Of a stretch of 64,000 nt of DNA, positions 1-64,000 are shown piece after piece (position 1 is the first letter of the stretch; the number at the start of each line of letters is the position of its first letter). Origin of the DNA: Octopus bimaculoides (taxonomy: Eukaryota); the NCBI RefSeq assembly GCF_001194135.2, contig NC_068998.1, positions 54,918,534 through 54,982,533 of the forward strand, written 5' to 3'. The notes beneath the pieces are model-generated. The model was given only the letters and a program-made list of their open reading frames with translations. It was not told where the DNA came from and ran no database searches. The position numbers were made by a program, and so were the translations under genes.

Positions 1-1806
1 CTAAATTTGTAGCTTGTGGTTCAGCTCTTTCTTGTAAGTTGTTTAGCTCAAGACCCTGCCAACAGAAATGGATTATGCTGTTCACTTAATTAGTTATTAA
101 TAACTAATTGTCATTAATAAGTAATTAAATACTTTTTGTGTAGCTAAACAAAATAAATAGTTATTATGGAAGGGATCTTGTTATTAAATGTCTAAAATTC
201 CAAATTTCTCTAAGCCATACAAGTTTGAAAAGTAAACGCTTTGTGAATAATAATGAAAAGAATAAAATCTTTTATTTGCCTTTGATTATTAAAACTTTAT
301 CTCCCTCTATAAATATCATGGTAAAGTGAGAGAATGGGTTGAAATTTTAATTTCAAGCCCATCCAGCATTGTTGTTTTTGCTATATTCTGCTGGTTTAAC
401 AAGAAATAGCTATTTTGTGGCTATGTGACTAAATGTATATCAATTATTTCAGAACTGTTAATTTAAGCAATTATCTAACACTCTCATCTGCCATCCGGAC
501 TGACTCGCTCAGTCGAGCCACTCTGGTTCATCTGCTGACTGACTGAACTTTCTTAATCATCATAATGTAACAATTCAGCGACAGCTGCAGTTAGAATGTC
601 CTGACTTAATGAAATCATTCCTTCATCTTTATTGATGAGATATGAACCAGGTGCAAACGTTATTATGTCCCTAACCAGTAACTCTATATGTACGCTTTTC
701 ACTTTTGAAGAATACAGGTACAGCATTTATGCATTTCCCCCACCCCCACCCCCACCCACTTTCATCTTTGTCCTCTCGTTTTACTGGCAGAGATGCATTA
801 TGAATATTACATTGCTCTACTGAGATGAACAGCTATTCTAAAATGGTGACGGTTCTGAGTCTGGATGAAAATTTCTCTTGTGTACAACAGATCTTCAAAA
901 TATTGAGAAGTTGAGATGCATGGAAGAATACTGCATTGTTGGTTTTGCCAAAAATCTACCCCAAAGGATTTTGTCTGACCTATGCAAGCATTGGAAAAGT
1001 AGATGCTAAAGCCATGATCATGATGATGTTGCTTGGATAGTGACATTCCACCCATGTCGGCATAGACAAATTGGAAACGAATGTATAGACTTTTGTTACC
1101 ATTTGACCTCAATATGTCCCTTCTAAGTCTGAACCCTGCCAATCTTGATTTTTGCCTCTTGTTCCCCAACTCCCATACCTGGGCCTGTATTGAAAAAATA
1201 AGTATCACTAGTCAACTACTTGACTCGATTGAATTAACCGTTTACTCTTTCAACATTGGCACCATTCTGCCTAAGTGGCAATAATTAAACCAAGCATTTG
1301 TTTTGCACTTTTTCTAGGTTAAATTAAGTGAAATTTAACTACTTGTTTTAGCCTGTTTAATACAATTGTTGTCTATTCCATATTAGCTTGTAATGGTGGT
1401 GTAAAATAATATTAGTTTTGAAACGCTCTTCCCTCAACACTTGTTATCTGACCCATTAATTTCAACTTCATCTTGCTTTAATAGTTGATTCTTTGTGCTA
1501 GTTTTAAGGCTTAATTTTTATTTACTTACGACAAATTATGCCTGAAATGTTTACTTAATTGCCTATTCCCATTGTGCTAAACAGTTTAAATGAAGATGCT
1601 TTAGTGCATAAGCAACGATGCTGAGAAATTCAGGCCACAAAATGTATTAAAATCACTGATGTCTGAATGCTTATTAATAATTATAAATAACCAGGGTTGT
1701 TTTTAAAAAGGTTTTGAATTGTAAATTTGTAATAGAATTTTTATGTTGACACTGCTTAGAAGTAAATATGTACTTCTAACTGTGCGTGTGCATGTGTGTG
1801 TGTATA

Positions 1807-2690
1807 CAGGGTATGATGGGTGAATTGTTGCCATTTTAGATTTTTTATTTTGTGCATTGTTTGCTTTTGATTTTGTCGACTACATAGTATAGTAGGGCCA
1901 GTTGGGCACCGTCTGTGAGAAAAACAGCACCATGACACAATTCACTTTGCCAGAAACTTGGAAATAACATGCTGTACTGCTTGGCATTCGTACTGGAAGC
2001 TCCAACATGAACATTTCAGAGTGTTTGGGTGTCAATCTGAGGACAGTGTAATCTGAGGACATGTACCAAGAGTGATAAAGATCAACATCCACTCAACATA
2101 ATGTGGTGTTAGGAGTGATCGCGAGTGATGGCAATGCTATGCCTCCATTCATTTTCCCACACAGCTTCAGACTCATTATGGAGGCCTACATCAAGTGCCT
2201 GGAGGAGGTAGTGCTGCCCTGGGTCAAGAGGGTGGCTGCTGGAAGACCCTGTATCTCGCAACAGGACTCTGCACCATGCCACACAAGCAGGAGAAGCCAG
2301 TCATGGCTGTCAGACAATTTCTGCGATCACATCACCGCTAACATCTGGCCACATAACTCCCCCGACTGCAACCACCATGATTACTATGTGTGGGCTACAG
2401 TTGAATGAGAAACCAACAGAACACCTTGTAACCCCAAAGATGAACTGAAGGCAAAGATTATGGCAGCAAACACCAACTTAAACAGGGAGACCGTCCAGAA
2501 GAGTTGCAGGAAATTCCAAAGTCGTCTGGAGGCCAAAGTTGAAGCCAATGGCGATTTTATTGAATAAATTTACTCTTTAGTATTTCAAGATATTTTTATG
2601 TAATTTTGGTAAACATATCTGTTAAAATGAGATTTCAGTGTTATTTTCATTTTTGTGTAATTTAGACAATAATTTATTCACCGCACCCTG
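1807..2690 (+). mobile_element. Internally deleted Tc1/mariner-superfamily transposon, DD37D (maT/mori) type
   Basis: TA-flanked, with 26-bp TIRs (cagggtatgatgggtgaattgttgcc and the reverse complement of gacaataatttattcaccgcaccctg; 18/26 identical, all mismatches transitions). Transposase remnant QQDSAPCH...WPHNSPDCNHHDYYVW has 37 residues between the 2nd and 3rd Asp. HTH remnant from 1932; internal stop codons. Confidence 0.9.
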
Positions 2691-2700
2691 TATATATATA

Positions 2701-2745
<45 letters not shown>

Positions 2746-3233
2746 NNNNNNNNNNNNNNNNNNNNNNNNNNNNNNNNNNNNNNNNNNNNNNNNNNNNNNN
2801 NNNNNNNNNNNNNNNNNNNNNNNNNNNNNNNNNNNNNNNNNNNNNNNNNNNNNNNNNNNNNNNNNNNNNNNNNNNNNNNNNNNNNNNNNNNNNNNNNNNN
2901 NNNNNNNNNNNNNNNNNNNNNNNNNNNNNNNNNNNNNNNNNNNNNNNNNNNNNNNNNNNNNNNNNNNNNNNNNNNNNNNNNNNNNNNNNNNNNNNNNNNN
3001 NNNNNNNNNNNNNNNNNNNNNNNNNNNNNNNNNNNNNNNNNNNNNNNNNNNNNNNNNNNNNNNNNNNNNNNNNNNNNNNNNNNNNNNNNNNNNNNNNNNN
3101 NNNNNNNNNNNNNNNNNNNNNNNNNNNNNNNNNNNNNNNNNNNNNNNNNNNNNNNNNNNNNNNNNNNNNNNNNNNNNNNNNNNTCTCTCTCTCTCTTACA
3201 CTCTCTCTCTTTTTAACTTGCTCTATATGTTTT

Positions 3234-3273
<40 letters not shown>

Positions 3274-6267
3274 ATATATAACTTGGTACTGTTGCGTTAA
3301 ATGTATTCGGGTAATTTCCTAAAAATTCTTTTTTGAAGACAAGCATTTTTGAATTGTTACTCAAAGCTGTTTTATTCATTTTTGTTGTTTTTAAGTTTCA
3401 ATTTGTGTTTGTGGAGATTATATCTGCTCTTTTTGTTTTAAGCATTTAGTATGACTGTACACAACAGCTATCCAGTTTCATTATGTTCTTCATTATTTCA
3501 TTCCAAATTTCTCTTTGTCTTTTTTTTTTTGTTTTTGTCTTGATGTACTTTTTAGTTTCTTTATGAGAATATTACAATGGTGTTTGTATGGCAACCAGTG
3601 AGAATTTAATTCAATCATTCAAGTGTATGCTTCACTTAGTTCTGTAACAACATGCTCGAAATATTGAAGTAACTACTGCTCAATGAATGTTTACCTCTGC
3701 TTCTTTTATTCAAAAAACTTTTAGACATACAAGGAACACCGTTTATGGTTACTGTCTCATCCTTAACAAAACCACCTCTGGATGACTACCTACAAATGTT
3801 GAGACGTAATAACAACATCACCACCATTTCAAGACATGCTATGGCACTGTTTTAGAAATATTATCAGTTGTGGTAACTGAAAATTTGGGGTTTTATTTCT
3901 AGGTTTCACTACAATATAAAATGATCCTTAGTATTTGACTTGGTTGAAGTGAAAGAATGTAAATACCTTAATGTATTTATTTTTATCCAGTCTTCTGAGT
4001 TTAAAAAAACCATTGAGTTCGGTTTTTTTTTTTTTTTTTTTTTTTTTTTGTCCTTCAATCTTTCAGCAACAATAAAACAAGGCCTGATAGTATACTGGGT
4101 TAAAATTCAGTCAACTAATTGTCTTCAAAAAGTAGTCTTTTTGTATCAAAAGAAATTTGTTACACTATCCTCACTAACAATCACTTAATGTTAGAATTTA
4201 TCTGTTATGAAGTGTTATCTCAGCTAAACAGCTCACCACCAGTTCACTAACTTACTGAAATTAGTGTTAAAGATAATGAGATCATTTATCTTAGTGAATT
4301 ATTTGTTTCTGATTCCCTGCTGTGAAAAACATATCCAGCCATTCAATTCTTTGTTGTTCAGTGATGCTTTCCACTATATTTTGGTCGGCATCTAATTTAG
4401 ATAGCCTGTAATCTAGAACTGTAGACTTTCTTGAGCTTCTTAATAAGGAACATCAATTCAATAATTGAAATAACTGTCCAATAACAGAATTTTTCCACTG
4501 TATTTTAATTATTGGTAACCAGGTTGTGGAATGGATAATTCTTTAAAGAAATGCTTCTTTAAAATGTGTTAACTTCAGAGAAAAGATGGAAATATTCTGT
4601 TAGAAAATAAATGTAAGATCAAATTAAATTCTTATGAAAGAACAAGTAGTATTTAGGAATGGATTCATAGATAAAAATGAAAAATTATTAAAAAGATTTA
4701 TGCTTGTCTGACTAGCTGAGAAATACAAAGAAGTTATGTTCTGTGAATTATTCACAGCTGAAATAGGAAATGAAATATTAGCAACGAAGATGAAAAAAAG
4801 TCTCTTTTATAACGATTGTGGTTCCTGTATAGCATAAAGCTATTTTCAGAATGCAATATGATCATTTCTAAATAGAGGAACTATTTCTAGTCATGTATTA
4901 GTAGAAATTATTTTATAAATGAATGGTTTGATTTATCGAGAACTTTTAAAACTGATATGCCAGTCAGGTAAGCCACTGCCCAAATTTTGCAGTATCTCTG
5001 AAGATCCTAAGTTCAAATTTTACTCCAGACATTATAACAGTAAATATCTTTAGTAAATCTTTAGCCATTATCTCTGACGCTATAAACAAAACTGTCATCA
5101 TTGACCTAGAAATGAGGACAACAACTTTCTCAGTTGACCAAAGGTGACACAGTTAGAACCTGAATGAACTAATTGTTCGTTTTAATAATTATATAAAACC
5201 GTGTTTTATGAACTGAAAGTAATAAGCGTCTTGGCAGTGGTTACAATAGTGGTTATTATACTTGCTGTCATTTATGTACAGACTTTGCACACATACACAG
5301 TCATTAATTTAATGATAATTAAAGGAAACCATACAAATAGCTGTTCAAAAATCTATCAAAAAATCGATTCAACTATAAAAGATATAAAATTAAAATTTCC
5401 TGTTTTAATTTAAATTTCAATGGAAATAACATTAAAATATAGACAAAAATATGACAAAACAAGAATTAAATGTGAAAAGAAAGACTGAGAAGAAACGGGG
5501 TGAAGAGAGAAACAGTTTGTTTGTGTCGAACTTTAATTATTGTTTTATTTCAGAAAATGTGAATTGGTTAATTAGATTCCGATCTGCTGCTTTGCACCTT
5601 CATGCTCCAGAATCATCATCATCATCATCATCGTCGTCGTCGTTTAACATCCGTCTCTCTGGAGGCACAATTATCAAGTTCACATTATTTAGTCTACATG
5701 TGTTACGTAACTCCTCAATCACCTGGCAGCCCTTTCTTTATCTAACCTGAATGCCTATTATTTTCATAGGTTAATCTGATGAGATAGATCAGGGCCCATT
5801 ACATTTTCGGGCTTTCTTCTATAATATGGCAGATTGAATAAGGTTAACACGATAGAAGCCTTAGTTTCAATTTCTGAAGATCAATGGAAAAGGAGAAAAT
5901 GTAGACAGAATAGAAGTTGGAACCAAATGAAGTAGACAGCTTGCATGATGGGAGGAATTGAGGAGAATGCATTTAGTGGATTTATGAAGGGGTAATAAAA
6001 AAGAAAAAAAAATCAGAACAACATATTGTGGTGGTACTAGTCAGGGAAAATATATGGTTAGTTGGCCAACAGGTATAGTATAGACTTGAAGGATTAGCAA
6101 TTTTGTAGGATACAACATAAGCAGGTCATGCAATGATGAGGCCATTGTAATTATTGTTGATGTAGTCTGCAAAAGGGTCTCATAAAAGCAACTCTTGTCA
6201 TCTGCCAGTCCTAACTCTGTGTGTGTGTATATATATTGTATATACAAAATTATTTAATAACTGCTTT

Positions 6268-6440
6268 CAATGCTGACATGGGTTGGAGAGTTTGACGGGA
6301 TCTGGCAAGCCAGAGGATTGCGTCAAGTCCTACTGTCTACTTTGGTATAGTTTCTATGGCTTGTTGCCCTTCCTAACACCAACTACTCTGCAGAGTGTAC
6401 AGGGTGCTTTTTGTATGGCACGAGTGGGGGTCACCAAGTA
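6268..6440 (-). mobile_element. SINE-like retroposon, family C
   Basis: Reverse complement contains aaaagcaccctgtacactctgcagagtagttggtgttaggaaggg, matching the 16628 copy. Confidence 0.7.
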
Positions 6441-6549
6441 ACTAAGGTTGGGGAGTGGTATTGATAGAGGTGGATTTGTGCCAAGAGATGAGAGGTTGGA
6501 GGCAGAAACAGGTTTCTTTTATTGGACGAGATATATGGCTAACCCAGCT

Positions 6550-6587
<38 letters not shown>

Positions 6588-7118
6588 TTAAAAAGATGCA
6601 TTGGGGCATACTTGCAAGTTAGAGGGAGGTGTATATAAAGAGGTGGGGGTTGGATAGGGTGAGTGGGAAGAGTGAAGGAGGAGAGGGGGTGTTGGAAAGA
6701 TGAGTTGTTGAGAGATTCATTGGGAACAGAATGTATGCAGGGGCATTGATATAAATGATGTTTGCTAATTAATTGGTTGGTGAATATATAGTGTAATGGT
6801 AAACAAATGAAGGACTGAAGCTGTGATGGTGCTACATATCTTTATTAAATGATTATGATTGCTTCAGTAGTTTGTGAAACCATTTCATCAATTTAAATGA
6901 TAGTTTATGCATATCCCTGAATTAAGGGCAGTGACATTTATTGACATTTCCTTATAAACAAATCATTTTTTAGCTTTGAACTTTCAAATGAAAGCTCCCT
7001 TTTGCCCAACTAATATGTATTCACCTAACCCATGCTAGTATAGAAAAACAGACGTAATGAATGAGTTGTAACATTCTAAATTAATCATTATTGAATAATA
7101 TAATTTTTTTTTTTTCAG

Positions 7119-7302
7119 ACTTTGAATATATTCCAGAATATTTAACTTGGACATAATTATGTGACCCTAACTCTAATCACCGTTGGATTGTAACTACTCT
7201 ATTCGGATATTACCTGTATATGATCCAGCCTTTGCTAGAGGAATGGCTATCCTTACTACTTGTGAAATTTAAAGTCAGATGTGCCTGGATTATCTAAAAA
7301 CA
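7119..7302 (+). other. 5' UTR portion of the first coding exon of prune
   Basis: Strong acceptor (T)12-CAG ending at 7118, and an in-frame TAA at 7270-7272 upstream of the start. This implies a further non-coding exon upstream; one candidate donor is CAG|GTAAGC at 4967/4968. Confidence 0.6.
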
Positions 7303-7338
7303 ATGGAAAGTTACCTTGTACAAGCTCAAGAGGATTTG
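7303..7338 (+). CDS. PRUNE1: prune coding exon 1 (MESYLVQAQEDL)
   Basis: ATG in context aaaaacaATGG, with donor TTG|GTGAGT (phase 0). Resembles the human N-terminus MEDYLQGCRAALQ. An alternative in-frame ATG at 7279 would add MCLDYLKT. Confidence 0.8.
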
Positions 7339-10024
7339 GTGAGTATTCTTTTGTCTTTTGATTTGGATATTTACAGAGGAAAGATTGATTGCCATAAAAG
7401 GAACTTTTACTTGTAAAATATCGCAAAGGAAAAAAAAAAAAAAAAGAAAACTCATTTTTTAAATAACTTATTCCGTTGCAAATTATAATCACAACCACTG
7501 ATGCTAAGGGTCTGAATCACGAGGTCATGAGTTCAAGTTCTGTTACAAGCATTATTTGATTCATAAGAAAATCACATTACTCTACTTGCCTCAGAATACC
7601 TGACTGATAAAACAGTTCCAGTTCCTTAATTAACAGTTTGTTAGTGATAGGAAGAGTATACAACTGTTAAACCAATTATTCAACAAATATGCAAATGTTC
7701 ATTTTACAACAACCATCACACCCACATATGTTCCATTCCTAATTTCAGTGAAATTACCAAGAATAAAATCCAAAATTTTCAAGTGTCTTAAAGCCAATAC
7801 CCTGAAAGGTTTGCCAAGAGAAATGATTTCATTTTCAAATTCTAATACTGTTCATACATTAGCAATCTTTTGGCACAATCTAACATTTTTCTTAGATTAT
7901 ATTAGAAGATAGAGAAGTATTTTAATTTTCTATTTTTAAATTCCCTTTTTGATGCAGTCACTGTGTTCATGTCTTTTGCCAAATTCATATTTCTTCTACA
8001 AAAATGGCAAGGAATTAGTTGAATGTCCATATTGTGTAGTGATGATGGGTAAATCAGTCAACTTTATTGGTGTTAACTCTTTCATTACCTACTTTGCCAC
8101 TTCTTTTGTTTCCCATCTCTACTTTGTTTCTACCAGTTTTGACTATAGGCACAGGTGTCGCTGTGTGGTAAGAAGCTTGTTTCCTAACCACATAGTTCTA
8201 GGTTCAGTCTCACTGTGTGGCACCTTGAGCAAGTGTCTTCTACTATACAGCCTTGGGCCTACCAAAGCCTTGAGAGTGGATTTAGTATGTGGAAACTGAA
8301 AGAAACCTGTCGTGTGTGTGTTTCTGTATTTACCTCGCCCCCCCCCCCTGCTTGACAACCAGTGTTGGTTTGTTTATGTCCCCCATAACTTAGCAGTTTG
8401 GCAAAAGAGACCAATAGAATAAGTACCAGTCTCGGATTTGTAACCATTGAAGAATATTTTTTTTCAAAATGATTTTTATACTTTGAGACAATATTTCCCT
8501 AATTTCCCTCGACAGTAGTGTATCAATGGTAATGACCAAGAATTTAATATCCAAGGGAAACGGAACACGAAATGTATTGATATGTCCTCCTGTTGATGTA
8601 TCTCATGGTTTCTTTGGAAGTGAGCCATTCATTGACAAAATGTCAGCATTTCCATTATTTCTCCTGGGTCGCATGATGGAAATGAGATTATACTAAAGAA
8701 CAGAAGAAGGCTAATGGCTTCTGCATTATCATTGTTAATAGAGAATACCTATATAGATGTACTATATAGAATACCTATAAATGTACCTCACTTTCTTATT
8801 CAAGTTGAAGATCTCGAGTATTATTCTCTGAAACCTGACTGGCACCTCTTACTGCCTCAAGAATATTGCACTGGTACAGTCCTTATGTGCCTAACCTCTC
8901 ACCTCATCACGTTTTTGCAATCATTAACCAGTCTCCCCTGGATGACACTACACTGTTCACAGTTGTTACTTGCTTTATTTCAATTCGACATCATATATGT
9001 CTGGTGGTTTAAACTTTTACTCTGACCTTGCTATTCCATATCTCGTCTCTTGTTAATTGATTTAAAAGTATGATCCAAATCTTTGATTACAACTCTTTCA
9101 CATCGATTCATTGTTCATTCATATCACATATCTATATTCTTGTCTGTTCACTGTAAATTAGACTATATATGTTTATTTGTGTGTGTGTATTACACACACA
9201 CACAAACACACACAAACACAACACACATAATATTTACATAACTTTTTCAGTTTACTTAGCAGCCAAATTTTCATGGCACATCATACAAATGATGCTCAAT
9301 TTTCTCTCTCCATCATTTGCCAATAATTCACTTTCTTCCCTATATTTTCATACCATTCCACCTCTACTTAACCTTATTTATGTCTCTCTTTTTTTTTTTC
9401 TTTCTTCATATATGAAGAGAGAAAACCTTTTGTTGTCAATATAATTAGTACTTATCAAATCTTCCTTTAACTCTACTACTAAATATGTCATGTAAAATCC
9501 AGAAATGTGTAATTATCTACTTCTTCCATACTTTACTATTACTTGGTGTTTATTTATTTATTTTTTTAATTCTGAACTCGTTAAATGTGGCCTGATTCGC
9601 TCATTTGATCCATTCAGGACTTGAACCATGTCACCACCACTCACTTCCTCCTAAGCTTGTATAAGACAGAGTGTGCGATTCTGGCAACAAGCACTAAATC
9701 AATAGCTGCAGAGTAGAGTTGTCTCTTCTCTTCCAATTGTCTCACCAATCATATGATTGTGATTTCACAAGTCGCTGCAAGCCCAAACTGCATCTAATAT
9801 TATAACATGAAAAACACTCACTTCAAAATGGCTTTAGTAAATAGGATCCATTCAGATTTCTATATTGGATCTTGTTTTTAATTGTAGAAAGTTTCCTTTT
9901 CATTAACAATTATTTTTATCAATTTAGATGTAATGTGCAATGGGTTGGTAAATAGAAAAGATATAATATTACTTTTCAAGGAATGAAGTGACTGGTTACA
10001 CAATTCCATAGCCCTGAGTAAATG

Positions 10025-10095
<71 letters not shown>

Positions 10096-13000
10096 GGGCT
10101 CAAGCCTGTAAATTCAATTGTATTCTCAAGCTGAAGATTTGTCAATATTGGCAATGTAGAATCAATATAGTACAGGGTGGTTGGATTGGCAGTACTTTTG
10201 TTGATGTTGTTGGTGACATTTAAGACACAGTGGCAAAAATGGTAGTCTTGCTGACTGAATTATTGAAAGAGAGAGAGAGAGTTGGTCGAGAGAAGCAACT
10301 GGAATGCATGGCTGGAATTGAAGAGGAGAGATTTTAAGCCTTTCACTTACAGAACATTGTTGGTAATTTCTCTGAGTGAGTTCTAGGTTGTCAAACTGCT
10401 ATGTTGCACATGTCTTGGATATATTACTTGCTGATATCAAGTTTTGAACACTTGGTGTGTATATGGACTTTTACTATTTAGCCATCAAGGGGTCAGCAAT
10501 TAGTGATATGAAAGGGTTTACTTTTGATGACTGATATAGCTTATAACTGTTACTAAGGTTAAACAGAAAGGAAATTAAAGATTTCCAGATAATGGATTAA
10601 GTTATTTGCAGAGTAGACTTAAGTATTTGAACATGAAACCTGAAAGGTTATATTTCTGGAGAGACAATTACTTGAGAATTGGTTGGTAAAGAAAAGAGGA
10701 AAAAATGCATCTGGTTATCCAAAGAGTGCTGATCAGGATAGGATTTGGAGAATTGTAACTGTGGAGGAATGAGTCTTGATAACAGATAAACACGTCTGAA
10801 GGAGGTAGAAGCAGTGTCAGCTGTGATTTCTTTGACAAATTTCAGGTACAAATTATGTGTCAGTTTTGTCGCTAGTCCTTTTCTCTTCATTCTCCTATCA
10901 GCAAGTTTAGTGTTTCTTAGCAAAACAAATGCTTAGTGTGGATCACCATCATGTTGATTAAACGGTTCTCATTTTGGACTCCAAGAGGTTTTAAGCGTTA
11001 GTGCTTCACTCGTTTTATTCCATGGAATAGATGAGACAAATCTCTCCTTGGATAAAACACCCTCTATCAATGTAATATTCTTAGGTGGTTTGGTCTCCTT
11101 TCCAACATCCAGGTAAACTGAGGTAATGAGGGATTAAGTATTTAACACAATGAAACACCTGCAGTAATTTGAACCCAAAACCTATCAGCAGGTTGTGTAG
11201 CACCTTTTGCCTCCTTCTATGTTGCCACATTTCACCTTACTTTTGGGAAATAAGTGCAATCGGGAGATGTAACCTGCAATAGGTTACCATTCCAATCCAG
11301 AGGACAATTTCTCTCACATTCACTTAACATTATGAAAGCTGAGCTCTATGCATCAAAACATTCTCAGATTTAAGATACACTTACAGATTATGTCATACAA
11401 CTCTTTCATTCCAAATTCACGTTATTCAGAACATGTATACATCTCTTTAAATTTTACACCAAAAGATATACTTGTCCACTCTTTCTTCATAATGTATCAC
11501 ATTGTCTTTTAGTTTTCATTGTTTTCTCTTTTGTGCTACAATCTGTTCATTCAGAATCTATTCAGTGGGATTATATCAGCCATTTCATATATTATAATTC
11601 AATTATATTACAAATGAACTTAGCAATGTTGGAACTGTTTCTTACCTATAAGAAGAACCAGCGTCTGTTGGTTTTACTATAAAGTATGACAACTAAATAT
11701 TTAAGACCTTGGATTATATGGTATGGCCTTCAACATTACATCTGATATACTTTCTATAATCTATTTCGATGGAAAATAGGTATTAAACTAACTTCCCAGG
11801 TGTATGATCAAACACTTGATAAGGTAGCCTGCCAAAAGAACTGATATCAAATAAGAATTTATAAATTTAATTCTCACAAAACATTGAAGAAAAAAATGTA
11901 AAATAATTCTTGCCCCATCCATCTCCCTCTTTCTTTCTCACATTTTGTTCATATCCAACAAATTTATTCTGAAATATCAATTACTTCCCTGAATCAGTTT
12001 TAAGTAAACATTTGAATTAGTTACTTAAACTTACTGATACTGCTTCAGTCATTAAGTTGAGAAAAAAAAGTAAAACAAAGGATCCCAAGTGCAAGAAAAA
12101 GATTTGTAAGGAGTTCTACGAATTTTAAACAGTACATTTCAATTTTGTAGGGTTACGTTAATGTAAAATCTCTTTTGTAAAGAAATGATTTCAGTTCTAT
12201 GATTTTAGCCTTAATTTTCAATCGGCATTTATTTTCTTTTAGAAACATCGACAAAATGATGATTATTTATGAATATCCTTTAGAATCCATGCTTAACATC
12301 ATTTATATTTTTAGATTACTACATGTGAATATAGTTAGTTCCAGCCAATTTAATTTTTAAGCTATTACATGTCTCGTTTCATGAAATAATATCCTTAAGG
12401 TTTGACATGCTGAAGATTTCTAAAAATGAAATGGTGCCATACATGGTTATTATCACTGACTAGAAATTTTAAGAACTTTCTGTTAAATAAGCAACACATT
12501 GAATAAATGAAATAAAACGTGTATATTATGCATCTTTATTCCTTAATTTCAAATTCAAAATTTTAATCCTACAAATGTTATGAAAAAATGATTGCTTCCT
12601 TTGTATTAGCTCTCCACTAGGGGACTCGATGTATTAAACTTTAGTATAGCTGATAGTACCAGTATCTTATATACAAAGTATGAACAACTGGTTTGAGCAG
12701 ATTCATCTCCAAATGCTGCACTAACCCTGTCTGGGTGCATATTTTGAGTGACAAAATACATCTCTACAATCTGCACAGGATAATAGTATTTACTTCACTA
12801 ACTGCAAAGTTATAGACTTTACCTACCAATGTAAGATATTGACTCCATCTCTGACAGCTGTATGAGAGTTGCAAGAGAGAATTGATTCTGTTGTCAAGGA
12901 GATAGGTTTCGTCATCAGTACAACTAAAACTTGTCAAACATCAACAATTATGTGAACATATAAGCAAGAAAGTAGGCAGACTAAATATTTAGAGAATATC

Positions 13001-16000
13001 ATTGGACATAAAAATTTCAACAGAGCAAAATGTATGGGAATTGGAATAGTGAGGCAAATAAAAATTTCAATTAGGGATTCTTAAAAGAGTAAATTTCATT
13101 TAAGTTACACCAGAATGTGATTGATGTTGATTGCTGTAAAATGATTTGATTGATGAAGCACAAGAGACTTGGAATGTTTGAGACACATTGCAACTGTTTA
13201 ATTGAAAAGAGAAATATTGTGTTAACAAATTTGAAATAATTTATGACAACAAAATTAAGTTTAGAAAATAAGTATTATTTATGTAAAGAGCTCGCACTGG
13301 CTCAGGTAAAAGCACTTTAATATGTTATGAAGAATGACACTGATATCTATTGAGGTTTTTGACAATGGAAATATTTATTTCTTTTTGTATAAATATAAAA
13401 AGATGTTACTACAAACGACAAAACATCAAGAGAATTGAAGATGATTATTCTTGAACTGGTGTGTATGTAGCTGCAGTCAAAACATTAGCTGGTCATTGTG
13501 TGTTGCTGTTTCCATTTGTCCATTGTGGTTTGCTGTTGATTGTGCTACTGTCTCTTGTTTGCTGTCTGCTCGTTGCTTTTGTGTTGATTTAATGCTTTGG
13601 CCAGCTGCAGTCTTTTTTGACTGATGTCAGTGGGATTCACTGTGCTGAATATATAGGAGTGATTTGGCTCAGAAAGAAGCATGCCAAGATGACATTGTTG
13701 TTGGAGCTGATTCCAAGTGAAGTCTTGGTTGGTCAGATTTTTTTATGATATAGATAGTATTCTAGCAAATCACAAAATCAGATATAGGGATCTGTTTGCT
13801 AAATATTCCTGCTCCAAATATTCTGTTTTAAAGATTGAAGAATATTCATTGAATGCATTAAGAAAAAAGTGGAATGTAAATTCATTTGAAAGAGATAAAG
13901 CTATTTATAATTCAGTTCTGTTTATTATGGAAACAATGCATTTTGACAATTTGGTGTCTCTTAGCTTTTTAAATATGTTTAAACGTGGTCAATATATGAT
14001 AAATATATTTTCTATTTTTACATATTTAATACGCCTAATAAAGATGTAAAAGAGAGTGCAAGATCAAATAATTATTCTTTTTGCCAATGATTTTTTAAAA
14101 AATGTAATTATTGTTCAAAAATCTTATTTTGCCAGGCTCATCTATTTGATTATAAAACTGTACATGTTGTTTTGGGAAATGAATCAGCTGATCTGGATTC
14201 TGTGATTTCATCTCTAGTTGAAGCATTTTATTTGTCTCGAGTGAGTATTATTTCATGATTGTTTCATTGTTTGGAGGACTTTTAGCTATAAAAACAGTTA
14301 TTTTTGTATAGGACAAAATTTTCAACAAAGTGTAAATGTAACAGAAGTAAAATAAAAGTCAAAATAGAATGGAAAATGCTTAATTTGATAAATATTAAGA
14401 AAAATATTTTTGATTTTTGTTCATCAAGAAAGACAAAAAAAGCAAATGTCTGATCTGTCATACAATCTTTTCATTAACTATAAGATTTTTCTATTAGCAT
14501 TTCTGAGAAAAGATGCTGCTCCAGTATGGCTGCAGTCACATGACTGAAACAAGTAAAAGAATAAAAGAATATATATATAATGTATGAATTAATCTTTAAA
14601 AATGGATATTTCACATAACTTTAAAAGAAAAAAATAAAACTCCAGGAATAAAAACATTTTAGTTCTTTAACTACATACCAGGTGTCTCTTCTGAATCTAA
14701 AAAGTAAAAAACTATTTTTCAATGATTTCAGTCTCCCCTCTAAAGATGATTACAAGTAGATTTTTTTCAGTATCACACCCAAATAATGATCTACAAATTT
14801 TGCAAAAAACCAACAAAATACAACATAATCACAATGTCAGGCTAAAAATGAACAAAGGAAAATGTAGGATTTTTTTTTTTTTTTTTTGCAGAGTCATAAG
14901 TGGATGACTTGAATAAAAGATACTGAAAATTCTGAGTAAATTGAATTAAGTACAAAATGGCTTTTTTTTTTTTTTTTTAATATTTACAGACAAACAAAGC
15001 AGATGATGTGCTTATCATTCCTGTTATAAATATTTGCCGGAGAGATGTCCATTTAAGAAAAACACTGCATCATGTGTTGAAGCAACAAGGAACTCTCTGT
15101 GATGATTTGATCTATCGAGATGATGTTGACCTCCAGAAACTGCATTTTCATCAGAAGCTCAAGCTGACTCTTGTCGATCAAAATATTTTGCCTTTAAAGG
15201 ATGTTTCCTTGGAAGATTGTGTCGTTAGTGTTATTGACCATCGTCCGAGGGAAAGACCAGAGTCCAGGTAAGAGTTAAAGCAATCATTTATATAATTAAA
15301 GAGTAGCATATGTGATTGTATAACCATAACATGTGGTCAACATTCAAGAAATACACTGAGTGTTGTTGGATGGTCATTGTCAACTTAGAAGATGTGTATA
15401 AAGAAGAGAAATGCCTACTAAAAGTATGTATTATTTAAAGTCTGCAATAATGTGTCCATGTATTGAGAAATAAATGTTAGACATTAGGTAAAAATCTTCT
15501 ACAAGATGGTGGTAGAGGTAAGACAGGTTGCTTTGTTGGGCATTAACATCCTGTCAGCACTAAATGACCAAGGAATTATCTTGGAGATAAACTAGTTACA
15601 GATAATTGCAGAAACCAGTTAGAGTGCCTAATTTGAGGAATTGCAAGCACGCTGTGGTGTAATTGGTGACAAATCACCTGGCAAGAGAATAGACACATGG
15701 CTGAAAATCTTGTTAGTGAGTCTCCTTTTCTTTTGTCTTAAATTGGTGTTTGTAATGTCAAGTATGACATGAAACTTCTGTAGATCTTGTTTATGAAAGA
15801 CACCATTGATGACCAATGTTAAATTAATGATTCTTTATGAGGAAATTAACGTAATAATATTTTTATTAATCAATATTTACTGAAAGTAGGTTTTATCAAT
15901 GAAACTATCGCTGTTATATTTGTTAATTATATTTGAGTCCCATCATGATTTAAGGATGATTTTTATTGATTTACTCTCACATGGCCTCTATAGAGAATAT

Positions 16001-16054
16001 AAGCATTCAATGAAGGCTATATATACATATATATATATCCCTATATATATATAT

Positions 16055-16092
<38 letters not shown>

Positions 16093-19000
16093 GGATGACC
16101 ATAAGTTGTTTTAATCATTTCTCATAATAATAATANNNNNNNNNNNNNNNNNNNNNNNNNNNNNNNNNNNNNNNNNNNNNNNNNNNNNNNNNNNNNNNNN
16201 NNNNNNNNNNNNNNNNNNNNNNNNNNNNNNNNNNNNNNNNNNNNNNNNNNNNNNNNNNNNNNNNNNNNNNNNNNNNNNNNNNNNNNNNNNNNNNNNNNNN
16301 NNNNNNNNNNNNNNNNNNNNNNNNNNNNNNNNNNNNNNNNNNNNNNNNNNNNNNNNNNNNNNNNNNNNNNNNNNNNNNNNNNNNNNNNNNNNNNNNNNNN
16401 NNNNNNNNNNNNNNNNNNNNNNNNNNNNNNNNNNNNNNNNNNNNNNNNNNNNNNNNNNNNNNNNNNNNNNNNNNNNNNNNNNNNNNNNNNNNNNNNNNNN
16501 NNNNNNNNNNNNNNNNNNNNNNNNNNNNNNNNNNNNNNNNNNNNNNNNNNNNNNNNNNNNNNNNNNNNNNNNNNNNNNNNNNNNNNNNNNNNNNNNNNNN
16601 NNNNNNNNNNNNNNNNNNNNNNNNNNNTTTCGTGCGGGTGACACGTAAAAGCACCCACTACACTCTCTGAGTGGTTGGCGTTAGGAAGGGCATCCAGCTG
16701 TAGAAACTCTGCCAAATCAGACTGGAGCCTGGTGTTGCCATCCGGTTTCACCAGTCCTCAGTCAAATCGTCCAACCCATGCTAGCATGGAAAGCGGACGT
16801 TAAACGATGATGATGATATAAGGAGCTGGACGGTTTGACAGGACCCAATGAGGCACAAAACTGTATCAGGCCCCAATGATATCAACCTGGGATTTGTACC
16901 AAATGTATAACAGGGGGCAAATAGCAGCAATTTTGTATGGGTGAACCTGCTTCTGATGATTCTGTTTCTCCCCCCCACCATTGCATAATCTCCATACCAA
17001 AACAAACATACAGACAATGCGTCAATGCTCTCCTGTAGCTATGAATGAGTCTTTCAAATTACCTAAATAAAAAAAAAAATCAGTCAGATGGAACAAATGT
17101 AACTAAATAACAAGTTGATTGTTGGGAAGCTAATTAAAAATATTGTCACCAAATAGTATAAATATAATGTATTATAATTATCATAATTTTCTTTTCTAGC
17201 TTGTGTTCAAATAAATATCCTCATTAATGACCTTGCTATCCATTTGGCTACCAGACTAATACTCTAATCTAAATACACTTCAGCTGTTGACTTTTGTCCT
17301 AATTTCACTTATAATTAAGCATGTGTACAACTTAACTACAAATGATATATAGAACAAGAGATTCCAGTTGGCTATTGAATATTTTCTTTTTAGTTTTTTT
17401 CATTGAAAATGGTATTGAAACTAATTTATCGTTTGCATAAAAACCACACACACACAGCTGTCATAATTCAGTCTTGCAAAATCCATCTTATTAAACCTGT
17501 AAAATGAAAGCATATTACTGATGTGACCCCAAAAGCTTATCAACTTGTTAATGCTTCGTTCTATAAGAGGCGGAAGCCCTCTTAAATGGCATCAACACAA
17601 CAACAGTCTGCGTAAAGTCTTATAGTTTCTAAGATTCACATGGTTTCCATAGAAGGATGTAAGGTACTCTACAGCACTGTCATCATTAGAGATTTCATAA
17701 TCCTTGCTGGTTGTAGGTTCACTATTGAGGAATTAGTCTTTGCATGATGATTCTCAGAAAGAAAACTCTAGGATGGTTCCACATTGACCTCTAGATAATA
17801 GGCCGTTTGTCAACATGACAAATTCTGCTGGTTAAATAGCAAGTTGTTCCTATTCGGAGGTACCTATTTACAGGTTGAAGAGCTTGATCATTTTCAAGTG
17901 TCCTGGCTTTGAATGTAATACAGTGTTGAGGATAATATTTGGAACCCCATCCTCAGCTGCTGATCACTGCCCTGTCCACTTAGCCATCCATGCTCTCAAA
18001 CCCTGTATTGATGGTGAGACTGAGGTCATCTGTAAATGTAGGATTTAAAAACTGAGTTTCTGCAGAAACAGTAACCAAGGTGTTTTAAAAATGTGGGGAA
18101 AAGTATTAAAAATGAGAGATATCTAAACAATTCAGCAATTATGAAATATTAATTCAATATTCAGTTCATTTTATGAACAAGATATCCATTTTCCTGAAGT
18201 CATATTAATTTCTGATTATTCAAAAACAATTTTCATTATTGATATCTTTATCATTTGACGTTTCTTTCCTAATATTTCTGTTTAACCGATTCTTCCACTC
18301 TGGTCTAAAAAATGAGTTTAGTGAACTAGATTTAGAAAGTAGCATTGTTTTGACCATACTACAAAAAAATGGTGATGCAATTTCAAAAAATAAGAGAAAT
18401 GGAATTATAGTTTTCTTTGTCTGTTACATTGCTAATTATAGTGATAGGATCAGCACCACCACTGCTGCCACCACCACCACCATTCGTTATCAGTTGAATT
18501 ATTTTGCCTAACATTGTTATTTTCCCACCTCACCCTATCACCATCACAACTACTAGGCTGCTGATAGCGATAACATTGATATAATAGGTTTAATGGAAAC
18601 AGTAACAAAAACAGTAATAATATCGTCAATAACATGTCATTGATGTTATTATTGTTACTATTTCATGTTTTTTCAGCCATTTCCAACATGCATTCATTGA
18701 ACAACTGAGTTTTTTGTTTCTACTTTTACAACTATAAATCAGGAAAGCAACAAAATCTTGTTATGAATCAGCAAAACAGAGGCGTTCTGAGTTCTGATCC
18801 CTGCTTTGAGGCACAAAACAGTAATTGTTAAGGTTTCACTGCAGACCTTAAACTTTGTTCTCGTGTCCCAACAATGCTCATTATTTGAAGTAATAGCAAA
18901 AAAGAAAGAAAAAAAAAGCAGCTGAAGTCTGGACTGTGAAGCAGTGAATTGGCAGTCATTGGACTGTGGCCATGCTGGAGCTCTACCTTTAACAGTTTAG

Positions 19001-22000
19001 TCAAATAGATTGACCCCCAGTTCTTGTTTTTTTTTAATTTTGGTAATTGTTCTGTTGATCTTTTATGCCAAACCAATAAAATGAGATGGAAACAAACCAA
19101 CACCTGCTGTCAAGCAGTGAGCAAGACTAACAAAGACACACAGTTTCTGCTTACCAAACTCTCTCACTACAGAATAAGACACTCGCCCAAAGTGCCAAGC
19201 AGTGGCACTTAACCTAAAACCACATGGTTGCAAAGCAACTTGCTTAACCATACAACCATTAAATACAAAAAAGAAAAAAAAAATTTTAAACATGTTTAAC
19301 TCCAATATTATTAATCTAATAAAAATGAATTTTCTCCATGACCTCTCCCATTGTTTTTGTTTCTTGCCTGCGTTTGAATATTCTGACATCCTATCCAGCT
19401 TTGTAATGGAACTTTCTATTTTAAGAAAAACAATTAGCTTAATGATTTTCTTTATCAAATTATTTTATCAAACATGCTATTATTATAAACACTTATTTTT
19501 GAAATTTGTCATTTAGAATAAAATTAAGTATGTGGTATTTAAAAAAAAGTTTTTAAAATCCTTTTGTAATATTGTTCATGAAAAAGAAATAACATTTTCA
19601 AAAATAGTTGAAGGAAAAATATTGTGTTTCTTGGTAGGCATCAAAATGGGAATAAATGTAAGTTTGTTGAGGTAAAGTCTTGAACAATATGTGAGCAATG
19701 TTGTTATTCCTTTAAAAGAAGATAACATAAAATATTGGACCATGAACACTTGTATCACTAAAAGAACGGTCCTTTGTAACATGTTGAGAGATTTTGACAA
19801 CTGAAGAATTCAGCTGAAATAATTTTCAAAATTATTCAATTTTTTCAAATTCTGCAAAAGAAACTTTTAGCTATTTCATACTATTCCTCCCCCAATCATA
19901 ATTTATTTTATGTTGAAAATTTGCCTCCAATGAGAATCTAATTCATAACAAGATATAAGGAATTACTTTTTAATAACGGAGGTTATGATACAGGGATGTA
20001 CTGGAAAGACATATGAAGAACTCTAGCATCTCCCAAACACTTGGGGAGGAGAAGGCCCTATGGCACAAGGAATGGCATCAACCGTAGAAGCTCATAATTC
20101 CAGCCATTGAGGAAAAACAGAGAGAATATGAAAGAACACATAAGAGGCATCACTACTGCATTGCATCAAGTAGCTTCACCTGCAACAGGTGTCATTGCTG
20201 CTGCAGATGAAGAGCAAGCCTTATAGGCCACATGTGGGCCTGCCGGAGATGATTACTGAACAAGAATAGTTAATGTCAACTTAAAGGCTTAGGTCGTTTC
20301 TAGCTCCAACCAACAGTTTTGACTTTACATTGGTAATAATAATAATAGTAATAATAATGATGATGATGATGGTTGTGCAATAAGTTTTTGATTGATCTTT
20401 GACAACAGCAATATTTTCCTGATGTTTTGTTTTTCTGTTTGACAGTGGATGCGAAGTAAACATAGAACAAGTTGGGTCTTGTTGCACACTCATTGCAGAA
20501 CAAATCTTCAACAGTCACCAACCAAATACAATTGATGAAAAGGTGGCTGCTCTTTTGTTCAGTGAGTATTGCTTTTTTAAATTTACATTATCAGTAGATT
20601 GTTTTAAAACGAAATTTGGTGACTTTGTTGATATATTTTTGAGACTTAGGAACACAAGACAACCCAGACTAGCAGGGGACAATGACATTCAGTAATGATG
20701 ATGATGATGATGATAGTTTGGCTAAAAGTTGGTTTTCTAAAAATAATATTTTTTTATATATCATCCTCAATGACAGCTGCTGTCCTATTTATTGTTGAAA
20801 CACTTTTAATGTTTTTTTCAGTCTCTATTAAATGGGATGCTGCACTTTTGTTCAGATTTGTTCTGCTTCACTTCTTTCACTTTTAATCTTACACAATCCT
20901 TTCATCGTTGTTGACTTTTTTCTTCTGTTTACTTTTATCCCTTTGGCACATATTCATTTTTTTTATGTACCTATTTTTCTCATTGTTTATAAAATAAGTA
21001 CAACTTGTACAATGTTGAGTCAATTCACTACACTGTATCTCTTTTATGTAAAAATCATTTTTCTCAATAATATTGCATCTTGGGAAGTATATTAAAGATA
21101 TATTTGTGCAATTGTTCATAATTAAATTTGTTTTCTTTTTTTGCCATTCTTTTTTCTTCTATAAGTTTAGTTGTTAAAATGCTTTTACAAGACTACATTC
21201 CCCAATGATTTCGTGCAAACAATCCTTTTTCCAGGAAAGGGTTATCTGCTTGAAAGCCGTATCTATTCACTTGCCCTTCCATCTCATTCCCTTCCTTTCT
21301 CTTTTACTATGGCTTTACTCTTTTGTTCTTGGTAAGTCTTTGTTACGTTAGGTGCTTCTCCTTCCTCTTTCTCATGGACACTGACTTTTATGTACCATAC
21401 CTAATGTAGTGACAAAAATCAGTTGCTGACAATCAAATCATTTTATTCGGCTAGAATGCTCAACTTCATTATCATATCTCGGTAGTTACAATGTCTTATG
21501 AAGTTGGTAAGCAAGTGAAGACATTAAATCTTATGTCACACATCTAAACGTTTTCACAACTACAATTAGAATCTGCAGAAGCTAAGTCCTTTTGTTTAAC
21601 AAAAATGCTATCAAGGGTATTTGTTGCAGTATTGTAGTTGATGCCATACAACTGAAGATAAACAGTTGGATACAGTTAATAAGTCTGTTGTTTTTGGTTC
21701 TTGTAAGTCAATTAGAAAACTTTGGAATGTACTTTTTCGGTGTGTTCTCTTTATGTTTGTACTACAAGTATTGTGGAAGTAATCTGGCTGAAGAATTTGT
21801 TCCATTGTTGTTGTATTTCGCTGGTGAAAGGCATGCCCTGGAACGCTATCTGGGTTGAGCTTGTGAAAATAATTAGTTTTGAGTTTTAGCCAAATAGACT
21901 TTTGTGACAAGGAATAGTGAAATAAACTCATTCTCAACAATTAAGATTTTCAACTAAAGGATTTGAAGTCCAAGTCTAACATGTCAGTATTTCATTGCAA

Positions 22001-25000
22001 TAATGATTTTGTGACATCTCTATGAAACAATTTGTTTGATTCTTATGATAATAACGAATGTATTGTATGCAGTGTTCAGGTGCATTACAACTCATCAGAA
22101 AAAGTAGCCAAAGGTGCCTCTGAACAAATACATAGAATATATGCACAGTAAGTGAACAGTGGATTTGTCATTAAGAAACGAAAAAAATGTGGGGGTGCAT
22201 CAGGTGTACTGTTGGTGAGTTTCATGAAGTTTTGAAGGATGCAGGTATTCCATCAGTTAACAGCTGATGAAGGTAGTTTATTCCATGCTTCAGCAATTTT
22301 GAGCATGGAAAAATGTCTCTGAAACTCATGGGTGTTGTGTTTGTCTTTGGATGTTGTAAGCATGTCCATGAGTGTCAGGCATAGAATTGCTCATCTCTGC
22401 ACCATTCTTATTCATGTGTTCTTTCAAATTCCAGTAATTCAAATCACATATTGAGAGCATTCAACCAACCTCATTTGTATAGAAAACATGAAAGAGTTTG
22501 TTTACTTCTGATCACCAACAAAGGATTAAATTGACTTACCATTTGTGTATTTAATTCATTCAATGTCTTTTGGGATCATATATAAATACATAAATTTGTA
22601 TGATTTTAATTTCGAAAGTATAATTTTAAAATTTGAAAAATGTTTAATCTATTTTATTCACTCCATATAATCAGAGCCTATTAATTGTGTGTAACTTTAC
22701 AATTTTGACCATGAATTCTAGGTACCATTATTTTTGATACTATAAATATGAGTAAAGATGCTAAACGTGGAACTGCAAAAGATGAAGAAATATTGCAGCG
22801 CTTGGAAAATATTCTACCAAATTGCAATCGCTGTGATGTTTTTGAACAAATCAATATTGTTAGATATGATATAAGTGGTAAGTAATCGATATACCATTTA
22901 CTATCCGAATGTGTGTTGTGTTATTATTATTATTATTCATTGTTATCGTTATTTTCCAAAGTGATGATCTGGCAGAATTGTTAACACGCCAGGCTGAATA
23001 CATTTTGTCAATCCTTACATTCTGAGTTCAAATTCCACTGAAGTCAACTTTGCCTTTCATCCTTTCAGGATCAATGAAATAAGTACCAGTTATGCACTAG
23101 GATCAATATAATTGGCTAGCANNNNNNNNNNNNNNNNNNNNNNNNNNNNNNNNNNNNNNNNNNNNNNNNNNNNNNNNNNNNNNNNNNNNNNNNNNNNNNN
23201 NNNNNNNNNNNNNNNNNNNNNNNNNNNNNNNNNNNNNNNNNNNNNNNNNNNNNNNNNNNNNNNNNNNNNNNNNNNNNNNNNNNNNNNNNNNNNNNNNNNN
23301 NNNNNNNNNNNNNNNNNNNNNNNNNNNNNNNNNNNNNNNNNNNNNNNNNNNNNNNNNNNNNNNNNNNNNNNNNNNNNNNNNNNNNNNNNNNNNNNNNNNN
23401 NNNNNNNNNNNNNNNNNNNNNNNNNNNNNNNNNNNNNNNNNNNNNNNNNNNNNNNNNNNNNNNNNNNNNNNNNNNNNNNNNNNNNNNNNNNNNNNNNNNN
23501 NNNNNNNNNNNNNNNNNNNNNNNNNNNNNNNNNNNNNNNNNNNNNNNNNNNNNNNNNNNNNNNNNNNNNNNNNNNNNNNNNNNNNNNNNNNNNNNNNNNN
23601 NNNNNNNNNNNNNNNNNNNNNNNNNNNNNNNNNNNNNNNNNNNNNNNNNNNNNNNNNNNNNNNNNNNNNNNNNNNNNNNNNNNNNNNNNNNNNNNNNNNN
23701 NNNNNNNNNNNNNNNNNNNNNNNNNNNNNNNNNNNNNNNNNNNNNNNNNNNNNNNNNNNNNNNNNNNNNNNNNNNNNNNNNNNNNNNNNNNNNNNNNNNN
23801 NNNNNNNNNNNNNNNNNNNNNNNNNNNNNNNNNNNNNNNNNNNNNNNNNNNNNNNNNNNNNNNNNNNNNNNNNNNNNNNNNNNNNNNNNNNNNNNNNNNN
23901 NNNNNNNNNNNNNNNNNNNNNNNNNNNNNNNNNNNNATTTTTATATATTTATCTTTGTTACTGAGGAATAATCTTGTAGAAATTAAGATAATAGTTCAAT
24001 ACTTTAATCAATCAATTTCCTATCATTTAAAAAAAAAAATTTCTTAACTTTCCAAGTTAAATTTTAAGAATTAAATCTAAGAGGACCCTTTATCAGCACC
24101 AGATAAAGGGTGTTCTCCCTTTGTTTAGGTTATTGTTCAAGTATATATAATTGTATCAACCAAATATTTAGATTTTTTTTTTTTTTAAGTATTTTTGCTG
24201 CTGTTTCAGGGGAAAAAGAAAGGCATTGATGGGATTGAAGATGACTGGTAAATCAAACCAAACTCATTTTCTAACAAATGAGTTAAGAATTGATTGTTTG
24301 TTCCAAATTCAGTGCTTTCATTGAGAATACAAATTTTCAGCTCCCTTTTTCATATTTTACATCTTTTCAGATTTTCCTTTTAGTTTTATTTTGTGGACGT
24401 GGACAGATAATTTTGAGTCATTTCCATCCAAATACTGATTTCTTTTTTTGTTTTGTATGGTTTTAGGATTCACAAGTTTGGATATTCTAGAGATGGATTT
24501 GAAAGTTATATCCAAAAATGATATCAATATTCCAATGAGTTCAGTAACAGTACCTATCGAAGTAAGTTGATTTTTAATTAGTGTTGTTTTGATTAAATCA
24601 ACCTTAATCAATTTTAATTATTTATTTTTCAAGAGTGTATCAATTTCTTACACAAATCTGCTGAAAGACTTTGTTCTTAAAATAGTAAAATTTCATTTCT
24701 AAACAGTTACCATTGATTGATAAACAACTTCTAGTGAACCTTGTGGTTATCAACCCTCCTTCAGTCGTTTACCTGCTCAACTTAAATATATTTCACCATT
24801 TGTTCCTTCATCGTTGGAAAAAAATTTTTATAGTCATCATAGAGATTTAGAAAAAATAATGAAACAACTGTATTATTAAGGTTTTGCATAATACTGTGAT
24901 TATCTGGTGGTTTGGACCTCACACTGTGATGACATTGAATGATATATTTACCCCTTGTCATATAAATTTTTACCTCAGCAGGGAAATCCGCTTCTCATTT

Positions 25001-28000
25001 ATCTGCTGCTTTGAGAAATTCCTATTTTATAGTTGATTCGTACATCTAAAGAAGAGTCTTCAACTGCGGAAGCACTTGCTTCAACAATATGAAAACGCAC
25101 AAATTTATGGAAGCCCAACCCATCTGCTAGCATTGAAATCGTTGTTTGCCAAGTAGTTAACAATGAATGTCCAAGAGACAAGGAACTTGCCTCTAACCTA
25201 TCACTGTAACAATAGACATGGCCTCTAAACAAAACCACCAAGTTACTACTGTGTTTCAGTGATGTATAAACAATTTAGTGGCGTCTCTTTAACTTCCAAG
25301 AGTCAAACAGGCAAGTTTATCAGAGTCGCAGGCAAAGCCTTGTCAGTGGATTTAGTAGACAGAAACTGAAAGTAGCCCATCATGTGTGTGTGTGTGTTAC
25401 TGTCCCCTTGCCTTGACTTTGTACAATAATTGTAAACGAATGTCATCATTAAGCAAACGATGCTCTTCACTCCCAGTCTTCTGTGAAAACATGTCTGGTC
25501 AATGGGGGGAAATATTACCTTACTTGGGAACAGGGCATCCAGCCGAAAAAATGTGCCTCAACAAAATTCCATCTGATCCATGCCAGCATGGGAAAGTGGA
25601 CGTAAAATGAGGAACAAGTTCCTTACAGTTTCTATCTAGTTGGATTGGGCTTATAGTTGGAAACACTTACACAAGGTGTCATGCTGTGGGACTGAAACTG
25701 AAACCCTGTGGTTTAGAATCCAACTTCTTAATCACACAGCCATGCCTGCACCTATACAAATCAGTAAAACAGATATAGAATTGATATAAAAAAATGGGGT
25801 TGGTATAACTGACTAAAAAAACAAAAAGAGAAGGAAAGAAAAGCCTTAAAGGCAGCGGCCCAGCATGAAAGGCAATGACTGAACTAAATAAAAGAATCTG
25901 TTGAATTAGAAGGTATATTTTCTGTAATCCTTCTAATCTTGCTTAGAATTATTGATTCTAAGCAGGGTTAAACAGAATTATTCATTCTGTTTAAGCCAAC
26001 TATCATTTTGAATATTAAATTCCATTCAGTTTTTAAATAAATTTAAAATAAAATAATTGAGGTTTAATGGTCGAGGTTTGTCTATAATTTAATTTTCGTT
26101 TTTAATTGTAGGATCTCATTAAAAGGGATGACTTTGAAAGCAGTTTGTATAAATTATCAGAATTACATGATGCTAAAGCGCTTGTTATATTGTGTATGGT
26201 CATGTTGAATAAAGAGAACGTGAAACGAGACCTTGCTGTTTTCTCAACGTTTAAACCAGCACTTGATAAGGTATGTCTAGCATTTCTCTCTAAATATATG
26301 GAATTATTGTTTCAAAAATTATGATGATGATGAGGTTTTCTTTGAATTACAACTTTTGTTGTGTTATTCACATTGTGTTATTTATACAGTCCAATCTTAT
26401 TACAAAATTTGAAAATAGTAAACTTAATTTTTTGAATGTAACTTTAATATGTCGAAATCAAATGACATATACCTGAAAGGTGTTCAATAAAATTGTGGGT
26501 GGGGTGAGAAATCATTTGTGAAAATATTTCAATGGCCAGCCAGGACAATGTTCTAATTTCTATAATTATTACCTCTGTCTTGGTGAAGCTGGAAATATTG
26601 TTTTCAGTCATGTTTGTTTGTCCATGGACCGCTGGATGGATTTGGATGAAACTTTTAGGGATGTGTAGCCTCCTGCTTGGTACGAACTGATGAGATTTTG
26701 GGATCGATCCGATACCGGACAAGGATTCTGGATTATTTGTTATATTTACTTTACATGATTACGGTTTTACGTTGACTTTCAAGTCTTTCTCAATTATCTC
26801 CCTTTAGGCTGTTTCCAAAGTTTTATTTTCATTTCTCTATTATTCATTTTACTCGCATCTCTATCTTAGTAGAAACTGATGGATAAAGAAATCAAACTAC
26901 ACAAACAAATGGCAGCTAAAACAGTTAAGAAATTAAATAACACTAACATATTTTTATATATATATTATATATTATACATACATATTAACATTTGACAGTA
27001 TACTTACATATATACATACATCTATACATTGATCTAAAACAACAGGAATACTAAAGAAAGGCCGGAATTTAAGAGAAGAGAAAAACCAAAAGGTCTTATG
27101 CTACTCATTTAAAAATTTCTGATTAGAACCTATTATTATTACCTCCACATTTGAAACTATTTTAAATGGTGAATTTCTGAACTTTGGTTTTGTATTAGAT
27201 AAGGATAAACTATTTCTTATTGTTACTAAATTTTCTACAGCCACCTTCACATTCCATGACCACCACTGGGATCAATCACGTACCGGACAAGGATTCTGGA
27301 TTATTTTTCCAGTTTTTTTTTTACTTAATTTTTGAGAGCTGCCATGTTCGTTCTGACTATTCTCATTTGTGAAGAAGTTGAGTTTATTTCCGATATTCTC
27401 ATTTTAAAAATCATCTCTGGCTAATCGTTGAGAGGATGTTGGTGTTGCCTTGGCAGAGGTTTGCGCTCTCTCTCAGTGCTCTTGCTTATTATTATTATTA
27501 TTATTGATTTCAAGAACTTAAGTAAATTTGTTTGAAAATTCCTTTTGACAGCAAATGGAAACTCATATTTTATTTTGTATTTCTTTTTAGATAGTGGATG
27601 TGTTGTGTAGTAGCAGTGAGCCATCTTTGCAACTTGAAAGAATTCCTTATGAATCAACCAATTTAACAATATTTTCACAAAAGAATATCGTAATTGCTCG
27701 TAAAAAAGTGCTTCCAATACTAAAATCTCTTATCTCTAATGAAGATTTTTCTAGGTAAGATGACTCCTACAGGTTTAGCATGAGATCAATATTTTCTTAA
27801 AATCAGTAATGATAGAAATTATGCTTTCTAATTGGAATTTTGTGACTTGTGTATTAACTTTGATTACAGTTTTCATCTTCCAAAATTGATGTAAAATTTA
27901 ATGGAGAAATAAATTTGATGTTGAAGGCAAATATTGTGTAAAGTTGAATTCTTTCATATATGAAATTGCTTCAATTCTTTTCATCCATGTTAGAAAATAT

Positions 28001-31000
28001 ACTTTCATTTAAAACTGTCATTATATAAATTGACATTTTGCAAAATCTACCTTTTAATAATAGTGATGATGATGATGATGATGATAATAATAATGATGTG
28101 CATTTCAAATTGATTTCTGAACCAATCATGTTATGACTAAATTTCAAATAGATTTTTATTTTTGTTGCTCTGAAATTATCCATTGATTCTATCATTTGCT
28201 TAAAAGAATATAGATTTTTGGGGAATGACTATTATTTTATTACTTGTTATAACTTGAATAATCTGTATAATATATGTTAAAAACATTGTCTGATCCACAA
28301 CATACCAATTGTTGTTGTATCTCCAAAACAAGAAGTATCAGCTTTCATTTTTAAAAGTTCTTCCATGTCTGATCTTTTTTTCTATTTGTTGATACAAAAG
28401 AAAATTTGTCTTGTCTGTTCATAATAGTTTAAAGGTGAAAGAAACAGAAGTCAATTATTTTAATCAACTATTTTAGATATGCTATTAAACTATTAATTTG
28501 TTTTTTTTCTTTCTTCTTTTTTTTTTGTCTTTTATTTCATCAGGCTCTTTGAGAATCCAGACCAAATCAATGGTGCTAGACAGGATGGTGAATTGGCATC
28601 TGGTGGCATTGCAGGTGTTATTGAAGATAATATGAAGCATGGGAATAAATATAGTGACAGTGCATCATCATTAAGTGGTACTTCTATGAGTGGTACTGAT
28701 ACATCCACCGAAATGTATGAGACCTTCAGTCCGACTACAAATATCGATCAATCTGCCATGCAAATTGATAATGCTGTTTTCGTATCTAAAATGCAAACAA
28801 AACCTGATGCTGCTGACCATAATAATTCTCACATTGTGTTAGCAAATGTTGATAATTCACTCAATGACAGTGAATACAATTCCACAGTTGATAACATGCA
28901 TTTCTTAAATAAGCAACATAATGTTGACAATATGGTTTGTATGACAAGTGACCAACCTCTTATTACTGTTGGTACCGAGAAGGTAATAGTGCATCCTGAA
29001 GCATCTTCTGGTATTGCAAGTCCAATGGAGATTGTATCAGATCAAACTTCAGAACAAGGCTCAAGTTATCCTGTAACACCACCAAATAGCTTCATGGACT
29101 CTAATTTTGGAAGTTATATGAAAGATTATCATTTACCCAGTTTCAATAGTGCTGAGATGGTAAAAAGAATCAATGATAAAAAGGCTTCTCTTCATCCTTA
29201 TGAAGATCTAGAAGTTTGTGGAAGCAACAACAAGAATCCTTCATCAAATTTTCCCTACACACCTCAGAACAGCTTTGTTGAAAGTGAATTTGATAGTAGT
29301 TTTGCTAAATCAATAACTCCTGACAGTATTGAAGATATTTTAGGGAAAATTGACGAGGCAAATAATCATTCGAGAGCTGCTATCAACCCTGATTATGCAA
29401 AGCGGTCCAACGGAGAAAACATTGGTTTTCATTGTTGTTCTGATTTTGAAACTGAAACAGTTAGTGAACCTATAGATACGAACAATATTGTGGATGTTGC
29501 TTATTCCTTGGCAAATGAAATCATTCAGAACTCGCTGGAAACTTATCCTTGTGAAGATAAATTAAATGAAAGTCTAGAGGGGGAGGAAAAGCGATTAACT
29601 CCCCTTGTTAAATCTCGGAGTGAAGGTACAACTATCGATTTGTCAATCAAAAGTGAATGTCCGAAATCCCAAAGTGATGTTATAAATTTGTCAAACGTCC
29701 TTGAAACAGACTATGCCAGACAGTTTGATCCATTCAATGGTAGAATGGAATATTCTCATTTCTCCTTAGATTATGCTGATTACATGGCAAAAAGAGGAGT
29801 TGCAGAAAGTGCTTCGAAAATCAGTTGGGGCTCATACTCTGATGATATTACAGTGAGTTCAGAGAGCACGAAATCCGAGGAAGGAGTTCACGTGAAAAAA
29901 TCTGAATCTTGTGACAGTAAAACTAAAATTGTCATCGATAGTAAAATCAAAAGCTCCAATTCATTACCTGAAGTATCATTACAAAGTTTCCCTAAAATCA
30001 TTAAACCACCTGAAAGTATTCTAAGCAGTATTGATGACAACCTTTCTGATTTGACGACTGTATCCCCTACGAAAAGTAATCTTGCTCATGATATTTCAAA
30101 CAGTGATATGGAAGGGGAATTAGCCGTTGAAGAAGATTCTGATCTCGAAGACGGGGAGAAAGATTTTGCTGCCCAATTAAGGGAAAAATTAACGCAAATT
30201 GGGAATAACAGTGAGTTGAATTTTCCTGGGTTCCAGCAGGAAGGTATTTTTTCTCCAGAAGAATTAAAATCTGGAATCAAGAGAATGAGTAATTTAAAAA
30301 CCTCTGATTTCAATCAAATTGCTAATTTCTCTGCTGAAGATTTACGTGAGAAACTGGAAAAGATTGCACTTGATGAAAATGGTGCTGTGGGTGGGTTGCG
30401 AGACTTTAATGCATATGACAGTGATTCCGATTCAGAAACTAGTTTAACTACTTTAGAAGGCAACCTGCATGCAAATGAATCTGCTAGTCTTTCTCCAAGA
30501 CCTTTAAGTAGTGGGTTGATGGAAATTATTGAGGAAAATGAAGAAGATGATGATGATGAAGAGAATTGTGAAGAAGTTGTTTCAAAAGTTTCTGAATCTT
30601 TAAAGTCATTCCAAAATGAGAACATATCACTATTTAATAAAACGCCTTTGCAAGACAATGCTCTAAGTTCTCATGAAAATATAGAGGCTTCTCTGCAATG
30701 TGAAAGTAATGTTGGGACAAGTAATGAAAGTAAAGTTAAACCAGAACCAGTAGTTCTTCGGAGACATGGAAACAACAAAGAAGTATTTCATACAACAGCC
30801 GGAAGGATTAGTATTTCTATCGACAGTACAGCAGGGGATCCTTCTTCATCAGTAAACACTGACCGAGAAAGCACAGAAGAAATTGGTATTTTGGATTACA
30901 AACAGACACATCGTGAGGTAGGAGAAATCTTGGCTCGGGTTAAAAGCGCCATTATGCGTGCAGATGCTGAGCTTATGTTGTCGTCGTCTTCGTCCTTATG

Positions 31001-31100
31001 TACTGGTGTGGATGCTTGCTTGCAGGTAAACAGCTTATTGTTGAGTTCAGTTGATTGTTTTTGCTCCATATTTTCAAGCCCATTATTTAAATTTTTTTAA
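7303..31100 (+). CDS. PRUNE1: Prune-family exopolyphosphatase (DHH + DHHA2) with long acidic C-terminal region; spliced CDS join(7303..7338,14136..14240,14990..15267,20446..20561,22722..22877,24467..24561,26112..26270,27591..27754,28544..31025 or ..31100)
   Basis: All introns are GT-AG and the phases chain correctly (0,0,2,1,1,0,0,2). The exons total 3591 nt = 1197 codons to 31025. The translation shows prune motifs VVLGNESADLDS, LVD, IDHRP, VGSCCTL, IIFDTINM, DLK and ARKKVLP in the order found in human PRUNE1 (recalled sequence). PRUNE1 versus PRUNE2 orthology is unresolved. Confidence 0.93.
8148..8429 (+). mobile_element. tRNA-derived SINE, family A
   Basis: A/B-box-like head (gctgtgtggtaag...ggttcagtc), body caccttgagcaagtgtcttc...gaaactgaaagaa, internal (TG)n, and tail gcaaaagagaccaatagaataagtacc. 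Several copies in the window. Confidence 0.8.
10027..10093. repeat. (AG)n microsatellite
   Basis: Directly visible perfect dinucleotide run. Many other (TA)n, (CA)n, (AG)n and (GAT)n runs occur, e.g. ~2691-2745, 6555-6585, 33111-33150, 41722-41760, 62177-62250. Confidence 0.98.
14136..14240 (+). CDS. PRUNE1: prune coding exon 2 (DHH motif I)
   Basis: ccag|AHLFDYKTVHVVLGNESADLDSVISSLVEAFYLSR|gtgagt; 105 nt, phase 0-0. Confidence 0.95.
14990..15267 (+). CDS. PRUNE1: prune coding exon 3 (motifs II and III)
   Basis: tttacag|TNKADDVLIIPVINI...LIYRDDVDL...LTLVDQNIL...VIDHRPRERPES|gtaaga; 278 nt, phase 0-2. Confidence 0.95.
16628..16818 (+). mobile_element. SINE-like retroposon 3' part, family C (aggaagggcatccagctgtagaaac core, (gat)n tail)
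   Basis: Ends ...aacccatgctagcatggaaagcggacgttaaac(gat)n. Related decayed copies at ~5612-5660 (-), 6268-6440 (-), 7490-7670 (+), 49960-50090 (+) and 57030-57180 (+). Confidence 0.75.
17520..18050 (-). mobile_element. Highly decayed RTE-type reverse transcriptase remnant
   Basis: Minus-strand pieces LSLTINT, LQPVNRYL and V.YL..FYG resemble GL.IN..KT, V..F.YLG and LLYG.ETW; many stops and frameshifts. Confidence 0.4.
18945..19258 (-). mobile_element. tRNA-derived SINE, family A (degenerate)
   Basis: Reverse-complement similarity to the copies at 8148 and 47070. Confidence 0.7.
19990..20260 (+). mobile_element. RTE-clade LINE 3' remnant
   Basis: Decayed TW(E)E.A..R..W segment followed by FTCNRCHCCCR*RASLIG(H)MWAC, the C2H2-like tail typical of RTE/BovB-type ORF2. 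Confidence 0.6.
20446..20561 (+). CDS. PRUNE1: prune coding exon 4
   Basis: gacag|(S)GCEVNIEQVGSCCTLIAEQIFNSHQPNTIDEKVAALLF|gtgagt; 116 nt, phase 2-1. Confidence 0.95.
21600..21900 (-). mobile_element. Decayed LINE reverse transcriptase remnant
   Basis: AFHQRNTTTMEQIL...FLIDLQE resembles the RT segment GFR..RST.DQIF...FID..KAFD. Confidence 0.4.
22215..22400 (-). mobile_element. CR1/L2-like LINE 3' remnant
   Basis: Minus strand RHFSMLKIAEAWNKLPSSAV..ASFK resembles the CR1 ORF2 end (FFS.RV...WN.LP..VV...SFK). Confidence 0.45.
22722..22877 (+). CDS. PRUNE1: prune coding exon 5 (motif IV Asp)
   Basis: ttctag|(S)TIIFDTINMSKDAKRGTAKDEEILQRLENILPNCNRCDVFEQINIVRYDIS(G)|gtaagt; 156 nt, phase 1-1. 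Confidence 0.95.
22959..23121 (+). mobile_element. tRNA-derived SINE, family B (truncated by gap)
   Basis: ctggcagaattgtta...ctgagttcaaattcc...ctttgcctttcatcctttcagg...aaataagtaccag; homologous to the copies at 38214, 39104 and 50560. Confidence 0.75.
24467..24561 (+). CDS. PRUNE1: prune coding exon 6 (start of DHHA2)
   Basis: ttttag|(G)FTSLDILEMDLKVISKNDINIPMSSVTVPIE|gtaagt; 95 nt, phase 1-0. Confidence 0.92.
25330..25753. mobile_element. Two adjacent SINE fragments: + strand body/tail (25330-25610) and - strand family A head (25630-25753)
   Basis: Shares gccttgtcagtggatttagtagacagaaactgaaag and gggcatccagcc...catgccagcatgggaaagtggacgtaaaatg with other copies. Confidence 0.7.
26112..26270 (+). 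CDS. PRUNE1: prune coding exon 7 (DHHA2)
   Basis: ttgtag|DLIKRDDFESSLYKLSELHDAKALVILCMVMLNKENVKRDLAVFSTFKPALDK|gtatgt; 159 nt, phase 0-0. Confidence 0.92.
26566..27487 (+). mobile_element. Helentron-associated non-autonomous element (HINE/DINE-1-like), probably composite
   Basis: 5' subterminal repeat acctctgtc (26571) followed by a gttt/gtcc microsatellite. The 3' subterminal repeat ggcagaggt (27452) is followed by a small stem-loop gcgct..agtgc and a TT flank. The core gggatc..accggacaaggattctggattattt occurs twice (~26700, ~27267). Confidence 0.6.
27591..27754 (+). CDS. PRUNE1: prune coding exon 8 (end of DHHA2, RKK motif)
   Basis: ttctttttag|IVDVLCSSSEPSLQLERIPYESTNLTIFSQKNIVIARKKVLPILKSLISNEDFS(R)|gtaaga; 164 nt, phase 0-2. 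Confidence 0.93.
28544..31025 (+). CDS. prune coding exon 9: giant exon encoding ~827 aa of S/D/E/N-rich, probably disordered sequence (PRUNE2-like)
   Basis: Long polypyrimidine tract ending catcag; phase 2 matches exon 8 (AG|G = Arg). Open frame continuous with the 835-aa track ORF. Donor CAG|GTAAAC at 31025/6, or read-through to TAA at 31098-31100. Contains two PxTPxNSF motifs like the PRUNE1 tail. Confidence 0.88.
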
Positions 31101-33110
31101 TATTTACTAAGGTATACTTTTCCTCTTTAGTTACTATTTAAGGCAAAAATTTAAATGAAGATTTTAAAACATTAAATGGTAAAAATTATTTGAAGTATAA
31201 TAATTAATTTTCTAATTATTGGCAGTTTTATCATTTTGACCTTCTGCTTTTCTTAAGAAAGAAAAGAAATAAAACTATATTCCTCCCTGAAATGTGTAAC
31301 ATTCAGTGAAAAATCAGCTTCAAGTATTTCTAATTTTTATAATTTAATCATAAAAATCAAATCTTTGTTTTTCAAAAGCATTTTGAAGCAATATGTATGA
31401 GTCTATTTGATATCCAAATTTTTTATTTATAAAGATCTTCAAAATCATTTTAAATATAAAAGACATTTAAATAGGATAGTGACATTTCATTCCATGAGAG
31501 ATCTTCCAATATTTTTCATGTATTTTTAAATTTCACAATACATTACTTTCTCATTTCATGTTTCATTATTTATACATTTATAGATATCTATGCCACTAAA
31601 TAAGCTTGTTTTAAAGGATTTCTTCTTATTCAAATCTTTTTAGTTCAATTCATTTTTTAAGATATAATAATTTTAATTAAATTTCTCTTCTCATTCTGGA
31701 GCCAAAAACAATCAAAAGCCCTTTTTTTAGATTTTTGTTTATTTTGTTTTTCCATTCCTTAATTTGTTTTATTTTCTTTTCTGTAACCTATTCTATGCCA
31801 TGCAATAATCGTATTTATTTGCTTTGATGTGTTCCTCTGTTGTTCACTTTTTATATTATTTTATAGAATAGTTTTATTGTCAAAATTTGTGTTTCTTTAT
31901 TTCCTCTACTAATAGATTATTCCAACAGATTTCCCTCAAGTTGCCCAAACTATTTTAAGATGCTTGAAATGCAAATTCCTATTTTGACTCAATTAACACT
32001 TAATTTCTAATTATTTAAAATGTTTTTAACATTATAACATGATAGAGTTTATAGAGATTTAAAACTTTGATCACTCGTAGTTGAGCAGTTTTTGTTATAA
32101 TATTAGGAATATTATTTATCAGAGATAGTCTTTTATTTTTCTTGAATATTATTGTGGCCTCTGATCATGTATATCTGGTGATATACAACTCATATTTACT
32201 CTAGAGGTGGAACTTTATTGATGTAATTAGACATTCATTTTGATCTTGATGCATTTCAAAACCTTAAAATTGGTCAACTGATCATTAAAAACACCAATAA
32301 ATGAATGCTCCATGGGTTCGAATTAAAAATCCCTCATTAAAATGAGGTGATTTCTTTGAAGTCTCGATTACATCAACAATTGTATTTGCTGGCTTTATGT
32401 TAGGAAAAGACCTGTTCTTTAGTGAATGGGTCGATCAATTTATTTAAAGCATTAGAAAATGTTGAAAATCTTAATTTTGTACAACCTTTGATTGTAGTTG
32501 GGAAATTGGTAAAACCTGTTTTATTATATTCTTTAAGAAGCATTTTGAAGGAAAAGGAAGCTTTTTGTGTTTGCTGCACAATGAGAGAAATTTAATATAA
32601 GAACATCAAGATCAGAATTGGTGTAGTGGGGGATAGCATCGTTCTTGAATGGAAAAGAAAATTTGACTGATTTTTAGTGATGACATTATGAGTTCACATT
32701 GTATTTGAGTAAATATGGTCTGTTGTTGCAAAGAATCTTTTTAGAAAATATATTCTTTTAATAGATAATATATAGCAACAGAAGCAGTATTAATACCAAA
32801 CAGCAATCTTTATGTGGATGTTTTGTCAGAACACTAACTACTGTGCTATATGCTGAGAGAGAACCTCTCATGTGGACTTGTGGTGCATAAAAGCACTTGT
32901 ATTTCTATCATTGGCAGACGAGAATCCTCTTCTATAGCTGCTGGAACATGATTTTGTCCTGTTTTGGACTCCTCAGTGGCAGATGTCCAGTAGCAACATA
33001 ACAGCTAAATTTTACTGTCAATGATATAGAGACTTTCAATGTCTTTTCAGGCACTGATATTGCAAGTAACCAGTAGGTTTATTAAAAAATAATTAATAGC
33101 AACAGAAGTA

Positions 33111-33155
<45 letters not shown>

Positions 33156-36100
33156 GGCAATCTTAGTGTGGATGTTTTGTTAGAACTCTGAGTATTATTG
33201 AAGCATAATTCTGGTAGCACCAGCTTGTTTTATTAATTGCTTCCAGTTTTCTGTTAAATTGCTTAATTAGCTAGAATCTTAATCTAGTAAAAATATTCTT
33301 AGAGAGGCTTGGTTGATAACTAGTTTGGGCTAATAACTGTTTGCTTGTCTTGGTTCACTTCAGATTTTAAAATGAAAGTTAAATTTTATACTAACTTGAA
33401 ACATTGTCTTAATTCACAATGATTTCCTTATTTAATGCACCTGATCAATTCTCTGATGCTAGTACCATTGTGAATGAGATGTAGTTATACCCCAAAATAT
33501 TTTGTCATCATCAAAAAAAAAAATAATAATTGAAACAAAAGCAGCTAGAAATAGTTACATTTGCAATATATATATCCAACATTTTTTCCATTAATAAATT
33601 TATTTCTCATTTAATCTAGATTTGTAACTTGACTGCAACCAACAAATTATATCCAACACAATCAACAATTACCTTAAAACTGAAATAAATTGCTCACGAG
33701 TTGATAAGTTATTTGAATACAAGCAAAAACATTGATATATATATATATATAGATAGATAGATAGATTGATATCATACCTAACAGTTTACTATATTTTAAT
33801 TATTTTTGAAAAAATTGAGTTGAAATATTTATCTTTTCTGCTCTATTTTTTCCCTCTAAGATGATGGCTCTTCTTCCATGATGTTAAAATATTTACTGAA
33901 CTTGTTGACAAGACTTTCATGGCAGAACGGTTTATTCACCCTTGCAAACACTTTATATTTCATATTTTCTGTCACTAGCTTCCCTCGCTGATAGTTTCAT
34001 ATTCTATAAAATTTTGTCTTTCAACTTTCTATAATATTTCCTTTGTAATAACAATGTTAAAATTGTTTTGAGGAATTTAACTTAGTCATATTTCTTTAGT
34101 CTTGGTTCATGCTCAGGCTCTGATTGAGGCTACTGCTGCTGCTAATAATAATAGGATTTTAATTTTTTTTTTTTTTATTTTAGTTTTCCTTTTTTTTCTA
34201 TATGAAATGAATATTTCATTTATAAAAAGTATTTGATTCCAGATTGCATCACCCATTTTTTTCTTGGAACTTAAACTTCAGTACTCACATAGTCTTGGAA
34301 TTATGTCATATTTATCTCTAGCTATAGATATACTGAAGATTTCAATCAGAATTTTCTATTCAATTTGTATTTTCTGTGAGATGAAATAATTGTTATAACA
34401 TCAAACCAACAAGAGATCAATTCCTTACATCCTAAATTATTTCTGTTGGAGAGAACATCTATTTATTTTAGTTTCAAGTTTAGTTTTAAGACATTTTCCT
34501 TCACTTTATATTTCTTCATATTACAAACACTGATTTCCATTTGAAAAGATTTCTTTCGAGCACTGGTTTCTTTGTTTTGTGTCTTTTTTTATAGATTTTT
34601 TTCTCATGTGTGGTGTTGTTGGCTCTTTATTGTTGTCTGGTGTCAATTGTTTCTAGTGTTGTGGTGTTGTGAGTCAGTGTTTTAGTGTCAGCTCATTACT
34701 GTTGTATGGTGTCAATTCAGATTTTTGTAGTTTTGTCCTTATTTGTTGTCATATTATATGCAATCACTGGATAATTAAGTTGTGTATACTTATTTGCTTA
34801 ATGGATCTCACTGAAATGAATGTTGTAAGGATCTGTTGGTAAATGTATACAGAAATGTTCTTTCTCAGACGTGGTGCTGTGATGTAAGAGTCTTTCTCTT
34901 TTTCAGAAAGATTTATTGATGCAAGAAAAGTGATAGAATTTGATAGGATTCAATGTAAATCCTTCAAAGCAATTTAGTGTGAATTTGTGACTCCTGAGTC
35001 AGTTTCTTTGTATTCTTGAGTATCTGAGGCCAGAAGTTGAGAATGTGTAAAAGGTGGAGCTCAATTATTACACTGGTGCAGAGGTCAGAGGTCAGATGAA
35101 AGGGTCCCTAAATAACTGAAAGCCCCTAACTGCAAAAAAAAAAAAAAAGAGAGAGAGAAAGAAAACCTTTCAACTCCTCTGGTAGATGGAAACTGTACAA
35201 GCCCATCATGTGTGTGTTAGTGTCTCCTTGTCTTGACATTGCACGGCAGTTGTAAAATGATTATCATACAAGTAGCATCATTTATTTCCAATGTTCTGCA
35301 AGTCTTTTTTTTTTTCTTTTTGTTGCATACTTTGGTTAAACATCATGGGAACGTTTCACTACATTTTTCTCAGCAATAATGGATCCCCTTTGTAGGATGG
35401 GCTTCATACAAATCTTTCAGCTTAAATATTTATTTATCATAATCCTGAATTTCTGAGATGGGGAGGTATCATTATTATGCATTCCTCACATTGGTTGTTA
35501 TCATTACAACTTTCTGGGTGTTGCACCATCCAGCATTCTTTAGATGCCTGTCATATTTGGCAACATTCTCAGAATTTCTTACTAAATCTTTATTCAATAC
35601 CCCACCCTATTTCCTTCTCCATCATGAACTGCATATCAAATGTGGGAGAATAGTTCAAAATTCTGAGAACAATACTGAATACAACTGGTACCTGAAGAAG
35701 ATGGGAGAGGACAACAGCCAACAGAATGTTTTAACCAAGTTGGAGACACTAGTCAAAATGTCTTGGTGTGTAATGAGATAAAATGACTTTATTTTAAAAT
35801 CTCATCTTATAAATCAGATGACACTGATTGATTGGAAAGTTTATACAAAGATTGATATACCAAACAAATGTTTTTAAAAACCCCTTGGTTAAAGAACACA
35901 AACATCTTCACCCTAATAAAATGAAAAATTGTCAGCTTCTTGTGATCTTCTATCACACCTTCCAAACCCTTTTTTTTCTTCTCTGGTCTGTCCTTTGTAA
36001 CCCCACTATTTCACTAGTTTCTTGCTACTTTTATCACTTCTCCTGCCTTTTGCGGGGCAGCCTAATCAAATTTAAAATCCATTTCAGAACACATTGCTGT

Positions 36101-38095
36101 TACTCTGCTCTTCAAAAATTCATAACTGATATTTCTATAAGCTGTATTTTAATTAAGAGTTGCAAACTATCTTTGCATCTAAAAGAGTTGGTGAAAAGTG
36201 AGAACTGTAACAAGAAAACTTTTTTTTTGTTTTTATGAATGGTAAAATCAAAGAAAGAAGTAGCTTAGTGGGAATAACTTTTCTAAATTGGTGTCTACAC
36301 ACACACACACACACATCAATTGCCAATGACCCAGCTGAGGATTATAAATGCTACAGGCAACTAAATGTGACTTTTATTTATGACATATGGAAAGCCATAG
36401 TCTGAAAATTCCATCAAATACAATTTTTTAAAAAAGAATTTTCTTGGTATAAGTCAAATAAAAAAGAAAATGAAAAGCATGAGATGTGTCAGGTGTTTTC
36501 TCTGACTGTAAAAGAAAAGCTTCAGGTTGCATCTCAGTTGAAACTACTTTTTACTGTTTTGTAAGCTGAGAAGTTTTATTAACCAACATTTGCTGTTTAC
36601 CGTTTCATAAGCTTTATTCTTGTTAGGCTGCTAGATATTATCATAGTGAATGTAAGTTTTCATCCTTTTAGGATCCATAAATTATAAGAATAATTAAATT
36701 TATGAAGACCAGCAGTCAATACAAGCAAGCAAGAAAATAGATCTACATTCTTAGTCCATCGTTTTAAGAATGAAAAGAAATACCTTTAAACGTATGAAAA
36801 TTTATCAAGTATTTTGGCAGTAACTGCTACGATTTCGAGTATAAAAATGGAAGAGAAGCGAGAAAGTGTAAAGTATATACAGCAGTCAAGTTGGTCTCTA
36901 CTGAAATTGTAAACAGGAATTAGTGTTTGGATAAGAATAGCAACTATTTATTGGCAACCTGCCTGATATACTCTTCATCATTGTGTATTGTTCATAACAT
37001 TGCTGCTGAGGCTATGATGAACTGTACTACTAAATCTTTTCAAATACACATGAAGAGCAAATTGCACAAATGAATTCGTTGCAAATTAGATATGAAAGGA
37101 ATTCAACAAATTTGAAAGGAATTCTTCAAAGTGTTTCAGGAGATTTATAGCAATATTGGTGTTGTTATTGCAGTGAAATATTTATTGATTTATACAACAA
37201 AAATGGCCTTGAAAGAATTCTATCTGGTATGTTAACCTGAGTAATTTTGTCTTTGTTGCAATAAATAGCATCAGATGGCATTGTCAAAAGTTTAGCAGAA
37301 ACATTCTAAGAAGGTCAGCTGACTGATATTAGAATTGTAAATATTTTTATGATACTCGTTTTATTTATTTCCACATGTTAAATATATTCAGTTAAAATTA
37401 GTTATTTTGCTATTTTGTATTATTATATCATAAGTAAGCCTCAAATGCAAACTTATTTCTGTAGCTATATATAAATATTTGAATGTATAAGAAATTATAT
37501 TGCTAAAAGTTTAACCAGAAAATAATATATTTTATATTTAAATTGATTTTTGATTTTGTGTGTCAAACTATTGTTTATACGCTTATACTTCTTATTTTAT
37601 GCGATTATTTTTTTCATAAGACTGCATTAGTTTCCATATGAAAATCTATGAATATGTTTGATGATTAATTTCATGAATATATTTCTTATGAAATTTTCTG
37701 TATAAGAAATTGTAAATTTTAAATTTTACCGGTGTTAGCTTTGGGGGTTGATGTTACGTGTTGGACAGGTGCTGGGCTTAATTCATTCAGCTTTGCTCCT
37801 TCCCTGCTCGTCTGTAATTATGTCAATTTATGAAATCATCATCATCATCATTATCAGTAATGAATTGACAGGAATTGGAGCTTTACAAAATTTACATTCT
37901 GTGTTCAAACCCAGCTTGATTTTACTCTACATTTCATTATTCTGCTGTTAAGTACAAGTTACACACACACACAAATCAATTTAACTATGCCCTTTTCTAC
38001 AGTTTTGTGGCCATGTGATACTCTGAAAAGTTCTAATTTATTACTAAAGCAATTGGTAAAGCAATAAACTACTTTGTGGTATTTAGTTACATTCC

Positions 38096-38435
38096 TTTAT
38101 CATCTGAGTTCAAATCCATTTAAGTCAACATTTCATCCTGGATTCCTTAACCAGTCAAGAATTGGGGTTGATAGCCTTGTGCCTAGATCAGGAACTAATT
38201 ATCATTAGTATTAAGGTAGCAAGCTGGCAGAATCATTACGGCAACAAACAAAATGCTTAGCGGCATTTTTGCTATCTTTATGTTTTGGGTTCAAATTCTG
38301 TCAGGTTGATTTTGTTTTATCCTTTCAGGGTCTATAAAATAAGTACCAGTTGAATGCTGGGGTCAATGTAATCAAAAACGCTCATCCTTCAAAATTTCAG
38401 GCCTTGTGTCTTTAGTAGAAAAGATGATTATTATT
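38096..38435 (+). mobile_element. Two tandem SINE family B copies (partial 38096-38200; fuller 38214-38435)
   Basis: Same B-box gagttcaaat/gggttcaaat and tail aatttcaggccttgtg..tagtagaaaag followed by (att)n. Confidence 0.75.
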
Positions 38436-39103
38436 ATTATTTTGGTACTTATATTAAATATTTTGGGGCACTGATTTCATATCTTTTCCATCTTTCATAC
38501 TTTGTCTTCTGTTTCATTGCATCTTCATCTCTTAACTGATTTAATGTTCTTTCTAATTTTTCCCTCATATGACAGTAACTTTCTTTTTCACCTCAGTCAG
38601 TTGTAATAGAGTGTAGCAGCCCCTACATCAACCTTGTTTGCTCTCTGTTGCTTCTTAAACTTTACACAAAAATATCTTAGATGAGACAATAAACATCAAT
38701 GATTTCAGTAGCAGAATTTTGCTCACTTTTAACCAAATTTGAAAAAATAAACTTGGAATCAATAATTCATGACCTGTATTTTCCTCTTTTATCTTTATTT
38801 CTATCGTATAGTGTGTTTTCTTTTTCTTTTTTCTTCTTCCTTTCTTTCTACGTCCTCCTCATCCTCCAAAGATCACTGGAGATGATGCCTTCTGGTATTA
38901 GTTCCACTAGTTGTGTTTTGTTCCGATCCTACCAAGGAAAACTTTGAAGTCCATCTTTTCCAAAATGGCCATTTAAAAAATAAGAATACAAAATCCCAAT
39001 CAAGAAGTTGTGTTGTACTTATTGACTGCATTTTCCCTCCCAAATATTGTGTCCTTGTGTCAAAATAAGGATTGCTTCATTGCTTGTACTATTATCATTA
39101 TTA

Positions 39104-39310
39104 AAGTGGCAAGTGGGCAGAATTGTTAGCCCTGCTGGACATTTTGTCCATCATTACATTCTGAGTTCAAATTCCGCTCAGGTTGACATTACCTTTCATC
39201 ATTCAGGGTCTATAAATTATGTAGCAATCAAGCATTGGATTGGATATAATTCAACCAGCCTCTTCCCCGAAATTTCAGGCCTTTTGCCTATAGTAGAAAG
39301 GACTATTATC
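39104..39310 (+). mobile_element. SINE family B
   Basis: ggcagaattgttagc...ctgagttcaaattccgctcaggttgac...aatttcaggccttttgcctatagtagaaagg. Confidence 0.75.
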
Positions 39311-39455
39311 ATAACAAACATTATAATGGACTAGAAAACATTTAGGTTCTGTCGCTACATACACCAGTATCATTTATATTTTTATTGCCTTCTGGAAAGC
39401 ATGAGAGTCAAAACTTCTCGTGTTCCTATCTTATATGTAGACTCATTACTTCATA

Positions 39456-39562
39456 TGAGGGGGGGGGGTGCTAAAAAGTTCCTGGCTTTGGGTAAAAGAA
39501 AATACAGAAGGATCAGTTAATCGTGATACCCTCAGTACCAGGAACCTTCTAGCACACCCTTG
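39456..39562. mobile_element. Mariner-derived MITE
   Basis: TA-flanked, with inverted ends (t)gagggg..gtgctaaaaagttcctgg and ccaggaaccttctagcacacccttg; about 107 bp. Confidence 0.7.
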
Positions 39563-41723
39563 TACTCAAGAATGAAATTATTGCTAATTCAAAGATGCAT
39601 AAAATTTGAAATTCGTTTGGAAATATTGTCTCTTTAAATAACACTCAACTGTTTTATATCTTGGATAGATGGCCATCATTGATTTCTGGTTCTACTTGGA
39701 CATTTTACCAAGACATAAACATCAATAGACTGGGGAGTCTTAGATGTACTGAACGACTGTACCGAATATCAAACTTCTGGGAAAGGCTGGGATTTTATGA
39801 TGGCGGGGGGTGGGGGGGCTAGTCTTGGAAAGATAGCAATTCTTGTTTGTTGTTCTAAATTGTCTTACAGTAATTTTGTTTTTCTTTGCTTTCAAAGCAA
39901 ATCAGATCACCATTTGCTGCACCATCACCAAATGTACTAATTAAATGGACATTTGAGCCTCTTTATCTAAAAGAACCTATTTCTTATGTTTGCTTATATA
40001 CATACATATTCACATGTAGTTTCATATGTATCTATACATGTATATACAAGTGTGTGTGTGTGTGTGTATACACACACACATACACACTCGCATGCATACA
40101 TGTATACATATGCTTATACTACACACACACACTCCTTTATACATAGTTTGTATTTGAAAATAGACATTAAGAGATTTTAATGGCAGTGCTCCTGCATGGA
40201 CCCAACCTCTGGCTGAAACCGATAACAGAATCTAAGATCCTTCGATCTTGAAAGATGATCAAAAGAAGGTGAGATTGAGATGTTAATGCTTGATACAGTA
40301 ATAGGAAATCGTACAATATAGTAAATTTATTCAGGAAGGGGGGAGGTTGGATGATAAGTTTCCATCCTAGATGTAAGGTTTTTCTGGAGTTCAGTAAGTC
40401 CAAAAGATTTCAAAAGAGGGATCATGTTATCACGACAAGTGTGTTACCATTACACCAATGTACCCCTATGCATTTCCTAACTTTCATCAGATTTGTTCTA
40501 TATGATGGGTGAAGATCTTTTTATAAATTTACCTGTCTATAAGTTTCAACAGAAACAACTACTATTAAAGAAAGCTTAGTCTAAAGTGATGTTCAGATCA
40601 CAAATAATTTTTTATTCAATGAATGTCTTTCAGAAGGTGGCTTTAGAGGTCAAATTAAAAAGGTATTATGTGAAAACTGAAAAAAAAACCAAAAACCTCA
40701 CCATTAAAGATAGGCAAAAAGTTTTTATTACAGATTATACTGGCTCTGTTCCAAATTGTTGACTATTTTTGTGTTGGCTAAAATGAAAATGATTATGGTT
40801 CTGGATTACAAAAGGTCTTATTTGCTTTAAGTAGTCTAATTTTTCTTAATAGTTGTTAGTATTAGATTTGAAATGTGAAATTGCTTCTTTACTAGCAATT
40901 GTGAATTATCTGCAGAGGAATAACAGAATTAATAAAGGATACACGTAAAGAGAATTCAAAAGAATGGAAATTGCTTTGTTACATGAATATAGTTATAAGA
41001 GATATAATTATGTAATGACCTTTAGTATTCTAATGAAATGGAACCTTGGTAAACATTGGATTATAATTGTAGGGAAAGAAATGTTATGGTAGGAGAGTTA
41101 TACCTTTCTTAAGGACATTAGTGAAATGAATATTTCTAATTAGGAATGTTGTTGCTCATCTGGAATTCAATTTTTGCTTTACACTTATTGAATCTGGTAT
41201 TCAGAAACAAGTATGACCTTTTGGTAAGTTACAAAGCAGACTTTCATCTTGAAAATCTATGAAATTTTCTTCTCTAACCATTCTTAAGTGTTTTAGCTTT
41301 TTGAAATATTTTGTTGGATAGCTTCCAGTTAGGGGTCACATTTTACTATATGAGTAGTGTACCCTTATTGTGAATATATCCGGGGTTTTCTTGAAGTGAA
41401 ACGTAAAAATTGGCTGCTTTCATTTTACTTCTAAGTTTTAAAAAAATCCCATCTGTAGCGAAATGGAATTTCTTTTTAGTTGAAGTTTGTACAGAAGTGG
41501 CTGCATGCCATGGAACATCAGAGTAACAGGTCACCACTGGACTGGCTTAAGTTTATAATTTGTTCTGTTACTAATTGCATAAAATTAATATATTTCTGTA
41601 TTTTAGAAAGTTAATCTGCTTTTTGTTTAGATTTAAACTTTGTTGTGCATGGAAATACTAACTGCTATGACCAGTTTGATTCTGTTTGAACTTGAAAATA
41701 ATTTACACCTTTGAATCTAGTGT

Positions 41724-41763
<40 letters not shown>

Positions 41764-43039
41764 ATTTAATCATTTATAAAATTTGATAATTTAAAGATTT
41801 ATTGTCGTGAAAATTTTGTATAATCATGAATTAAATATTTTTTACGTAGTTATTAAAATTAAAAACATTTGATTTTTATTAATTGATGAAATCAATATAA
41901 CTACTTCTTAACTTTTAGCATTTTATAAGTTATTATATTTATGTTTTTTAAAATATTTAATATAATCTGTGAAATAAAGTGAATTGGAAACAAACAAACA
42001 AACAAACAAAAAAGTCTAAGTAGATAAAACTCCTCTCCAAGCATTGTACTGTGTTCATGGATGAGACATTTAATCCTAAACACATTAATCTCCCAGGTTA
42101 CAAACTAGTTTCTGAAGTAACTTGATCTGTGATAAATTTTATAAAGAAGCCTACATACAACTCATCAGAAGTGTTAACAGGAAAATTCCTGCATAAGTCA
42201 TTATGCTAGGTATACATTCTCCTGAATTTAATCTTAAGTATTTAAGTGCTGTAGCTTGGGAGAGTCAATCTTTGAATTTAAGGTACTGGAATCATATTAG
42301 GACCATAACGTTGTACCTTTTGAACAATGCACCTAACTGTTGTTGCTGCTTTGTTGCTTACACTTGTCAACCATTGCTCCTGGTTGACCAGAGAAAAAGC
42401 ATTGTTCTGTAAAAATAATTGAAATTGTTAATTATAGTTTGAAGTCCTCTTTGCATTAGCAAAATGTTTTTTCAAATGCAAATATCTAAAATGCCTGTGT
42501 GTACACGTATGTATGTATACACACACACACACACACACATTATTCCAACTATATTTTTAGTACATTGAAAAGCAATCCTAGATTAAAACAGTTTTCTTTC
42601 CACTATGATATATAGATGTAGATGTTTACAACTGTTTTATTAAAGAAAACCTATTTGTAAATATAGTGACCTGAATACACCCACGTGTGTGTGTGTAGGT
42701 GGATGGGTGTATGTATGTACACTCACAGATACTGATAATATAATAAAATCAACAGTATTCTTTGATGCAATGTCTCCAAGTGGAAACGAGCCTTCATCAA
42801 TGGCTGTGAAGTAGAGACAGGAATAGAACTGGAGATGGTGGCTTGGCACTTGGTCACCACTTTGCTCTTTTTATTTCTATCTCTACTTTACAACTATTGA
42901 TGAGTGCTCCTATCCACTTGGGTACACTTACATGAAACACTGCCACGGATTATATCTTCTAGTTACCAATCTCTATTCACAACACATTCTAATATATTCA
43001 TAGGTGAAGCCTCTCTACTTACTCACTTGCCTTCATTAT

Positions 43040-43081
<42 letters not shown>

Positions 43082-43203
43082 TATATATATATTCATACGT
43101 ACAATAACAAACTTCAAACAAGTGTGAACTGAGCAGTGTTATGTTTACACATGTGANNNNNNNNNNNNNNNNNNNNNNNNNNNNNNNNNNNNNNNNNNNN
43201 NNN

Positions 43204-43252
<49 letters not shown>

Positions 43253-44030
43253 AGGGGATGGACAAAACAATGGAAATACTTTAATGGAAGTTTTATTATT
43301 TAATACAGTGTTGATTCACCTTTGACATCAATCACAGCTTTAATACTTGAAGGAATTGACTTGTACAAGTTCTGAACAATTGTTTGAGGAATTTTGAGCC
43401 ATTCTTCAAGTAAAGTCTGTTTTAGTTCTTTTGGCAACGATGGCAGAGGGAAGCACTTTCTCACTTGCTGCGCCCTAAAATACTCTGGTAATTGTTGAGC
43501 ACCAATCCAAATGGTCTGCTTTTCTTTTGTTCTTTTTGTACCAATTTTGAATCCGTAGATTGTTGTCCTGGAAGATCAACCAAAATACTCAGATAATCCT
43601 TAGCATTAACTCTGCTCTGCAGAACTACTAAAGGCCCCAGAGTATTCCATGATATAACTGCCCAAATCATTACAAAGTTGTCTCCATGCTTTACAGTAGG
43701 CACCAAACAATCAGGGTTGAAATCTTTTTGGGGCTGTCTTTTGACATAAACTCACCCTGAAGGTTGGGAAAAGGGGTGAATGAGGATTTTTCAAAGAAGA
43801 TGACATTGTTGCATTGAGCCATTGACCACTTCTGATAGTGTAGACCAGTGCTTCACAACCTTTTTCTACTTGTGGTACAGTTATATTCTTTTCGAAATTC
43901 AGTGGCACACCTGAACTAAAAATACAACTAAAAGTATAGGAGAGAAAAAATTATATTCGGGCTCCACTGCAGCGTACCATGGCCAACTGGTTGTGGAGCA
44001 CTGGTCTAGACATCATTTTTTTCTGCTTCT
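43253..44030 (-). mobile_element. Degenerate Tc1-type transposon fragment
   Basis: Minus-strand frames give KWSMAQCNNVIFFEKSSF, PTVKHGDNFVMIWAVIS...VNAKDYLSIL, IFQDNN and EEWLKIPQTIVQNLYKSIP..IKAVIDVKGESTLY*. TIR-like aggggatggacaaaacaatggaaa next to a TA run at ~43253. Confidence 0.88.
43846..44003. mobile_element. hAT (Charlie-like) MITE nested in the Tc1 fossil
   Basis: 15-bp TIRs cagtgcttcacaacc / ggttgtggagcactg (1 mismatch); 8-bp TSD gtgtagac / gtctagac; 158 bp, non-coding. Confidence 0.88.
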
Positions 44031-44183
44031 CAATGTTGATGGGTTACTGGAGAGGTTTAGCAATATAAAGTCCTCCTATTACAGTGTCCAGCTTCATGGA
44101 GAGCTGATGACAAATAGCTGATTGGCAAGATGGTCGATTAGCTCTACTGCTCTCTCTCTCTTGCTGCCATAATTCAAGGGTTT

Positions 44184-44224
<41 letters not shown>

Positions 44225-47025
44225 CAGAATAATGCTTGCCAGAGCTGGTTTTACTTTAGAGACTGTACCTCTCAAAACATTAGGCAATTCAGCAGTTTTA
44301 ATGGCTGATGCTCCAACAATTTGTTGTCTTTGGAAATAAGATTAGTCATGCATTTTAACTTATTTAAATATAAATAACTGACAAAAAAAAATCTAGTTCT
44401 ATCAAGAAGTGAAAGGTATGCATAAAGCACATGAAACTCTATAGAAACTAATACTTAAATAGAAATTGGTGTTTCCATTATTTTGTTTCCTCCCTGTATG
44501 GATGTGTGTGTGTGTGTATATATGTGTGCATACATGTGTGTATATGTGTCATTGTCATCAGTTAACATCCCTTTTTGCCATGTGTGTGTACCTGTCAAGC
44601 CTATATTTAATGCCATCCTTCCTTCCCCCCACCCCCTGACTCTTCTTTTATCTACCTGTTGGACACCTTTTCTCTCATCTCCTGATTCAGTTCATCTCTC
44701 TATTAATTTGCGTCCCCTCCATCTCTCTTCATCCTAACACTTACAAAGATCACAAACTATGAATGCCTGCCCTGCATCTCCACACGCCACTCCTTCCCTA
44801 ACCCTCACCACTAGGTTCTGTGTATGAATGACATGACTAGTTCATTCTCATCACTCTCTCTATGATATTTCTCAACCCATCATTTGGCTGCCAGCCATTT
44901 CTCTCCCCCACCCCCTGACTCTTCTTTTATCTACCTGTTGGACACCTTTTCTCTCATCTCCTGATTCNNNNNNNNNNNNNNNNNNNNNNNNNNNNNNNNN
45001 NNNNNNNNNNNNNNNNNNNNNNNNNNNNNNNNNNNNNNNNNNNNNNNNNNNNNNNNNNNNNNNNNNNNNNNNNNNNNNNNNNNNNNNNNNNNNNNNNNNN
45101 NNNNNNNNNNNNNNNNNNNNNNNNNNNNNNNNNNNNNNNNNNNNNNNNNNNNNNNNNNNNNNNNNNNNNNNNNNNNNNNNNNNNNNNNNNNNNNNNNNNN
45201 NNNNNNNNNNNNNNNNNNNNNNNNNNNNNNNNNNNNNNNNNNNNNNNNNNNNNNNNNNNNNNNNNNNNNNNNNNNNNNNNNNNNNNNNNNNNNNNNNNNN
45301 NNNNNNNNNNNNNNNNNNNNNNNNNNNNNNNNNNNNNNNNNNNNNNNNNNNNNNNNNNNNNNNNNNNNNNNNNNNNNNNNNNNNNNNNNNNNNNNNNNNN
45401 NNNNNNNNNNNNNNNNNNNNNNNNNNNNNNNNNNNNNNNNNNNNNNNNNNNNNNNNNNNNNNNNNNNNNNNNNNNNNNNNNNNNNNNNNNNNNNNNNNNN
45501 NNNNNNNNNNNNNNNNNNNNNNNNNNNNNNNNNNNNNNNNNNNNNNNNNNNNNNNNNNNNNNNNNNNNNNNNNNNNNNNNNNNNNNNNNNNNNNNNNNNN
45601 NNNNNNNNNNNNNNNNNNNNNNNNNNNNNNNNNNNNNNNNNNNNNNNNNNNNNNNNNNNNNNNNNNNNNNNNNNNNNNNNNNNNNNNNNNNNNNNNNNNN
45701 NNNNNNNNNNNNNNNNNNNNNNNNNNNNNNNNNNNNNNNNNNNNNNNNNNNNNNNNNNNNNNNNNNNNNNNNNNNNNNNNNNNNNNNNNNNNNNNNNNNN
45801 NNNNNNNNNNNNNNNNNNNNNNNNNNNNNNNNNNNNNNNNNNNNNNNNNNNNNNNNNNNNNNNNNNNNNNNNNNNNNNNNNNNNNNNNNNNNNATGGGAC
45901 TAGTTGTAGAGGTCAACTGGAAGGGATACAGAAGTTCCATTCTGGTGACATATTCATGACTGGAACTACTTGCAGTGTCTGGGCTAAGATGGCAAATGAA
46001 GATCTGTTGAGAATAAAGACTTTTGTTTGTTTTTGTTTTCTTTTTATAAGAACAGTAGATGTGGTTACGTTGTCTATCAGTTTCTTATTTAGCAGATTGA
46101 AAGTGAAAGTATAAGAGAAGAAAAACAAGAGAATTATAGTGGAATGGATGTTATTGAGTTAATTTAGAAGAAAGGCCAAGTTCAATAGGGGTGGGGGTAG
46201 GGAATAAAGCATTAATAAATGTCGACTGGAAATTTATTTAAACTGTTACAGATGTGCAAAGCTAAAGGGGTATATTTTTTGTATTGAATGAAAGAGGGTC
46301 CTCTCTTTCTCTCTCTGTTGAACAGGTGGAAGATGTAGGCAATGGTTAGATAAAATATGGACAATCCTGGAGAGATTCTTTCTAGTCAATCTAGACAGTA
46401 ATTAAAAACAGCTATGATGATAATTGAATTTGTATCTATCAGCTCTCCAGCAATTTTTTTTCTTTTTTGGCTTAAAACATTGTCTTTTTTAGGAAAACTT
46501 TACCATAATATTGTTTAAAGTGTTCTCATTTGTTGTTTGTATACATTTAATTCATTCTTTAGAATTTTAGGGCAAATTTCACTGTCTTTCGTCATTGGCT
46601 TTCAATTTAGAGTGCAAAATCTTATGAATGGTTAATTCCCATTACAGACCTTTGGTAATGTTTGTGAGAAAGTTGTCAGTAATTATGCAGAATTCAATCA
46701 GTCTAATTCGTAAGTGTTCGTATATATATATATATGACTGGAATTTCTGGTATTATTTTTAATTCTGTAGTTGCAATTGTTTCAGTACAACATGTGAAAT
46801 GCATTTCATGAACATACATGTTAATAATAAATATAGATGCATTAAGTACCCTTGTGCATTTCATCAGGCTGAGTCTTAAACAAAAAGATCTGCCATTGAT
46901 TGACGTCTGCCAATCTCATGAGACATGGGGACATTGCATACAGCATTAATATCGACTACATTCCCTGTGTTCCCTCTCTCTCCCTTTCATATATATATGT
47001 GTATATATAAGTAAAAGAGTATCTG

Positions 47026-47068
<43 letters not shown>

Positions 47069-47069
47069 T

Positions 47070-47453
47070 TTTACTTGTTTCAATCTTTTGACTGCAGCCA
47101 TGCTGGAGCACCGCCTTTAGTCGAGCAAATCGCCCCCAGGACTTATTCTTTGTAAGTCTAATACTTATTTTATCAGTCTCTTTTGCCAAACTGCTAAGTT
47201 ACGGGGACGTAAACACACCAGCATTGGTTGTCAAGCGATTTTGGGGGGACAAACACAGACACACAAACATATACACACACACACATATATATACATATAT
47301 ACGACGGGCTTCTTTCAGTTTCTGTCTACCAAATCCACTCACAAGGCTTTGGTTGGCCCGTGGCTATAGTAGAAGATACTTGCCCAAGGTGTCATGCTGT
47401 GGGGATGAACCCGGAACCATGTTGTTGGTAAGCAAGCTACTTACCACACAGCC
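47070..47453 (-). mobile_element. tRNA-derived SINE, family A, near full length
   Basis: Reverse complement reads ggctgtgtggtaagtagcttgc...ggttccgggttcatccc...caccttgggcaagtatcttc...gaaactgaaagaagcccgtcg. Confidence 0.85.
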
Positions 47454-49855
47454 GACCAGTTTATCAACATTTTTTTTTTTTTATGAAGGAAATAAATTAG
47501 AACTACATTTCTAATTTGAATGAAGTTGACTAATTAGTTTGTTTCCAAACATTACTGTTAGATAAAAGCATATGTTAGATTATATTCTTTTCTAACCCAT
47601 TCTTCTACAGCCAACATTGAATGTTTCAGTTTAATTCTTATTGAATTTTATTGATGGGTCCCTAGTTATGTCTCCCTTGTCCAGGTTGACTTCCTTATCC
47701 ATGAATACTTTTCTAGCCTTCCTTCCATGTCTATGTCCTTTATTAACCCATCTTCACCACTGTTTTAGTCTCCCTCGTCACTAGATTTGTCACATTTAAG
47801 ATTCTGCATAAAAACAAAAAACAAGTTTTGACACAATTCATTCTAAGCTAATTAACAATTTAGGAATCAATTTAATAAGGATTTTATTTTTGAGCTTCTT
47901 TNNNNNNNNNNNNNNNNNNNNNNNNNNNNNNNNNNNNNNNNNNNNNNNNNNNNNNNNNNNNNNNNNNNNNNNNNNNNNNNNNNNNNNNNNNNNNNNNNNN
48001 NNNNNNNNNNNNNAGTTGTTTGCTCTTTATTTGACCTTTTGTTTTACCTGTACATGCACTTTCTAGTCTGATAATTTGTTCTGTTTATGAAAAGATATTG
48101 ATTTCGTTTCACACTGGAACCTGTCCTGCTGTTTGCCCTGCCCCTTATTTTTCTGTCACCATGAAGACTTCAGATATTTCTTAACCAACCAACTGTTTAT
48201 ACTTGTCCTTGAGTTTCCAAAGCTTCCATAACAATTGTTAGGTTGAAATCTTTTATTTCTAATCTGGAAATGTAACTGTCACTGTATCTCATAATTTATG
48301 GATGCAGTCTACTTCTACCATGGGAGAGATCAATAAGTAAATAACACATTTTATTGCACAAAGATTGATTGTGTCTTTGTGCTTACACATAAATCTATAG
48401 GAGGCTAGGTATATTTCATTGAGACATTCAATATGACAGCTTGTTGATTTAGTTTTCAGCACGATTTAATCATCTATAGAGGATACTTTTTATTTAAAAA
48501 GGTATTTATCAACTTTCAAATGTCTGCTTGTTTTAATTGATAAGTTTAAAATGTATTGACAAAGCGTAAATTTCTAAAAGAAAATTTCTGTTTTCTTTTA
48601 GATAATTGCAGGCTCAAACAAAACTGTGTCACAAAGAGATTTTCTTTGCAGCCATGTTTGTGGGATTGAATAACACCTTGAGCAAGTAATTTCCTTTCTA
48701 GCTTCAAGTTGACCAATATTCTATGAGCAGAATTTGGTAGAAAGAAACTGTACAAAAGCTAACCCTATCTGCGTGTGTGTGTGTGTGTGTGTGTGTGGTG
48801 GGGTTATGTTGTATTCCTCTGTAAATTTCAAATAAAAATTAAGTTGAGACTGAAATAAGTATCAGGGTTGATACAGTCAATTAAAAACCTTGAAGGTGAT
48901 ATTCTGTTCCCTATTATGTTGTTCCCTGTTATGTTGTAGGATGTGTTCAAGTTTGAAATGATTCCAAACCCATAAACAAATTGTTGATTTCCTACACGTG
49001 CCATGTAAATAACTCAACCAATTCCTTCTCTATGCATGTCTTAAAGAAGGACATTTCTGTTGGTTTTGAAATATTTGATTGCCAGACGTGTTCTGAAGCT
49101 TATTACATGTATTCCAGGTTTTGAGGCCCTTATTGTTCTAAGACAGGTCACTGGTGCATTCATTGCATGTAGATTGGAAGTGGTATTGGAAACTGAAGTA
49201 TGTTTTTAAGGACAGTCATTATGTGATATGTCTTGAAATGAAACCAAACTTTGGAAGCTTCCTTTTCTTCTTTCAGCTGTTGCAACCACTTATTTCAAAG
49301 TAATTTCAGCCAGACACAATAGGAAATCACAGCTGTATCACCAGATTATGGACTCAATGCAATCTGCCTTTTGTTTGTAATGTTTACAATACTGCTGATA
49401 TATTAATTTTCCCAATTACTATGATACCTTAATTGAAATTTATGCTATGGGAAATTTTAGTTGAGAACTTTTTGTATATAGCCTTAAGTGTTACGTAACT
49501 ACATTCTGCCATTAGTCTAATTGAGTTATTTCCCTTAGCTCTATTGTAAATTATGCTACGACTTCTTGTCAGACTATATTACTAACAGTAGACAACAAAA
49601 CATTGTGTGATTTATAGATTGAGTGGGTGGATTTCATTGTCATTGCAGATTGTTGAAAGCTAGTTGTTAAAAACATCTTGTACACGTAAATTGCCAGTGT
49701 GTATTCATTCAACTACAAATGTTATTGCAGCTTCTATAAAAAACACTCGTTTTTAAAATTTTCTATTGAAATTTTATCCCACATTTATGATTCCAGTAAT
49801 ATATATCAAGTTTCTTTTTAATGTCTGTTTCTCTTTGACATTTGCGTATTCACTT

Positions 49856-49890
<35 letters not shown>

Positions 49891-50289
49891 GTGTCATTTT
49901 GGTTTTCTGTTCTACATGTTTCGCCCACCACCAACAAGTTCAGTGGCAATGAGATTAACACACTGATCTCCGAAGAAGGCACATTACCCTTCTTGTCTCA
50001 GCCAAACTGAAAGTGTCACTTTCATACCATGGTTGAGTGGATTAGCAGTAAGAAAGTCATCCGTCTATAAAAATACTTATTCCAACTATATATAAATGTC
50101 TGTCTTTGCAGAAGTGATCTTAACCCTTAGAAAAATAGAAGCAAGACAGTAGAAAAAAAACACACCCACACCCACACCTAGTGATAAATTGTTTCTTGTA
50201 AGTAGCTGTCAGCATTTCTGAATTACTTGAAACAATAATGGATTCTGCTGCTCTTGTTTCATCTCTTGGTTGGTTATAGCTTGCAGGTA

Positions 50290-50500
50290 ATTTACTATTT
50301 CATTTATACAGCTTCTCTTTTCACATCCCATGTCCATCCCATACATGAGCTCTTGTCAGAGCCACCTAATGTAGAAGTTATTTGTCAGCTTGCCAGAATA
50401 ACGCTGCATATTTCTGAGCATTCATTCATAGCAAAATGTGTAAAGTATTGGAATTCTGCTCACTCACTCCTTTTCAGAAGCCTTAACCTGTCACCAGTAT
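50290..50500 (+). mobile_element. Possible LINE ORF2 tail remnant
   Basis: HSFIAKCVKYWNS resembles the SF.P.....WNSLP tail motif. Confidence 0.3.
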
Positions 50501-50559
50501 CGCAACCAATGGCTTCTTCTTAAACCCTCTTCTCTTCATTTACTCTTTTATCAATAATA

Positions 50560-50772
50560 ACAATAATAATAATCCTTTCTACTAAAGGCACAAGGCCTGA
50601 AATTTTGTCGGGTGGGGAGTAGTTGATTACATTAACCTCAGTGTTTCAACCCCGAAAGGACAAAAGGCAAAGTTGACCTCATTGGAATTTGAACTCAGAA
50701 TGTAGCGACAGACAAAATACTGCTAAGCATTTTGCCCAGCGTGCTAACAATTCTGTTAGCTCACCACCTTGA
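50560..50772 (-). mobile_element. SINE family B
   Basis: Reverse complement of the family B consensus; (aat)n runs on both sides. Confidence 0.78.
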
Positions 50773-50866
50773 ATAATAATAATAATAATAATAATAATAT
50801 TAATAATAATATTAATAATAATAATAATAATAATATTAATAATAATTATAATAATAATAATAACAA
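50773..50866. repeat. (AAT)n imperfect trinucleotide microsatellite
   Basis: Directly visible; abuts the SINE B head. Confidence 0.95.
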
Positions 50867-51451
50867 CAATGACTGATTGTTGAAACCTTACGAGGTTAGA
50901 ATGTCTATAACTAGAAGGAAATGGGTGTTGTATGGTATATTGAATGAGTCGGATATATTAAGCTTAATATTTGTGAAATAAGATGACAATTATGGGAGAA
51001 AATGTTAGGATGATGATGATGATGATACAGATTGGATGGCATGTAGGAAATGAGTTCTTTAGAATGGATTGGAAATTTAAAGTTATCTTTAAAAATTTGT
51101 AAATATTAATGCAATTTGTATGGAGTAGTTACTAAAGCTGATTGTAACATCTGACTTACATGTATTTCTAATTAATAATCTTAATGATTTAATTATAAGA
51201 ATGTTGATGAATTTATAAAGATTTACCCTCAGAGGAACAATATTGTGACTTATATTTAGAACAGTTACGTAAATTAAAACATTTTTCACTTTCTATTGAA
51301 TACTTTATTACAACTAATTGTTGCAGAAAATGCTTTGTTTTCCTAAAATTGTTTCAAGTCTTTTGAGACCATATTTTTAATGAAATATACAGCCTGTGTG
51401 TATTAATTAATTTTGAAAATAATCAACAATTTGGAAGGATTTAGTAAAATA

Positions 51452-51800
51452 TCATCATCATCATCATTACCCCACAGCCTTCCAACATGTTTTGCTGTGG
51501 ACCGTTTCTTTCCCCTTGGTTCCATTTTATCCTTGTCATTTTCAGTTCCTCTTCAATCTGTCTTCACCAGATGATCCTCAGATGCCTTTCTTTCCCTTTG
51601 GTCTCAATCCATGGCTTGCCATGCCAGACATTCTTCTCATCCATTTAATACAGAATCAATCTATCTTCACGTTTCTCTTTGCTGTTTGTTGGCCAATGGG
51701 TTTCTACTTGACTTTGGCCCAGAGGTTTTTGGTGTTCACAATTTTTGGGGGGGATATCTAATCTATAGGATATTTCTGGAGCATGTTTGGAACTCTGTGC
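51452..51800 (-). mobile_element. RTE-clade LINE 3' remnant
   Basis: Minus strand resembles the RTE end (..A.DW.P.GK..RG....TW.R.IE.E) and finishes in a (gat)n tail. Confidence 0.6.
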
Positions 51801-54800
51801 ATTCATTCAATATTGGTTGGTGTCAACTGGAGGATAGATTTGATGGAGATATTAAAAATTCTTGGTTTAATATGTCAAGCATTCAAAGATGAAATATCCA
51901 GCAATCTCCTTCTTTTCTGGAAACACATGAATGCAGGGCTCAGCAGATCAAGAAAAGCCTATGGAACTTATGGAAGACTCTGGCTATCAAGTTGGGGATA
52001 TTTCTTAATCTTATTTCTTCATCTCCCTTTAGTGGACACCATAATTCCTAGATAGAGAAAATGTTTCACATCATTCAACATGTGATTTTTGACCATGAAA
52101 AACCCAGAGTTGTCCTTTTTTAATGTCCACAGTCACTTTGTGGATGACATTTACCTGATATTCCAGACTGCCCAGTAAAATAACTAACCCTATTATTAAA
52201 CTTGTTTGTGTTACTAAACAAAAGATTCTTACATAACATTAGGATGGGAATCTTTCATTTAAATATGAATACTTTAAGGCAATAAGGTTTGTGCTGTAGA
52301 ATTAGGTTTGGCGTTGGGCAGTTATTACAAGTTAATAGAATAATGATTCAAAATTAATATATTTGTAAAGATAATTTGGTTGCTTGTCTGCTTCAACATG
52401 ATATTTATTTAAATGTGCCAAATGTGTTTAAATAATTTATCAACTTCAACATGATTATGATGTTTAGAGATAAACAATACAAAAACTGAAATAACTTATT
52501 GAAATAAATTCCTGGTCATTTTATAAACCTCTTTTGTACAAAAACTGTTTTTCCTTCCTTTTCCACTTTCTCAATATTTATCCCCCCCCCCATTTTATTT
52601 CTCCTTTGTTTCAGAATGTTCTGAAAACGTAGAGTTTATTTTTGATTTTTACAGAAATAAGGTTTGAGTGAAAAATATTAGTGTTTCAAAATATCTATTA
52701 TTAATTTAGATGTTTTCTGTTGGCAAAAAGCCATGCATTTATAGTAAGAGTGCAGTTTATTTAACCCTTTTGTTACCAAATTTCTGTTGCTTTTGTTTGA
52801 ATTAATTATGAAAATAATGAATTTAGTAATTATGCTGGTGATGAATGGTTTTAATTTAGATCACTTTAAAACTGGAAGTTTGTATCATAAAATCAAGAGT
52901 AGTTTCATGGGGGTAGGTACCAACAGTTGAAGCTCAGTATGTAGCTGATTGAATCAAGATCTGAACTCTTAATACTGAAACACACTCAGTGTGGTGCCAT
53001 TGCTAAATATTTAAAACAATAAATATAAAAGCATAACATGCACTTTCTCAAAAAAAAAGGGCAGTTTAGGAAAAAGGTCTCCTAAGATTGATACTTTGAG
53101 GAAACTCAGTTGTAACTAAATTGCATTTTCAACAAATGTATTCTTTCATCTCAGGTGATTTATTTTAATGGCTGAAAAGATATAGGTGACCAACTTAAAG
53201 AGGGAGACATTGGTTACTAACATAACAAAGATTCTCTCTGGGGCACACTTATGCCTAAATGAATTTTTAAAAAAGGAGATCACACAATTAATAAAATAAA
53301 CTCACATGTTGAAGAAATTCCAATAACCATTTGATAATGTTCCAGAACCATCAGTGATCAGAGGTGTTACCAATTCTTGACTGCTTCTTCAGCTCATTGT
53401 ACTTTACGGAACATTCCACAACAAACCTCAAGAATAAGTGAACTGATAGAAGTGAAAGCTAACTACATTTGAATTGCGACTTAGAGTAATTGCTCTGTTG
53501 GGAAATTTCAAAGCTGTTAATTGCTATTCTTGTGAGGCAAAGTTGTAGCTTGATCTTATGCTGTGAGATATTGTAGAAGAATTATAAGAAAATACTTTAA
53601 CAGGTTGTATTAATGCCTTTTGAATTGATGAAGAAAGTCTGAAGCCTTTCTCCTGTAAAGAAGAGTTACTCTTTAATATGCCACTACAACTTAGAAAAAC
53701 ATCCAGCATTTGACTCGATGAAACCCACCTAGCCACACTCTATATCAGCTGGTGTAAGAAAGAAAGTTGTTTTACACTGGGGCTGCTGTAATCAAACAGA
53801 CCCATAAGGTGGGTAGGAATACATTTTTCACAAATACTTTTGCAAAATTCTAGTTAGGAAAATATTAGTAACAAAATCTTCCACAAAAATTCTAGACAGG
53901 AAGATTGTGGCGGCAGCTTTCTTGATTTAAAAGAAACTCTGACCTGAATAGACAGACAATTGGTAGAATTTGACAGCTGAAGTTTTACAATAGCCATTGA
54001 AACCTGCTAATTATGGAGATTTTGATGTCAGTCAGTAAGCTAGCAGAACCAATAGTTGATGTACATTAAAATCAGGAAGATGAAGATGAACACACACAAA
54101 TATAAGCAAATGCTTAAGAATGGGCATGGAACTCTTGAGTCAGAGACATTTTGGAAAATGGTTGTACAGAATCAAAGCTGTCCCAAAAAGTAGATCTCTT
54201 TAACAAGAAATTAGTTGCAGTCGTGCTTTGAATGTAATGTGCTAGAAAGAGGAGTTGCTGTGTGTGTGTGTGTGTTGCTTGCAAGTCTTTTGGATAATGT
54301 GTAATGTCTATCATTTAATGATACAAGTGATGTTAGTGAAACTACTTACTACTTCAGTTAGAATCTTTGTTAGCCTAACAATTACTGTAATTTCTTTTAC
54401 ATTAGACCCCAAAGATTTATGATAGCCATTTAAGTGCCAAGTATTCCATTCATGATTGTAAAGAATCAGGAATTGTAATATATTTGGAGTCTAAAAACAA
54501 TATCTGATGTATTTAACAATGTTTATTTCTCTGGTTGGTGGTTGAGAGCTTGTTGAAGAGTTTGTACTAATATCACCAAGGAAATGAATTTGATATTTGT
54601 TTAGCTCGAGGTCAAGCTCTTGAAGGAAGAAACCTATGATCAGAGGCATTCCAATTATGACAATCTCAATCTAATGTGCATCTAATTCTAAAGCCAAGTC
54701 TATGGTCCAGTGTATATCCATACCTTTTTATGATGGTAGAATATGATATGGCTGTTGTTTAAAGCGATTTGTGCCACCACACAGACTCCCTTGTTGGTTT

Positions 54801-55974
54801 GTGTATAAAGTTGAAAATTAGATTATATTAACGAGTGCTAATAACCAGGGCTGATCATCCCACCCCATGGGCACCCTCTCCAATCTGCACTTGGCCAGCA
54901 AAGTCACTGAGGCTTTATCCAACTGTGTAGGTAGGAAGAAAACGAAAACCAAACCAAGTTGTTCTGTAATTTATTAATGAAAACCGAATGAAGTCAACAA
55001 TCCATAAATGATGTTTGTAAATATTTCTCTGGTTTCTCCATGAAAGCTAAAACCAGCAAATAAGTATTCCTGGTCGTCTGAGTTGATAATTAACATATGA
55101 ATATCATGATAACACTTAGATAATACTTTACTTAATTTCTCTTCAGAACCTTATCATAGTAATTACTCTCCTCGTTTATTGTCATTATAATTGATATGTT
55201 GAGAAGTGAAGACTCTTCTCCCACATTAATGCTTTTCATCGGAGATTTAACGAAGCTGCAATGGAAGACTTCACGAAAGTAGGCTTCAGTTCTTTGGTTG
55301 CAATATTTTTCTTCGTTCAAGATTTGATATGCTTTTTAAAATGCTATTTACTTTTTAAGTCGTCTTTGAAGTAAGGCTATTGTCTGATTTGTGGTGTATT
55401 AAATGTATCAATGCTCCTTCATAGTTTGAATCCTATTGTTTCAGCAGATATTGTAGTAACCAGATTAAAAAACAGTTAACCAGCCAGATTTCAGGATTTT
55501 CCAATTTTTCCTCCCATAAATTGAGTGTAGGAAATTGTTTAAGTGAAGAAGAAATGATTCCAAACTGCAACCATTTTTGTGTGAAAGAGAGTATGTTGTG
55601 GGTGTTAAAATATTAATGGGGTTTTTTTAATGATTTTATTCTGAAATTGATATTTTAGGTGTTTTTGTATTATCTGATTGATGATAATCTTAATGGAAAT
55701 AAATATATAAAAAGAAAAAGGGAATTATTTCATATTTTAGCTTTTAATTTTTTTTTTTTTTTTTTTTTCCTGTTAACAGCTTGTTCTATTAAATGAAGTA
55801 AATGCTAGGCTGAGAGAGCTGACATCTTTATATTCTAGCAGGGGAAAACAATCTGTTTTTATGAGACATAAATTGTAATTAGTAGAACTACTTAAAGGAA
55901 AATAAAGTTGTTTGTTTGTCAGAAATAAGTGAGATAAGTGAATCTACAGGCTCATGCCTTGAGGTCAAGTCCAA

Positions 55975-56085
55975 TAATAATAATAATACTTTCTTCTAAA
56001 GGCACAAGGCCTGAAATTTTGGGGGAGGGGACTAGTTGATTACATCAACCCCAGTGTTTCACTGGTACTGAAAGGATGAAAGAGT
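55975..56085 (-). mobile_element. SINE family B, 3' fragment
   Basis: aaaggcacaaggcctgaaatttt...gttgattacatcaaccccagtgtttc is nearly identical to part of the 50580-50650 copy. Confidence 0.7.
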
Positions 56086-58230
56086 CAGAACAGAAAACAC
56101 ATTTCTGCTAAGCTGATACATTAATGATGATGATGATGATGATGTGACTTTTCCACGTGTTAATGATTTACTGAATTATTTGTTAAGGGTTTGGTATTAA
56201 AATAGTGGTTTGCAAAGTTATGTCATCTAATTAAGTCTGTGTGAAAAATAAGTTCCATTCTCACTTGAAGGTTAATCAAGGACATCCAATAGCAAAAAAA
56301 ATACAGAAATCAATACTTTGCAAATTGACTGAAGCATCAAATTTTTAGAGAAATGGACATGAAATCTTTCAGTGAATATGAAAGAAATTAGTAAAATAAA
56401 AATGATTTTGTTTTGACTAGACCTGGAACCAATTTTTAGGGAATAATTTCAATTGATTGAATTTTTTTCTTAATCTTCAATGGTAGACTTGATCCATGAT
56501 TTAACATCACCACTTTGCATCTTTTGCAAGTCCATTCTGTTGCAAGTATTGAAGCCAGTTTAAAGAGACTCCTCTCCCTCCCTCCCAATCACCAATTTCT
56601 GAGGCTCTGTAAACAGTCTTTGACACTGCTTTCTTTTGTCACCAAAATTTTCTTTTTTTAAATCCATCCCTTCCCACCCAATACACTGTAGCTTTAACTT
56701 TGCTCCACTACCAGCCATGACTCTCACTCCTGTCTGTCACCCATTACTTACTGTTGCATTTATCTTGTCACCTACCTTTTTTGTTTCCCTCTCTTATCGC
56801 CAGTCACTACCCCTTTCAACTCCCCTCCCCCATATCTGTCCCTTCAACCCTCTCAGGCCATTCTACTCCTTCAGATCTCTTAAATACTTCTCTCACCCCT
56901 ACTCTGACCATACTTCACTCTCACACTCTTATCCCCTCCCCCCTCTCCTACCCTTTTCTGGCCCGTTCTGCTCTTATTCTTCTCTTTCTTTTTCCCTCTT
57001 ACTGACAACCCTTCTTGTGTTGGCACCACAAGAAAACCCACCCAGTGCACTGTGTAGAGAAACTGGTGATGGAAGGGGCCATCCATGTGTAGAAACCCAA
57101 CCAGAAACACCAACAAGAAAGGACTCTGGCTGTAACAACCATTCCAACTCCTACCAGCATGGAAAAGGAGCATAAAATGATAACATTCTTATGAATCTGA
57201 CACAACTCTTTTTTTATATATAAAAAAAAAGACAACCTTATTTCAAAGAACTTTTATCTATTTTGTAAATATCCCTCATCATCTTTACAACTTTCCATTT
57301 AGCAATCATCCACTTTCATTCCCGCTTGAGTTGTCTTCCACATATGCAAACTATCTTCTCTGTTAACCTCCCTATTGCTCCACTGCACCTCTTCTATTTC
57401 CATAGCTTACCCTGAGTACACCGTATGGAGTTCCTGCTTACACCTTTCCTACAAATAAAACAGGGCCGCCTACCTGAGAGGAGTCGATTTTTGTTATTAT
57501 TGCTCACCTGATACTTTCAATTTTGCATATCTTCACCTTTAGTATGTGTATTGTTTTATCATACAATCAAATAATTTCTACACACATCTGATAGGACAGT
57601 TTTTATGAGGGGGAAAAAAAACTACTTTCTGACTAACAAAAGCTGGAGTCACCAGAGTTCTGTCTACTCTCTCTTCTTTCCCCTCACTGAATTTATCCAT
57701 TTCATGTGAACCTTTGTCACTTGTGTCTAGTGTGCTTGAGCCCCATAATCTATGATTTGTCTCTGTTTTATTATCGTAAACATTAGAAGAAATGGAGTAA
57801 AATCAGGTCCTAGTTTAACAAAACTGTTAACAGCCACCTGCCACTTGTGCTGCAGGAATATGATTCTAAGCGTTATCAAAAGGGAAAATCTTTATTCAAT
57901 TCTTTCATGTTACAGTTCTTATATTTAACAAAAAGTGGTCGAAAACTGTTTCAGAAAGTTCCTACTTTGGAAATTTACTTAAAATGTACCATTTCATATA
58001 AGCAATTCTATATTTTGAACTATATATACACTTATATACACTTACATCTTAAACACTGTGAAACAACTGAAAATGTAGTTTGCTAATTAAATTGATACTT
58101 TTTTCCCCTCTGAATAAAGAAGGAAGCTTGCTAGCTTAGAGTTAATCAGGGAGATGTGTATATATTACAAAAATGTTAATAAGTTTATCAGTAATTATCC
58201 TCGTTTGGCAATCGTACTTTTCACGCTTTC

Positions 58231-58462
58231 ATCGATAATATTTCAGTCAATAGACAGCAGCAGCAGCCGACTGCAAGTTTGATGTGAACCTCATGCAGTT
58301 GTATGTCTACCTCTCGATCTATTTTGTGCAGTAAAGAAAATGTTCAAAACAGTTGAAGCAGCTGCTGCTGCTGCTGCTGTTCTAATAATACAATTGTTGC
58401 TGCTGCTGCATCATGTGTATATGTGCTTGTGTGTGTGAAGAAGAGGAAGGGAAAGAAATGGA
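58231..58462 (+). promoter_or_regulatory. Candidate internal promoter and non-coding first exon
   Basis: DRE-like ATCGATA (58231-58237) just upstream of an Initiator-like TCAGTC (58243-58248). Locally CpG-containing, with (CAG)/(CTG)n tracts, and ends at a consensus donor GA|GTGAGT (58463). Confidence 0.35.
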
Positions 58463-59853
58463 GTGAGTTCTCTGTTGAAGTACTGCTGCTGCTGCTACTG
58501 CTGCAGTTGCTGTGTCTGTTGTGTCACTTTCTGTGTTGAGCATTAGCTCTCCTGTTCCTTACCATCGGCACTAATACGATGTATTCTAATTTTTTCCCCT
58601 TATTTTGTACTGGACTGCAAATTAAACTGTGATTCTCTGTAGACACATTACTATGTGGACGGAATTAACCCAAAACCCAGAGCTGGAGATGTTGATACCC
58701 ACAAGTGCTCTTAAGCAATGGCTATGGATGTATATCGTTACTTCACTGTGTATCCTAGGACAGGATAAAACAGGAACACAATCAAGTACAAATTTTAATC
58801 TCATTATAATTAATGAAACTGACTAATTAACATTTGAGATAAATGTTATTAAACATGGTTTTTTTTTTTCTTTTCACAAAACAATTTGAAACCATAACTG
58901 GATAAACAAGACTCTTTTATTTTCGTTGACGAGTTTCCTTTTTCGGTTCTTGCTTATCATGCTGTGCCTTATTTCCAATTAATGTGATATTTCTAAAGAT
59001 CTGTAGATTTAACTTCTTTTTTTTTTTTTTTTCTTACTGGAAAAAATCTAAAGAATTAGTTTCTAAGCCATGCTTCTCCGGAGCAGCATGTATTTCTGGT
59101 TGTGTTCTCCTTCGTGAAATACTATGTTTTAAGAAGTGTTGCTGCTAAGATATTGCTGTAAAATTACTTGATAGCTTCTACTTTTTATAGCTATTATTTC
59201 TTAATGATATTGTACAGTGAAATCAGTGCAGCTATTTGGGTTTTCTATTTGAAACATTTTCGCTCCCATTTAAACCAAACCACTGTTATATTATCCAAAC
59301 CAAATATTCTTATCAAATATACATAACACAATTGTTTGGTAGGTTTTCTTTTTTGTTTTTTCAATGAGCATTTTAGGTTTTCTGATTGAAAGTTTACCAT
59401 CACCAAAATATTTGGTTTAGCTATGAAGAACTTCTGAGTCCTATAATCTTTTTATTTTTAGTGATAACTAATAAATGATTTTTTTTATATGTGTTCCTAA
59501 AGGACATGTAAAAGTGTTAAGAAATATATATTCCTTGCTTGTTTATAAAACTTACTGTGTCCTCTGATGGAAACAAACTTTGGTAATATCTTCTGCTATT
59601 CCTCATTAAATATTTATCCATGATTGAATTATAAAGAAGAAAAAAAAATCCACTTAAAGTTGTCCTCTCTCCATCACACAATTTCTTAATTGATAGGGCT
59701 ACTTTCACTTGGATTTCTAGAATAAAATATGATTAAAATAAAATTTTCAACATGAATTGTCATATATTCTGCACTGGATTATAAATCTACCCTGAACATA
59801 TATAAAATGCATGCAAGTTGCATGTTGCAGTTTAACTTGTAATGTTTCACCAG

Positions 59854-59916
59854 AGGATGTAAATGTCCACTTCCAACTCACCCAAGAGAAACACCATGAG
59901 GGTCACATATCGGCGG
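59854..59916 (+). CDS. Candidate 63-nt exon (unassigned; prune downstream isoform or next gene)
   Basis: tgtttcaccag|...|GTAAGT. Open as a phase 1-1 exon (DVNVHFQLTQEKHHEGHISA), or from ATG 59863 as MSTSNSPKRNTMRVTYRR with a phase-0 exit. No homology recognised. Confidence 0.4.
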
Positions 59917-62173
59917 GTAAGTAATAGAATCGGACAAAACTATATTTCATTATATCACATCACTTTAGCAAACATTTCAAAGTGGTTGGAATATCTTTGT
60001 ATTTATTTATTTTTTTATTTTGGCCAGTTTACATCCATCACTTGAAGTAAATGAAGGTTATTAAGGGACGATTCTTGAAAGGTACTAAAAAAAAAAAAAA
60101 AAAAGAAAATTGTGTCTTTTTTCTTTTGTTTATCTCATTAAGTATAAATGTTAATATGGGGAATCTAGCTGTAAAATAAAACAAATTTCAAAAGTGTTTT
60201 ATTTCTTTTGATAATTGTCTCATTTTTATTGTGAGTAAAATATATTTTTGAATCTTTAATGAAAAATATCTGTAATTCTTATCATTAATTTGACTATATT
60301 CTAATCATTTCTAATCATATGATCATTGTTGGCATCTTTTGAGGGTGGTTCATAGGGGTGGGGTCAACATAGAACTTTTTTTTTCCCCTATGCTTAGATG
60401 AAAATCAATAAAAATATAGTTCTAATCGTGTTTGTAACTATTTTTTCGTTGCATCACTGTTTAACACTGTTTCTATCATGTGTGCATCTATTTCCCTTCA
60501 GGATTAGATTACACCTCCTTTCTGTTAGTAATTATTTCTTATTTAATTATTAATACAAACTAATCGACTGTATATTTAATCACAAAAAGTTAGACTGCTG
60601 TTTTTTTGGCCTATCACTGGAAATAGTATTTGCTGTAGGAGGTCAGAGAAATCACCGTAGACGATCGTGTATATTGTTGATTTTAGGAATTATGTCATAT
60701 CCTACAGAATTTTACTTGTAGCATTTAGTACAATTGATTATTTTCTTTGAAAGAACTTCATATAAAAATGTTACATAAGAGAGAAAAGAAGAGAATTCAT
60801 ATAATTGACAATGTTGAGGTTTTAAAATAGATATTTTACCATCAATTCAAAAATATAGCAATATCTTCATGTTTTTAATATTTGATTTGTGTCTTTTTGT
60901 ATATTTGTGCTGAACTTTATAATTATGCACAAATCTTGGGTCAGTCACTTCTACTCCCCCCTCCTCTATTGTACCATTCTACTACCAACCTTCTTCCTCT
61001 GCTATAATCTAGCATTTTGGTAACTGACCTCTATTTATTGATTTTCTCCCAACTTACATTGGCATTTATTTTGCTTTTGGAAGACATAAATTTATAAATA
61101 TCTTTTTCCATTCATTCAACCATGGCAGTCATATTTACTTCTTTCTTCGCTTATTACAAACTTTTATGGCCAGCTATCCTGTCATTTTGTAGTGTTTATT
61201 CTTGTTGAAATTTAAAAGGTACTTTCATGTAGTTTTATAGTCAATAAAATATTGATTTCTTCCATAGTCACAAGGCTTCATATCTAAAGAAGAGACATAA
61301 AATTGTGTCATGTTCCAACCTTTTTCAAAAGCACTAAGAAAAGCCCAGAAAAAAATTCGGGTGTCACATAAAATACCAATATTATTGAAGTTAAAGAAAT
61401 ATTTAGTAAAATAAAATAAAGTGCTTACTTATTCTAAATAATGAAAGGGTAATGAATTGTTAAAAACTTTATCAGAAATCTATTTTTTATATGGTGAAAT
61501 AACAGCAGCCAGTTGCCTCACTTGGCCCAAACTGTTTGCTGGATTGCCAGCTGCTAAAACATTCTGGTTATACAAAGCTAACTGTTGTCTAATGATTGTA
61601 TCAGCCTATCTACTTCCATTGTGGCAAAAACCTTCAAATCTAAACACACCAAACCAATAAAAGAGCCTGCTAGAATTTAAATCTCTCATAACACTGTTAT
61701 CTTGAAATAAGGAAGGACATACTGGATAATACCACCCTCAGTATACAATGCCTGGGGAAAAAAAGACAGGATAGTCAGTTATGAGTGTGCTCAATCAGGG
61801 CTGATTTGGGATTAAACAGTGGTAAGAAATTATGAGCAACTTGCCCTCTCTGCTATGTTACACTCCATGCAATCAACTGCGACTTTGAGGTGGGTAGACT
61901 ATGGTCCCAAACGCAATGAAAGCATAACCTGTCTGAAGTGTTACACCTCTGGGTTACTGCTATGTATTTGCTTGGCTGCTTCTGTGCCATTGGCCAACTT
62001 GAGTTATGCTGTGTGGGACTATCTCCTAACCTCATCTTTCCAAAGACTTTTATTACGTTCTTTGTTTTGCAATGTTTTGAATCAGTCAACAGAAAGAATA
62101 ACTAGACATGTAGACACCAATATCGTTCATGCAAAAAGATTAAACATTTAAACTAAGATTTTTTCATCATCAG

Positions 62174-62253
<80 letters not shown>

Positions 62254-63294
62254 CAGTATAAATGAAAACATGAGGTAATGTTTCAATTTCTAATTAGAAT
62301 GTAATCAGTTATTTTTTTTATCATTTTGCCTGGGATGGTGGGTCTATGTGCATGGCATTTTCAACTCAGCTTACACTAAAAGTTACTCAGACTAATCTAG
62401 AAAATATTTAGTTTGTGCGTATCAAGCACAAACATTATCTTTTTTTAATCCAAACTAAATAAGTATCAAATGGTAGAGAGAGAGTTGCTCTTTCAATAAT
62501 TCTGCATTCATATGTTTAGTCTTCTTCTGTTTATCAATCTCCAGGGCTAAATCAAACATTCTAATTGGTTTCAAACCACACATCACAAACGTTATTGGCC
62601 ATTCTGAAACTAACAGCATCAAACCCTTCAACTGAATACAGAAAGTAGAATTAACCGAACTCTAAAATATATAATTTAAAAAAAAAATATTAATGTAGTT
62701 TTAATTCAAATTGTTTCTAAAGGATTAAAATAATTCTCCCATGAAGTTAATAAATAATTTATCATGAATAGATTGTTTCAAAGTTTTCAAGAATAAAGTA
62801 TTTCTTTACTTTGAAAATGAAGGGCTTCTTTTGGAAAGAAAGTTTCTTGATTTACCATTTTTGATATAATTTTGAATCAGTTCTTGTGTTAACTGTTCAG
62901 CTCTGTATTTCAGCAATATTTTCTATTCCGTTCTTTGCACAGCTTTAGTTACCATCAGGTCATATTTGATTTCTATAGTTTATTTTCATTTACAGCTTAA
63001 TATTAATTTAAAAAAACAATTTAGTGAAGGTCAAGGTTGTCTTTACCAAATGCTTTGAATTTGTTGACCTCTACATTCGGCTGTTTAGCCTAATCTTGTT
63101 TCTGTTTTTACTCACCAAACTACATGTCATATTTTATGAGATGCCATCAAAAGCCAGGCAATTAGCCATCTAACTGTTACAAAAGTAACATACACAACAT
63201 CTGTTTTACTTTTCATGTCTTCCTCTCAGTGTTCTTTCACTACTTCTGTTTCAACAGTTTCAATGTTTTTCATGCAATACAGAAACATCCTACC

Positions 63295-63326
<32 letters not shown>

Positions 63327-64000
63327 GGATATTTGTAAAAAGCATTGAAAAAAATCTAGTGTTTATTCTGTTGCCTTAAATGTCTCGCAATATGGGGAGA
63401 CTGTACTTCTGCAATGTTAAGTTAGTGAATTTACCATTTTTCTCGTAATGGTAATATCAGACAGCAGTCATATGGTAATACCAGGCAATAATCTCTGAGT
63501 CAGTTGCCACTTTTAAGCTGAGACTTCAAATGTTTCACGGTAGTGCTTTTATATTTCTCATCATCATCCCTCCCTAGTTGTTGTTGTTAGTATTCGGCTG
63601 AGAGAGAGTCAACACCTCCCACACGTTCTGTCTTCATATTTTGTCAAAAAGGGGAGAAAAAAAAAAACAAACTCTTTTATGTATTAAAACTAAATATTGA
63701 CATAATTATAAAACATTCATCTGAATGGAAACGAAGCATGAATAAAGGGAAGAAATGAAGGCCACATCTTCTACATTGCTTTGTTGCATTAGCAATCATG
63801 TTATAGATACCAACCCAAATTTAGCATTTAAATTAGTTTTGTCTTCATCTTAAAACAATCTCGTTTAATCCAGTGTATTTGTGTTCTCTGTGGGAAGAGA
63901 AGAAGGTTACAACAAAGAGCTCTGCCATTAGTTAACTGGTGGGGTTTACAAATGGGGAGGAATATTTTCAAGTGATTTGAAAAACAAAAATACATTCATA

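What the first reader, a model, noticed from the sequence alone, without database searches (positions are those of the whole stretch)
7303..31100. Prune gene combining an apparently intact PRUNE1-type catalytic core with a PRUNE2-type giant acidic exon
Seen in sequence: the residues equivalent to human PRUNE1 D28, D106, D126-H127-R128, D179 and R348 are all present, followed by a 2482-nt single exon of acidic low-complexity sequence. Established (recalled): vertebrate PRUNE1 is a short active exopolyphosphatase. PRUNE2/BMCC1 has a degenerate DHH domain, a multi-kb exon and a C-terminal BCH domain, and human BNIPL (BCH) lies beside PRUNE1. Inference: this invertebrate gene may preserve the pre-duplication state, an active polyphosphatase attached to a large scaffold.
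Basis: partly seen in the sequence, partly recalled or inferred. Interest (0 to 1): 0.7.

Follow-up and report, generated by a model that had tools for sequence, protein, structure and literature searches.

The report
Octopus prune gene, ordinary ancestral form
This is the first 1205 codons of the already annotated Octopus bimaculoides "prune homolog 2" gene, and its mix of an intact phosphatase core with a long acidic middle exon is the normal state in non-vertebrate animals, not an oddity.

Summary
Nine GT-AG exons on the + strand (7279/7303 to 31025) translate without a stop to exactly residues 1-1205 of RefSeq "protein prune homolog 2 isoform X2 [Octopus bimaculoides]" (1595 aa). Both assembly gaps lie inside introns 3 and 5, and no coding sequence is missing. 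All 11 catalytic and substrate-binding residues of the DHH/DHHA2 core are present, and the modelled fold matches yeast exopolyphosphatase PPX1. Exon 9 is 2482 nt and acidic (net charge -78). It is not low-complexity: it is as conserved among cephalopods as the core, is predicted mostly disordered, and carries a conserved P-x-T-P-x-N-S motif that also sits in the vertebrate PRUNE1 tail. The BNIP2/BCH exons are not in the window.

The "pre-duplication" reading holds. In a core tree, vertebrate PRUNE1 and PRUNE2 form one clade (100% bootstrap) and all invertebrate forms fall outside it. The same long architecture with an intact core is annotated in gastropods, bivalves, a brachiopod, ticks, echinoderms, a hemichordate and amphioxus. 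Enzyme activity and the PRUNE1-BNIPL adjacency were not testable here.

The parts
7279..7338 (+). Exon 1. The RefSeq start ATG is at 7279. The conserved start ATG is at 7303 (MESYL...), has the better Kozak context (AAAACAATGG), and is where orthologues begin.
14136..14240 (+). Exon 2. DHH motif I (GNESADLDS, equivalent to human D28/D30).
14990..15267 (+). Exon 3. DHH motif II (LVDQN, D106) and motif III (IDHRP, D126-H127-R128).
16136..16627 (.). Assembly gap inside intron 3. No coding sequence is missing.
20446..20561 (+). Exon 4 (VGSCCTL segment of the DHH domain).
22722..22877 (+). Exon 5. DHH motif IV (IIFDTINM, D179) and the inter-domain linker.
23122..23936 (.). Assembly gap inside intron 5. 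Exon 6 lies downstream of it and restores the frame.
24467..24561 (+). Exon 6 (95 nt). Start of DHHA2, with DILEMDLK (D237/K239 equivalents).
26112..26270 (+). Exon 7. Middle of DHHA2.
27591..27754 (+). Exon 8. End of DHHA2, with ARKKVLP (R348/K349 equivalents).
28544..31025 (+). Exon 9 (2482 nt, 827 codons). Acidic, Ser-rich and predicted mostly disordered. It is under purifying selection and matches no Pfam family.
29055..29201 (+). Conserved module 1 in exon 9: YPVTPPNSFMDS...LPSFNSAEMVKRINDKKASL. It is the counterpart of the vertebrate PRUNE1 C-tail [30 protein letters not shown], which is the Nm23-H1-binding region.
29241..29300 (+). Conserved module 2, a partial repeat: FPYTPQNSFVESEFD.
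30774..30824 (+). Conserved island NKEVFHTTAGRISISID. It is invariant in four cephalopod sequences and recognisable in the bivalve Sinanodonta.
30918..31025 (+). Optional last 36 codons of exon 9. An in-frame alternative donor GAG|GTAGGA lies at 30917/30918, and the equivalent junction is used in Argonauta P0003 and in the cephalopod contig L001.
31026..64000 (+). Intron 9, at least 32,975 nt and running off the window. The exons for P0001 residues 1206-1595 (including BNIP2 and BCH) are not in it.

Best explanation
The region holds the 5' nine exons of the single Octopus bimaculoides prune gene (RefSeq 'protein prune homolog 2'). This gene is the pro-orthologue of both vertebrate PRUNE1 and PRUNE2.

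Shown: it encodes a DHH/DHHA2 phosphoesterase core with every metal-binding and substrate-binding residue of the PPX1/PRUNE1 type. A roughly 830-residue acidic, mostly disordered region follows. That region is under purifying selection and carries short conserved modules, one of which corresponds to the Nm23-H1-binding tail of human PRUNE1. In the annotated protein, BNIP2 and BCH (CRAL_TRIO_2) domains follow, encoded beyond the window.

Inferred: the N-terminal domain is a working Mg/Co-dependent short-chain exopolyphosphatase or pyrophosphatase like human PRUNE1 and yeast PPX1. The disordered linker acts as a docking platform. The BCH end tethers the enzyme to membranes, Rho-family GTPases or the cytoskeleton, as BCH domains do in BNIP-2 family proteins. 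Alternative splicing and alternative ends probably yield forms with and without BCH, plus BCH-only forms.

This is the ancestral bilaterian arrangement. Vertebrates later split it into PRUNE1 (core plus short tail) and PRUNE2 (degenerating core, long linker, BCH).
For: Identity: the window CDS equals P0001 residues 1-1205 with 0 mismatches, and the RefSeq name and Pfam domains are.

Core: DHHA2 scores 51 bits (cut-off 27) and DHH 32.6 bits (cut-off 28.1). Yeast PPX1 (2QB6) matches at E 2.5e-17 with all motifs aligned. The AlphaFold model has pLDDT 90.3, and its best PDB match is PPX1 (E 1.9e-25, TM 0.74-0.76), followed by family II pyrophosphatases. All 11 functional columns are kept.

Exon 9: 50% of residues are invariant across four cephalopod sequences, against 46% in the core. 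pN is 0.244 against 0.269 in the core, with synonymous sites saturated. Mean pLDDT is 41.5, with 702 of 827 residues below 50 and short helices at the conserved islands. The TPxNS motif occurs twice, and at least two copies appear in 5e-5 of shuffles. The motif is present in PRUNE1 of bear, turtle, frog and ray, in shark PRUNE2, and in amphioxus, Limulus, Lingula and bivalves. Human C419 and D422, next to this motif, are reported as Nm23-H1-binding residues (PMC3584926).

Transcript: Logan contig L001 has an uninterrupted 1217-codon CDS running from the core into the linker across ...SEDFSR|LF....

Phylogeny: vertebrate PRUNE1+PRUNE2 form a clade at 100% bootstrap and all invertebrate sequences fall outside it.

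BCH: BNIP2 scores 68.9 bits and CRAL_TRIO_2 95.7 bits in P0001. BCH-only isoforms are common, including a probable cephalopod one (78% identity, unnamed Logan contig).
Against: No enzymatic assay exists for any long invertebrate form in the literature I searched.

Octopus has Q where most homologues have H after the motif II Asp. PPX1 has N there, so this is probably harmless.

The link from exon 9 to the BCH exons in octopus rests on a predicted RefSeq model. Those exons are outside the window, and the genomic record could not be retrieved.

The cephalopod contig L001 ends without BCH, so BCH-less products may be abundant.

The tree is neighbour-joining on 393 columns. Deep invertebrate nodes are weak (8-55%).

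The profile match of the TPxNS module to vertebrate sequences is weak on its own: 4-10 bits against 5.6 for the best decoy.
Confidence: 0.8

Rival explanations
1. The long protein is an annotation chimera. In this view a short PRUNE1-like gene (exons 1-8, perhaps plus exon 9) and an independent downstream BNIP2/BCH gene were fused by the gene predictor.
For: The BCH exons are more than 33 kb away and outside the window. BCH-only proteins of 300-420 aa are common, including a probable cephalopod one. The cephalopod contig L001 and Argonauta P0004 stop after the linker without BCH.
Against: The fused architecture is predicted independently in more than 12 phyla or classes. Contigs from unnamed organisms, too short to contain introns, carry DHH, DHHA2, BNIP2 and CRAL_TRIO_2 together, for example P0016 (773 aa on 3391 nt) and P0023 (1144 aa on 3721 nt). 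Human PRUNE2 was itself first split into two genes and later shown to be one (PMC3765211 abstract). The exon 8 to exon 9 join is seen in a spliced contig.
Confidence: 0.07
2. The core is a pseudo-enzyme. It is kept as a binding or scaffolding module, as is thought for mammalian PRUNE2, and the conserved residues reflect structure rather than catalysis.
For: No activity data exist. The core has degenerated at least twice when attached to BCH: in jawed-vertebrate PRUNE2 and in the horseshoe-crab long forms. This shows the long protein can function without catalysis.
Against: All 11 catalytic and substrate-binding positions are retained in octopus and in almost every long form examined. Where catalysis is presumably lost, exactly these positions mutate (hPRUNE2, Callorhinchus P0097, Limulus P0031, Tachypleus P0038), so their retention elsewhere implies selection for chemistry. 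The fold matches PPX1.
Confidence: 0.12
3. Exon 9 is a functionless, fast-evolving low-complexity spacer or a retained-intron artefact.
For: It matches no Pfam family, is mostly predicted disordered, and linker length varies greatly between taxa, with total protein lengths from about 760 to 3650 aa.
Against: The open frame has a chance probability of about 3e-29. Entropy equals that of the core. It is as conserved as the core among cephalopods and has pN of about 0.24. It has conserved modules shared across phyla. It is present in a spliced cephalopod contig.
Confidence: 0.02

Closest known systems
Vertebrate PRUNE2 / BMCC1 / BNIP-XL
   Same: The overall architecture matches: N-terminal DHH and DHHA2, one very large central exon encoding an acidic disordered region with a PPTPxNS motif, and C-terminal BNIP2 and BCH domains. 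Multiple isoforms exist, including BCH-only ones. RefSeq names the octopus gene after it.
   Different: The octopus core keeps all catalytic residues. Human PRUNE2 (recalled sequence) has lost D106, DHR, D179 and R348/K349. Callorhinchus PRUNE2 has lost D28, R128 and R348, and the Stegostoma PRUNE2-like protein has lost only R348. The octopus linker is about 970 aa, against about 2500 in sharks and mammals. Phylogenetically the octopus gene is not a PRUNE2 orthologue but an outgroup to PRUNE1 and PRUNE2 together.
Vertebrate PRUNE1 (h-prune), a short-chain exopolyphosphatase
   Same: The catalytic residue set is identical, including DHR rather than DHH in motif III. An acidic disordered region follows directly after DHHA2 and contains the TPxNS[LF]V[DE] ... 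LP..SAE.V module, which in human PRUNE1 is the Nm23-H1-binding and helix alpha3 region.
   Different: PRUNE1 ends about 45 residues after that module (about 450 aa in total) and has no BCH domain. The octopus protein continues for more than 1000 residues. Core identity to vertebrate PRUNE1 is only about 35-38%.
Saccharomyces cerevisiae PPX1 (PDB 2QB6/2QB7/2QB8)
   Same: It is the only solved structure found by sequence (E 2.5e-17) and the best fold match (TM 0.74-0.76). GNESAD(L/M)DS is nearly identical, and motifs II-IV and the DHHA2 D-x-K and R-K residues align.
   Different: PPX1 is a stand-alone 397-aa enzyme with DHH in motif III. It has no linker and no BCH domain.
Long prune-BCH proteins of other invertebrates (RefSeq 'protein prune homolog 2-like' or 'uncharacterized')
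   Same: They share the same domain order, the same intact residues and the same TPxNS/LPSFNSAEMV repeats, with 2-5 copies in molluscs and brachiopods. These are true orthologues.
   Different: Only linker length and repeat number differ. Examples are Mytilus at 3509 aa, Sinanodonta at 3655 aa and ticks at 760-1180 aa.

Membership tests
DHH/DHHA2 phosphoesterases, PPX1/Prune subfamily | Motif I D-x-D (human PRUNE1 D28, D30) | tested here: met
   GNESADLDS in exon 2 aligns to PPX1 GNESADMDS.
DHH/DHHA2 phosphoesterases, PPX1/Prune subfamily | Motif II Asp (D106) and motif IV Asp (D179) | tested here: met
   LVDQN in exon 3 and IIFDTINM in exon 5.
DHH/DHHA2 phosphoesterases, PPX1/Prune subfamily | Motif III D-H-H, or D-H-R in prune proteins | tested here: met
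   VIDHRP in exon 3, the same DHR as PRUNE1.
DHH/DHHA2 phosphoesterases, PPX1/Prune subfamily | DHHA2 domain with substrate-binding D-x-K and R-K(-K) | tested here: met
   MDLK in exon 6 and ARKK in exon 8. Pfam DHHA2 scores 51 bits against a cut-off of 27, and DHH 32.6 against 28.1.
DHH/DHHA2 phosphoesterases, PPX1/Prune subfamily | Two-lobed DHH plus DHHA2 fold | tested here: met
   The AlphaFold model has pLDDT 90.3 and pTM 0.87. Foldseek's best hit is PPX1 2QB6/2QB7 (E about 2e-25, TM 0.74-0.76).
DHH/DHHA2 phosphoesterases, PPX1/Prune subfamily | Metal-dependent exopolyphosphatase or pyrophosphatase activity | not testable with these tools
   This needs a biochemical assay. Activity is inferred only from residue conservation.
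PRUNE2/BMCC1-type long prune | Giant single exon immediately after the DHHA2-coding exons | tested here: met
   Exon 9 at 28544-31025 is 2482 nt and is joined in frame to exon 8.
PRUNE2/BMCC1-type long prune | C-terminal BNIP2 and BCH (CRAL_TRIO_2) domains on the same polypeptide | tested here: met
   This is met for RefSeq protein P0001, whose first 1205 residues equal the window translation: BNIP2 68.9 bits and CRAL_TRIO_2 95.7 bits. Caveat: these exons are not in the window, and no octopus transcript was examined.
PRUNE2/BMCC1-type long prune | Degenerate catalytic motifs, as in mammalian PRUNE2 | tested here: not met
   All 11 positions are intact in octopus. The recalled human PRUNE2 sequence retains only D28, D30, D237 and K239 of the 11.
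PRUNE2/BMCC1-type long prune | One-to-one orthology with vertebrate PRUNE2 rather than PRUNE1 | tested here: not met
   In the NJ tree PRUNE1 and PRUNE2 are sisters (100%) and octopus is outside that clade with the other lophotrochozoans.
PRUNE1 (short exopolyphosphatase) | Short protein of about 450 aa ending soon after the acidic tail, with no BCH | tested here: not met
   The annotated product is 1595 aa with BCH. BCH-less isoforms are possible, but they would still be about 1200 aa.
PRUNE1 (short exopolyphosphatase) | C-terminal disordered tail with the PPTPMNSLV[DE] / LSAEAVFEK module (Nm23-H1-binding region) | tested here: met
   Exon 9 holds YPVTPPNSFMDS...LPSFNSAEMVKRI plus a second TPQNSFVE copy. 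The profile link to vertebrates is weak but is bridged by amphioxus, Saccoglossus and a crinoid (E 0.0003-0.0005).

The most novel reading that the evidence does not exclude
The ancestral bilaterian Prune was a catalytically active exopolyphosphatase permanently tethered, through a long disordered docking region, to a BNIP2/BCH membrane- and GTPase-binding domain. After whole-genome duplication the two jobs were separated at least twice independently.

In vertebrates, PRUNE1 kept the chemistry and the NME-binding module, while PRUNE2 kept the BCH end and let the active site decay. In horseshoe crabs, the short 'PRUNE1-like' forms are intact and the long BCH forms are degenerate.

Probability: 0.5. 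Interest if true: 0.45.

Novelty: already known. Interest (0 to 1): 0.22.

Why it matters
The gene itself matters little as a discovery. It is annotated, and its architecture is the rule outside vertebrates.

The wider picture has modest value. Human PRUNE1 (a neurodevelopmental disease and metastasis gene) and PRUNE2 (a tumour suppressor) are studied as unrelated activities. The invertebrate proteins show that the phosphatase, the NME-binding-type module and the BCH domain were originally one polypeptide. This suggests that polyphosphate or pyrophosphate hydrolysis was once localised by the BCH end.

It also corrects an older statement that BMCC1 has no fish, frog or invertebrate homologues (PMC2655648). 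Finally, it gives a natural set of active long forms in which that coupling could be tested.

Tried and rejected
1. I first suspected that the exon for the start of DHHA2 was lost in gap 23122-23936, because joining E5 to E7 shifts the frame and I overlooked it in an ORF list. tblastn with P0001 placed it at 24467-24561, outside the gap.

2. I searched 31026-64000 for the BNIP2/BCH exons with relaxed tblastn and found none.

3. I tried to fetch the genomic record of P0001 and P0002 to see downstream exons and neighbouring genes. Neither is on record.

4. I looked in the window for the alternative terminal exon used by the cephalopod contig L001 (...THRE|MGQTDPKQPSKQD*) and found no match.

5. 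A profile built from protostome TPxNS repeats gave only 4-10 bits on vertebrate PRUNE1 and PRUNE2, near the best decoy at 5.6 bits. The homology of this module therefore rests on the exact motif, its position, and the bridging deuterostome invertebrates, not on the profile score alone.

6. Rfam and tRNA scans of the whole window found nothing.

7. A Pfam scan of ORFs that look like transposase remnants, and of other long ORFs, found nothing.

8. I did not build a BCH-domain tree to test BNIPL against PRUNE2. The top 120 BCH hits were PRUNE2 and caytaxin only, and the BCH exons are outside the window.

9. Five literature searches found no paper on invertebrate long prune proteins or on octopus prune.

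Full report
**What the window is.** The window has 33% GC and six runs of N. P0001 is 1595 aa and has Pfam DHH, DHHA2, BNIP2 and CRAL_TRIO_2. The sequence is therefore octopus genomic DNA, and the gene is already annotated.

**Gene model and the gap test.** tblastn with a recalled human PRUNE1 sequence (a lead only) and then with P0001 located nine exons on the + strand.
- All nine exons have AG/GT boundaries.
- Their 3615 nt translate without a stop to exactly P0001 residues 1-1205, with no mismatch.
- Gap 16136-16627 lies in intron 3, and gap 23122-23936 lies in intron 5.
- The exons flanking the second gap (E5, and what I first took for the next exon, E7) are out of frame with each other. 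The 95-nt exon 6 at 24467-24561, just beyond the gap, restores the frame and encodes the start of DHHA2.
- No residue is unaccounted for relative to orthologues or to yeast PPX1, so the gaps hide no constitutive coding sequence.
- RefSeq starts eight codons earlier, at 7279. Orthologues begin at the 7303 methionine, which also has the better Kozak context.

**The core.**
- With exon 6 included, Pfam DHHA2 (51 bits, cut-off 27) and DHH (32.6 bits, cut-off 28.1) both pass.
- The only solved structure found by sequence is yeast exopolyphosphatase PPX1 (E 2.5e-17). Motifs I-IV and the DHHA2 D-x-K and R-K residues align.
- An AlphaFold model built on 21 sequences has pLDDT 90.3. Its best PDB matches are PPX1 (E about 2e-25, TM 0.74-0.76), then family II pyrophosphatases.
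- In alignments of about 170 homologues, the eleven columns equivalent to human D28, D30, D106, D126, H127, R128, D179, D237, K239, R348 and K349 read DDDDHRDDKRK in octopus, identical to PRUNE1.
- The one local difference is Q for the His after the motif II Asp. PPX1 has Asn there.

**Exon 9.**
- A stop-free stretch of 867 codons at this base composition has probability about 3e-29.
- The product is acidic (145 D+E, 67 K+R) and Ser-rich. Its sequence entropy equals that of the core, and only 8.7% of it falls in low-entropy windows.
- It matches no Pfam family.
- AlphaFold, with a shallow alignment, predicts disorder for 702 of 827 residues, with a few short helices.
- It is not free-evolving. 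Among four cephalopod sequences, 50% of its residues are invariant, against 46% in the core.
- Against a cephalopod contig, its non-synonymous divergence (pN 0.244) is no higher than the core's (0.269), and synonymous sites are saturated.

**Conserved modules in exon 9.**
- BLAST of the linker against non-cephalopod homologues picks out a repeated module, [YF]P-x-T-P-x-N-S-[FY]-[VM]-[DE] ... L-P-S-F-N-S-[AS]-E-M-V-x-x-I-x-x-K-K-A-S-L. Molluscs, a brachiopod and an annelid carry 2-5 copies.
- Octopus has one full copy (window 29055-29201) and one partial copy (29241-29300). Two copies of the core motif arise in 5e-5 of shuffles.
- The same P-P-T-P-M-N-S-L-V-[DE] sits in the C-terminal tail of PRUNE1 from bear, turtle, frog and stingray. 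It also occurs in shark PRUNE2 and in amphioxus and Limulus.
- A profile built only from protostome repeats detects Limulus, Saccoglossus, amphioxus and a crinoid significantly. It reaches only 4-10 bits on vertebrates, so the vertebrate link is an inference from the exact motif and its position.
- In human PRUNE1 this stretch holds C419 and D422 and precedes helix alpha3 (L428-Q439). It is described as the Nm23-H1-binding part of a disordered, negatively charged C-terminal domain (PMC3584926; PMC11156750).
- On this evidence the PRUNE1 tail looks like the first part of the ancestral long linker.

**Transcript evidence.**
- Logan contig L001 is 4455 nt and was recovered from two runs. It carries an uninterrupted 1217-codon CDS that is 59% identical to P0001 residues 9-1037 and crosses the exon 8/9 junction (...SEDFSR|LF...).
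- In octopus these exons span 24 kb, so the contig must derive from spliced RNA. Less likely, it derives from a retrocopy.
- L001 leaves the linker at the position of an in-frame alternative donor that also exists in octopus (GAG|GTAGGA at 30917/30918). It then ends in a short alternative tail without BCH.
- Argonauta P0003 uses the same junction but continues into the BCH region.

**What lies downstream.**
- P0001 residues 1206-1595, including BNIP2 (68.9 bits) and CRAL_TRIO_2 (95.7 bits), have no match in 31026-64000. Intron 9 is therefore at least 33 kb long.
- The octopus BCH region is closest to PRUNE2 and caytaxin among vertebrate proteins.
- BCH-only isoforms of 300-420 aa are common in both vertebrates and invertebrates.

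**How widespread the architecture is.**
- A library-wide HMMER search found 2113 relatives of the core.
- Those that also carry a BCH domain, and that could be named, include Argonauta, Haliotis, Babylonia, Plakobranchus, Pecten, Mytilus (3509 aa), Sinanodonta (3655 aa), Crassostrea, Ostrea, Lingula, many ticks, a mite, a nematomorph, Acanthaster, Asterias, a crinoid, Saccoglossus, amphioxus and chondrichthyan PRUNE2.
- Almost all of them keep the eleven functional residues.
- The exceptions are jawed-vertebrate PRUNE2 and the horseshoe-crab long forms. In PRUNE2 the loss is progressive: Stegostoma has lost one residue, Callorhinchus three, and the recalled human sequence most of them.

**Phylogeny.**
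- I built a neighbour-joining tree of 37 cores (393 columns, 100 bootstraps, rooted on PPX1).
- It unites vertebrate PRUNE1 and PRUNE2 at 100%, with PRUNE2 monophyletic at 100% and PRUNE1 at 64%.
- Every invertebrate sequence, long or short, falls outside that clade.
- Short invertebrate "PRUNE1-like" proteins (Tubulanus, Cherax) do not group with vertebrate PRUNE1.
- Deep nodes are weakly supported, and the method is simple.

**Literature.**
- One paper stated that BMCC1 homologues are absent from frog, fish and invertebrates (PMC2655648). That is now out of date.
- I found no paper on the catalytic state of invertebrate long forms or on the octopus gene.
- The facts are visible in public annotation, but they do not seem to have been discussed in the papers I could search.

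**Verdict.**
- The evolutionary reading is supported.
- The implied unusualness is not supported. This is an ordinary, already annotated orthologue showing the ancestral bilaterian arrangement.
- Function as an active, BCH-tethered exopolyphosphatase is a reasonable inference from residue conservation, but it is untested.

Noticed in passing
window 30917-31025: There is an in-frame alternative 5' splice site inside exon 9 (GAG|GTAGGA at 30917/30918). Using it removes the last 36 codons (VGEILARVKSAIMRADAELMLSSSSSLCTGVDACLQ). The equivalent junction is used in Argonauta P0003 and in the cephalopod contig L001. AlphaFold predicts a helix over this optional segment.
   Followed up: partly
window 46648-46709 and 59831-59916: Two small exons with canonical AG/GT sites lie in intron 9 (62 and 86 nt). 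They are used only by the older UniProt model A0A0L8FIX1 (P0002). They shift the frame to a BCH-less tail and are absent from RefSeq P0001 and from other cephalopod sequences. They are either alternative 3' exons or prediction artefacts.
   Followed up: partly
related proteins P0031, P0038, P0039 against P0044, P0054 (Limulus, Tachypleus): Horseshoe crabs carry long BCH-containing prune proteins with degenerate active sites, plus short 'PRUNE1-like' proteins with intact sites and strong TPxNS modules. The Limulus long form, Limulus short form and Tachypleus short form cluster together at 100% bootstrap. This indicates a lineage-specific duplication that parallels the vertebrate PRUNE1/PRUNE2 split.
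   Followed up: partly
related proteins P0083 (Stegostoma), P0097/P0098 (Callorhinchus): Chondrichthyan PRUNE2 cores are only partly degenerate: Stegostoma keeps 10 of 11 functional residues and Callorhinchus keeps 8 of 11. Loss of the PRUNE2 active site therefore appears gradual within vertebrates.
   Followed up: partly
related protein P0042 (JGI/IMG metagenome, 1615 aa): This is an unusual arrangement. The DHH/DHHA2 core sits at residues 992-1340 and is followed almost directly by a BCH-like domain (1376-1582), with about 990 residues upstream instead of a long linker between them. The source organism is unknown.
   Followed up: no
window 7279 against 7303: RefSeq begins the protein at ATG 7279 (MCLDYLKT...). 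Orthologues start at the methionine encoded at 7303, which has the stronger Kozak context (AAAACAATGG against AGTCAGATGT).
   Followed up: partly
window 2079-2405 (+) and 43303-43751 (-): By eye these ORF fragments resemble Tc1/mariner-type transposase remnants (for example ...QQDSAPCHTS... and ...VPTVKHGDNFVMIWAVISW...). The second lies antisense in intron 9 and is frame-shifted. A Pfam scan of the fragments found nothing, so this is unconfirmed.
   Followed up: partly
window 25639-25730 / 47352-47443; 38342-38438 and 39221-39312 against 55973-56069; 2686-2788 against 43157-43257: These are dispersed repeat copies of 90-100 nt at 72-82% identity, direct and inverted, in the introns. They are probably SINE-like interspersed elements. 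Some abut assembly gaps, which are also flanked by microsatellites such as (TA)n at 16018-16089.
   Followed up: no
P0001 residues about 1365-1385 (outside the window): An acidic tryptophan motif, ...GLEVDWESETP..., lies just upstream of the BNIP2 domain, and the mollusc consensus is ELEWEND. It resembles, from memory, the W-acidic kinesin-light-chain-binding motifs of caytaxin and BNIP-2.
   Followed up: no
related proteins P0003 and P0004 (Argonauta hians): Two Argonauta loci on different contigs encode nearly identical cores. One model has BCH (1589 aa) and the other stops after the linker (1365 aa). This may reflect a recent duplication, haplotigs, or a truncated model.
   Followed up: no
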